Shown here one piece after another: positions 1-64,000 of a DNA stretch of 64,000 nt. The first letter of the stretch is position 1, and each line of letters opens with the position of its first letter. The notes beneath the pieces were generated by a model, which ran no database searches, had not been told where the DNA came from, and saw only the letters and a program-made list of their open reading frames with translations. The position numbers and the translations under genes are program-made. This DNA is from Tricharina praecox (Eukaryota), in assembly GCF_024521635.1 (NCBI RefSeq), contig NW_026250403.1:248001-312000 (forward strand), in the 5' to 3' direction.

Positions 1-562
1 CAATTAAGTACTTGGTAGTAACTGGTAGGTAGGGAGTAGGATAGTCGTCAGGAAACAGGTAGGTAGGGACCACTCTGCAGGAACGTTGTTCGGGCCCAGG
101 TTCGCCTACGACGGCGGCGGCACTGGAGCGGTGCGGACCGAGTGGAGATGAGTGGCAGTCGGTCACTCATTCGCTTATTCGCTCGCTCACTCACCCGTTC
201 AGTCACACACACATCCATTCACTCACTCAATCACCACTCACTCGCTCATTCAATCATCCATTCACTCGCTCACTCGCTCAATCACACATCCAATCACCCA
301 ATCACCCATTCAATCACCCATTCAATCACTCCCATCTGCTTGGACATCTGCTTGGACATCTGCTTACATATCTGCTAGGACACGGTCTGGACACAACCTG
401 GACATCTCCTCCTCCTGCTCATCCCGCATTTTCGATCCTCCTCTCAGTAACCCTTCCTCGACACCGCACGCCGCCCGCCCCTCCTCCCTACGGTCGAAAG
501 AGCACATGGAGAAGAAGTAGAAGAAGCGCTTCGGCAGAGCCTACCTACCTGCCTACATATGA

Positions 563-633
563 CCTGCCCGCCTGCCCGCCTGCCCGCCTGCCCGCCTGCC
601 CGCCTGCCCGCCTACCCGCCTGCCCGCCTGCCT
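563..633. repeat. (CCTGCCCG)n minisatellite
   Basis: About 8 near-perfect 8-bp units read directly. Confidence 0.9.
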
Positions 634-2068
634 CCGAATACAGGATCCCCACACATCCGTCATAGTATCTACCGCCTTGTCGGACTGTCGGACATGCCAT
701 ACCAGGACCAGGACCAGGGCCAGACAGGACATGCCACCCCAAGTACTCTCTACCTAGAGTACTCTACTTACCACCCCAAGTACCCAACCTAGGTAAGTAG
801 TACCTGTCGAGTACCTGGAGTACCTGGAGTACCTACCGTATGTACGGCTTCGCATCCAGCAGGTCCAACGCGGCCATGTACCTAAGTACTTTGTACATGT
901 ATGTACAAGTATACACAAGCTGTTGTCCTGCGCGAGCCAACTAAGTACCAGTCAAGTACATATGTAGTACTAAGCCAGCAAGTACTTACTGTGTACTTGT
1001 ACTTGTACACCGGCTGCCCAAGTTGACGACATGCAACACTTGCTCTTGCGGATGAGGAGTGAGGAGTGAGTGACGAGATGGGGGATGGGGGCCCTGACCT
1101 GCTCTGCTCTGCTGCCCTTGCCCTTCTTGCCCACGCCCTGCATGTACCTGGTACATACATGCCATAGTATGTGTAGTCTACACACCGTAGTATACATGTA
1201 GTCTACATGTAGTATGTACATGTACATGTACATGTATGTACCTGTCTGTTGTCATTGCTTGCCTTCAGGCTTCTATGTACAGCCAGCCAGCCTTGCTAGA
1301 GCAGGTATGCCATGCTATGCTATGTGCGTAATGTCCCAGCCGAACAAATGGGCCATGAGACCAGCCCAGGAGACCAGCCCCATGAGACCAGCCATGAGAC
1401 CCGCGCCGATTACCGCCAGGACTTTTTTCTTTCTTTCGTTCTTTTCTGCTTCGCTTTCTCTGCGGGCCTAACTAGAGTACCACAACCGTAACCCTCCCCT
1501 CCCCCTCCCTTCCCCCCCGCGCCCTCCATCAACCCCATCCACCGCGACCCCGACCCTGAATTCTTGCGCCATCCGGAGGATGAGCCACCGAACTACCCAG
1601 GAGTCCACTAGTAGGACCCCCGCCGCCGCCCGACGAAGAAAAAAATAAAAGTGTGACTATGCTAGAGTAGAGTATGATGATGCTTGAGTCTTGAGTCTTG
1701 AGTCTTGACCTGACCCACAGTCCGGTCCGGTCCACTACTTGGAAGCTGGTGGCTACCTACATAAGCGAATGGGCGGGTTGGGCTGGCTGGCTGGGCTGGC
1801 GGTGTATGAGGCAGCAAAGGCCACAGCTTACAGCCCACACGACGCAAGGGCAAGGGCAACCGAGCAACTAGAGTAGCTGGATAACTGGGTAGCTAATCGG
1901 TTGCGACTATGGAACTGCTAGTTAGCTGTTAGCAGCGTCTATGACGATGAGGAGGAAGAGGAGCCGGAGCAAGAGGAGCAAGACGAGGAAAACGAGGAAG
2001 AGGAAGACGGGGAAGACGAGGAAGATGAGGAAGAGGAAGAGGAAGAGCGAGGTGGAGGAGAAGGAGGA

Positions 2069-2459
2069 GAAACAGAAACAGAAACAGAAACAGAAACAGA
2101 AACAGAAACAGAAACAGAACGACAACGACAACGACTCGAAGAAGCCGAAGAAAATGAAGATGAAGAAGAACCCCAAGAAAAAAGAACAAGAAAAAGAAGC
2201 ACAAGAAGCGTGTCCGGGGGCGATCGTGATCGGCTGCAGTGATAGAGTATCCTCCACTCCATGCGGGGCCTGCATCGACGTTGTCCGTGTCCGCTTGAAA
2301 ATTGAAACGAACGGATGCTGTAAGTATGCACATCCATACTCTATCCATACATACACAGGAGTGGCAGCCCGAAAAACCTCGTAGTCATGTAGAGTACGTA
2401 CGTGTGTGCGTGTGTGTGTGTGTGCGTGTGTGTGTGTGTGTGCGTGTGTGTGTGTGTGT
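2069..2459. repeat. (GAAACA)n at 2069-2119 and imperfect (GT)n at 2402-2459
   Basis: Tandem units visible in sequence. Confidence 0.9.
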
Positions 2460-3188
2460 CCCGCGATTCCCAGACCCGTGCGAAGAAACTCCGCAAGCAA
2501 CGGGCAAGAAAGAAAGCAAGCAAGACGGAGGGCCATGGGGAGGGGGAGGGGTGGTGGTGGTTCTGACATTATCTACTAACGAACTACCTAGTAGAGTACC
2601 TATGATGTGAAGCGAGAGTGTGGTAGGTAGGACTACTCTACTCTACCTACTCTATGTACATACTCGCTCGTGCAGGCATCCCCCTCCCGCTATCCCGGTG
2701 ACCGATGGCGGACCAACTCCACAAACGTGCGCGATACACCGCGGCGGTAGGTGACCGGTAGATTTGTACTTGGTTTGGGACATCCGCGGTGGTGGTGGAG
2801 GTGGGTGGGGGGAAGGGGGGAAGGAGAGAATTGGTTTCACTGGCCACGATGATGGAAGGGTTGGACGGTGGTGGAGGTGGTGGTGGAGGTGGTGGTGGTG
2901 TGTAGTGGTGATATGTAGTGGTGGTGCGAGTTCCACCGGAATGCTGTGGCTTGCACTTTCGTCGCTCCCAACTCCCAGAGCTTTGGCGTTGGAAGGGAAA
3001 GCGAGCCCAGGACTGAGGACCAACTCTGCGCACACCCGGTCCCGAGGAAACCCTGCGCAGTAACCACTACCTGGTCAGTTTAGTAGAGTAGGTAGAGCAT
3101 GTAGAGTATCAATGTAGAGTGGTTACTCTACTTGCTCCACCCAGAGCATGACGCCAACAGAATTGCTGGTTTGTGTTTCTGTTTGTTT

Positions 3189-3244
3189 GTTTTTGTTTTT
3201 GTTTTTGTTTTTGTTTTTGTTTTTGTTTTTGTTTTTGTTTTTTT
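3189..3244. repeat. (GTTTTT)n microsatellite
   Basis: Tandem hexamers visible in sequence. Confidence 0.9.
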
Positions 3245-5499
3245 CCCTTCTTCCGCCTTGGGTCGCCCGCCCAAATCTTATTTTATTTTTTTGTTTTGTT
3301 CCGGTTGGCCGTGTTTGTTTTGCGCCGTGTCGCCATGCTGAGCGAGTGCGGTCGATGCGGAGGAGATGGAGGAGGAGGAGGTGCAGCGATGGAGGTGGTG
3401 GTGGAGGTGGAGGCGGTAGCAATGGAAGCAGGTGGAGGCGGCGGTAGTGGTGGTGGAGGCGGTGGTGGTGATCTGATAGGAGGTGGTGATCCGATGGTCG
3501 GTGGTGATCCGACGTGATGTTGCTGCGGCAGCGGCATGTAGTCTCTAGAGTCTCGTACCCCCATTCGCTGACGGGAAATGCACATGTGCGTCGGTCTGCC
3601 GGTCTGCCTGTCGGTCAGAAGAAGGTCTTCCAACCAGAGTCTCGCGCCGCGACACATCCGACATCGCACATGCACATGCGTCTGCTCTAGATGCTATGCC
3701 GGTCTGTTTTGCATGGAGGGCGCATGGACGCTCGCTCATGTGACGGCAGCAGCCCCCCCAAAGGGCTGCTAACTACTATAACCGACCAACTACTGCATCA
3801 TCACTTGCTTGCTTGCTTACTTGCGGAGCGGGGGGATGGGTGCGAGGGGAGGGAGAGAAATCATTCCTACGCACACTTCCATGTAGTCAACTTATTCCTA
3901 GACTCACAGCGGAGTCGCTTCATAGGCCGGCGTCGAATGATTCCCCGCCCCGGCTCCGCAGCTGCACACGCAAGCAATCAGGGTGTCGGAGCATCGACAG
4001 AATAATGCGACTGTGTCGACGACTTCTGGACGCGGGGGATCCGTACCGAGACATCATGCGTGCAACCAGGACGGGAGGGGAGGGGAGAGGAAGGGAGCGA
4101 GGGGAGGGAGGGGAGCGAATGATGAATCCTCCCGCCGTCAGTTGGCGTCGAGCGGAGTGTGGTATGATACCTTCCGTACTGTGATGTACCGTCCTGTGCC
4201 GTACTGCACCGTACTTTGTGGCCAGTGCATCTCCGACCGGCGAGTCGACATCCATCACAGCTGTCCAAGACCGTACCGCACCGCACCGTACCGTCGAGGG
4301 GAGGAGGATGTGCGGCACCTTTCGATCCATGCCCAGCCAGTGAGCCGGCTGCATCCTCAGCCGCCAGCAGGGAATCGATATCTACCGTTATCTTTGTAGC
4401 GAAAGGTCGAGGTCGAGGTCGAGGCAGGGCAAAGGGTCTCGCCCGCCCGTCCGCTTAAACGACCCGCCCGCTGGCTGGATGGCTGGCTGGCGTCCGTTGC
4501 TGAGCTGTGACCACTGGGAACAGGCAGATAGTTAACCGCGTGCGTGCGTTGACCCGGAGATACGGGTCGGGTCGGGCCTGGAGCACGGATGACGATGGAG
4601 TGCCTATGGTGCCTGCTAGATATACCTGCTATATAGTAGAGTACAGTAGAGTACCTACCTCATACATGCATACACACTCACACACGCGATGTGGTGGACG
4701 GCAAGATGCCCGGTCACATCGGCACTCTTCTCCGTCGTGAGTGAGCGGTGGGGCGGCGGGTGGTGAGTAAACAACCGTCTTCGTCCTCGTCTTTGCGCGG
4801 GCGGGGGGCGGGGGCGGAGTCGGTTCCTCACGCTTTCGTTGGTTCGTTGGTTCCGTTGGTTTCGTAACTTTCGTTGGTTCATCGTCGTCGCTGTCGTAGT
4901 CCGCCCGCACCTGCAACCACACCGGCAGAATAGTGGGCTTATCGTAGGTACATTCCTGCTCTACCTATATCTACCATAGGTAGTAACCACACGGAGTGCC
5001 GAAGGAATACGCAAAACACAAAACAACATCTATTAGCTTCCCTGTCCGTCGCGATGAGCCAACATCGTCCGCATCCGCATCCACATCCACATCCGCAAAA
5101 CAACTAGCCTCAGCTTCGTCACGGGTTCTTCCGACTTCGGGATTACATAAAAAAAAACCATCGTCGCTTCTGGCGCTGCTATGTGCTGCTGCTACTGCTG
5201 AACTATTCTACCTACTCTACTCTACCATACCCTACTCCATGTATCATACTCTACACAACCTGTTGCCGAACCGCTCCCACCTCCTCCCACGTTGTTGCTG
5301 CATCCATGAATCCATGAATCCATGATCCCGCACGGAATTTCCAGGGATCCGGTCTGGTCTTGGTCTGGTCTGGTCCGGTCTGGTTTCGGTCTGGTCTGGT
5401 CTACACACATACGGTCCCACACGGGTAATGCTTCGAGCGGCGAGAGGGAACCGAAGCGTGAAGACGTGTACGGTTAGAACTTGGAGGAGGAAGAGGGGG

Positions 5500-6901
5500 G
5501 GGTTCAAGGTGTGCGGAATATCTGGAGTATGTATGTTACGTAGAGTACCTGGTACTCTACCTACCCTGTGCTACCTATATAGTACACACTCTATATGGCA
5601 CGCCGTCCGCACTGTCCATCACTCGACAACGGCTCTCCCCCAGGCTCCACCTCTCCCCCGGCGGCCCCGGCGGCCCCCCACTTTCGAGCCCCGGAGCAGC
5701 CGTCCATCACATGGACGACCGGCACTGCACTCGAGAGCATAACGGGGGGAACACTACTATCGTGCCTACGTACCTCGGGATCATACCTAGCTGCACTCAC
5801 TCGCGGTGTGGCCGAGCGAGATGAGGACCTCCTGCCGGCGGGAGGAAACGGATGTGGTTAGTGCTATAGTGGGCATCAACGTTGGCGGGCATGGCGGGGT
5901 CGACCACGTGGGGCTTCTTCGTCTTCTTCTTTTCTTCTTCTTTCTCCATCATCCTCTACAGAATACGGTAGGTAGACGATCAACTGATACCTCTACCTTT
6001 CTTCTCTCTCTCTGTGTGTGTGTGCTCTCAATTCCGTCTCCGGCTTGGACTCTGAAGGGGTGTTGGCAAAAGCGCCGTCTGGTCTGCAAAACAGCCAGAG
6101 GACTAGAACTGTGGGGAAGAGCTAGGTTACGCAGCACTGCCCTGCCCCACCCTCCAAGGTTGAAGGACAAAACCCCCAGCCCTTTGTGAACAGCAGACTC
6201 TGCTCTCGAGCCCGTGGAGTAGGAAGCTGGAAGCTACGGATGAAAACTTATCCACTGCGGAGCGGAGCGGTTGGAATCCTTCCCGCCAGGCCTAGACTTC
6301 CCTGCCATTCCTGTCCTTCCTTCCTTCCTTCGACGGAGTGACAGAAACGGTGTCACCGCAGGCCCAGAGCTCGCCTGTCCTTGATGCTCTGGCTCGCTTT
6401 CTCCACAATCCGCCGGGATGTGTGTGTGATCCACGGCGATTTCGTCTTTGAACCTGCCTTCTCGAAAGAAAGAAAAGGGATTCGCTAACCTCCATCGGGG
6501 GGAGAGGGGATACTCTACTGGGGGACATGAGAGGAAGGGGAGGCCGGTGTTGCACGGGTGGTATCTAGTGGCGGCGTGGCAACGAAAGAGCGGGCCGGGA
6601 CGCAATGTCGACCACCACCGCCGCTTCGCCCTGCCCATGCCCACGCCCATGTCCATGCCCATGTTCCTCCTTCCCTTTGGCCCAGAGTTTTCCTCCGCTT
6701 CGAACGAGCGCTACCATACTAGCAGGTACTCTAGATGTGGGACGGGGTGAAGAACAGCCCCAAGCAGAGCTTCCTCACTAGTTAGCCAGCCAGCCAGCCA
6801 GCTAGCGGAACAAACCCACCACCGGTGGACGGCCTCCAGACTCGCCCAAAGCTTGTTCTCACGATAAGCAACTCTTCGCACCGTCAACCTTCCTCGACGG
6901 C

Positions 6902-6945
<44 letters not shown>

Positions 6946-7260
6946 GCGATGACAGCAGCGGCGGCGATGCAAGTGATCAAGAGGGGGCGGGTATGCGGCA
7001 CGTAAGCGGCTTCGCAGCGACGGCAACGGTTCGGGGCGGCGGCCGCCGCGTATCCGCCTGCCTGCCTGCCTTCGCTATGCTATGCTACCTATGCTACTAC
7101 CATATACTATACACGGACAACACATCTCAGGCCGCAGGCGCAGGCAGCCAGCTCTCCTCTACTTTCTACAACGATACTAGACCGTACATACTGCACAGGG
7201 CGACGTGGTGGTAACTGGTTCCTTTCCCGCCAAGTCGCTGGAACGGCGGGGGGGGCGGGG
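5500..7260 (+). repeat. Copy 1 of a diverged non-coding inverted duplication (partner about 19660-21320)
   Basis: Core 5836-5902 matches the reverse complement of 20956-21017 with about 4 mismatches and one 5-nt indel. Colinear patches of similarity continue on both sides. Outer limits are uncertain. Confidence 0.75.
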
Positions 7261-7400
7261 ATCTGCACGTACTATGTCTATAGTTATGTGCGTGGGTGCG
7301 TTCCTTTGGTTTGGCACCTTCTCCAATGAAGGCATCGTTCATGGCCACGGCCACGGCCACGGCCACGGCCACGGCCATGGACATGGACATGGACACGGAC
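6902..7400. repeat. (GACCAC)n at about 6902-6945 and (GGCCAC)n/(CATGGA)n at about 7343-7400
   Basis: Tandem hexamers visible in sequence. Confidence 0.85.
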
Positions 7401-7965
7401 AGCCCAAGTCGGACTGTAGGTGTGTATCCAGTAGGGAGCGAGCGTGCGAGCGAGGAAGGAAGTGGCCTAGCCGACTTCTTGAATGGCCTCTTTGGGAGGG
7501 AGTGGAGGGAGGGGAGGGAGGGGAGGGAGGGGAAGGGGGAGGAGGGGAGACGACGAGAGAGAGAGAGAAAGAGAGGCGTCCCCAGGCTTTGCCCTTGCTC
7601 TGACGATTCGCAGAATGATGGTTTTGGGGCTAGGTTCCAGACACTATACGGAGGGGACGGAGGGGGCAGGCACTTGTTTGGAGTTTCGTGCCCTATCACT
7701 CTCACTCTCGCTCTCACTCTTGCTCTCTCGGGACGAGAGATGAGAGATGAGCACTCCAACTTGCACCCCGCCAGATGGCCGGCCTCGCATTCCAGAAAGA
7801 GAGAGAGAGAGAGAGTCAAGATTACCACTCAGGCCTGACTCGAGCTTCGGGGAGAATCAAGCCGGAGTACCATATGTACCCTACCCTACCATCTGGGGAA
7901 GGGAGGGAGGGAGGGAGGGGGGGGGGGGGGTCAACGGGTATGTCGCGGCCATCCACCTACCAAGA

Positions 7966-8157
7966 GCGCACGGTTTCATCTCGTATCGTTGCGGGTACAT
8001 AGTCGACCATACCGGGCGGTGAAAGAAGCTTTCCATGACCGTATGTAAGTATGTACCGAGGGCGCACGGTTTCATCTCATATCGTTGCGGGTACCTATAC
8101 CCAGTGGGTAAGTAAGTGGATGGCTATACATACCAGGCGGCGAAAGAAGAAGCTTCC
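7966..8157 (+). repeat. Imperfect tandem duplication of about 70 bp
   Basis: GCGCACGGTTTCATCTCRTATCGTTGCGGGTAC at 7966 and 8062, each followed by CATACCRGGCGGYGAAAGAAG. The second copy has about 30 extra nt in the middle. Confidence 0.85.
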
Positions 8158-9172
8158 TACTCGGGACCTTCGGGACCGCAGAGTCATCAGGCAGGCAGGC
8201 AGGACCTGGCGGGTGGTGGTGGCCCAAACCATTGCTCGATTCCGGCGCTCGCGAGGGCCTCCACGATACGATACGATACGGCACTCGAGCCGGGACCGTA
8301 GTGTGGATATCTACGTGTGTTGGAGTTTACCGTCGGGTAAAAGACACTCGCTCCTTCCGCCTTCCCCTTCATACCTCCATACGGGGGGAGTCCATATACC
8401 GGAGGTACCTGCTAAGCACATATATCCATCACCCTTCTCTGGCCGGATCTAGAGTAACTAGTTGGGAAGCCGCGCCCGACGACTGGCCCCCCATATATGT
8501 CATGCCGTTCCATCGGCATGCGGGTAGGGTAGAGTACATGCACTCTACATACTCTATCTGTCATCGTCATCATCATCGGCCAGCCAGGGAGTGTGGCAGA
8601 GTAGGTGCTCTATGTATTGTACATACATACATACACGCCATTCTGCTGGAGTATAGCATAGATGCCTCGATGCATTCCCCATCACCATCACCTCGCACCC
8701 CTCCCCTCCCATTCCATCCCGGTCGACATCACGCAGCAGCAGCACCAAGCACAGCCAGCAATATACTATAGTGCCCCACCCTCCCTCCCCCCCGCCAGGT
8801 CCATGGCCGCGCAAATTGAGCTGTTGGATTTTCCTCCCTTCTCACTTCCTCACTTCCGCCTCCTCCTCCCCAGTCCTCTAACTCTCTTGTTCTTTCTCGC
8901 GTTTACTCTACTATACACTCACTCACTCTCCGAGAGAGAGAGAGAGAGAGCATCGTTTCCCGACCATCCACCGACGGAATCCCAGGCTCCAGCGGGCAAG
9001 CAAGGAACGATGGCATGGGATCCCCCCACCGCTCGGCCAGTCTGTGGTCTCGGGACTGGGGGCACTGGGGGAGGGGGATGGGGAGCTAGGAAAGAAGCGA
9101 CTGAATGGAGAATGGGTACTCTAGATACACTGTAGAGTACGACTTACGTCGGTAATTGTTCCTTTTTCTTTC

Positions 9173-9211
<39 letters not shown>

Positions 9212-9438
9212 AGGCATTTGCTTGTTTGGGAAGGAGAGGTGAAGGAAGTGGAAGTGGAAGCGGCAGCGCGCTCTCGCCTGCCCGCTCGCGGCCATGAGTG
9301 CCATAACTATGAGGTCGGTACCGTGGCTAAGAAAGTAGAGCAAGTAAGTACTCTGCCTGTGTAGATACTTCATCACCATCACCATCGCAAGACCCCTGCA
9401 CTCCCACTTCGACACGAGGTTGTCAGTGTGTCTCTGTG

Positions 9439-9439
<1 letters not shown>

Positions 9440-9480
<41 letters not shown>

Positions 9481-10378
9481 ACACACAGAAACACGCCAGC
9501 AACCCGCAGCACTGGGTGGGATTTGGGTGGGAACAGTGGGAACATCGCCAGCGCCGGGGCCGGCGCCGGCATTCGTCGGCGTTGGGAAGGGAAGAGAAGG
9601 AGGGTGTGCAGTGAGCGCAGCCTCTCCCCAGGTCCCCACAGCGCCCCTGCAACTTGCAAGGCGCGTGCGGTCTGTACATAAATATGTGCGTAGGTAGGTT
9701 GTGGAGGTTGTGTAGCTGGCTGGCTGGCTATCGGTCCAGTCAGTCTGATCCGGGTCGCCTGCGGTCTGCGGCATGCGGACTCTTTCTTTGCCCTTCATCC
9801 CTCCCTCGCGAAAGAGCGAGTCGCTACATCACTGCACCATCACTGCACTTGAGTTTGCCGACGCGGAGTGCATTCTTCAGCTACGGCTGGAAGCTGGAGG
9901 CTGCAGTGTAGTGCAGTGCTGTGCAGTTCAAGTGTTTTTTCCCTCTCTTTTTCTTTTTTGGGGTTTACTTTTCTTTCACTTTTCTTTTCTTTTTACTTTT
10001 TTTTTTGGACTTCCTTCAGGCTTCATCCGATACGATGGGTTCTGTACTCTAGATACTCTACTCTACTCTATGTAGAGTAACAGTTCTTCCCGCAGCTGGA
10101 TTGAGGGGAAGGAGGGACGGAGGAGTTCGGGATGGAAGGAATACTTTTTTACTCTATGTAGATGGGTGTATGTGTGAACAGAACCAGAACGGAAAGATAT
10201 GAAAAACGTGTGAGGGGTGGATGGATGGATGATGCAGATTGGATCCAGATACAGGTCCTCGGGACGGTGGGCGGGGACGAGGGACCGGGAAGGTGAGGGA
10301 GGGGTGTGGCTCAGCTCAGTCGCACCGTCGTCGTCGCCAAGGAGAGAGAGAGAGAGAGAGAGGGATGGACGTCCTCTT

Positions 10379-10439
<61 letters not shown>
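9440..10439. repeat. (CA)n at 9440-9477 and (GA)n at 10380-10439
   Basis: Long dinucleotide runs visible in sequence. Confidence 0.95.
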
Positions 10440-10443
<4 letters not shown>

Positions 10444-11614
10444 AAGCAGCTGCCTCACCCCACGCCGAGTCGACTCGTTTCGTAACCGGGTCCTAGGTAT
10501 TTACATGGACGAGCCGTCTCCTTCTCCTCCTCCACTCCTCATCACCCTTCTTGGCAAGCCAGCCAGCAGGCAAACAAGTCGGTAAACAGATGCTCATTTC
10601 GTGCCCACCATCCGTTCCGTCACCGGCCTCCCACCTACCGTCCATACCACCTACCGTCGCGACTATTTCCGTACTCTACATCCTCTCCTCTACAGTGGAG
10701 CGGAAATTAAGCGCGCATGCGGTAGGTGTCGTCGCCAATCCAACCAAAACAAAAATAACAGCAAGTAAAAGTGGAAAAAAAACGTGTGTTCTTCTCGAAG
10801 AAGAAGAAGAAGAAGAAGAAGACGGCTGCGGCAGGGCAGAGCTTCGTTTGACCTGGAACTTGGAACCTAGAGCTTGGAACCCCCCACTCCCAACCAAAAG
10901 TCCAAAAGAAGAAACGAATTCCGGGCGGCTTCTCTCCGCGCTCCCATTGGGATCCAGACCGAGCTCCAGGATCCAGACCACAGACGCCAGACCGACTGAC
11001 CGACTGGCTGACTGGCCCTAAATCCGAACCGAGACGTCACGCACCTACAGTTCTGGCTCTGGCTTCCCCTCTTTTCGCGAACCTTCACCGCTACATATGT
11101 AAGGTGGCTAGCTGTTGTAAAAGTTCTGGAGACTCGAGACTCGAGAGGCTCGGGGGTTAAGCGGCCTGCGTATGCATCTATGACTTGCGTACTCTATGTT
11201 TGACGCCTGCCCCACCAGTGACCAGCACCACCACTTCTCTATACGGGTACTTGGGTACGGTATGTGTGTATAAGTCTAAAAGCCATCCCAGCAACCAGCA
11301 ATCAAGCAGACCATACCATAGCCCAAAGTTGAATGTTGGGCCCGGAAATACTTGCCCAACCCCCGTGCGCGAAATAATAAACATCTCCACCCCCACCCTC
11401 GTGTGTAAACATCTGACCAGTCCAACAAACAAACAAACAATAAACATCCCCACCCCTCCAAATCTCGCTAGAAACTACCATCCGTCAACATCCGTGGTCT
11501 GCTTGATGACCTCTAATATCGCGTGCTTCCCATCCGCACCGCTCCCCTCCTCGTTCTCCCCCTTCTCCTCATCCTCCTCATCCTCCTCATCCTCCTCCTC
11601 TTCCTCTTCCTCCT

Positions 11615-13250
11615 TTAGAACGCACCAAACTTGTTCGACCTTGCACCCTTAGCCCCCGCCTTGATTTGAAAGACGGCACCGTGATGTCCCGATCCCTCTG
11701 GCGTCTCCTCACCGTCGTCCACGCCCGCAGTGGTAACAAAGATTATATCCAAGTCCCTACCGCCGAAGGCAGGACAGGTGATCTTCCAAGCGGGCATAGT
11801 GACGTGCGCCAGCACCTCACCCTGCGGCGAGAGTTTCAGGATCCTGCTACCCTCGTGGACAGCAGTCCACAGGTTCCCGTCGGTGTCGATGGTGCAGCCG
11901 TCGAGAACACCGGGCTCGTCCGCGGCGAGCTGGAAGAATACCCGCCGGTTGCTGAGCGCCCCCGTGGGCGAGTCGTAGTCGTACGCGTAGATCCCCCGCG
12001 ACGGAGAGTCCGTGAAGTACATCGTCTTGTCGTCCGGACTCCCTACGGTGGCCGTGATGGGAATGTCAGCCATCTTTTCACCCTGCTACGCTCTCTCCCA
12101 TCTCCCCACCACCCCCTCCCCCCTCCCTCTAGGGGCTGGGCTATTCAGAGTGAGAGTGCGTGCACGAGTAGAGTAAGGAAAGCTGGGCTGGGGGTGTGTG
12201 TGATCAATCATTCGGGGGGTGGCTCATTTCTTACATCCCATTCCGTTCGGAATCGATACGTCCTCGATCATCCTGTGCAGCGTCATATCGGGGTCCAAGC
12301 GGAAGACACAACCTTTTTGTTTTTTTTGCATGCGCATCAGCCCAATTCTCCTCTCTCCTCTCCCCACTCCCCACCCCCCGTCCTCTCACCATCCGCCATT
12401 CTTCGTCCTTCGCCATCCTTAGTCCTCGTAGAGGGTCGGCACAAAGTTTCGGTTCGAAGCTAGCCGGACGGACCCGCGCTGGTTTTTTTTTGGTTTCTTT
12501 TACTGACCTTCTGCTTGTAGGTTCTTGACATGGAAGCTGGAGAGATGGAGAAAAAGCAAAAAAGAGCGTAGGCATATAGATTAGCTCGAGTCCGTCAATC
12601 GTAGGGGGTGGGCGGGGGGGTGGGGATCGGGGGAGGGGGGTGTGAGGAATAGCGACGGTCGCTTCCTTCCCGCCATCCCGCCCGCATCAGGCATACTCAC
12701 TCGTTCATAGATCCGGCCCAGAAGCGGCCGCGGGAGTCGACGGCGCCATCATTGAACCTTAATCCCCAACATCAGCCTTTGATGTCTCACATGAAGGGAC
12801 AACAACAATGGCAACGACAACGCACCTCATCCGCTCCGCCATCTCAGGCTCATCCTCGTACACCTTCTTGACATACGTCAACTCGCCGGTGTCCCTGCGC
12901 AGCGTGGCAAAGCCATACTTCGCGGCAACGATGTACTCGTCAGTGCGGCCATCGATGTCGGCCGTGATCCTACCACAACAATCCCAATATCAGTTCCCCA
13001 TACTCAAGCGAGCGAGTGATCCCGCATGGACGCCGATCCCGAGAGTGACGACTGACCCAACACTATCCTCGAGCACAACGACCTTGTGCGAGGCCGGCCC
13101 CGCGGCGAGCGACACGCTGTGCACCTCCTTCCGGATGATGTCGACGAAGCGCAAAACGTCCGTGTCTTCCTCGTAGAAGGGACCTTCGCCGAGCGCGCAG
13201 GCGACCGGCAGGTACGGCGCCGTGATCGTGAGGGTTTCGATTTCCGGCAT
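11615..13250 (-). CDS. SMP-30/gluconolactonase/regucalcin family protein (6 exons)
   Basis: Spliced translation gives the family motifs LGEGP, RFNDGAVDSRGRFWAGSM, IPNGMGWSPDDKTMYFTDS, DGCTIDTDGNLW and ITCPAFGG. Five GT-AG introns keep the frame. Confidence 0.93.
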
Positions 13251-14263
13251 TGCGATGGACAGGGAGGGCGGGGGCGGGGTCAGTGTGAGGTGTCAGGTGA
13301 TATGCTTGCTTGATTGCTTGCTGCTGGTCGGGATGGAGGGGATGAAGTCGTTGATGTCGTTGATGAATGTCCCGAGACCCGTGCAGTGTCCGTGGCCGTG
13401 TGCTGGTGATGGAGCTGTACCTATGCAAGCAGGTAAGTAGCCTGTAGCCTGTAGATAGTGACGCAAAGTACGGTCTGTATGCACCTATGTGTATGTGACT
13501 GTCCTAGTTAGACTAGTTAGGTAGATCAGATCAAAAACGCAAACACAACCGGACGATCGCTAACGTAGTTACGCAGTTGAAAAAAAACACCAACGCAGGT
13601 ACCATGGCAGACCTTAAGTATCGACCGTAAGTACTATAATGAATGTGACGAACGAAAAAAAAAACCCTATCTATTACAATTCCCTCCCTTTCTCGACAGA
13701 ATTCTATATTTTGCACTCTAAAATCATCTTCCGTCGTCGTGTACACACTGTATGTGCTCTATGTACGTGGTGGTGGCCGTGGTGGTGCTGAGGTAGTGCT
13801 GCTGCTGCTGCTATGGTGGGGCTTCCCTGTACGTACATACGTGCGGCGTGGCGGCGGGCGCGGAAGAACTTTAGCCCCCACTACTCCCCAGCGGGAATGT
13901 CATCCGTGAAGTGAAGCCAGACTTTTGTTCCGATAATGATAGGCGGCCCGCATTGCCGGGGGGATTAGCCTGCTTCATGGATGGAGGCATGAGCACGGGT
14001 GAAGCATAGTGGTGGAACATGGGTTTCTCTGTTGCATGGTCTATCACTCTCCGGCAAGGTTGGGGATATCATCATGGTATCTTTACAGCTAAAAGTCGCT
14101 CAGGCAATCAGGTTCAATGTCCTTGTTTTCTCTCATGGTACAATCCTGCTTTGTCGACAAGGCTGGACAAGACCCACCAACTACCGATCAACCAATGTCG
14201 TGGCGAGAGCCCATGATCCAGCAAACCCACCCCCACTCTCGCCTCGACGAAACCTCTTACCGT

Positions 14264-16557
14264 TTAAAGCATGTTTCCAAGGTTGACTGCAGGGGAACTC
14301 TGTCAGAATGCACGACCACAAGCTAGCCGCTGACCGGTAGGGAGCACTTACCATGGACGGCTTTTGAATGAGTGTAATTAGCCAAAGCATACTCTCCGCA
14401 CTCCCTTCCGATACCAGACTGTTTCACACCACTACGGATGATTAGCGAAGCGTACAGAAAAGCGGGGCCTAATTGAAATACCCGAAAGGCACGGCGAAGT
14501 GTGAATCGTTCGAACTGCAGGTACTCGATCAGTTTGGGGGTTGCGTCGCTGCAGGCCGGAACGATATATATACCTGTTGATCCACACCATTCCGGCTTCG
14601 ATCTTTTGGGCGACCACATGAGCTCTGGTGATATCCTTGGTGAATACGGCAGCACCGAGACCATAGGTAGTATTATTGGCACGCTTGATAGCTTCTGCTT
14701 GCGTCTTGAATTTGTCGATGCAGACGAAGGGTCCAAAGACTTCGTCCTTGCTGATGGTGTGATCATCCTGGGGATTCCCGTCAGTGCTAAGGGTGGGCAT
14801 GCAGATCGTGGGGAGAATCCCACCTTGACATCCTTGAAGATGGTTGGAGCCACAAAGTTGCCGCCGGGCGTGGATCCACCGAGAACGAGCTCAGCTCCCT
14901 CCTCCTTTCCTTTCTTGACGTACGACATGACTCTCTCGTGTTGCAGCTTGGAAACTTGAGGGCCGTGAGAGGTATCGTCGTCAAAAGGATCTCCCACAAT
15001 CGAGGTCGTCGTGGTGTAGTCGACAAGCTTCTTGATGAACTCGTCGTAGACGCTCTCCTGCACCAGAATCCTCGAAGTGGCACAGCAGACCTGTCCGGAA
15101 TTGCTCATAATTCCGATGTGTGCCCACTTGACGGCCTGTTCGATGTCAGCATCCTCAAAGATGAGCAGAGGGCTCTTGCCGCCCGTCTCGATCGTGATGT
15201 TCTTGAGGTTGACGGAGGCTGCCTTCATGATTGCTATTGTCTCTCAGCGCGGGGTATTTCTCATTATCCGTTTCTGAGGTAAGCAACTAACCACGACCAG
15301 TGAGTGTCGACCCGGTGAATGCAATCTTGTCGATGTCTTCATGGGATGCAATGGCAGCTCCGGCTGTCTTTCCGTATCCGGAGAGAATATTGACCACACC
15401 AGGTGGAAATCCAGCCTCCTTGATGAGCGTTCCGAGGAAAAGAGCCGAGAGAGGTGACTGCTCTGCGGACTTGAGGACAACAGTATTTCCGGTGGCCAAC
15501 GCTGGGCCGAGTTTCCAGGCAGCCATCTACGCGCAGGCATTAGGTACTCATGCACAGGCAAATTCAGCGAGCGACGCACCATTACTGCAGAGTTAAGATC
15601 AGATTATGCACACAATGCTGCTGGGGGGCTACGGGGGGGACACATACGAGGGTAGTTCCATGGGATAACTGGATCGTGGAGTGGTCAGCATATATCATTA
15701 ATGGTTCCCAGAGATCCGGGACGTACTCTGTCCACTGTGCCACCATTCGAGGATCAGTACATTTATAGCGAGGAGCAAGCAAGGATACTCACCAAACACC
15801 AATGGGCTGCTGTAGGACGTATACAAGCTTCTGCGGGCCAATATCGATCGTCTTGCCTGGAAGCCGGTTAGGAAACCAGGAATAACTCCAAGGGACAACT
15901 AGGTGCACCATTGATCTTGTCCGCCCATCCAGCGTAATATCTGTCTTGGTTCAGCAGCCTGCATGATGCCTGGATACAGGTAATCCTACCTCAGCGAGCT
16001 GATAGTCTCGGATAGATCCTCAGCCTTTGTCACCGAGAGAGGTTTGCCCATGTCCCACGTGTCCAGAGTAGCCAGAATGTCGAGATTCTTCTCGACAAGG
16101 TCGGCAAGTTTGAACATGAGCGCACCTCGGGCCGCAGTCGCTGCACATCGTCAATCCAGCTCGATCGAAGGGGGCCACCACCGTGCAGCGAACCAAGGTC
16201 GGACCATTCGGGGTTTTGGAAGGCAGCACGTGCAGCCTTGACGGCTTCACCGACGTCCGTGGAGTCAGCCGCGTACACGCTGGTTATCTCCTTGTCGTCA
16301 CTGGAGGCGCGATCGTCAGCTCGATGTATCATCGACTCGACATCGATCCTCACTCACATCGGACTCGTCGAGCTGAGCGTCTCTCCAGACTTGGATTTGA
16401 CGAATTCGTTATTGATGAAGAGACCTGGGACATCCGTAAGCTTCAACTCGGACAGACATCATCAGTGTCTCGGCAAGCTCTCACCCAACGGCTGAGTCCA
16501 CTTGAGGCCATTGGGGGCAGTGAGTTCGGTGAAGAGGGGCAATTCCTGCTTTGACAT
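14264..16557 (-). CDS. NAD(P)-dependent aldehyde dehydrogenase, ALDH1/2-like (15 exons)
   Basis: Motifs [37 protein letters not shown] (catalytic Glu), GQVCCATSR (catalytic Cys), EVFGP and [13 protein letters not shown]. Start MSKQELP at 16557, end VHVNLGNML-stop at 14264. Fourteen introns reconstructed. Confidence 0.96.
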
Positions 16558-19500
16558 CTTGTTCTGCGAGCTGTACGTTGGAGTAGTAGTCGCGAGTTTC
16601 CGTACACGGGGGTAAAGAGCAAGGGAAAGGGAAATGCGGGGCAGAATCGAGCGAGGTGAAGATGATGTGAATGGTTTGCCAGCAACGCGGGAAGCGGAGC
16701 AAAGGGATGATGATGATGCTTGGCCGTGACGACGGAGCAACCGGCTTATCAACCTCATGGTGCTGCAAGTGCCCGTTTCCGGAGTAACACCAAATGCGAA
16801 TCGGTTACCTAGCTACGTCAAGGACTGGGCAAAAGCTGTTTCCCTCTGGCTACCTGCTTGTTTTGCTCTTCTTGGGGGGTGCTGATCAGCCGGAGTATGT
16901 AACTACACTAAACTGGCTGTCAGACAAATTGCCGTCGCGTCGGGTACGCGCGGGATCTGTTCACGAATCACGAGGATAGGTAAGTAGGACCGTAGGTACC
17001 TGTTCACGTAGAGGTGGATTCTGCACTGGAAGAAGCCGCAGGTACCCGGGGCAGAAGGTCGGTATCCAGAGGTTCTTGGCACGGTATGTACTTGACTAAG
17101 AACTTATGTTTACAAGGTGCTGCGATGGACGGGGTGCGGATATCTAAGCGTCAAATGGAAGCGCAGCGGTTGGCTGCGGGGGATTTTCCGCGGGGCCGGA
17201 GCGAGGGCGGGGAGGGGCGGTGGGGGACGGTGGGGGGCGCGGCATGTGATGTCGGCGGCGGCGAGCGATAAGTCGCTTATCTCCACATGATTTTTCCGAT
17301 GGATGGATCCTTGCAAGCCCCCGCATGCACAATTCCGCCATCGGATCAACAAGTCGGGATATCGAACTCCAAAGTCCAGACACTTGGGATCTTGACGCTG
17401 TCCTCTGGTGTGGATTAACCATGTATTCTATGTACTCTATGTGCCTACGTGACTACCGTATGTCGTACCTCGAGCGAGGAGATGGTTGGCTGTATTGTTC
17501 TTCGGCAAGACTATTTTTACATATATGATACGGCGGCTGAAACTGCCACCAACCACGACCAGGCGAACCACGTCCAGTAGAGTACTCTTCATACTAGTAG
17601 CAGGGACAGTGTTCGTTCGCAATGGCCTGTTTCCTGAGACGAATGGTCAAAGTCCTTCAGTTTCCGGCAGGTATGTAGCTGAACACTCAGGTAGGTCGAG
17701 TACATACTCTGTGCAGCGCATCGCATCGAGTGGCCCAGCCCTCATTGCGAAGGGTGGTGATGGTGCTCGACCGACCCACAGTTTTTGCGCCGTCCACGCG
17801 GAGTATGGTCCGCATTCTCGAGGTCAATCCGAAATGGACCTTTTTCCCGCTCCGGGAAGCGGGCGGTTTCTTATCTGTGGGAGGTTGGTTGGTGACTCCC
17901 ACTGACTGCATCCGATCGAAGTTCAACATGACCAGACCGGTCTCACCGAGGACACGATTGGAGAGTCGGGAAGAAGTCTGAAGGGGACAGCGGATCGACT
18001 GGCCCGTTCAAGTAACTATTCTACGGTAGGTACTACACTCAACGGGTTCACTTCAGATGTCATCCGTAGTGTGGCCGGAAGGCCCAATGTTGACTGGCGT
18101 ATGTAGGTACATAGACCACATACCAACAACTGCTGATGGAACGCCTGATGGATCTCACGATCCTCACCCGGTTGCTGGTCTCAGGGAGGGATTAACTAAC
18201 TAACTCTGAGAGAGGCTCGATCTAACTACCGTATCGTGATGAGAAACATCCGATTGGTGATCTCTCTCCGTTAGTTTTTTTTCCTTTCGTGTTGGGTCCG
18301 CAGCCCAAAGGGATTGAATAATGGTGGCACCAAAACCACATCATCGACCACAAGTCAAGTCCCGAAAGTCAGTCCTACCTCTCATCTGCCGCTTGGGCAT
18401 CAAACTCACCTTTTTTCTTCTTTTCAGTAGGTCGGTCATTAATTCCGGGTGCTGCTTCAGCCGGTGACCCTCGCGGCGAGAGTCGAGACCACAGCCTCTT
18501 CCACGAGTTAACCAAGTCATGCCCCAAGTCCAAGTTCCAACAGTCACAGCTCACTACAGCAGACTCCAGAGACATCAGTGACAAACAGACAGTTAGCTTC
18601 CTATCGCGACCAACATCCACAGTCGGTTGTGGCCGTGGTCAACCGACATTTCAGAAACTCGAGCCGGCGATCGATAACATCGCATTCGGGGTTTTGGACG
18701 TCTATAGGGCATTAGTCAACTATGAGCTCGGAAGGATCGCTACCTACTATTAGTAGGTACATACCTATCTACCATGTAGGTATGTACATCATTGGGTGAG
18801 GGGGTCGGTGAGGGGGCGTCGTCGATTGTGGCGAGTCCGCAGCCCGCTCATGCCCGCCCGGAAACACTCGAGCTCACTCGCCGCCACTCGCCGCCACCAC
18901 CGCGGCACCGCCTCGCGACTCGTGACCACACACAAACTGAATGGTAACTATGGTACAGCACGGAGGACAGAGGATAGTTACTGGACACTGGATAGCACTG
19001 TTGTAGGTACCAGAGGGAGCGATACCTACCCAGGCCCCCCATCGGGCTACGGTATTAACTATCATTTCGAATTCACGGACCAAAGGACTCCCGGTGCCTA
19101 AGAGGTAGGACACTATAACTGGTACTAGTTATGAGCAAACTCCACCGAGAACACCCCAGTTCTGGACCGTAAAAGGCAGGCGGGCGGTCACAGGCGGTCA
19201 CAGGCGGGCACCTGGCGCCTCCGAACACAGCAAGCCAGCAGATTCCATCGTCACCTTTTAATTCATCATTCCCTTCTCGATCTTGCTAATAAAACCACTA
19301 GGTATTTGACTACCCAGGTAGGTGGCATCCAGCACTGTCCTTCAAACCTATCCCCATCCCCCTTCTACCTTCACAATGCGCACCAAAATGCACGGCAACG
19401 TACAGGATCCTCTGCAGTAACTAGGTGGTTAGTTAGCGACGCTCTCCCCTGCAGGAACTCCCACGGGTTGCGTGAGGGATCAACAACAGGTCAGTTAGTT

Positions 19501-19659
19501 ATTACTAGTAGCATGTAGCTTATCTGACCATATGTGCATAGAACTATGCATGCATACTGACACTCTGCTTACCCAACAGCCCGGATTCCGTGAGCCACAG
19601 CGGATATGCTACCCAGATGAAAGCAAGCGGGATCGTTCGGTGTTCTCTCCCCCTCCTCC

Positions 19660-21320
19660 TTTCCCCGCCCCCGGGATCGGAAACTGCCCTGATCTGTTTG
19701 ATTTCGCTGTAGATATTAGTTAGAGCTGAACGAGCAATGCTGGACCTTCTCCATCTCGTCTAGACGCGGGTGGAGGGTCGTGACGGCAACTTCATGGTGG
19801 AGCCTGTCGTGGGGTAGTTGGATGAGGGCCGAGCGTCGAGAAGAGTGTGCACGGGGCGAAGGGTCACGATGGGTGGTGATTAGGGCCTGGAGTTGAGGAG
19901 CGGCTGGTCTTGAAGAGCTGAACGGATGCGTTGAGTGGGAGATGCAGTTGGGTCGTGGCGGTGAGAGGTGGTTAGGAGATGAAGCCATGAGGGGGCCTGT
20001 GCTGGATTCCTCTACGAGCTTGGGAGAGTCTCCTAGTAGGTATGTAGATACCTAGTAGATATTGTGACAGCGGTGAGCGACTCCACTACGAAAAGAGATG
20101 CAGATTTTAGTCGATACCTAGTACACCGACCATCTTCAGAGAAGTCCTCTTTCCATATCATGGTAGATAGAGTACCCGGTGTCTTCCGGCTTCGGGAGGC
20201 AAAGCTCATCCATGGTCTCGGAAAAGTCAGCTCGGAACAATATCATCAGAGCAGGGCGGCCAACCATCGGTTCGGCACCTCGTCCTTGATACAAAACGGG
20301 AATACATGATCGTTCTAACTAGTTAGCTCACACAGGGCCCCCGGGATACACCCTATTGTAGGGCACCGCAGTCTCCATTCAGTCCCCGGACGGGACCACG
20401 TCGTTGGTGACCCCCAAAAGACCGTAATCCGGATGAACTAGAGGGGTATCGACCCACCTCCGCCTGCTTTGGGGACGGGACTCCCGATAGCATGGTAGAG
20501 TCACCTCACGATGCCGCACGCTGAGAGGGTGGATCGATGCCGTTTCTTCTGTTCTGTTCGGCGGGGTGGGTGGGGGTCGGAGTCGGCCACGCGGCGGACT
20601 GTCGGGGCTCGCAATAATTCCCCCCCTCCACACACACACACACTTCCGTCCATAGCGCGCCGGTACGTTTTAGTGACAGCACCGCGAAGCCACAGTATCG
20701 GTGCATGGTACATAGCGAGACTGCGGCTCGGCGTCCCCGATTCGGATTGCCTACCCACCGTCGGTGCATGGTCCCGAGGTTGAGGCTGGCTAGTCAGTGG
20801 TGTCCGGTGGTTCTGCGAGGGCTCTTTACCAATGCCTCTCCAGGCCTGACGAGAAAGGAAGCGCACACAGATGAGAGAGAGGAAATGGGGGGTTGGCCGT
20901 CTATTCGATAGATGATCGAACAAGAAGAAGAAAAAGAAGAAGAGGAAGAAGAAGACGACCCCGCTATGCCCGCCAACGTTGATGGCCACTATTAACCACA
21001 TTCGTTTTCTCCCGCCGATAGCTCCTCTATCGCTACGTCACAGTTGTGTCCGGCGGATTCGACGGTGCAGGTAGTTGACTGGAGTTGGCGGCTAGTTAGC
21101 AGGCTCGCACAAGGCAATCAATGCTCGAGTGATGGCGTGTGGTTGTGCTATGTACAATACGCCCCGTCAACTCCGCGGGAATCTTTTTGAAGACTGGTAA
21201 TTTGCGCTGGCCGGTGGCCACCTTGGTAGTATGTACCAGGAACAGCCAATAAGCCGTACCTCACAAATATTACGAATTATAAGCGCAAGGTGAGGCCCCA
21301 CTTACCCTTAAACCCAGTAC
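19660..21320 (-). repeat. Copy 2 of the diverged non-coding inverted duplication (partner about 5500-7260)
   Basis: See copy 1. Matching patches keep a coordinate sum near 26.9 kb. Confidence 0.75.
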
Positions 21321-21815
21321 GGTCATGAACCTAGAGGAGAATACCTGGCAGAGTCTATTGAATCGCGTGCTGCCGGCTGGTTAATGCCAGATGACAAGAT
21401 GAGTGTGGTGAGGATTCTGGGCGGGCGGTTGGCGCTGACTCGGTCCTACTTGCAGTTGCATAAAAATTGATCACGGCTACTATTGTATTTCCAACCAGGT
21501 CCCGTAATGCCAATTTATTCCAGGTTTGAATTAGTACCTATACCTATCCCGATTCAAGCTTACGGGTTGACATTGTTCTTCATCCGATCGGTCATCATGA
21601 CTACATACCATGAAGTCTTCCTGGCCTCTGAAGCAAATCCAGCAGGCTTCAATCATCCCCCACCACCGCCTTGATACTTTCCCCGATCACCATAGCTATC
21701 GAACCAGTTGCGCAGGTTGGAGCTTGTTGGAAGGACTCGTGGTTGTTATCACTAGAACGATCGAGATGGAGCAATGATATATTATGATATGGTCTAGGAG
21801 CTACAGCTACAAGAA

Positions 21816-21880
21816 AGAGAGAGAGAGAGAGAGTGTGTGTGTGTGTGTGTGTGTGTGAGTGTGTGAGAGTGAGTGAGAGA
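21816..21880. repeat. Compound (GA)n(GT)n microsatellite
   Basis: Visible in sequence. Confidence 0.9.
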
Positions 21881-22137
21881 AAGAAAACCGAACTTCGACC
21901 CGCTACCGCCACCGGTCCTCTAAACGGCTAGTGGATTACTCACTCACAGGAACACACTCGTTCCCCCAGAGCTGATCGAGGAGAGCTGGGCGAAGAGCAA
22001 TATATAGGGAACCGGTATCGAGCTCGCGGCCAGCGGTCGGTGATAGCCGGGTGGAAAAGGATATGTAATTCGCCATGAGCTACTTGAAGAAAAGTGCGTC
22101 GCCACAGCCTGGCAAACCCAAAAGCCAGGACGCGTAA

Positions 22138-22410
22138 TGTGGGAGAAGATATGACACGCAATGGCCATTCGCAATGGGCATACGCAATGTGGGAAGAGGA
22201 GGCTCGAGGATTGGAAGACAGGTGTCGTTCTGTATAGCACTGTATCTCTTGTTTTTGTTGTATATAAACTACCCATGTTGTCCGCTCTTTTCATATCTCT
22301 ACCAAGCAGACAGTCAATTCAATCACTTGTTCTCCGCTTCTCTCTCTCTACCAAACCTTCCGTCCGTACGATCGAACTTCCGCATAGCCCAAACTACAGG
22401 TTATGAGCCC
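22138..22410 (+). mobile_element. Putative 5' LTR (TG...CA, about 22138 or 22188 to 22398) plus primer-binding site GGTTATGAGCCC (22399-22410) of a Ty1/copia element
   Basis: ...AACTACA is followed immediately by GGTTATGAGCCC, the copia/Ty5-type PBS. TATATAAA lies at 22261 and the gag ATG is 60 nt downstream. The LTR left end is ambiguous and no 3' LTR was seen. Confidence 0.7.
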
Positions 22411-22469
22411 GGGCCTGCAATAAGACAACAAAAGTCCGCCGAATCGATTCACCCCACCAATCCGCAACC

Positions 22470-23190
22470 ATGCCAAACACCGACAAGACCTCTGCCCACA
22501 GCTCGCTACAGATTAAAAACCCATCGAAACTCCTTGGACAGTATAACTATCTCATCTGGGCCAGAACTTGGAAAGTTGCGTTTAGGGCCTGTCAATGGTG
22601 GGATATCTTCAACGGCAATATCGTACGACCGACGAATATCAAGGCTGGTAAAACACTCGCGCCCACCGAGCCCGCCGAGGCAACCTCCGGTACCGACACC
22701 CACGCAGTCGAAGTTTCAGCTAAGGAATGGGACTTGATAAACGACCAAGCGCTCCACTTGCTTCATACAGCAGTCGATAGCACCATCCTGCACAACATCT
22801 CGATAGCTGAAACTGCCGCGGAAGCATGGCCAGCGCTTAAGAACCTCTACGACCACGAAACAGCTACCTCGATAACCCTCCTCAAGGCAGTGCTTGACAA
22901 CAAGCTCAAAGAAGGCGGCTTTATACAAAACCATCTTGAAAACTTCAGTAGCAACTGGAACCGACTCCTAAACCGCTGCCTCTCAGCCACCGACGAACTC
23001 CCTAGCCCAATGCCTCCAGACTTTGACGTCATCAGACCACACAAAGACCGCATTCTTGCTCACATCGCTACTGGCTTCGATGGAGAACATCGTCGATAAC
23101 CTCCACACCAAGACGGAGCTCACATACGATGACGTCCATGCCAAACTACTGGACCTGCACGCAAACCACTTGTCCGGGAGACCAGCTAAG
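22470..23190 (+). pseudogene. Ty1/copia gag (UBN2-type), frameshifted
   Basis: KLLGQYNYLIWARTWKVAFRACQWWDIFNG...W...DQALHLL...AAEAWPALKNLY is a typical copia gag pattern. After a frameshift near 23000-23050 it continues FLLTSLLASMENIVDNLHTKTELTYDDVHAKLL. Confidence 0.88.
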
Positions 23191-23276
23191 TAAAAGGCGA
23201 CAACAACGCACAATTTCGTGGTTGTGAGTTGCAACGCTTGCTTTCGATGGTTGTTGGAGTTCGCTGACGGCTCGCT

Positions 23277-23665
23277 GTAGCTACCTATACGAGGTGGCGG
23301 CTGCTGAGTGACATTGCCATGTACCTACTCCGCTTCGGTTGTAGAGACAGCGACTGACTTCTGCTTTTGGGAACCCCAACTGATGCTGGCTTTCCCTAGC
23401 TGAGTGACATATCCGGAGAATGGCCTTCGGTCGTCAAGGTTGCTACCGCAGGAGGAATTGGAGTAGCAAATCAGTCTCGATGGCTCGGTCTTTCCGGTTC
23501 GGCGAGGGTAATGCAATTCCCAGTCGGAGGTGCCGCGTAAATAGCGAAGTAGGTACTCTCTTTTCTGCTTTCCCAAAAGCAGAAGTTAGTCGCTGTCTCT
23601 ACAACCGAAGCGGAGTAGGTACATGGCAATGTCACTCAGCAGCCGCCACCTCGTATGGCTACCAA
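23277..23665. mobile_element. Copia RT C-terminus/RNase H fragment, inverted and partly duplicated as a fold-back
   Basis: Minus strand reads KAEKRV/LRYLRGT...YSNSS...DDRRPFSGY...ISWGSQKQKSVAVSTTEAE/YMAMS. 23288-23373 is the reverse complement of 23570-23656 with one mismatch. Confidence 0.9.
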
Positions 23666-25452
23666 GATTATGAGATTAGTGCTGAATGAGCCATGTTGAC
23701 CCTTAGTTACATCGTTCATAGACGTGGATCGAGGGCTTCCAATTCTTAGCGGAACATATGTAGTGTGGAGCTCATCGAGAGCCGTTTCGTCCAGGCAGTG
23801 GATGCACACTGTACATACGAAGTGTCTTGAATGGGTATAATCTGTATGATGGCGGAAATGAAGGAGGATGGATGATTGAGACATCCCTACCTATCTATTG
23901 GGGTCGTGAAAAATGACAGGTCTTAGTGACGTGTGAGATAACGCAGTAGATTTTCTCGTTGAAGGCCTTCGAGCTTGAGAGAATATTGGTATTATGAATT
24001 CGAAGGTGGGAACGATATGCCCGGCGGGGATTGTGAGATGCGGGATTCGGGTCGATAACAGGCGGGGAGCGTATCGTATATTTCCAATGCAGCTGCACCC
24101 GTGGAAGTAACTCTTCAAGGCAAGGCCCTTCGTATCCGTGTTGCGGCGGTATTTTCAGACTTCAAGTTGGCCACTTTCGGAATGTATCTTCCAGTACGTT
24201 CGATAAGCTTGCCCTCCGACAACATCCTCGGTGGACACGTCTTTCACTAGGTACCTACCGGCTGCGTGGTTGAACTGGCCTTCTCGACGAGTGCGGTAAA
24301 CGGTACATACACAGTTATCGTAGGGAGCTCTGGCAAAAGCAACATCATCTCGTGAAGCTATGATATAGATTTCACAACGATCTGAACGTCCTCCTCCACA
24401 GTCTATCGATCACGACACTTGCTTGCGACTAAACCTTTTTTTTCCTCGATTGGGGGCATACTTACTCACCAACACCGTATTGTTTGCTTCGGATTCATGG
24501 TGCGCTGTACCTGCTCTATGCAGGTAGATCCACCGTGTTTTCGGGAGCCCATTGTTCAATCTCCCGACTTCTTCGCCCATCACACCGCCATATGTACAGG
24601 CAACCTCTTGGGCAGGAATGGCCATCCCTGCCGGACGAAAAGAAACAGAGACTCCAGGACTTCCGAATCTGAGTCATTGGGCTTTATGTGTGCAATTGTG
24701 ATACCTGCAGTCTTTGGATTTCGGTAAATGTTTTGCAGAGCATAGTAGTCACTCGACACTCTTTGATATGATTGGTAGTGGGATAACACACTAACCTGTA
24801 CCAGTATTCTTGTCTTGAGGCTGGAGTCTGGACGCAGTCACGTGTCGGGACACACAGACTCACTCGTCGCCAAGATCATCGAGTTCGAATAGCTCTTCAA
24901 AAGAACATACGGCTAGTTATCGTTCTATCTAGTTATGTCCAGCTGTTTTTATGGTCGTGAAACCAAGATGAATAGCTTTTATTTCTATTTTCTACTGGAC
25001 AGGGAGAGAAAGGGCAATCAGTTGCTACGAGCACAAGCATGTGATTGCGAAGTTCCACTGAATACGGCCACAGGGCGATCTGCACTTGCGAAATTGCGAC
25101 GGCGACAAAGAAAAGCAGTTTGTACATCCAAGAGAAGTCCCCTGAAGATCCATCTTACCCATGATCCTCAACGGACATCCACCTCGTTTTCTGCGAGGCA
25201 TGGAGCCTGCACGCATTCCTACATTCAACTTGCACGTGCGCTTATCGAGTGATTTACTAGGATGCACTCATTACTTAGTCACTAGCGCCTACGAAAAAGA
25301 CCCTTGCGCGTTGGACGTCATGAAGCGGCTGTGCAAGCCCTCATCACCTACAAAATATTGCGCCGCCGCCGAGACCTGTGCCTGCAAACATCGCGCACTT
25401 CCCCTCCTGCTTCCCCCGTTCTCCACATCAACCACCGCACAACTTCCATAAG

Positions 25453-27437
25453 ATGGTCAAAGAAACAGAATACTACGATTCCCTGGGAGTCAAGCCTGGA
25501 GCCACCGAGCTCGAGATCAAGAAGGCTTATCGTAAGCTCGCTATCCAGCACCATCCCGATAAGAATCCGGGCGACGAGAGTGCACATGCCAAATTCCAGT
25601 CGGTACGTGATCGCTGCAAATCCTGTCCTGCTGCCTGCTGTTCGACGCGACTTTGGAGATCGTCGCTGGAGATCCCATTCTCTCTCTCTCTTTGTTCTTG
25701 TGGCTGACACAAGCTTGTTCCCCGCGTTGTCGCTACATAGATTAGTGAAGCCTACCAAGTACTCAGCAACGAAGACCTGCGCAAGCAGTATGATCTGTAT
25801 GGCAAGGCCCGGGCCGTCCCGGACTCTGGCTTCGGTAAGCATGATCTACAGTTCGGATCGACGCGCGCAGTGTGGGGGAGGGGGGCATGACAGCACTGAC
25901 GATTTTTGACGCGCAGAGGACCCCTCGGAGTTTTTCGGCATGATTTTCGGCGGAGAGGCGTTTGTCGACCTGTGGGTATCCTATGCGATCGCGGTACTGC
26001 CACCGGACAACTGACAAGCGGTGTAGGATCGGAGAAATCTCTCTGATGAAGGACCTCACGAAAACGATGGAAATCATGAAGGAGGTCGAGGAAGAGGAGG
26101 AAGCCGCCGAGAAGGAAGCCGACAGCCCACAGATCCACGGTACCGCTGATGGGAAAGCACCGGTAGCGGGCGAGGGAGCGGGAACGCCCGCTGCGCCTGG
26201 CGCGACCGCCGCCTCCGCCCCCGCCGCCGCCCCCGAGATGCCGCCTAGACCGCAATCCGCGACAACATCAGCCGCTGCCTCCGCTGCTCCGTTAAACACC
26301 CCATCCCGCTCTGAGTCTTCTACGCCTCACCCTAGACCCCCAGCAAATCAGTTTTTGTTGACCGACAGATCGGACGAGGACGTACGACAGGAGGCCGAGA
26401 TGACGGAGCGGGAGAGGGAGCTGAAAGGGAAGGAAAAGAGGAAGGGCGGACTGAGTAAGGAACAGCGTGACGAGTTGGCCGCCTACGAGGCAGAGCGTAA
26501 GAAGGTCCGCCAGGATCGTGTGGACACCTTGACCAGAAAGCTTGTTGACCGCATCTCCGTCTGGACTGAAACCGACAAGGGCAAGGAGACAACCTATGCT
26601 TTTAACGAGAAGACGAGGTATGAGGTTGAGAACCTCAAGATGGAGAGCTTTGGCCTCGACATCCTTCATGGTGGGTCCAAATCTCCATGCTCTTGCAGTA
26701 CGACAGTGTCCTAATAGTGCGTTATAGCTATTGGTAGTGTCTATATCATGAAGGGCGCTTCGTTCATCAAGTCCCAGAAGTTCTTGGGTATCGGCGGTTT
26801 CTTTAGCCGGCTGAAGGACAAGGGTACTCTGGTGAAGGAGACGTGGGGCACCATCTCAACTGCCATAGATGCTCAGATGACTATGGAAGAAATGGCCAAA
26901 CTCGAGGAGAAGGGTGGCGACGAATGGACCGACGAGAAGAAGGCCGAGTACGAGCGCAAAGTGACTGGAAAGATTCTCGCTGCCGCATGGAGAGGGAGCA
27001 AGTTCGAGATACAGAGTGTCCTACGGTAAGGCTCGATCCCGAACATATTAACCTGTTCACGCCGTGGGAGGGAGTGCTGATGCGGTTTTCCCAGGGATGT
27101 GTGCGATCGGGTCCTCTACGACAAGACTGTCCCGCTGCCCAAACGAGTGGAGAGAGCGCACGCCTTGATAATGGTCGGCACTATATTCAAGAATGTAAGT
27201 GCACCCCCACCCCCCACATGGGTTTCAGGTTCGGGGAATCTTACAACCATACTCTAGGCCGAGCGCGATCCAGACGACGAGTTCGCGGAGGGAGCCTTCG
27301 AGCAGTTGGTTGCTGAGGCCGCCAGAAAAGACGATAAGAAGGACCACAAGAAGGAAGCGAAGAAGGAGCACAAGAAAAAGGGCAAGGACGACGAATCTTG
27401 GGAGGAAGTAAAGATGCCTACTGGTAGTCGTGCGTAG
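25453..27437 (+). CDS. DnaJ (Hsp40) protein with DnaJ-X domain, Djp1/Caj1-like (7 exons)
   Basis: J domain [13 protein letters not shown]...[37 protein letters not shown]-domain [15 protein letters not shown] and [17 protein letters not shown]. Six GT-AG introns. Confidence 0.93.
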
Positions 27438-29463
27438 AATCCGGATGCATGTGACATGTGTGCCTACGGGTAGAGTTTTTTCTGTTGCGATTCGTTGTGG
27501 CTTTTTTTTTCCTATTTTAATACTCCTTACCTTTTACCGTGCCGTTTGGTGTCATTTGTGTTGAAGGTCACCCTACTCCGGCGGGGAGGGGGAATATGGG
27601 TCGGTTTTCTTGCTTTCTTTCTTTTTCGTCCTGTATGCAGTGGCTCTTTTGCTTTTGCTGAGCATGTATGTCTCCCTTGGTCGATTCGATAGAACTGAGT
27701 GTTTTTTTTTGCGAGTTCACCGTGCATGTACTGTATACGTTCCATCAGCAGATGGGGTTTTGCCGGAAGCAAGCAATCAGACGGTGAACATGGAATACCC
27801 AGGTACGGAGTGTGGAACATCATAGCATGGGCGAGCGTGAATGGTGAGAGAGAGCCACGAAGAGTGTGAGCCTCGCTTGGCGTATCTAGCCCACGAACCA
27901 CACCTTATCTGTATCTGTATCTGTGGATGGCTGTCGCTTTTTCTGCACGTGCCTGTTGTCGAAGGTTGCCAGCCAGATTCCACCGTAGATTTTGCAGATC
28001 AGGCCCCAGGGGAATCCATGGCTGGACGGTCACAGCGGGTCACTCAGTATGAAGGGGGGAAGGGGGTGGCGTGGTGGTGGGGCGCCTGGTGGGGGAAGGA
28101 GGCCTTCCTTATTTGGGCGCGCGGGAAGATCATCTGTCTGCGGCGTGCGCCCCACGCATGGGAGCCGCGGGAGGTGGCCGGATAGATCACGAGTCCGTGA
28201 GATCATGAGTTGTATATCACAGGACCGCGAACTAAATGTGAGTTTGTGACGCGTTGACGCCACTGCCTGCCTATTAGGCGGCTGACCGTACTCTATATAT
28301 AAGAGCCGCTGTCGTTCTGCTTGACTCCATGTATAAAGTTTGGGCGTGGCCCCACCTGGTTCGCTAGACACTGGATAGGCGTTGGTCAGCCTTATACCTA
28401 GTATCTCGGCAGTCAGAGCTTCCTTCTCTTCAACATCCATTGACCATCGCAGCCCCTCACCAGTGTCTCCACCACCACCGCCGCCACCGCCTCCAATAAC
28501 GATAACAAGATCCCACCAGAGCGCGCGCGGGCGGGGAGAGCGACAGCGACAGCGGTTCTTCACGACTATCAGTGGCCTCTGCAGCTGCTATACACTCGAT
28601 CTACTATATACTCTGCTCTACTCTTCTCCACCAATTCTTCTTCTCCTTCTCTAGAGTACTCTACCGTAGCGGACCCTCGTCCCATCTGCTATCTGCTATC
28701 TGCTATCTGCTATCCGCTATTATCCATTCGTTCGTTCGTTTCCCCACAGAACAACCGGGACAAAAGAAGAGGAGAAGCCGAGGGAAAGATCGGATTGGTA
28801 TTGTTCCTGGCAGGCAGGTTCAAGGTCCTGCCTCTTCTACCCCACCATTACATACACCTACCAAGGACTACATATTGCAACTTGCAAGTGGCTTTTGTCT
28901 CACACACCAGTGACACCACGCACACACGCCGCACACGCACACACGCCGCACACACACTGCGCACGCCCCCACTACTACCACCGACAGCGAGCGAGGAACA
29001 CCGTTTTTTTCTGCCGCCGCCAAAAAAATACACTTGAAGATTGTGGGAAAGAAAGGGTCGTTCTGTGTGTGGAGTGGAGAAAAAGAAGAAGAAGAAGAAG
29101 AGGAAAAAGAAGGGGATGATGAGCCTCGCAATGATGCAGAGACAGCAATCACATGTTCGGTTGCCTTGCCCTCTTCGCTGAGTTGTGTTGTGTCGTGTCG
29201 TCGTGACGGGGAAGGAGAGAAAGACACACAAGATATCGTGCTTGGAGCAAGCACAACACAACGCTGACTCGTCGGCGTGTCAGCACTCGTCAACGTTATT
29301 CACGTCTCCCACTACTACTTCCACTTCCACTACTACTTCCACTTCCACTACTACTTCCACTACCACTACTACTGCTACCACTACTACTGCTACCACTACT
29401 AGCCCTACCGCAACATACTTGGTCTCGACGTCCTCCGCCAGAACAACCGAGCCAGCAACTACA

Positions 29464-31520
29464 ATGGAAGCAGCAAAGGAAGTTCCCCCGACTACTCCTA
29501 CTACAGGCGCTGTCGAATATCCACCTTCCCCAACACCATCCATTTCTCCCCTTCCTACCATGACAGCGAATTCACAAATGTCGACCACCAACATTACTAT
29601 TACCACCGCTACCGACAGCGACGACGTCGCAAAGAGCCTTGCGCGGGAATTGGCAGGGTCGAGTGGGGGCCAGGGTCGCGCGCTCTCACCGCCGGATTCT
29701 AACATCGCCGAGGATTGCAAGGAGCCGGAGCCGGCGCCGGATGACCTGCGCATAAACAACTCGGCACTAGCAACGACGACAGCGGTAGATGAGACCACGA
29801 AGGGTCGAAAGCAAGAGAAGAAAGGAGAAGACAAGACAAACAAGGCTCCCCGCGGAAAGAAAAGAAACATTACCGACGTCGCCGGCGCAGAGCCCGAGAC
29901 CGAGCCAAAGCGAACAAGAGTTGTAAACAACAAGGCTCCCCGCGGAAAGAAGAGAGAGATTACCGACGTCGCCGGCGCAGAGCCCGAGCCCGAGCCAAAG
30001 CGCACAAGAGTTGTAGGCCTCAAAAATTTGGGAAACACTTGGTTCGTGCATTCTCCATTGCATATCAGGCGCGTGTATGGTATGCTGATGACTCGGGCAG
30101 CTATAACAATGCCGTGATCCAAGCCCTAAGCCACACCGCTCCCTTGCGAGAGTACTTCGTTCAGCGTGCACTCCCGGAAGCTCTCGAGCCATTGGAGTCG
30201 CAACCGCTGGTGAAAGCGGCGGCTCACACGGGTCGTGCCAGGACAAGAAGGGAAGCTAGACTACAGGAACAGCTGGAGTCTGAAATTCCGCAGGATGTGT
30301 ATGTCTCTTCTAGACCCCATTAGATGATGGGGAGTTCAATTCACTGATACCGTTTCTATGGACCAAAAAGCAACCTTTGCAACGAGTTTTCAAGGTTGAT
30401 CCGTTCAATGTGGGGAATCGGAACCTCGAGTGCGGCGGATGCGCCAGCGTCCAAGCGGCGCCGTCGTAATCCTGGCGGGTTGGCTCCGGTGGTCTCGCCA
30501 GATGCATTTGCGGGTGCCGTTTCGGCCCTGCTACCGCTTTTCCAGGAGAGAAACGAACAGCAGGATGCCCAGGAGTTTCTGCGGGTGAGTTTCTGCGTGC
30601 CTAACAAGTTCTAGACCTAGCTAATGGCAGTATCTACCGGTTTAGTGTGCTCTGGATCAAATCCATTCTGAACTTAAACTTGAGAAGGAGGACCAGGCTA
30701 GCGTGGATTCCGAGGATACAATCGTGAATCACGTGTTTGGAGGAATGCTTTGGAACAAGGTATGCTTTATTCGACCACAGCAATTCAACATGCATGGGTT
30801 CTAACTTTCCCCCAGATCTCGTGTCTTGCCTGCAGCAAGTACACCATCAAGGCGGACCCGTTTCTGGATCTCAGCCTCGTCATCCCCGAAGGCCGCCACG
30901 TCACTCTCGAGGATTGTATTGACCTGTTCTCGCTATCAGAAGAACTTGAGACCACCGCGTCCGCCACGCCCTCCACTCCCGCTTCCCCCTCCGCTAGATC
31001 TTGTTATGCGTGCGGTTCGGAGCAAGGGTTTACCCAGAATATCAATCTCGGCGAGCTCCCCCGAATCCTTTGTATCCACCTAAAGCGCTTCCGCTGGAAA
31101 CGCAACGGCAAGCAGAAGGTCGACACGCTCGTGCGCTTTCCGCTGCAGGACCTGAATCTATCCCGTTGGCTCGGCGACGGCGAAGAGGACGGTAGTCAGG
31201 CACCACCGCAGATATACGAACTCTACACCGTCGTGGTCCATCAAGGAAACGGGTTTGTATTCCTACACTATCCATCCCAGGGATACACTGGCTGATACAC
31301 GGATTATAGAACGAACTCGGGACATTATTTCGCCTACGTCCGAGACCACCAAAACCAGTGGTGGAGCCTCAACGACGAGCGTGTTTCCGCCGTGGGCCCG
31401 GAACAGGTCGCTAAGTCCAAGGCTTACCTGCTGTTCTACCGCCCCCAGGAGACGCCTTCCACTCCCGCCACCCCCTCTCCCTCTTCCTTGACTACGGTCG
31501 CCGCCAACACCCAGCATTAA
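29464..31520 (+). CDS. Ubiquitin-specific protease (peptidase C19/USP), 6 exons; start uncertain
   Basis: Cys box GLKNLGNTC/YNNAVIQAL spans intron 1. Also QQDAQEFL, DPFLDLSL, LPRILCIHLKRF, His box VVVHQGNGTNSGHYFAY, NDERV and AYLLFY. Confidence 0.93.
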
Positions 31521-31614
31521 CGGAATACCCATATCGGCGTTATTGGAGTACCATCATATGATGGTTTTTTTGTGTAGATGTCTACTGACGGGCTAGATAT
31601 CTTCTCTTTTTGTG

Positions 31615-31801
31615 TTTTTTTTTACATTTTTATAATTTTATAATTTTACATTTTTACATTTTTACATTTTTACATTTTTACATTTTTACATTTTTACATT
31701 TTTACATTTTTACATTTACATTTTTACATTTTTACATTTTTACATTTTTACATTTTTACATTTTTACATTTTTACATTTTTACATTTTTACATTTGCATT
31801 T
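31615..31801. repeat. (TTTTTACA)n minisatellite, about 20 units
   Basis: Visible in sequence, about 100 bp after the USP stop. Confidence 0.95.
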
Positions 31802-31929
31802 GGATGAGCTGGGCTGGGCTGGGCTGGGCTGAATTAGTGGCGGGGTTTCCTTGGATTTCTTTGGATTTCTTTATAACTACCTCGCACCGTATAAGGCGCT
31901 TAGCATAGGCTCCTATTGCATCAAGGGAT

Positions 31930-32225
31930 TTTGTTTTTAGGATTTCTTTTTGGGCTTCTTTTTAGGCGGCTTTCTTGGGCTTCTTTTTGGGCTTCTTTTT
32001 TGAGCGGCTTTCTTGGGGTTTCTTTCTTGGGCGGCTTACTTTGGCTTCTTCTTGGGCTTCTTTTTGTGCTTCTTGGGCTGGGCGAAGGGTGAGGATTCGA
32101 TACACAATAGACGGGGTTTCTTTGTCACTATCAACATAACTAGGTGTGCTGTCTTTGCTGTCTTTGCTGTCTTTGCTGTCTTTGCTGTCTTTGCTGTCTT
32201 TGCTGTCTTTGCTGTCTTTGCTGTC
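31930..32225. repeat. Degenerate GGGCTTCTT(T) repeats (31930-32085) and (TGCTGTCTT)n (32147-32225)
   Basis: Visible in sequence. Confidence 0.85.
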
Positions 32226-32853
32226 GTGTCGGTATTAGATATAGGTACGCAGCCATAGCGTTTCCGAGTGAATTCGAGGGAGTAGTGGTACGCTTAGAGT
32301 ACATACTGGACGGGGCAGAGGGTGGAGGGCACTGGGCAGCGAGGATGAGTTTCACACGAACCGCGGAAGACCTGCGGACAGTGGGATGTTCGCCCGTGTG
32401 CACCGTACGGCTAGTAACCTCCGGATCCTGCTTTCAACGAATGGATGGATGGATTGAGAGTGGTTTTGCGGCTGGGAAAGGGATCCCCCGAATACTCGCG
32501 AAAGGCGGTGCTGGTGAGAGGGATGTGTTCCATGGATTGAGTACATACTCGCAAGGACTCGCAAGGACTTACGATGCCTCGCTCGCACTGTTGGACTACC
32601 TACCTCCTGGCTATACGTTGCTGCTACATAAGCACCATATCAAATCTAAATTGCTCCTGGGTATACGCTTTTCAATTATCCAAAATCATCCAAAATCAAA
32701 GAACGAATAAATTCTAACCGCCATGCTCTGCCATGCTCTGCCATGCAATTCGCATTCAATTATCTCCAAAATCCCTCCATGCCATCCATGCCATGCCCTG
32801 CCCCGCTAAGTATCCCAATCCCCTCACCTCCCCTCCATTTCCACCGCCACCAT

Positions 32854-35327
32854 CTACCGTTTCTGCCCCGTTGCAAACCCCAACCTCCGCCTCTTCCTCG
32901 AATGTGCATCTCCACCCAGCACTGGAGTTTGCGCAGCCGACGCCTCCTTTACCGCGCTGCGAATCGCCTCCTTCGACAGGCAGAAGTCGACGTGCTGGTT
33001 GAACAGCGTATTGTCCGCGGGCTGGAGGGTGGCGCAGATGGGGCACTGCCACGACATTGGTTCGGTCTCGGGGTCGAGTTCGGGGGCGGGGAAGGGGAGG
33101 GTGGCGGGGAGGGGGACGGGGTTGGTGGCTGAGGCGGCATCCAGCTCGTCGGAGAGCTCCTGCGTCAGCTGCATTCCCTCCTCCTCCTCGGCCTGCTGAG
33201 CACGCTCGAACTCCTCCTCTGGCCAGACTTCCCACTCGTCGGCGTCAGCGTCGGCGGTGGAGGAGTCTTGTTTCCGCTTCTTGGGTGAGGGTGGGGGGTG
33301 TGGGGGTTGTGCAGGAGCGTTGCTTGTGAGCCACTTCTGCATATCCACCGTCTTCCCCTTTCCGTCCTTGATACTAGCCAGGCCCGTGACTCTCAGTCCC
33401 ATCAGCCGCAGCTTCAGCCCCGGAAACTCTGCCTCCAGCCCTGTTAGCAGCGGCAGGGCGAGATTATACAGCTCCTCCTTCCCGTGCACCAGCCTTCCCA
33501 AGTTCCTCTGCCTCGTATAGACCTCATACGTATGGAGCTTCACCTTGAGGACCAACACCCTCCCAGCGAGCCGAGTCCTGACCAAATCCTTCTCCAGCTC
33601 CTCGGCGGTATGTCTCAGCTTCTCGCGCAGCTTTTCCGCGCCAAAAAGATCGCGGAACGTGCTCTCCGTGCCCACGCTCTTGCGCTCGTACTCCGACGCG
33701 GGGCGGATCACCGTCCGCCCGATCCCGCAATAGCAGTTCAGGAGGAAGGTGCACGCTTTGTCCCCGAATAAAGGTCGGAGGAGTCCGCGGTGGGTATAAA
33801 TGTCGCCGCAGGTTTTTATGTCGCATGCTTCGAGCTCCCGCTCAAAGACCCGCCCGACCCCGTTGACTTTGCGCACTGGGAGCGTGGACATGAATGACAT
33901 TACGTCTGCGCGGGTGTTGGGGATGCGCTGGACAGACGTAAGAATGCGGGCGGATCAATGATGAGGGGGGGCTCACGAATTGCCCGTTCGGCTTGTTCTT
34001 GTTGGAGGCGATCTTGGCGATCTTTGCGTTCGGAGCGATGCCGGCGCTGATGCTGATCTTGGTCGTCTCCAGCACTGACGCGCGGATGTGTTCTACCAGG
34101 GTTTCGGGGGTGTATGAGGGGTGCTCTTCTAGGTACTACAGTGTAGGTAGCCATTGGTTAGCACAAGATCGTCCCGCAGACCGCGGGTACGGGTGGACAG
34201 ACTTGGGTAAGGTTGAGATAGGCCTCGTCCATACTCGCACTCTCAAATCGTGGGTCGTAGAGCTTCAGGATGGCGCGGATCTCTTCTGCCTTTGCTCCGT
34301 ACTTTTCGAAATTATGTTTTACGAAGACGAGCTGCGGACATATCTCTTTGCACACAATGTCAGCAGCTCTAGTATAGATCTCGAGAGAAAGAGAGACATA
34401 CTCTTGGCGATATGCCCCGCCATCCCCGATCTCACACCGAACTGCCGCGCCGTGTAGTTACAGGTTGAGAGTACACCGCCGCCGACGGCCATGGGCACTT
34501 CAGTAGCAGGCGAGGTTTAGCAGATGCTCCCGCACGATGTGATGTATTGCAAAGTGATACCGTTCTTGAGTTCGGGCCGGTCCAGCTCTTCTACCGAGGC
34601 GTAGAAGGCGTCGCAGTCAACGTGTACTATTGGGAGGAAGATTCAGTGCTTGTGCTTCATAGGTATGGTGGCCAGTCTTCTGGGTATACCGATTATCTGC
34701 GACAGATCTCTCGAGCTTTCCAACAGCGCGATCTAGTTATCCGTCGTCAGAACGACCCTCATCTCTTCCAGCCGGGCCTGGCTGACTACTGACCTGTTCA
34801 TCCGCCTTCCTGATCTCGCCCGCCAGCCCGCCGCTCTCCAGCTCCACCTTCCGCTTCAGCAAGGTCTCGATACGTTCCGTGAGCTGCAGAAACACTCAGC
34901 ATCTCATTATCTCATCATCTACAGAAAACCCATGAAATTATAGTACTTGTTCATCCCGTTTCTTCTCATGGCTAAAAAACTTGGACCCTTTGCTCGCATT
35001 GTATATAATCTCACTGACTCGAGTCTGGTCGACGCCTTCCTGCCCGGCCTTCAACAGGCTGGGCCCGAGAAGGGAGTAGTGGAGTGATGAGCGGGATTCT
35101 GAGGGGGGCTCGCCGCCGGTCGTGTTTGCCGGGACTGCAGCTGGAGGGCTCGGGTGCTTGGCATTTTTATTCGATGGGGTTCTATCGGCGGGCAGAATTC
35201 CACCGAGTGACGGGATCTCATCAGTGGCCATATTCTCCGGAGGGCTCGGGTGGTTGGCATCTTTATCCGATGGGGTTCCATCGGCAGGCAGAATTCCACC
35301 GAGTGACGGGATCTCATCAGTGGCCAT
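32854..35327 (-). CDS. Y-family DNA polymerase kappa (DinB homologue), 8 exons
   Basis: N-clasp region LLKAGQEGVDQTRVSEIIYNASKGSKFF; VHVDCDAFYASVE; STCNYTARQFGVRSGM; SMDEAYL; SAGIAPNAKIAKIASNKNKPNGQF; RKSVGTESTF; C-terminal UBZ finger CPIC...HVDFC. Confidence 0.95.
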
Positions 35328-35417
35328 ATTCGCTGGAGGGCTTTGGTGGCTGTCGTTGTTGTGCACGGCGCGTCAACGTTGAGGATGCCTAGATACTTTA
35401 GGCCCCTCTGGAGGGGA

Positions 35418-35476
35418 AGACGCGACGAAGAAACGCGGAGTCATCAGTGCACGTGACCTGACTTGTGCGACGCGAA
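35418..35476. promoter_or_regulatory. Clustered CGCG (MCB-like) boxes, GAGTCA and CACGTG in the divergent promoter upstream of pol kappa
   Basis: ACGCGA at 35420 and 35470, ACGCGG at 35433, GAGTCA at 35438, CACGTG at 35450. Motif match only. Confidence 0.3.
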
Positions 35477-36522
35477 TGTCATCCGTTGTTCTGACGGACT
35501 CGGGACTCGGGACTCGAAATAGAGTGCAAGTACCACATTATCGCGGCAGGCAGGCGACCGGGAAAATACGGTGAAGAGTTTGAGTGACGAGCGATGCCTC
35601 AAACTTCCCTCTCGCGACGGGCTTTGTTTTTATGTCCCCCCCTCCCATTTCCTTTGCGGCCCACGAGAAATGCACTGGCGCCTCACTGGCCAGTCCTCGC
35701 CAACCCCGTGAGCATGTGCATACGTAGATCCGCGCCAACTCAAGCACTCTGCATAGCATCCTGAGGAATTCCGACGCTATGATGCTGGCGGTGGAGCGTG
35801 TTGAGCGAGGTGGGACGGGTACTTCCAGGATCTTGGAATGAAGTAGTTGCAGCAGCCAGCAGACAGCGGACAGTGGACAGCAAACAGCAGCGCGAAACCT
35901 TCTCCGCCAGCCAGCAAGCGGGCGGGAAAGACCCTCCCTCTCTCTCTCTCGGTCCCTTGCGCCCTCGCTTTGCCCTCGCTTTGCCCTCCTCCTCCCCTTC
36001 CCCTTCACTCTTCCTCCATCTCTGCACCACCGACCTCGGGATAACTCCCCGGTACTACCCTCCCCCCGTACCCTCAACTCCCCGTATATCACCTGTTGTC
36101 TTCTCCAATCATCACTCCATCCTCGCTGATCACTGGCTGATCCCCACCCACCCCCCGGCCTCCGCCCGAAGTCCCGCCCTCCTCCCCCTCATCCATCAAA
36201 AAGCTACATATCTTCAACCAAAGGAAATAGCCTCGACAAAAAGAATACGAAAAGAAACGAAAGAAAGGAAAAGCAAAACGCCCGCCGTCAGACGCGACAC
36301 AAAAAGACTGAGAGCTGCCCGCCGCTATTCTCGCAATGCGCCGGTCCTGAGCACAGACCTCTCAATTGAGCGTCCTAGCTATGAACTGTACCAACCAGAG
36401 CTTCTCCCTTTTTATTCGCTTTAGCTACACACTTCCACAACAACAATACCTAGCAACTGTCTCCAACTCGCACGTCGATAACCTCTACCGCCCATTAACA
36501 CTCTAAATCCTGCCCAGATGCC

Positions 36523-38644
36523 ATGAAGGTCCCAGCTATCACCACCAACCCACCACCGAGTTCCGACACCATCAGACCGAAGAAGAGCGGACTCTTCACC
36601 ATGGCGAGCACCACCGACCGACCCACAGTGAAAGGCGCCCCGCAGAACCCCACAACCCCAGTTTTACCTCGCATGAGGGCCGCGACATCTCAACGATCAA
36701 CCACGAACCTAAACTCCGCCAGCAACCTCCACCCCAATATCTCCTCGCGTTCCCCTAAATCTCTAGCACGCAAGACCCGTGCCGAAAGTGTAGCCTCGCC
36801 GGACCCGGCCTACCATCACACCCTGACTCCGCGTGGTTACGCACCCGCCCGACCATCCAGCGCTGCGAGCAACCGCAGCTTCGTGACCGCAACCAGCAAT
36901 AATGCACGGTCGTCGCAGAGCATGTTCTTTCACGCCAGTGAAGTCGGCGGCCCAACGTACACTCCCGCACCCACAACCCAACCTGTCTATACCGCACCCG
37001 CGTCCCAGCCCGTCTATACCGCACCCGCACCCTATGTCGCGGCTACGGTCGCCAGCTCGGGCCCAAAGTTCTTTCACGCCGATGGCGCCTCGCTGGAGGA
37101 TGACTCTGAGCCGTACCGTGCGCCGAGGGCCCCAAGAGGCCTCGGCGCTAGCCCACAGTTAATGACCAATGGCCCGATCCTCACGATGCCTTCTGCGCGA
37201 AATGCCAACCACTCGCCGCCATCCAGCCGACCGGGGTCGACGGTCGGATACCCAGCTTCGCCGCGCCCCTCGTCCGTGATCGGAGGCCCGAGGACGCCCG
37301 CGCTTGCATCCACGGGCATGCCCGAGGGGCGAAGCCGGGTCAAGTTCGTGTATGCAAATGGAGCAGAGGAACTGCTGCCTCCTAGGAAGCCGTCCTCCGA
37401 GATCGGCTCTGTGACGACATCGCCTCAGCTCCCCTCGTCCCCCAGGTTTGGTGATGCACATGTTGCGACACCTTCGCCGACGAAAGTGGCATATCCACTG
37501 TCGCCATTGGCTTCCCCAAGCGGACTACACTCTCCGCCCCAGTATTTCCAGAGACATGCCGCGTATTCGTCGTCGCGGAGGTCGAGTCTGGATCTGAAGG
37601 TGCGGCACAGCCGTAATGCTTCAATCAGCTCGATCATCGATATGTCCGTTCCGATGAAGGAAGAGAATGGCGACGCCGACGATGAGGGCCAGAGTGGAAC
37701 CGGCGAGAGCGGCTCGTCGGGAGAGGATCTCGACGAGGAGGAGGACGAACCCGAGGAGGAAGATCCACCGCCGCCGCCGCCAGCGCCGGCGCCGCCAATG
37801 ACGGCTGCCGAGCGAATCAAAGCAATGGAGGAAAGAGCAGCAAACTCCAGGCGGGAAAGAAAGGTGCAGAATCAGAATTTCGTTATCGGTGCTCTTCTTG
37901 CGACATGACTAACCGTGTACTCAGGTGATGGATTTAGAGATATCCAACGCATCGCTACTGGCGATCAACAAGACCCTGGAACGTGAGATGAGGAAGCAAA
38001 CCGCCCAATTGCGACGCTACAAACGGCTCGCGCGATCCGGAAAACTGACGGCGCCGACGAAATCGAAAAGCCAATCGGGCGGCAGCGCCTCTGGCACCGC
38101 ATCCGAGAGTGAAAACGCCAACGTTACCGATGGGGAGAATTGGGAGGTGGATGACGAGGAAGACGAGGATACCGAGACGGAAGAGTTGTCCGAGGAGGAG
38201 GAGGAGGAGGAGGAGGAAAGCGACTCCAAGTCGGAGGGCACTGCCAACGACGAGAAGCATCGAGAGGGAGACGAAAAGCGGCTCGCCCTGGATCTATCGA
38301 AACACCAGGCGTTGCTGGAATCCTCGGCAAAGATGAACAAGTCGCTCAGAGGATGTCTTCTAGTCACGGATCAGCTGATCAAAGAAGGCAAGAAGGCCTT
38401 GGAATACAAAGTACGGGCGTCGGATGTTCGACTCGGTGGCAGGATTCTACGCGACGAGGAGGACGATTATCTAGACTTGGAGTCGGTCGATGGCGACGGA
38501 CTGACGTCTGATTTCTCGGCGGCGGGCGACACCGAGGCCGAGAACACGGAAGCCGAAGAGACGGAAACGGAAGATGAGGAAGGGTTCCAGGGCCCGTACC
38601 TACGGCCAGAAGAGCTCCGGCCTGTTAGACACACTCTCGTATGA
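36523..38644 (+). CDS. Hypothetical S/P-rich protein with C-terminal coiled coil and acidic tracts (2 exons)
   Basis: Two long ORFs joined in frame by an intron at about 37864-37925 (ERK/VMDLEISNASLLAINKTLERE), with a CTAAC branch site. Confidence 0.85.
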
Positions 38645-39249
38645 CTCGACATATTGTTTTGCTGGAAATAAGGCGTTTTTATTGGAGTATTGTGCTTTTT
38701 TTCTCTCTTTTTTTTCTTCTTCTGCTTGTTCCGGAACGGGTTTGTTTTACAGGAATGAAGGTTGGCTGGACTGGGGGATGCGATGTGGGGACAAGGAAAG
38801 AGCGACGTTTGATATCGTTTGTGATTCAGGATTGGGGGCTAGATAGTGGGGGGCATTGGGTTGATTGATTGACTTGACTTCGCACCTCAACCTTTGGTTT
38901 TATTTCTGTTTGCTTTCTACTTGTTCTCCTCTTTTCTCCACTTGCTCTTCTGTTGTTTTTTGCCTTGTTGTGTTTGTGTCGTCGGCGGCCATGTAGTTTT
39001 CCGGGTACAAGTTGGTCTATTTTGCTTTTTGTTTGTTTGTTCATACCCTTCTGTTTTGTAATGCTGTCTTGCCCACCGGGTTCACTCATACTCACACTCA
39101 CATACACATACACATACACATGCACATAAACACGCACAAAATACCATGGAGCTACTTATGATTCCCAAGCTGTCAATTTTGATTGACAGAAGCAAATCGT
39201 CGTCCTGTATAATATATTCTACAATCTGCCAACCCTCAGCACGGCTAGC

Positions 39250-39954
39250 TCACGGCTTCTCCTTCGCCGCCGCTGCCGCCGCCTCCTGCTCCTCCTTCAT
39301 CTGTTTCTCCGCCTCTAACCTCCTAGCCGAAAGCTTCTTCGCCCTCTCGATCAACTATGCCATCCCCACATTAGCCCCCCATTCTCCCAGCACCCCCTCC
39401 TCTCCCCCCTCCTAAGAGCAGCACTCACCTCCCGATCCTCCCGATCCCTAACCTCCAACTCCCTTATCCACGCCTGCTGCTTCTCCTTCGACTTGCGCTC
39501 GGCAATAGTCGCATCCCGCGACTTCTCCTTCTCGCGCTGCTCCTGGTAGTAGTAGCTGCCGCCCACCATCGCCACCAGCGTGAACCCCTGCGCGTATATC
39601 CGCGCCCGGAACATCTTGTTCGTCTGCTCCTTGTTCCCGGACCGGATCGAGCGTGTGGCCTTGTAGAGGGCGAAACAGGTTAGTGCACAGCCTGTGGGGG
39701 GTTAGCTAGCTGGATTGGGAGGTAAGTGGGGAGGGGAAGGGGAATGGCTTGTTGGGAAGGGAGGTGGGGAGGACAGACCCAAAGGGATCAAGGGCTCCTC
39801 CTTCAGCCGCCGGCCGAGCTTTGCGAGCCGGTTTTCTTCGTAGAAGTCGCTGTGCGTGGACTGGGTTAGCGTTTGCTAGCATTGAGTTGAGGTGAGGTAG
39901 ACTGGGGACGTACGGGTCATCGTCGAACGACGAAGGGAGCGGGCGGCCGGACAT
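39250..39954 (-). CDS. RCF1: Respiratory supercomplex factor 1 (HIG1 domain), 4 exons
   Basis: MSGRPLPSSFDDDPDF...RRLKEEPLIPLGCALT...NKMFRARIYAQGFT...AWIRELEVRDREDRE. Confidence 0.92.
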
Positions 39955-40474
39955 CGTGGATGGTTGCTACGGGTGGTGAGCGGGGTGGAGTGGTGGAGTG
40001 GCGGGGTGTTTGGTGGGATGTTGGCGGGATGAAGGGGAGCTGTGGAATGTGGATGCGGATGTGGCGTGGAGTCGTGTCGGGATGTTTCCGACAGTCATGT
40101 AAAGCATGTACAGACGTCACCACTCCACGACCCGGGAGAGTATGACAAATACACCGAAATGGTTAAACACGGTCACGGGTTCTACACTCTGGCGCGTGTG
40201 TTTGATACATACCGGGCCGATATTCACATGAAATTCGACCATTCAAAACGATCGTCTTTGAATGATCTCTCGTGTGTTCCTGCGCCAGCCTCCGGAGGCA
40301 AGCGCGATAGGGTGAACTGAATAAAACGATAAGCGAGCAAGCGAGCACCACCCCACCACGCAGAAGCACCCCTCCCCGCAAAATTCTTTCCTTTGGTGGG
40401 GCAATCATTCGAGCTGTTTATTTACGACCCTCGCATCCACAGCTACCTTCGACACACCGCGACAACAACCAACA

Positions 40475-42438
40475 ATGGCGACCGCACCCACGACCGGAGC
40501 TCTGACTGACTACAGCTCCACGGTCGCGGACCTGCCCCGTGAGCGCACCGCGGTCTCCATGAACCTTCCGGATGGCACTCCAGATGTGAGTGGAATGCCC
40601 AAAGCTAATTCGAGCAGCGTGGGGGAGAGTGGAATTGACCGGGATGTGTGTGGAAATCTAGTACCTGCGGCTCATCCTGACGTCGCGGATCTACGACGTT
40701 CTCAAGGAGACTCCTGTGACCTCGGCGGTGAACCTGAGCGGAAAGCTGGGCTACAAGGTGCTGCTGAAGCGCGAGGATCTGCAGCCCGTGTTCAGCTTCA
40801 AGGTGCGCGGCGCATACAACAAGATGGCGCACTTGCCGGTCGAGGAGCGGTGGAAGGGTGTTGTTGCGTGTTCTGCTGGTGAGTGATGGCGCTCTTGAAT
40901 GCGCACGATGGGGATGGGGTGTTGAGTGGGTGTGTGACCTAGGCAACCACGCGCAGGGAGTCGCCTTCTCGGCAAAACACCTCGGCATTCCGGCGACTAT
41001 CGTGATGCCGCTCGGCACCCCGACCATCAAGCATCAGAATGTTAGTCGGCTCGGCGGAAGGGTCATCCTCTATGGCCAGGACTTCGACTCGGCGAAGGAG
41101 GAGTGCAAGCGCCTCGAGATCAAGCACGGACTGACGAATATCCCGCCGTTCGACGACCCCTATGTCATCGCTGGCCAGGGTACCATAGGCATGGAGCTGC
41201 TGAGACAGTGTAACATTGCGGATTTGGAGGCGGTGTTTTGCTGTGTTGGTGGTGGAGGCTTGATTGCCGGCATTGCGGTGTATCTGAAGCGCGTGGCGCC
41301 GCATGTCAAGATTATTGGTGTGGAGACATACGATGCGAACGCTATGGTCCAGTCACTGAAGGAGGGCACGAGAGTTACACTTCAAGAGGTTGGTTTGTTT
41401 GCAGACGGTGCGGCGGTGAAGGTCGTGGGAGAGGAGACGTTTAGGCTGTGCAAGGAGCATGTGGATGAGGTTATTCAGGTCACGACAGACGAGACCTGTG
41501 CAGCCATCAAAGATGTGTTCCTAGGTAAGCCACCACCCCCGTCTCGCTCGGGGCTCGACTTCTGATAGTATATATAGACACACGATCCATTGTCGAGCCT
41601 GCTGGCGCCCTGGCCCTTGCTGGTCTCAAGAAGTACGCCACTCGGCATCAGCCGTCGAGCCCCAGCTCCTCCCTCTGCGCCATCCTCTCGGGCGCCAATA
41701 TGGATTTCGACCGCCTGCGGTTCGTCGCCGAGCGTGCCCGATTGGGAGAAGGCAACGAAGTGCTCCTTTCCGTGATCGTTCCAGACCAGCCCAAGGTCTT
41801 CAATTCGATGATGCAGTGCATCCTTCCGCGACCAGTCACGGAGTTCTCTTACCGTTTCGGCGATCCGGACAAAGCCGTGATCTTTATGTCTATCCTTGTG
41901 CAGGATAGAGATACGGAGATCCCACAAATCCTCGGGTCTTTCCAAAAGAAGGGATTCGTCGGTCATGATATCAGCGAAAATGAGCTAGCTAAATCTCATG
42001 CGAGATACCTCGTTGGTGGGAGGTTGCCCGATGCCATCACGGTGGAAGAACGCCTGTATAGATTCGGTAGGGACAGTTGTCCCTAGGTGAGAAATGGCTG
42101 GCTGACGTTGTCTAGAATTTCCCGAGAGACCAGGTGCGCTCGGAAAGTTCTTGGAGCTGCTGAACCCTGAATTCAACATTTCTCTGTTCCACTACCGCAA
42201 CCACGGAGGAGGTGAGCTCTAACCCTTCCTTAGCTACGGACAGGACTGACTCCAATACACAGATGTCGGAAAGGTGCTGGTCGGCATCCAAGTACCTCCT
42301 GGAAAGAAGGCAGACCTCGAGATGTTCCTTTCTGAACTGGGATACCCCTTCGTAGACGAGACGCAAAATTTGGTATATAGAAACTACCTATTGCCGTCTT
42401 CGACAGCGGCAGCGGCGGATGGAAAACATGAGGAATAG
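40475..42438 (+). CDS. ILV1: Biosynthetic threonine dehydratase (deaminase), 6 exons
   Basis: PLP-lysine motif [64 protein letters not shown]; regulatory [10 protein letters not shown] and [10 protein letters not shown]. Confidence 0.97.
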
Positions 42439-42731
42439 ATATCACCGAATAGAGCAATAAACTGGGATAGAGTCGAGGTGTGGGTTTTTTGTATGATTAT
42501 TGCACGGGGCGCACAAAAGAATGAATTTGATTTGGCGTCGCAGTACCGTAAGCTGTCGCTACATTTGACGACTTTCGTGCAACGTTGGCTAAACACCCGG
42601 CGGTAGCCGCGTTGGGCCTGGGTCGGGTGGAGCTGTCAGAATGTCTTGGAGCTGTCGCGTCATTCCTCCCACCTCGACATTCCAACTTTCAGTCAACTAC
42701 ACAGCAAATCCTCAATCTCCTCAGCATCGCA

Positions 42732-44600
42732 ATGGGACACTCCCAATCTGCCGAGGCCCGGAAGCTTTCAGCAGGTGGTTTCTGTCTTGGATGTCATTGC
42801 ATGGCAGCCTTCCCTTCCAGTGTAGCACAGTCCGCTGACGTATTCCCCCGGCAACCGCAGAGGAGCTGTCCTCGCTCCTCGCCTCCAAATTCGCCCACAA
42901 ATGTTTCCACCCCCTGGAGCTGTACAGCTTCAAGGACAATTTCAAGTCACTGGCCGAGGTGCAAGACGGAACGCTGTACTGGAGCGAGGACACGCTGATC
43001 CGGTTCCTGGCGCTGCCGCCGGACGTCGGCAGTGTCATCTTCCAGCTTACGTCGTACCTGGCCGCATTTCCGTTCCCGAGCCTGGCCCCCGCGATCCTGG
43101 ATTTTGAGGGCCTGGTCAAGGTCGTGGCCATCGTAACGGGAAGGCATAGGAAGGTTATGCGCAGGAAGGTCGAGGTGCTGAAGTTGTTATTTCGAGCGCT
43201 GGCGGTGCATGAGAGGGTGCTGGATAAGCCGGACGGGCAAGATGATGATGTGGGAGGGGACTCGGTGGTCGTCTACGACTCGGACGATTCCGAGGACCTG
43301 TCGCTGGCGGCTCTGGATGCGCTAGATGCGATCGATGTGTACAACGAGTCTGAGAAGCCTCTGAATAGAGTGCGTGCGCGGATTCCCGTCGAGAACCTGC
43401 GGAGGCTCGTGGGTTTCCTGATCGCTATCGCGCCATTGGAGCAGAATCAATTGCTGGCGGAGTTTGCGCCGCGGTTTGGCGAAGAGGAGGGCGAGGGGCT
43501 AAGACGGACGGCGGAGTGTGTGCTCCGAGCTTTCGGCGGCGGGGAAGGGGTGTGCTATCGCAAGTTTAGGGATACAGTGAGAGGAAGCATGCCATACCTC
43601 TTCTCGCAGGGACTGCCGGCGCTGTATAATCACTTCCTCTTCAGCAAGAATGTGGACGGACATCAACCGTCCGATGCTGCCACGGCGATAGCACGTGAGC
43701 CGCTACTGCTTGGAGAAGGTGAGATCATGACGCTCGACGTATTGAGCCAGCTGTCCCTTTTTATAAAGGGCGAGCGCCTATGGCGAAGAGTTCGTCCGCT
43801 CTACACCGGCAGCGAAGACGGCTTCTCGATGGGCAGCTTCGAGACCAAGGTGCTGAAATGGAGCGCCCCGACAATCCTCCTGGTCAGCGGCCGACTTATC
43901 ACCTCGGACCCCGCGGCAGCCAACGCCCGTGAACGCGCCTTCACCAACCTCCTTCCACCACGCCGGCTCCCCTCCAGCAGCACAACCGAAGACGCAGCAG
44001 TAACCTACGGCGTGTTCATGGAAACGCCCTGGAAACACGCGCACAAAGAGTGTTTTGGCGACCCCAATACGTTGTTATTCCAGCTCTCGCCAGTGCACCG
44101 GGTATTCCGTGCATCGACACAATCCCGCGACTACGCCTACTTCAACCGCGACGACGGTGTCGGCTTCGGCACACCCCCACAGGGCTGGAAAAATCACCAT
44201 CGCCCGTCGCCTTACTTCAATACCGGGCCGATATCACTCGTCCTGGATCACGCCTTGGAGTTTGGCGTGTTTACGTGTGCGGGTGGTGGCGGTGCATTTT
44301 TGGCCGGTGAGGAGGGGGAGGGGTGGCAGGATCGGTTTGAGGTCGATGCTATCGAGGTTTGGGGGTGCGGCGGGGAGAGTGAAGTTGAGGCGCAGAGGAA
44401 GGCGTGGCAGTGGGAGGAGCGCGAGGCGCTGCTGAGAAGGCAGATCAATCTTGGGAAGGATATTGAGGCAGATAGGGTGAGTCTACTTCTTTATACCGAA
44501 GGGAGAGGGAGAAGGAGAGTGGCTAATGCGCGGTTGGTCACAGGCGTTACTCGAGATGGCTGGACTGGTGGGACAGAATAGGAGTGGAGGTAGCATCTGA
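42732..44600 (+). CDS. RTC5: TLDc-domain protein, Rtc5-like (3 exons)
   Basis: MGHSQS myristoylation-type start; LYTGSEDGFSMGSFETKVLKWSAPTILLVSG; LFQLSPVH; IEVWGCG; WQWEEREALLRR; ALLEMAGLVG...SGGS. Confidence 0.88.
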
Positions 44601-45337
44601 TCGTATTCCGTATACCTAGCCGTACGAGCAGCTGCAGGCACCCGTAATCCAGATCTTAAGTTGGACACACTGGCTCGGAGCGGCGCGGTGTACATTGTGG
44701 CCGACACAGGCATACGCGCCGGTGGACTTTTTTGGGTTCAGTTCGTTGCGCTGTTAACATGTGTACACATACCATGTACCTTTATATTACTCTAATATCA
44801 CGTGTACACTACCAAAGAAAGCTTCCTATGCGATAGAGATCTCATTCAAGGCACCGTCCATATGAGCAGCATCTATGCGGCACGAGGAAGCCTATTATCT
44901 TACCAGCTTTCCTGGTTGCTCTGAAGCTACTACTTAGTACAGGCCGTCCCTTCTAGCTAGTGCTTGGAAGGGTCGTTAGTTAGAGGCAATCACTGGATAT
45001 CACCCGCACGAAAGTTGCGGGTTTAGTTTTTCACGATCGGAGGGGGGGATCGATTATGATTCCATAGCAAGCTCTAGAAATTGCTCCGTGGGTGTATTAT
45101 ACTACAGAGTCTGCATGCCGTGATGGATCAGGATCCGAGTCCACACGCACAGGGTATCATTCGCCGATGCCACCAATCTTACCCGGAAAGGGCGTTAGCT
45201 ACTATTAGTAGCACAAGCATTCACCCCACCTCGCCGTTCGCACGCTCGCCGCCGCACCCCCGAACCCACACCTTTCCGCCACCACCACAACCACCACACC
45301 CAATCGCACTTCACCTTCGCGCCACATCACCGCAACA

Positions 45338-46049
45338 ATGGGCTGGTTCTGGAACACCCCGTCGGACAGCGCCAAGGACACGACATTCAGCCACCTTTCG
45401 CCGGAGGCGCGAGCGTTCCTCGAAAAGGAAGCGCCGATTAAGCCGTCGACGTCTCAGGCTGGGTCCTCCAGCCCCACCTCCTCCCCCAGCGCCGCCAAAG
45501 AAGTGGATCCGACCGCGTTCTCCGCCTACGGCCCCAAGTACTCCGACATCTGGGCGCAGTACCGGCCGCTGGGAGTGGTCGAGGCGGAGGCGAAGACGCC
45601 GCAGATGGCGGTCGAGGATGTGTACACGTCCTACAAGGAGCGCCAGGCGGGCATTGGGAGGGCTGCACTCGAGAATTGTGTTTTCGAGCAGGCGGCCCTC
45701 CATGATTGCTATGGCAACGGGCAGCTACGGAGTCTGGTCGGGTGCAGGGGCGAGAGCAGGACGCTCGATAGTTGCTACAAGAGTCAGCAGGTATGTTATG
45801 TTTGCGTGCAGGATGAGAGGGAGGAGGGAGGATGGGCTAATGCGCGGTGCGCGAGGATAGGCGTTCCTGAAGCAGCTGGGTTACCTGAGTGATGCGAATA
45901 GAAGTCCGGAGGTCGACGAGAAGATACAGATGCACGCGGACAAGCTGTACCGGGAGCAGGTGAAGCGCGAGGCACAGATTGAGGCGAATGCGGCGGCTGG
46001 AAGGCCATTGGATTCCCCCTCACCTGACGGAGAGAAGCCGCTGTCGTAG
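45338..46049 (+). CDS. Small protein with twin CX9C motif (2 exons)
   Basis: MGWFW start; C-VFEQAALHD-C and C-RGESRTLDS-C; intron 45791-45860 continues in frame as AFLKQLGYL...IQMHADKLY. Confidence 0.85.
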
Positions 46050-46532
46050 ACCTTAGCTCTGGCTGGATGAAAGTTGGGTTTTGTAACATAATTCGGGCGT
46101 AATATTTTTTGAAAAGGAGTTGTCAACAGCCGGTGGGAACAAAGTGTATTATTATCATATATCATTTTACCAGTTTGCTTCAGCTACTCTATCTTAGTAT
46201 GAGAATGTTGGAAATGAAACGAGTCGACGTGCCCCATCGCCCAGGGCACCCGTCAGAGGATTTCCGTATAGTATCAATCTAGGAACGCGCCATGCGCCCC
46301 CCGCAGATGGAAACCGCGGGAGTGAGCTTGAATAAAGCAGATAATAGCGTTCCCGTAGCAGCATATAGCTAAGAATGTTCGCGAAAGCAGATGGATACTG
46401 TTAGTGAGTGCACATGGGGCAACTATCAAAGAAGGGGTGAGAATAGGGAGCGCGAAAAAGAATGGGGGATCTCCATATCTGAAGAATGTGAGAAAATATT
46501 ATCTCGCGAGATGCTATGTAAGTATCTAGTAT

Positions 46533-48672
46533 TTATTTAGGATCAAGCCCCTTCAATCGCGCCGCTTTGAACCGGCTGATCTTGACCTTCTCGCCGTCCT
46601 GATCAAGCGGAATGATGGCTTGCTCCTCCTCCGTCGGCATAAACCCTCCCTGTCGGTGCATCATCTTTGACCGCAGCTTGTGAAACTCCATCGCGACTTC
46701 CTGACGATGTATTGTTGGGTCGAGGTCAGATGGGGCTCGCACCTTGGAGGAAATGGTTGGCGGCGCGCGCTCAAGGACGGAGTTGGACATTATGCCCTGT
46801 GGTCCTTCTTCCATTTCTTCCTTCTCCTTTTCGGCGGCCTTAGCCGCCTTGAAGCGGGACATCTTCTTGGGCGCCAGACTAGGCGGTTGAACTGGTGCCA
46901 CTGGGGCACCTGGAGCACGCTCCATAACGGAATCACTGATCGTAGATGAGGAAACCACTTTCTCCTTCACCGTCTCAACCACTGGTGCTGTCGGCTTCGG
47001 TTTTTCAACCGGTTCCTTCGCTGGTTCCTGGGGCACTTCGACTTGTCGCAGTGGCGAGGGTGCCAACTTCTCCTTTTTGAAGAGGGACACTTTTGATTTC
47101 GGCTTCTCGACAGACGGCACCACTGGGATTGGCACCGGAGCAACAGGGCCAGCGTTGGAAATCTCCTGTCTCTCCAGAAGTTTTTCAAGGAACGGCAGGG
47201 CATCTTCCTCGTCGGGCGCGAAGTCGATCTCATCCGGCTGGGCCATGACCACAGCAGGTTTTGGAGCCGACGCTGGAGCAATATCAAGCTCTTCCGTAAA
47301 GCGAACGCCTTTCTTCCCATTTGTGGATTTCTTGCTCGTCTCAGCAGTCGCTGGTTGCGTAGGCTGCTGTTTCATGGGCACAGCTGTCGGTCCAGGCCTA
47401 GGTATTTTTCCAGTTAACCGCTTCTCGAGCTCTTCCATCTCCCTCCGATAATTGTCGCTGACGACTTGGCGAGTAGTCCGGCCGTACTTATCCTCGTCAT
47501 CCGTATCATCGCCCTCAGTGTGTTCCCCGTCGTCATCATCATCAGAGTAATCCTCGTAGCCATAGTAGTCGCCGTCCTCTTCAAGGTTGAGTTCGGCCAC
47601 CACCGCGCCAATCTCCTCCATGTTGTACTTCAGCATCTCTCGGCGGAGCTTGGTCTCCTCTTCGCTCTCTCCGGGAATTGCCTTGACCCAGTCCTCCTCT
47701 TTGGGCTCTTCAGGGTCGTCGATGACGCGCACATATCCGCCACCCTCTTCCTCTTGGTCGATATCGTCATCGGCAGGCGTCGACTGAGGTTGCTTTTCTG
47801 TGGGAGCCATAGTCGGTTTAGTCTCCGGGGCCTTTGCGCTGGCCTTCTTCGCTTCCTCCTTCCGGATTTTTTCAGCTTCGGTCATCAGCTTCCCCAGCTC
47901 CAACAACTCCTTAGGATCCAGCGACCTCGATGCCGCTTCAGGGTTCTTCCCGTTGACCCAAGCGTCTACCGGGGCGTCAGCACATCTCCTCTTAGGCAGG
48001 CTAGAGAACAGCAACATACTCAGGACGTTCCCCTCATCATCCAGTTCCTCCTGAATATCCATGACGGCCAGGCCCTCCTCCGTTTTCGCCTCCGGCTCGC
48101 TCACGAGGAGGGTATGCGCAATTTTCTCCTCCGTCGCATCGACCTGCGTTTGGAGCTTCTTGATATTCTCGTCGACATCTAACCCTCAGCCACGTTAGCA
48201 CAACGTTGATCGACCCCCTCCCACGTCGCGGTATCGAATACGGCGTACACTCAATCCTATGTCCCACCGCGACAACGACCTGATCCCGCGTGCGCTTGAT
48301 GCCGACTTTATCACCGAGCAGTCCTTTGATCTCGCGGTCGTCGACCAGCTCGCCCTCGATTTCTAATCCGACCGCAAACTACCCAAGATGCCATCAGTCT
48401 CCCATCCTCTCTCCCGTCCTCTTCCTCCTCCCTTCCCCCCCTACATACACACGCAAACATCGTGCCCAAATAATCCTCAACTAAGCCAAGCAGGTGGTTG
48501 TGCTCACCATTTCATCACGCGACGCGCCGGCAGGCAGCGCCAGTAGCTCTTCGCGGAACGCTTCGTATTCGAACGAGTAGATGCGCCAGTTATCGAGGGC
48601 CTTGCGGAGTTTTGCGAGGGTGCCTTCGAGGCGGAGGCGGTGCGCCTCGAGCGTGGATGGGAGAGTTGTCAT
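46533..48672 (-). CDS. BUD27: Bud27/URI unconventional prefoldin-like protein (4 exons)
   Basis: N-terminal prefoldin-like coiled coil (KLRKALDNWRIYSFEYEAFREE); MDIQEELDDEGNV; acidic DEDKYGR; KKGVRF; repeated KxSxFK motifs ending KISRFKAARL. Confidence 0.85.
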
Positions 48673-49220
48673 TGTGGTGTGGTGGGTGTTGTGGTGTGGT
48701 GGGTGGTGTGGTGGGTGGTGGGTGTTGGGTGTTGGGAGATGTTATGGTGAGGTGGTGAGGTGACGGGAGTTAGTCTTAAATTGTGGGAAAAGTTTGTGTG
48801 GTGGGTGTCCGGTGCCCCCGGTCAACGGATAACGAGTGTCGACGAGCTAGAATAGCAACTAGCGAGCGAAGTGAGGCTTGAGGCTTGAGCACCTTGACCC
48901 TCTGAGAGTAAGAGGCAACCAATATGATACTGCGAGTAGAGTACCTATTGAGAATAACTACAGTAGGATTCTCCTAATCCCCCAAAATTTCCCACTACAT
49001 ACTAAGTATAGTAGATACGATCACCAATATTTGCCTATACAACTGGGTATACACCCCATCCCTCCTCCTCCTCGTCCTCCTCCGCTATATCAAAAAAGAA
49101 AAGAATAAGAAAACAGCCGTTAGATCATCCAGAACAAAGGGAATAAAATGGTGCAATAGAAATGAGTTACAAAAGCGCGCTCCAAATGATCCAAAAACAC
49201 ACAGATGAACCCAAAATCCA

Positions 49221-51686
49221 CTACCCCCCGCCCGCCGGCAGCCCCCCGAACGTCCCGACCGATGCCTCGCCGATCTTCCCGCCCAGACTCTTCCCTCGTT
49301 CTCTCATCCTCCGGCCCTCCATCAGCCCGCGCAGACCGCGCTTCTGTAGGCCAATGATGTTGACGTTCTCCCACCACTCGTCGTCGTCTGTCGCGCCCGG
49401 TAGTGGTGGGAGCGGCGCACTCGTATCCTCATCCGCGCCGACATCACCGTTGCCGTTCGCGGCGGCGGTTGAAACGTCGTCGTCGAGATGTTTATGGTCC
49501 ATGTAGACAGCTTCGATTCCGGAACCGGAACCGGCGGCGGTTGCGGCAGCGTTGAAGACTGCCGCTGCGTTCTTGCCATCGAGCTGCTGGTGGATCCGTT
49601 CCACGGTTGCTTCGAGGAGTCCCTCGATGCGGTATGGTCGTGCGATCTGTAGGAGCGAGCAAAGGATGGGTGCGATGACGCCTGGATCGCCCGGGGGTGG
49701 GAGGGAGCCGGTGTATAGGAACTCTGTGAGTGCTAGGACTACCGAGTGGCAGTGGGGGAAGTAGAGACATCTGGGGCGGTCCAGGGGATTGTATTGTGCT
49801 GTCGTTGGTGGTTGTGAAGGGGGCGGGATGCCCCCAAGACCTCCTGCTGCCGCGGGCGCCGAGAAGGACTGCGGGGTTATAGTGGCCATGGACACTGCAC
49901 GACCTGTAGGGTCGGGCTCGTGCTTGGTCGAGTTGAGAAGCTCGATGAAGTATGGGCCCCATCGCTTTGCGATCATTCGAGAGTTGACGGGTACCGTTTC
50001 GCCCTCCATGCACACGAATTCCATATCCGCAAGCTCGGGCATGCTCATGAACATGCGGCCGAAGTCCTCGGCCGCAGACGAGAATGTTCTCTGTGCGGCT
50101 GGATGCGAAGTATTGCGCCAGTTCTCGTAGAGACCAAACGCCTCCAGATCGACTTTGCAGAGATTGGAAAAGTTGATACGACGATGGTTATAGTCTTCCA
50201 CCAGAGAACGACCCTTGTTCCCCAGGATCAGGAAGGAGCTACGACGGTTCCAGAGCACTCCGCGATTCCACGAGCCCTGCGCGAACACCTGTCCCGCGTC
50301 GATACGTGACCATACCAGCGTCCGGAGATCCAGAGCCCAGAGCGCATACTCCTGCTTGTTGGAGGTGAGATATGTTCCCGACACCACAAAGTGATTATCC
50401 AAAACCCCGCCGTTCGGGAATCGCAGCCCAGGAGGTGAGTGCTGTCCGTTCATCGCTTTTTCCGTCAGCGATCCATCCGGCAGACGGAGCTGTAGCTCCA
50501 GTCTGACATCCAAAAAGTTGTAGTTCGAGTAGATCAACATCGCGCCTGGACCATTGGGGTTCGGCGCATTGCCATTCGCAGGAGCAGGAGCAGGGGTGGG
50601 AGCAGGAGCGGCGGCGGGTGCTATTTCGTCACCCGCCGGCGATGCATCCACACCGGCCCCTATCTGCGAAACCGACAGCTTATTACCCAACGGCGCCACG
50701 ACCGACCTGTAAGCTCCGCACGACCGATCCAACGGACTCCTCGATGTCCACGTCAACGAACGCAGGTTGAAGACGTTAACCTCTTCGATATAATGATTCG
50801 CCGAGTCTTGGCCTCCCACGACAACCATCTCCGCACCACCAAATCCATCCAACCTCTCCCCGCCCACCACTGCCGCCGCCACCGTATTGGCAGCCGTAAA
50901 AAACGCCGTACTTGGCAGGATCGTAGCGCAGTGCGCGTATCTCCCCTCCGGCGGATTCGGCGTGGGAATAAACGTCCAGGTGCACGACGGGATGTCAAAG
51001 ACGTGGATATCGCTCATGACTTGGACTTCGCTCTGGTCCGGTTGATTCTGCTGGCCGGCGGCAACGCCGCCAGCCGGCGACGGCAAAGTCCTATTGTGGA
51101 TTCCCTCCTCCCCCGAGGGCGTCGCAGTGGTATTTGTCGGCGACATCCCGCCGAAACACACCAGCTTCGAATCGCCCAGCGCGCACACGCTGTGGAAGTA
51201 CCGGGGTGGCGGGATTTGCCCCTTTGTCTCGAGCTTCCGCCATACCCGAGTCATCAGGTCGAGCGCGTACATGTCATTAGTGAGCTGTGGTCTCGAGCGC
51301 GACAGGATGCGCCCGCCAAAGACGAAGAGGACATCGCCGACGACGGTAGTCGAGGGCCCAACTAGCGGCGCGGGCTCCTTGCCGGTGGTCTTGAGAATGG
51401 TGGAGACCAATGTCGAGAAGTTCTGGGACGAGGTTGCGGGCTGCGCAGCTGCCACGGGCGTCGAGGACCGCGGATCGGGGTGGTTGGGGTTAGTGCTGGA
51501 GGTGGCCATCGGAGGAGGAGGAGGTGTTGTCGCTGTTGTCGGCGTAGTTGTTGAGGGATTGATCGTGGCCGCGGGAGTGCTGGGAGTGGTGGTCATGTTC
51601 GGTTGGGCCAAGCGCGCGGCCCCTTGATGCAGGGAAGCAACTCTGGGTGTTCCTGGAGCTTCCACGACACAGCTCGGGCCGCGCAT
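49221..51686 (-). CDS. Kelch-repeat plus BTB-like protein, Ral2/Mds3-like (start 51686 or 51596)
   Basis: 821-aa uninterrupted ORF with kelch GG/W motifs (LFVFGGR, PPPRYFHS, GRYAHCA, VVGGQD), IYSNYNFLDV, PPGLRFP and C-terminal BTB-like ADMEF...LTEFLYT. Confidence 0.88.
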   Translation of the reverse strand: MRGPSCVVEAPGTPRVASLHQGAARLAQPNMTTTPSTPAATINPSTTTPTTATTPPPPPMATSSTNPNHPDPRSSTPVAAAQPATSSQNFSTLVSTILKTTGKEPAPLVGPSTTVVGDVLFVFGGRILSRSRPQLTNDMYALDLMTRVWRKLETKGQIPPPRYFHSVCALGDSKLVCFGGMSPTNTTATPSGEEGIHNRTLPSPAGGVAAGQQNQPDQSEVQVMSDIHVFDIPSCTWTFIPTPNPPEGRYAHCATILPSTAFFTAANTVAAAVVGGERLDGFGGAEMVVVGGQDSANHYIEEVNVFNLRSLTWTSRSPLDRSCGAYRSVVAPLGNKLSVSQIGAGVDASPAGDEIAPAAAPAPTPAPAPANGNAPNPNGPGAMLIYSNYNFLDVRLELQLRLPDGSLTEKAMNGQHSPPGLRFPNGGVLDNHFVVSGTYLTSNKQEYALWALDLRTLVWSRIDAGQVFAQGSWNRGVLWNRRSSFLILGNKGRSLVEDYNHRRINFSNLCKVDLEAFGLYENWRNTSHPAAQRTFSSAAEDFGRMFMSMPELADMEFVCMEGETVPVNSRMIAKRWGPYFIELLNSTKHEPDPTGRAVSMATITPQSFSAPAAAGGLGGIPPPSQPPTTAQYNPLDRPRCLYFPHCHSVVLALTEFLYTGSLPPPGDPGVIAPILCSLLQIARPYRIEGLLEATVERIHQQLDGKNAAAVFNAAATAAGSGSGIEAVYMDHKHLDDDVSTAAANGNGDVGADEDTSAPLPPLPGATDDDEWWENVNIIGLQKRGLRGLMEGRRMRERGKSLGGKIGEASVGTFGGLPAGGG

Positions 51687-53484
51687 GATTCAATGCGCTA
51701 GAGAGGGGGGTAGTTAACTGTGCTATATAGCAATAAGTGTAAGTGTAAGTGCAACTCTGTTTCGCTGTGAAGATATTTTGGATTTTGAGCGGGTTTTATA
51801 GGGACGAGGGGCGCGAGGCGATCGTGTTTCAGAACCACACTCGGCACAGCAGCAGGCAGCCCATAGGAACGAGGCCCCGCAGATGATGTCTTGCGGGCCA
51901 CGAGGGAGGTGTTACACTGCGTTTTAGCACCTAACGTAGTGCAGCTTGTGAAGTTCCAGCCAGCCATCGTGGACATCTCAAAGACTCGGAGGCATCGATT
52001 CGCCATAAGCGAGTGTGTGAGGAACTCTACGAAGCTTTGGTGCTGTCGCGGACTGATACCGACGCCATGGGCGGCGGATCGGCGGATGTCTGAGACTCTC
52101 AGCAGTTTGGGTGTGAGTTCGCCGGCGAAACCTGGACATCCTCCAGCAACCCAATGCAAGGACGCAAGGTTTTGAAACATCACAGGAGAGCTAGTTGGCC
52201 TCCATCTTCTGCACTTGCGATGTACTGTTACTGCTGCACTCTTGCTAAGAACCCAGCATTATGTTCTCACCTCCGCCGAAACAGCGTCAACAGATCTCGC
52301 CCAGTTGGTGAGTCTGACGTGCAAGTGGAAACCTTCCGTGACGTGAATTTTCCCCTGAATGTATGCTGACAGTGGCTAGGTACCTCGATTCAAGCACGAC
52401 ATGCTTTCCGTCATAAACCGCCTCAGGCGAAATGCTGGTACCGCTACTGTCCGTCCGGAAACATGCGATTCCTGCAAGAATCTGTTGCAGAATGGAATTG
52501 GCGCTTCCCACACAGATGAGATCCTCTGGGGAGCATGCATCTTCCCAGGTACACCTACTCTACAATCACGGCCTTTTCGAACGTAGCCGTGAGAAAACTG
52601 CTGCTGGCTTTGATCAGCCGGTTCCTTGCCTGTGCCCGCAGCCCGAATTCACCATCAAAGTTTCCGAGAAATCAACAGCTCCCCAGGCCTTATACCTACA
52701 CGCTTCACCGGATCACCGAACATCACAACTGTCAAACTTTAGTCGCCCGGAGACGTCGGCACGAATAAGGTTTCGCGGTGGACGGTCGAGGTCGAGTCTC
52801 GACGGCCGCGATGGAGTGTCGACGAGCATATGGTTACGCAGCGGCGAACCTTAGGCGGCGCCGCAGTCTTGTATATCAAGAGAGGCCTCGCCGCTGACGC
52901 TGGGGTTTTTGCTGTATCGAATTAATTATCTCTGTTGTTCCATCCATATATTTCAACAACAGCTTCATCCAGGTCTCGCGGGAAGAGTGATGCCTGGTGC
53001 TATGCCGCCATGATTCGGATTATCAAAGACCGGGGGTACAATGTGCAATTGGTTGCAGAGAACGGTGTATCGGCCGTGGATAGCGATCCAAAACAGCTTT
53101 TTCCTCCCATGTGGTTTCCGGAGTGTCTCTATCAACTTGTCAAGGTGCTCTACTATAGTAGGGGCCGGAGCGGTGGTGGCATAGCTTGGAGGTTATCATC
53201 ACGGAGGCCGGCGATGAGGTTCGAAAGAATCAGAGCAGTGGTATTCCCGAGCTTGGTATTGGAAATTTCCACTACGTATTTCCTACATACAGGCAGCATT
53301 AAAGTGAACCTTACTAAGGACCGTCATGCCATAGGGCGAAGTGATCATTAATAGAGGATGTCCGGTCGCGGCAGAGTCGCTGATTATCGCTGTCTACCCA
53401 GTGTACCTCAGAACAATATACAAGCCCAACTAAATATCCAAATAGAACGTCCCCGCAATTCACCAAACCAGGGTTGATGTGTTC

Positions 53485-54615
53485 TTATGAGACCGCATCA
53501 ATAACTGTGATGTCCGTCCTATCGGGAAGCGGTCGTCCCGCGGCGCGCTCCGCCTCCCCATCCATCTCGCCCTTCCCATTATCTTTGACAAACACCGTCA
53601 ACCCTGAGAATGCTTCAAAGAGACTCCTCTGATACCACTCCTTCCGCGAGTATCCACCAGCAGAGACATCGGTCCTGTCGACGAAGTCGTCCACCCAGTC
53701 ATACCTCGGATACTCGTCCAGAATCGTGTAGTACCGGCTGGTATCATCGACGCCTTTGCCCAGCGGCTGCCACTCCTCCTCCTCCTCCTCCTCCTGCTCC
53801 TCATCCTCTTTACCAACCTTCGCCAAGAAGGAATTCATAGCCAGTGCTCGACCCTCGCGGATGCCCTTAGCATTAACAACATCCAGTCGAGCCTTCTGCC
53901 TCCTCTCCTCCGCGCGCCTCGCATACGCCGCCTTGATCCTTTCGACCTGTTCGAGATCGCCCTTCGCCATAGCCTCAATCTGCGCCCTCCGACTCATGAG
54001 CATCTCCCTCTTCTCCTCCTCCGTCTCAAAGACGGCGGCCTGTCTCGCAGCTCTAAGGACATCCCTCTCGGCATCCTCCCTCGCCAGGAACGCCATAGCC
54101 TCCGCGCGCTCCTTCCTAACATTCCTCTCAATAACGGCCTTATTCTCCTCCTCATACTTCCTGAGCGTCCTCTCAGCCGCCTCGACCTCCTTCTTGGTGC
54201 CATTAACGATATCGAACGTGGTCCCCTCGACCATCTCGAGGTAATCGTCCCACTCGCGCTTAGTAGTAAACTCGTCTTCGCGGCGGTTAAACACCTTGTT
54301 GACGCGTTTCCGCACGTCGACCTCGCGCTCCACCGTGATGTCGCCAAACGTCTGCTTGCGGAACCGCTGCGAGCGCAAACGCTTGCCGCACCCAGCGACG
54401 GGACAGTCACCAGGTCCGTTGCCGAATAGTCGGTCCACGCACGACGCGCACATCTTGTGGTAGCACGTCGGCTCGATCAGGAATTGGATTGCGGGGTTGA
54501 GGTAGCGCGAGGACTTGCACACCGGGCAGTATTCTTCCGAGTCTAAGGCGGGTTAGCATGGCGAGCTGTGGGCATTTGTTGGAGGAAAGTCGGTGGACGT
54601 ACCGTCGTGAGTCAT
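53485..54615 (-). CDS. TFB3: TFIIH/CAK assembly factor MAT1 (2 exons)
   Basis: RING CPVCKSSRYLNP...CYHKMCASCVDRLF..GPGDCPVAGC; FRKQTFGDITVEREVDVRKRV; C-terminal AGGY...AFSGL. Short first exon starts at 54615. Confidence 0.95.
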
Positions 54616-55204
54616 GGTGGGCGGTGGTGGGTATGTTTCTTGTCCGGTGTGGGTGGTGGACAGTGGTTGAATAGTAAGTGGTTGAATAGGAAGTGGTAAA
54701 TAGAGATAAAAGCTCAAGGTTGGATCGGGAGTGGAGCTTCGAGAAAACGCGCCGTAAATTGGAGGTCAAGGATGCAGTAGATGGTGTAACGTTGCACAGG
54801 AGCTTACGATGACGGAGCAGACGCCAGTTATAGGTGCGTCCAACAATCGCTATTAACCCTAACTCACATCATTCCAAGACCTCGCTCACACAGAACCGAT
54901 GGCAATCGAACGTCCAGTAAGCATGCCTTGATGAATCATGAGGCTACTATAACACACTTGCCCCCAATGCCACGATAACAAAAGCAGAATAAGCAAATGA
55001 ATGAACCCGAACATGTACAAAGGCGACTAACAAACACTCCGAGAACTAAAAACTAAAAAGATAACCCATCGAGCCCCCAAAAAACGCACCAAAAAGAATG
55101 AAGGAAGTAAATGATGAAGAAGAGACTTGGTATCCCAAAAAAAACACCCCTCGACAATAGAAATCAAACGGTCAAACGGCGAGGTACCGGGAATCAACCC
55201 CAGT

Positions 55205-58200
55205 CTACACGGCCAGAGACCTAATCAGATCCTCGGTCTCGTCACCCGCTTCGTATTCTTTGGGCCTCTCACGCTCCACAAACCCCTCGTTGACATCGTA
55301 TAGCGCGTAAATCTGGTCAGACTTGGAGTCCATCTCCTGCACGAGCTCGTTCAGCTCCCGAGTCATCGCCTTGCGGCGCTTCTTCTGGATAGCCGGGTCG
55401 AGCAACATGAACTCTTCACTCCTGCGTTGGTATATCCTTGAGGATTATTAGCAACTTGTAGCCACATCATATCACTGGCTGTTGAACTCACATCTTGAGA
55501 TGCCTGAACTCATCCCTGAGCTGCCTTACCACGCGCTCCAACTGTGTTTGCGGGGTAACACTGGGTCGCAGCGTGGGCTCCTCATCGAACCCTTCGGGAG
55601 CTGGACGCTTCGAGGCAGGCTCAAGCGGTGGGGCGGGGTAGAGGCAAGAGTTATCGATATCCTTCAAAGGGTTCTCACGCTCCATCTCCTCTTGCCGCAA
55701 GCGCAGACCATCGTATCGGACACAGACAGTGCATTGTCGGGTATCGTGGTCTTCAGCGTTGTGGTCCACCGAAGCATCCTGGTCACTATCGTTCGAAGCT
55801 TCGTCCTCGGAAACGTCCTTGAAAACCACTCGCGGGGCCGAGCGAGGTTCCGGAGCCAAAGCAACAACCTCCTTCTCAACGAGGGGGGCAGTGGCCTCAG
55901 CCTCTTTGTCCTCAACATTCTCTGGTGCCTTGACCTCGGGCTCGGCCGCAGGGGTGCGCTCCCCGGCAAGAGCAGAGTCAAAGGGAGCACGGAAGAGAGC
56001 CGGCGTTCCGGTGCGAGCAGGAGGTTGAATGGAGCCCGCAGACCCCGATGCAGACTCGGTGACCTTGGCAACTTCCGATTCTTGGGCTTCTTGTGTCAGG
56101 CCACGGATCTCCGTAGTATCTGCGTCCATAAGGTAAACGACCTTGACCACCTTGCGACCCTTCTTCTTGGTAGAGGATTCCGCAGAAGACTCGGCGCCAG
56201 TGGCAAGAGCATTTGCCGAGGATGTAGCTTTAGCAGTTTGGGCAGTCGCTGGCACACTTGTCTGGGCCTGTTGCTCCGCCGGACGCCGGGTCTGTTGCTG
56301 TCTGGGGCGCTCGATCTCCGCCTCTTTTCTGGCCTTCTCGGCAACGGCAGCAGCCTTTCGCTTCTTGCGTTCCTGGTTGATCTCCTTCGCAATGCGGCGA
56401 ACCTCCTCCTGAGAGATCGACATGGTGGTATCGTCAAACAAAAACCCAGACGGGCCAGCTCGCGACGCTTCCGGTTCAGTCGGCCTAGGTTGTTCCTCGC
56501 GCCCCTTCCCTTTATCTTTCCTCCCGGCCTCCGGCACTATCTCTGTCTCAGAAGTCTCACTTGCCGAAGACTTACGGGCCCTAGGAATCACAATGGTCCT
56601 CTTCCTTCCATCAACCTCCACCGTTGCCTTTCGTGGCGCCGGTAGCGCAGATGGAATGACAAGTGGCTCAATACGACCCACAAACAAGTCTGGCCGGATT
56701 TTTCTGAGTTGTTCCTCAACGGATCGGTCGAACTCCTGCTTGGCTTCCAGCCGTCTGATTTCTTCCCTTTCCTCCTCTTCCCGCTCCTTCGCGATCCGCT
56801 CAGCCTCACGCTTCTCCGCCTCTTCCTCCTCAAGCTTTTGGCGTGCAGTCTCCCGCTCTGCAGCTTGCCGCTCCTCGACATCACGACGGGCCGCCTCCTC
56901 CATTGCCAGTCGAGCTTGCTTAGCGTATAGTCGGAGTCGTTCCTCACGAGCACGGAATTCATTGCGCTGACGGGTGGCGCGCTTCTCGATTGACTGTTTC
57001 TCGTGTTCCACCTGCTCGAACTGGGCTTGTAGATCGTTGTAGGCAGCCTTCAAATCTTCATTCTGAGCGATGGCCATGGCAACAGAGTTGACAGCAACGA
57101 GCCGCTCTTCTTCTAGACTCCCAGGCTCGAACTTCCGCTCTCCCTGCATTTTGCCACGCCTGATCTGATCTTCGAGCATGGCCACCTTCTCCTGGAGCTG
57201 CTTCATGCCATCCAGCAGAGCGCGTGAGTCGTGGGGAATTGGAATGGCGTCAATTGGGAAATGTGTTTCCGCCGAAGCACCTTTCTTTGCAGAGAAACGC
57301 GTCACTTCGTTACCACCAAATAAATCCGTCATATCGGGCATACTCGGCATCATGAACGAGGGATCGATGTTGCGGGTGGTACGAGCAGGTTTCTGAGGGG
57401 TTTGCTTCGTACGAGGTCGGACGGGCGGATCGGACGGACCAACTCGCTTCAGCTCTTTCAGAGTCGTCTGGAGGTTGATCGTTTGCGTATGGCCGTCGAG
57501 GCCTAGCTCCTTAAGGAAATCCGACGTCGATTTGAACGATGTGGGAACCGTACCGGTAGGGGCCGGCTTTCGAGTCCGTCCCAGGATCGCTGGAAGATCT
57601 TCGGTGATGTCGTCGTCCGGCCGGTTTGACGCAGCACTGGTCGGGCGCTGGAATCTTGTGTTCGAGAACCATTTGCGGTTACTCTTGTTTCCGATATCCT
57701 CCAATGCATCCTCCTCCGAGTCTCGTGGATTTGCCGTTGGTGGGTTGGCGAAACGCGACGCCCTCGATCCACCACTCCCCGAGTTCGACACATAGTCCAC
57801 GATCTTCGATGGTGCTTCGGCACTTTCAGTTGACAAACGCGACCTCCTGCGCTTAGGAGTGGCCGCTGCGGCCCCGAAGTCCAGTGTCGGAGGAAACGAC
57901 AAATTCCTCTGAACGGGCGATCCCAAGGACCTATCGACAGCCTGCGACTTCGTCTTTTCTCGTCGGCTCGCACCCGACACCTCTCTCGAGGAGGAGGTCT
58001 TGTCGTCCAGCTTCCCACCGGTCCGTTTCTTGCTCTCGTTCCCCTTCGAACCCGTCAAACCAGCCGAAAACAGATCCGCCCCCCGATCATCGAAGCTTAC
58101 ACCGCCAGCTCCCGCGCCCTCGGGCCGCCCCCGCCCAATCTCATACGAATCCGCATCGGTGGTATCGCGAAGATCGTCTGCCGCCATTGTGAAGTCAATG

Positions 58201-58529
58201 AAATGCTCACGCATAAGTCTGGAATCGATAGTGGGTGTCTGGTAGAGCATCGTACCGGGAGGTCCAGAAGGAGCAGCCCTGGTCGGAACGTATATGCGCT
58301 TGGTCGAAGTCGCGTTGGCCTCTTTGCCCACGTCCATCGACATCGACATGTCGGTCTGGTCGCCGCCCGGGGGAGGAAGTGATGAGAACGAGATGTCCTG
58401 GAAGTCGCGAGCTAGCTCGCGTCCGAGGCGGTAGCGGTCCTGTGTTGACCGGTCGTTCTGCCAGCTCGGGTCAATTACGGGGAGCGATAGTGTGCCTGTG
58501 TCGTCTCCGTGGCCGCCGTAATACGCCAT
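55205..58529 (-). CDS. Spindle-pole-body Ppc89/Cep57-like coiled-coil protein (2 exons)
   Basis: 1013-aa ORF plus last exon. C-terminal EEPTLRPS...LERVVRQLRDEFRHLK...KSDQIYALYDV resembles the Cep57 microtubule-binding domain; central coiled coil. Confidence 0.8.
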
Positions 58530-60245
58530 TCGAGCAGCTGAAATATTCTTCTTGTCGGTGGTGTTTTGTTGTTGTCGCGGGTCGCAGGTCGCAAACAGTC
58601 CACGGTTATGGCCTTATGAATACGGGGCAGAACGAAGAGGTAAGAAAGGAATTGGCAAAACCGACCCAAAAATTGGAGGAGTAACTGTCTAGTACGGATG
58701 AGACTACTTTGTCATGTCACACCACCGAGGGGGGAAGAAAGAGGGGAAGAAAGAGGGAAAGAGGGGGCGTGTTTGTATGAAGGATGTCGGGGGAGACGTG
58801 AGGCGAGAGGGTGGACCTTTGTTGTTGTTTTGCTCAAGCACCTGGCAACCAGGAAAGCTTGGCGGCACTAGATCGTAAACACTGGCAACGGCAGCTTTCG
58901 ATTGATTGATTGATTGTTCATACAGCATGAACCCGAAGGTTATGGCTGATAGAGATATCTACAATACAACATTTCGACAAAGAAATTCCACCACCAAATC
59001 CATACAGAAATGACAAGCCAAATCCCTTCGCCTCTCAATATTTGAAAGTGAGCCTCCGAAGAGGCTCGGGTTGTCGGTTTTGCGCTGTAGCGGCGCGTCG
59101 TAGCCCTCCTCTCCTCCAAAAGGTACCTCCACTCGGCACTACCCTCAACATAACCAGTCTAGCGCACACGTCATGATGCTCGAAAGGAATCGTCGTCTCG
59201 GGGTTTGCGTAGCTGTCAAGGCCGGGGTCCGATGAATAGCGGCGAAGATATTTGGATCGAAGGCGGGACTGGCAAAATGCCGGTTGTCATGGTCGACGTT
59301 GTCCTGGGCCAAGCCCTGAGCTCTCCCCCTGGAGTTCACTCTCCTCCCCGCCGTCGCCGTATCGCCTGCTAAACAGGCTCTCCTAGAATGATAAAATCGA
59401 TGATGTGCGGGGAAGCGATGGTGAGACTTCTTCAGAGGTTCGGACGTAGCACCCGTGGTGGTGCAGTTCTCCGGCCAGGGACCGAGGCTCGATTGATCTC
59501 TATCGCTTCATGCTCATCGTCGTCGAATTCGTCGGTCGGGGCACTCAATCCGCGGTCGGAAAGAGTGGACACACACGCCACATGAATCCTGAAGCCAAAG
59601 TGAGCGGGGCATTTGGTGTGCCAACGCATAGTCTTGGCATTTTTGGAAGGTTGGTGTGGTTGTCGGAGGTGTGTGTACGGTAGCTCTCGAGTGTCAACAC
59701 TGGAAAAACGTAATCAACCCCACGGCGCTCTGTAAGCTGGGGTGTGGAGAAGCAACGCCAGTACGTCGGCATATGGAGATGCCAATATACAAGATAACGA
59801 AGTCTCCAGCCAATGACCGTTGCCTTAGTAGGGCAACTATTGATGTTGCGTGTTGACTAACGCCGGGTGCCGTATCGTGGCCCAGCGTTCTTCATCACAG
59901 TCTCACAGCCTTATGGCCATCTTTTCGGAGGGCCCTGGGGACGGCCAAAACCCATGGCACAGGGACATCGAACAAATCAAACCTTGACTCGGAGTAACAC
60001 GGCAATTAGAGCTCGATTAGCTCAGCAGCGACATTCTGGGAGCATAGAAGCAAGGCTTAGGACGCAAGCTGCAGAAATGAAGAGCAGCATACCATCCATT
60101 CGGCGCTGACTGATTGTCATAGGCATTACTGTAGTCGGACTGTAATATACAACCGCAAAAAGGACGAGTAAAGAAAAGAAACAGCAAGGAAATCTACACA
60201 CAGCAAACAAGCTCCGGATTCCAATGGTCGTCATTCGGGCTCACC

Positions 60246-61549
60246 CTAATCACTATCACTGCCATAGTCCAGCCCCAGTCCGCCACCGGACGGTGCCTCC
60301 TCCTTCTTACTGGTAATCCTCGCTCCTCCACCCTCCCTCAGCCCCTTCAGTGCCTCCAGCGCAGAACTCGAGAAGATCCCTCCAGCTTGTTGTTGTTCAC
60401 CACTTTGGAGCAGCAACCTCTCCTCTCCGTTCTCAATCCTTCCCGCAGGATTAACCGCACCCTCACCCCTAGCATACCAAATCTCTTCCGGCGCCTCATA
60501 TCCCCTAAGCCCAAAGCTGCCCTCCATCCTCCGTCTCTTCGCCGCGCCCCTATCCTTCCCCTCAAGCTCCGCCACGAACTCGGCCGGCAGCGCTGCACGG
60601 ATAGCGGCGGCGGCCTGCTCCTCGACGCGGCGCTTGTCACGCGCCTGAGCGACAGGATTGGGGTCTTGTGTTGCCCAGCGCACGTTGAGGATCTCGTTGT
60701 GGTCCAGCGACTGGTGGGCCATAGCCTCCTTTGCGAACTGCGCGTTGGCCTCATTCGAGTAAGTGACGAAGCCGACACCGCGCGAGTTCAGGACACGTAC
60801 TGGACTCCGTATTAGCATCAGAAAAATCATTCATAGCCCGTGGTGAGACGGGGATACCTACTTCTCTCAACCTGACCCCACTCCGCAAAGTGCCGCGCCA
60901 CGATCTCCTCAATATCATCGCTCACGTGGATGCGGCCCACATACAGCGTGTGGTTCTGACGCATAAAACTTCCCACACCGCCCATATCATCTCGATAATC
61001 ACTAAACTTGTCTCTGCCAAAGCAATCGACGTTGGGATTGAACAGATCATGCACCGTCGGCAGGCGGTGGAGATATTCACACTCGGCTCCACGCGGACAA
61101 AGCCCCCTCGCGAAGAAGAGGCAAAAGTAGCTCCCGGGGATCTTGTCCGCCTTGGTGTATCCACTGTCCTTGGCGATCTGACAGCGGCCCGCAGCGTGCG
61201 CTTTGGAGATGTACTTGTCCTCGCGGTCTCCACCCGACCATTTGTTGTACCAGATGTTGAAGACGGTTCCGGTCTGCGCGGGAATTTCGCCGCCCTTGAA
61301 CGTGTCCGGGTCCACCTGCGCCCGTGCTGGACGCCGCTTCTTCTTTTTCAGGATCTTTTTGTCGTCGGTGGAGGTGGTGGTCGTGAGCGCCGTGGCGTCG
61401 CTGTCGGCATTACCATCGCCATCGGTCGGAGTCGTCGAGGTTGGCGCAACTTCGGAGGAGGAGATGACGTCGGCGGGCTCGGTCATTGTTGCGTCGGCGT
61501 CGATGTCGACTGGCTGCTGCTCTTGCGGCGGTTGTGCTTCGTCGGCCAT
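60246..61549 (-). CDS. CWC2: Pre-mRNA splicing factor Cwc2 (CCCH finger plus RRM), 2 exons
   Basis: RPARAQVD, FNIWYNKWSGGD, FCLFFARGLC..G.ECEYLH, DCFGRDKFSDYRDDMGGVGSF, AQFAKEAMAHQSL, LNVRWA. Confidence 0.97.
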
Positions 61550-61893
61550 TGTGATTGTAGGCGATGTGGCGATGTGGTGATGTGTCGCGTACTTGTGTGC
61601 AGTTGCAGTTCCTTCACAAGCTCACGGTCAACGCGCCAATGGTGTAACTACAGTAAAGTTCCAAGCTAACCCAGTGTGGTTCGCCAAGCTCGTCCGCGCG
61701 ATTCGACAACCCTGCACTCTTCCCTTCGCCTCCCCGCCAAACCTACCACCTGCCCCACCAACTTCAACCTCAACCTCAACCTCAACCACACCTCAACCTC
61801 AACCACACCTCACGCTCAACCGCGCCTACCAACCACCAACCAACCAGCAACGACGCACGCAACTCCCCACGCCAACCCCACCAAGCCTTCAAA

Positions 61894-63209
61894 ATGGGTG
61901 TCGCCGAAAGAATCAAAGAGATCGAAGATGAGATGAAGCGGACGCAGTTCGTCACCCTATGCCGCACCTCCTCCTCCTCCTCATTGCGCCGCGCTGAACG
62001 GAGCTCGCTCACAGGAAAAACAAGGCGACCGAGTACCACTTGGGGCTGCTGAAGGGCAAGCTTGCGCGGCTGCGCGCAGAGCTGCTGGAGCCCGGTCCCG
62101 GCGAGAAGTCCGGCGGCGCCGGAACGGGGTTCGACGTGTCCAAATCCGGAGGTGCGTTCTTATGCTTATGGGGAGGGTGCGGTGGGGTGAGGGGTGTGAC
62201 GGGATGGGATGGGGCTGATGGAACGAGCGGATAGATGCCCGGATAGCCCTTGTGGGGTTCCCCTCTGTCGGAAAATCCACGCTGCTGTCGAAGATCACCA
62301 AGACCAAGGCGGCAGTGGCGGCATATGCGTTCACGACGCTCACGGCGATCCCGGGAGTGATGGAGTACGGCGGGGCAGAGATTCAGATTCTCGATTTGCC
62401 GGGGATCATTGAGGGCGCGGCGGAGGGCAAGGGACGAGGGCGGCAGGTCATCTCCGCCGCGAAGACGAGTGATCTCATCATGATGGTGCTCGATGCGACA
62501 AAAAAGGCGGAGCAGAGGGCGCTGCTGGAGAAGGAGCTCGAGGCAGTCGGCATTAGACTCAACAGGAAGCCGCCGAATATTTACCTCAAGGTCAAGAAGG
62601 CCGGTGGTATGAAGATCAATTTTATGTCCCCACCGAAATACCTGGACGAGAAGGTGCGTTCCTCCGAGTGATACTCCATGCACGCACGCATATCTAACCC
62701 AACCAACCCAGATGATCTCGCACATCTGCCGCGACTACAAAATGCTCAACTGCGAAGTGCTAGTCCGCGACGAGAACTGCACTGTCGACGATCTGATCGA
62801 CGTGATTCTCGCGCCGCACCGGAAGTACATCAAATGCCTATACGTGTACAACAAGATCGACTGCATTTCTCTGCCGTACCTGGACACGCTCGCGCGAGAG
62901 CCGCAGACTGTCGTCATGTCGTGCGAGCTCGACCTGGGAATCACCGATGTCGTCGACCGCGCCTGGGAGGAACTCAACTTGATCCGGATATACACCAAGC
63001 GGAAGGGCATCGCCCCGGACTTCTCGGAGGCCCTCATCGTCAGACAGAACTCGACAATCGAGGACGTCTGTAACCAAATCCATCGCAGTCTGAAGGAGAA
63101 GTTTAAGTATGCCCTCGTGTGGGGCGCCAGTGCGAGACATGTGCCCCAGAGAGTCGGCCTGAATCATTATGTGTGCGATGAGGATGTGGTCAGTATCGTT
63201 TCGAAGTAG
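61894..63209 (+). CDS. RBG2: Developmentally regulated GTP-binding protein DRG2/Rbg2 (4 exons)
   Basis: [23 protein letters not shown]2-type [32 protein letters not shown]-terminal TGS domain. Confidence 0.93.
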
Positions 63210-64000
63210 TTACCCACAGTAGCAAAAGACGGGGGGAAATTGACACAGTATGTATTAATGAAGTATTTGGCCTGGCCCCGTGCCAGCATGGTGATCTACC
63301 TATGTACCAACCACTCTTGCAAGCTTAAATGCTTAGAATTAGCATACAGACTGCGGTGTTTGAATCACGTGCACAGTACCAAACAAAGCGGGAGTTCTAC
63401 CTATTGTAGTCAAGCTGTAGACGGGCGGTGCGAAACGGTGTACAGAATATGCTGCTTGTATAGTAGGCAGCTTATTTTCGAATCGATCAACTCAACGAAC
63501 TCGAGTTTACATGTGTTACTACTAGGTAGTAGGTAGTTGGATTTTATGCTGCAAGCCATTAGAGTAACTCCCATCGCTATGCTATGAGGCTTATGATTGG
63601 CATAGGTATCAGAGAAGCTGGGTTTTGGAGATTGTGGCTGCCCTCCAGGATGGAGTCGGTCGTTATGTTATGTAAGTAGTACCAATCAACCACATCCGCA
63701 TCCGCATCCTTCCGCCGGCAGGATTCCTCCTTCACTGAGTCCTCCCATCACCCAGGTACAGCTCCTCCAGTATCCCATAGATAGACGTGGTGTCAATCCA
63801 GTGTCAATCGCTACCCGTTTTTTGCTACTGCACCTACATAAGAGGTAGGGTGGTGGTTCTGGTTCTGTTTGCAGATATCACGATCACGCAGAATCAAGTC
63901 CAAAGAGAGTAACCAAACAAGCACCATCCCAATTCCTTTATGACTTGACACCAGTTCGATTCCATTCCATCGATTCCATTCCCTCAAACAATCCCCCAAC

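Follow-up and report, generated by a model that had tools for sequence, protein, structure and literature searches.

Short insertions that double a TA in non-coding DNA of the fungus Tricharina praecox, possible footprints of Tc1/mariner-type excision

The non-coding DNA of the soil fungus Tricharina praecox contains many insertions of 4-5 nt, each of which doubles a TA. We read the resulting words, of the form TA-N2-TA and TA-N3-TA, as the product of a recurrent and recent mutational process that adds two or three specific bases and one more TA at a TA already present. They are most likely excision footprints of Tc1/mariner-type transposons, an explanation that we hold with evenly balanced confidence. 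The sequence-only reading had proposed such footprints for this DNA: the small insertions at TA were recovered, whereas for the transposon origin neither a matching element nor a matching terminus was found. That transposons were the agent, how many families took part and what their termini were is what we infer, because no transposase, MITE or matching terminus was found in the 64 kb of the window (the whole stretch of DNA analysed) and 12 kb of a syntenic relative.

Results

The word TACTCTA and its reverse complement TAGAGTA rank first among the 7-mers of the window by z-score, with 53 copies (29 and 24, respectively) where 3.8 are expected under an order-1 and 5.2 under an order-3 Markov model; 43 of them lie in 1-23,665. 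An initial estimate by eye of about 35-40 copies in the first 11.2 kb was accurate, the count being 39 (22 + 17) in 1-11,200. These stand against 1.9 expected in 1-11.5 kb, where the word is 7 times denser than elsewhere. The companion words are as abundant as had been reported: in 1-11.5 kb, TACATA occurs 33 times against 6.4 expected and TACCTA 26 times against 4.9, and TAACTA is found 8 times against 1.1 in that region and 16 times against 1.5 in 16.5-22.4 kb.

These words obey a spacing rule. The distance from one TA to the next is 4 nt in 93 cases (19.7 +/- 4.7 simulated) and 5 nt in 72 cases (20.9 +/- 4.7) of 1-11.5 kb, and spacings 2, 3 and 6-10 are near chance (observed/expected 0.63-1.46). 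The excess is limited to spacings 4 and 5, i.e., to a doubled TA around 2-3 nt, as in a footprint. Over the whole window the figures are 276 against 90.5 (4 nt) and 146 against 86.8 (5 nt). When all dinucleotide frames are tabulated, TA-TA is enriched 4.1x and 3.7x at 2- and 3-nt spacers and near chance at 1- and 4-nt spacers (1.28x and 1.24x), a pattern that none of the other 15 frames shows. The inner units are balanced by orientation (CC 40/GG 35, CA 38/TG 33, CTC 29/GAG 24, AC 18/GT 22); a footprint, too, should be about as frequent as its reverse complement because excision can leave bases of either terminus. The words are young, given that exact TACTCTA (39 copies in 1-11.5 kb) far outnumbers each of its 21 one-mismatch variants (0-6 copies).

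The excess is confined to non-coding DNA. Pfam-supported ORFs (17.9 kb) have 11 TA pairs at spacing 4 against 10.8 expected and 7 at spacing 5 against 11.1, and the DNA of 24-64 kb outside such ORFs has 88 at spacing 4 against 38.9. In the densest field (Table 1), every ORF of 110 aa or more stays below the Pfam gathering score; the single match listed, to Atrophin-1, has 24 bits where 29.9 are required. Neither an Rfam family nor a tRNA was found there.

Table 1. Positions in the window of the TA-word fields, chains, insertions and associated features
Feature	Position	Strand	Remarks
Densest TA-N2-TA/TA-N3-TA field, no genes, many microsatellites	1..11500	.	55% G+C; word counts, spacing test
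Mixed-unit chain TA-CTC-TA-CTC-TA-CC-TA-CTC-TA-TG-TA-CA-TA	2634..2664	+	chain listing
Nine extra bases CGG-TA-GG-TA after TA	5966..5974	+	without counterpart near 20902; not polarised
Both-orientation chain TA-CTC-TA-GA-TA-CTC-TA-CTC-TA-CTC-TA-TG-TA-GAG-TA	10045..10079	+	chain listing
Non-coding DNA 5' of aldehyde dehydrogenase gene	16567..18683	-	alignable with L001 3777-5738
Chain TA-TG-TA-GG-TA-CA-TA	18100..18113	+	adjoins conserved block CTGGCG-TA; single TA in L001; one-sided anchor
Gag part of dead copia-type retroelement	22470..23190	+	Pfam Retrotran_gag_2, E 1.5e-12
Copia pol fragment (AEKRV / LRYLRGT...STTEAE / YMAMS...)	23282..23568	-	same relic as gag
Polarised 4-nt insertion, GTAC to G-TA-GG-TA-C	23324..23327	-	between EAE and YMA codons
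Polarised 4-nt insertion, GTAC to G-TA-CC-TA-C	23550..23553	-	between KRV and LRYL codons
Inverted duplicate of 23282-23373	23570..23661	+	92 nt, 97% complementary

Two insertions can be polarised in a dead copia-type retroelement. Both frame breaks of its pol fragment are gains of 4 nt that produce TA-CC-TA within GTAC, in opposite orientations. At the first site AAKRVLRYLRGT is ungapped in 4 of 4 aligned homologues, and at the second STTEAEYMAMS is likewise ungapped in all four; the derived state is thus an insertion at a once-single TA (n = 2, against four homologues). Neither insert duplicates adjacent bases, and both sit at the only 2 GTAC sites among 13 inferred ancestral TA sites of the fragment (15 counted minus the two inserted TAs). 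The second insertion recurs in the inverted arm, at 23617-23620, which bears out the original description of two 4-bp frameshifts and a mirror copy. The gag part has one frame break, within 22998-23004 (CTCCCTAG). It is most simply a gain of 4 nt because the alignments of the two frames meet at one residue of P0004, an ambiguous reading that is compatible with a third event of this kind.

Two further comparisons had been drawn within an inverted duplicate, whose copies 5807-6029 and 21042-20853 match at 70.7% (225 columns, E 2e-22). At GAA-TA, where one copy was said to have gained an insert, copy A does have CGGTAGGTA right after GAATA, where copy B has no such bases, but the difference is unpolarised, and MAFFT places the gap between the copies otherwise (16 nt). 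The different inserts claimed for the two copies at CCTGG-TA, near 5548 and 21230, are not supported: they lie in poorly aligned sequence about 260 bp beyond the sole self-match of significance.

The words were compared with those of two relatives, the syntenic L001 (12 kb; neighbouring gene 80% identical at the aa level, about 70% nucleotide identity) and L026 (15 kb; 58% aa identity). The top words of L001 are the same as those of the window (observed/expected TACATA 24/4.3, TACCTA 11/3.1, TAACTA 6/1.2, TACTCTA 4/0.9). Their positions are not conserved: none of the 17 word clusters of the window and none of the 11 of L001 is identical at the aligned place, so that the cross-species conservation named beforehand as the mark of protein-binding sites is absent. 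At one aligned site TA-CA-TA stands opposite TA-AC-TA. In the alignment with L001, word bases are opposite gaps in 31% of cases against 10% for other bases, and identity is 28% at word bases against 55-56% elsewhere. Upstream of the aldehyde dehydrogenase gene the words fall between conserved blocks, where the columns are gapped or cannot be aligned. A test of gaps is weak because the two sequences are only about 70% identical, yet it gives no support: of the 49 gaps with lengths of 4-15 nt in the BLAST alignment a single one is bounded by TA, as is 1 of 25 well-flanked gaps. The excess at spacing 4 is weak in L026 (55 against 37 +/- 7.0).

The chains noticed at 2634 and around 10046-10078 are as first described, the second spanning 10045-10079, and chains in general mix both units and orientations. 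The flanks of 53 TACTCTA and 52 TACCTA copies are unrelated except for a G at -1 and a C at +1, and the outer flanks are G...C in 23.2% of the chains (n = 181) and in 9.3% of the isolated TAs (n = 601). Insertion is at TA, with the context G-TA-C preferred.

The search for a donor element covered the window, L001 and L026, and it revealed no transposase, no MITE and no terminus matching CTC, CC, CA or AC. As had been stated from the outset for an intact transposase, no transposase family is matched by any of the window's 185 ORFs with 110 aa or more. A scan for TA-flanked inverted repeats gave 29 candidates, none of them convincing except the copia relic's own palindrome, and ordinary-looking ORFs overlap the one candidate of L026. 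Stowaway-like ends with at most 3 mismatches number 73 in the window against 55.4 +/- 8.8 by chance, none having fewer than 2 mismatches. Of the four types of full two-end footprint, three are missing (TACTCGAGTA 0, TAACGTTA 0, TACCGGTA 1); TACATGTA is the sole type present, at 6 sites, some of them within a tandem run.

Discussion

Under the footprint explanation, the agent would be cut-and-paste transposition by TA-targeting elements of the Tc1/mariner/pogo type or by their MITEs. The insertion of an element would duplicate the TA; upon excision the non-transferred strand would be cut 2 or 3 nt within the element, and end-joining would leave these terminal bases between both TAs. Several families, with ends starting CA, CC, AC and CTC, may have repeatedly visited unconstrained DNA, and we propose that mixed chains arose because each scar would supply a fresh TA target.

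A number of known systems invite comparison. First, in Tc1/mariner footprints two TAs enclose the 2-4 outermost nt from the start or the end of the element (excerpts of PMC6943129 and PMC2874221), and our words share with these footprints the TA...TA frame, the 2-3 inner nt, the balanced orientations and the insertion relative to an ancestral single TA. The canonical footprints of Sleeping Beauty are TACAGTA and TACTGTA (excerpts of PMC6943129), with inner CAG/CTG, whereas the inner letters here are CTC/GAG, CC/GG, CA/TG and AC/GT. Unlike in the known cases, no donor element was found in the DNA searched here, the scars reach about one per 90 bp in the 11.5-kb stretch, and they are stacked in mixed chains. 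This density is a point against footprints, since it implies a high transposon traffic, and local hopping or a regional property is required because TACTCTA is so concentrated in 1-11.5 kb. Second, Stowaway elements have the TIR consensus CTCCCTCCRT, target TA and leave putative footprints such as TACTC...AGTA, with one TA site reused (PMC1925063, in part); for them and plant mariner-like elements, repeated use of a TA, with a new element beside an old footprint, is documented (parts of PMC1925063 and PMC4561436). Because their ends begin with CTC, a 3-nt Stowaway footprint would read TA-CTC-TA or TA-GAG-TA, but these are plant systems and the window has no Stowaway-like terminus. Third, hAT elements (Ac/Ds) also leave small scars after cut-and-paste excision and end-joining. 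Theirs copy flanking bases of the host as palindromes inside a duplication of 8 bp (excerpts of PMC4561436), whereas the frame here is a duplicated TA with few and fixed inner letters.

If the words are footprints, past transposon traffic can be read from them without need of the elements themselves, and they would reveal 1) the number of families; 2) their terminal letters; 3) their G-TA-C target preference; and 4) regional and lineage differences. Excision, besides insertion, would then be a major source of new non-coding sequence in a fungus, and also of frame-breaking mutations and microsatellite seeds. The expansion of intergenic DNA suggested earlier is modest in size, as about 124 excess words amount arithmetically to some 550 bp, or about 5% of 11.5 kb. 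Among the titles and abstract openings surveyed, we found no paper describing dense footprint fields in fungal genomes.

More tentatively, TA-targeted micro-insertion may be the dominant small-indel mutation of unconstrained DNA in this lineage, and may be ongoing, driven either by families of MITEs or transposases that are very active and have CTC, CC, CA and AC ends, or by transposon-independent break and repair specific to TA or GTAC. With either agent, the process would keep writing short words and proto-microsatellites into intergenic DNA. It fits the copia relic, in which two, and possibly all three, frame breaks are of the TA-insertion type.

An alternative that we consider unlikely is that transposons had no part and that the words are repair scars of a host-intrinsic process, in which breaks at TA, favoured at GTAC, would be sealed by a repair that adds a short, stereotyped insert. 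What speaks for insertion at TA says nothing on the agent, no element was found in the window or the relatives searched, and both GTAC sites of the pol fragment took an identical insert. The CA, CC, AC and CTC spectrum, common to two diverged species that do not share the positions, is compatible too with a selected motif or with a process intrinsic to the host; it is not decisive because terminal nucleotides are conserved within transposon clades. Against host repair, we know of no process that combines a break at TA with a stereotyped insertion, and the excess in L026 is weak. Furthermore, inner lengths of 2 and 3 nt and the symmetry of orientation match the staggered cuts known for Tc1- and mariner-type transposases (excerpts of PMC6943129). 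Should the agent not be a transposon, the words would reveal an undescribed sequence-specific mutational process.

It is improbable that the words (e.g. GTACTCTAC) are selected, short cis-acting protein-binding sites with a fast turnover, TACTCTA forming a homotypic cluster in a long regulatory region. TACTCTA is indeed very exact and concentrated in a single 11-kb region, words occur in either orientation, and the same ones are found in L001, also downstream of the same gene. However, several unrelated inner sequences follow one TA-frame rule, the clusters are not kept in place though adjacent blocks are conserved, and the enrichment of TA-N2-TA spans the non-coding DNA of the entire window. 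Identical inserts also break the frame of a dead retroelement, where selection for binding is not expected.

Still less credible is an origin as proto-microsatellites, by slippage or tandem duplication of the 4-5 nt units TACC, TACA and TACTC followed by point mutation. The words resemble tetra- and pentanucleotide microsatellites in their 4-5 nt periods and some short homogeneous runs, the 1-11.5 kb region is full of microsatellites, and L001 has runs of TAC-N units. Identical units are adjacent about twice as often as expected (12 against 5.9 among 114 neighbouring pairs), and TA-N3-TA lies in a perfect two-unit tandem in 23 of 107 cases in 1-24 kb (21% against 6% by chance), which lends weak support to the suggestion that the words seed repeats; for TA-N2-TA the fraction is 41 of 186 (22% against 17%). 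On the other hand, about 78% of the words are not tandem duplications. Most are single 1.5-unit occurrences or parts of mixed chains and not tandem copies of one unit. In these chains 95 of the 114 neighbouring pairs differ, 7 are reverse complements (5.5 expected) and orientations are mixed. The polarised pol inserts do not duplicate the adjoining bases, and the spacing pattern differs in other dinucleotide frames. Slippage, against which the sequence-only reading had already argued, is thus largely refuted as the main source of the words.

RIP is common in ascomycetes, and TpA/ApT is higher in 1-11.5 kb (1.01) than in 24-64 kb (0.70), but a substitutional origin, in which RIP-like C-to-T changes of repeated DNA turned CA or TG into TA, is the least plausible source of all and is refuted for the polarised cases: G+C is 54-59% over 1-12 kb, (CpA+TpG)/(ApC+GpT) is just slightly lower in 1-11.5 kb (1.03) than in 24-64 kb (1.13), there is no precursor pool because CA-N3-CA is not enriched (1.08x), and whereas RIP-mutated DNA is AT-rich, depleted in CpA/TpG and altered by transitions only, the polarised changes in the copia relic are insertions.

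TA words in non-coding DNA obey a spacing rule

The regularity behind the short TA words of this DNA is a spacing rule, in which one TA is followed by the next at a distance of 4 nt (TA-N2-TA) or 5 nt (TA-N3-TA). In the first 11.5 kb, spacing 4 was observed 93 times (19.7 +/- 4.7 in simulations) and spacing 5 was observed 72 times (20.9 +/- 4.7), with observed/simulated ratios of 0.63-1.46 for spacings 2, 3 and 6-10; over the whole window the counts were 276 vs 90.5 and 146 vs 86.8. Among dinucleotide frames, TA alone is enriched at 2- and 3-nt spacers yet close to chance expectation at those of 1 and 4 nt, a pattern that was sought in the other 15 and was absent from them. No 7-mer of the window is more over-represented than TACTCTA/TAGAGTA, with 53 occurrences for 3.8 (Markov order 1) or 5.2 (order 3) expected, 39 of them within 1-11,200; the excess described in the sequence-only reading is thus borne out, and the chains of words that it cited were found in place. 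Other words share the abundance: in 1-11.5 kb, TACTCTA occurs 39 times (1.9 expected), TACATA 33 (6.4), TACCTA 26 (4.9) and TAACTA 8 (1.1), the last reaching 16 vs 1.5 in 16.5-22.4 kb.

Open reading frames (ORFs) with Pfam support (17.9 kb) show no excess, with 11 vs 10.8 at spacing 4 and 7 vs 11.1 at spacing 5, whereas the remainder of 24-64 kb does (88 vs 38.9 at spacing 4), so that TA-N2-TA characterises non-coding DNA across the entire window. This comparison of coding with non-coding DNA, proposed in the sequence-only reading and made here within the window, confines the excess to the latter. Most TA-N3-TA words are TACTCTA, and they cluster in 1-11.5 kb, where TACTCTA has a 7-fold regional excess. 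The stretch 1-11,500 is crowded with microsatellites and purine or pyrimidine runs, and no recognisable gene was found in it: its ORFs of 110 aa or more all fall short of the Pfam gathering score, and Rfam and tRNA scans were empty.

Features of the window and their coordinates
Feature	Position	Strand
SMP-30/gluconolactonase-like gene	11,618-13,250	minus
Aldehyde dehydrogenase gene	~14.3-16.56 kb	minus
Non-coding DNA	between aldehyde dehydrogenase gene and copia relic	
Dead copia-type element, gag	22,470-23,190	
Copia relic, pol fragment	23,282-23,568	minus
Copia relic, inverted duplicate of the pol fragment's end	23,570-23,661	
Ordinary genes	right of copia relic	

Insertions at TA in a dead copia element

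The copia relic gives these words a direction. On the minus strand its pol fragment reads AEKRV, four bases, LRYLRGT...STTEAE, four bases, YMAMSLSSRHLV. Five related proteins were found and four aligned, and all four are uninterrupted at both places (AAKRVLRYLRGT and STTEAEYMAMS); each break is accordingly a 4-nt insertion in the window's copy, as the sequence-only reading had proposed. One turned GTAC into G-TA-CC-TA-C (23,550-23,553) and the other turned GTAC into G-TA-GG-TA-C (23,324-23,327). The two are mutually reverse complementary, neither duplicates adjacent bases, and they sit at the only two GTAC sites of a fragment that now has 15 TAs and would have had 13 before the inserts. The second has a copy in the inverted arm (23,617-23,620), so it is older than that duplication or was copied along with it. 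The gag break, within 22,998-23,004, now reads CTCCCTAG, one substitution from C-TA-CC-TA-G; in both frames the alignment to the protein P0004 reaches the same leucine, and the break would most simply be another +4 insertion, although it may be a +1 insertion with one extra residue. Separately, the pol remnant ends (23282-23661) in a near-perfect hairpin-like inverted duplication, with 92-nt arms that are 97% complementary and 196 nt apart, which suggests a fold-back rearrangement of the dead element.

We consider it probable that the TA words at large arose by insertion at TA, in a process that is recurrent and recent.

Transposon excision as a proposed source of the insertions

Tc1/mariner transposases cleave the non-transferred strand at a point a few nucleotides within the element, and end-joining then leaves a footprint made of the element's first or last 2-4 nt, as in the canonical Sleeping Beauty scars TACAGTA and TACTGTA (PMC6943129); the duplicated TA flanks this footprint (PMC2874221). 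The words of the window resemble such footprints in 1) inner lengths of 2 and 3 nt; 2) a TA on either side; 3) orientation symmetry; 4) insertion polarity; and 5) stacking at TA, all of them predictions of the excision mechanism. TA-targeting elements with CTC ends are attested in plants: Stowaway has the consensus CTCCCTCCRT and putative footprints such as TACTC...AGTA, with a new element beside an older footprint at one TA (PMC1925063; see also PMC4561436). A Stowaway-like terminus, however, was sought in the window and was absent.

The implied number of events is large. The spacing counts give, by arithmetic, ~124 excess scars in 11.5 kb, i.e. ~550 bp or 5% of the stretch. For impala in Aspergillus nidulans, excision is reported at a frequency around 1e-5 (PMC4832277). 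By rough reasoning, such a scar count asks much of active families over evolutionary time, yet not absurdly much.

The search for a donor came back empty within the window. None of 185 ORFs of at least 110 aa matches a transposase family, in keeping with the earlier statement that no intact transposase is present, and scans for TA-flanked inverted repeats yielded no credible miniature element (MITE). One inverted-repeat candidate, in a more distant metagenomic locus (L026), was rejected, as it overlaps ORFs that by inspection resemble an ordinary housekeeping gene. Of 81 TACTC sites, 43 continue with TA, and no second consensus marks a longer retained end. Among complete two-end scars only TACATGTA occurs, at 6 sites; those of the CTC and AC types are missing altogether, and those of the CC type nearly so. 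A literature search for the heptamers TACTCTA/TAGAGTA returned unrelated matches only, and PMC10512250 contains nothing on footprints. We regard Tc1/mariner-type excision as the likeliest source of the insertions, with evenly balanced confidence. A repair process specific to TA or GTAC and independent of transposons would accommodate the two GTAC insertions and the lack of a donor in the window; the traits predicted by excision are set against it, and we hold it to be unlikely.

Rapid turnover of TA words between relatives

The last exon of the neighbouring gene, used as query in one metagenome scan, matched 57 loci. One of them, L001, is syntenic (80% aa identity), its positions 3,777-8,200 corresponding to window 18,683-14,077 and 1-1,512 to window 26,799-25,241. 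It shares the window's leading words (TACATA 24 vs 4.3; TACCTA 11 vs 3.1; TAACTA 6 vs 1.2; TACTCTA 4 vs 0.9) and the excess at spacing 4 (62 vs 19.3), and downstream of its orthologous gene 1.4 kb of low-complexity DNA again abounds in TA words. L026 (58% aa identity) has only 55 vs 37 at spacing 4, and in the other loci checked, five bacterial-looking ones that served as negative controls, the TA-N2-TA ratio was 0.31-0.98 in four and 1.30 in one.

The words are shared in kind, not in place. In the non-coding DNA alignable with L001 (window 16,567-18,683), conserved blocks are separated by DNA that does not align; bases in TA words lie opposite gaps more often than others (31% vs 10% in the window, 15% vs 4% in L001), and identity is 28% at word bases vs 55-56% elsewhere. 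At window 17090 and L001 ~5212, both flanked by G ... CC, TA-CA-TA faces TA-AC-TA, the word shape being kept with different inner letters. TA words turn over more quickly than the two species diverge, which is consistent with 39 exact TACTCTA copies vs 0-6 for each one-mismatch variant. Gaps bounded by TA numbered 1 of the 25 well-flanked (of 228 in all), and 1 of 49 among gaps of 4-15 nt (1-2 with other scoring); at ~70% identity, too diverged to decide, the aligner scatters gaps, so this table neither confirms nor strongly contradicts insertion at TA and is not counted as support.

In another reading the words would be selected binding sites with turnover, the putative bound sequence being GTACTCTAC. 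Positional conservation, named in the sequence-only reading as the mark of protein-binding sites, was checked against L001, and no cluster is identically conserved at its aligned place (0/17 in the window, 0/11 in L001). We judge this explanation improbable.

Two further observations come from the comparison with L001. A ~90-nt block upstream of the aldehyde dehydrogenase gene (17255-17347 vs L001 4950-5040) is nearly identical amid surroundings of ~60-70%, matches no Rfam family and is a candidate regulatory element. Two conserved anchors common to both sequences lie 6.5 kb apart in the window (18683-25241) and 2.2 kb apart in L001 (1512-3777), the extra DNA including the copia relic and an inverted paralogue of 5807-6029.

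Slippage and point mutation

The TA words are not a dispersed repeat and not mainly the result of slippage. The flanks of 53 TACTCTA and 52 TACCTA sites have nothing in common beyond a tendency towards G at position -1 and C at position +1. The 308 chains hold 422 units, and the 114 adjacent pairs comprise 12 identical (5.9 expected), 7 reverse complementary (5.5 expected) and 95 different; single chains hold both orientations, and unit counts are symmetric between strands. Perfect two-unit tandem duplications account in 1-24 kb for 41 of 186 TA-N2-TA (17% by chance) and 23 of 107 TA-N3-TA (6% by chance), so that some units, the 5-nt one above all, were amplified by slippage, which does not generate most words. 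The earlier argument against slippage holds, since most words lie outside perfect tandems and the copia inserts are not duplications of adjacent bases; as the source of the words slippage is quite implausible. RIP-like substitution is more implausible still and fails on a G+C of 54-59%, a substrate index of 1.03 and polarised changes that are insertions.

Other features of the window

Self-comparison of the window gave four non-self matches only. The 96-bp tandem pair 7958/8054 was discarded as a TA-unit indel, its difference being a 25-nt block and not a simple TA unit, and the CCTGG-TA pair that had been described as carrying different inserts is situated outside the alignable core. Overall G+C is ~55%. 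The window is DNA of an ascomycete; the named clusters nearest to its MAT1-like protein belong mostly to Ascomycota, which gives no more than a lead. Sampled words of 1-10,000 are present in three runs of one soil-metagenome study at shares of 0.78, 0.47 and 0.12. The gluconolactonase-like gene has a long low-complexity intron-like gap between exons (12100-12700), with one TAGAGTA (12169) and a 27-nt block missing in L001. Past an ORF matching ubiquitin-hydrolase (UCH; 30,702-31,292) stand an 8-bp minisatellite, for which ~21 registers of a TTTTTACA-like unit are listed, and a perfect 9-bp array (TGCTGTCTT), at 31581-31827 and 32147-32227.
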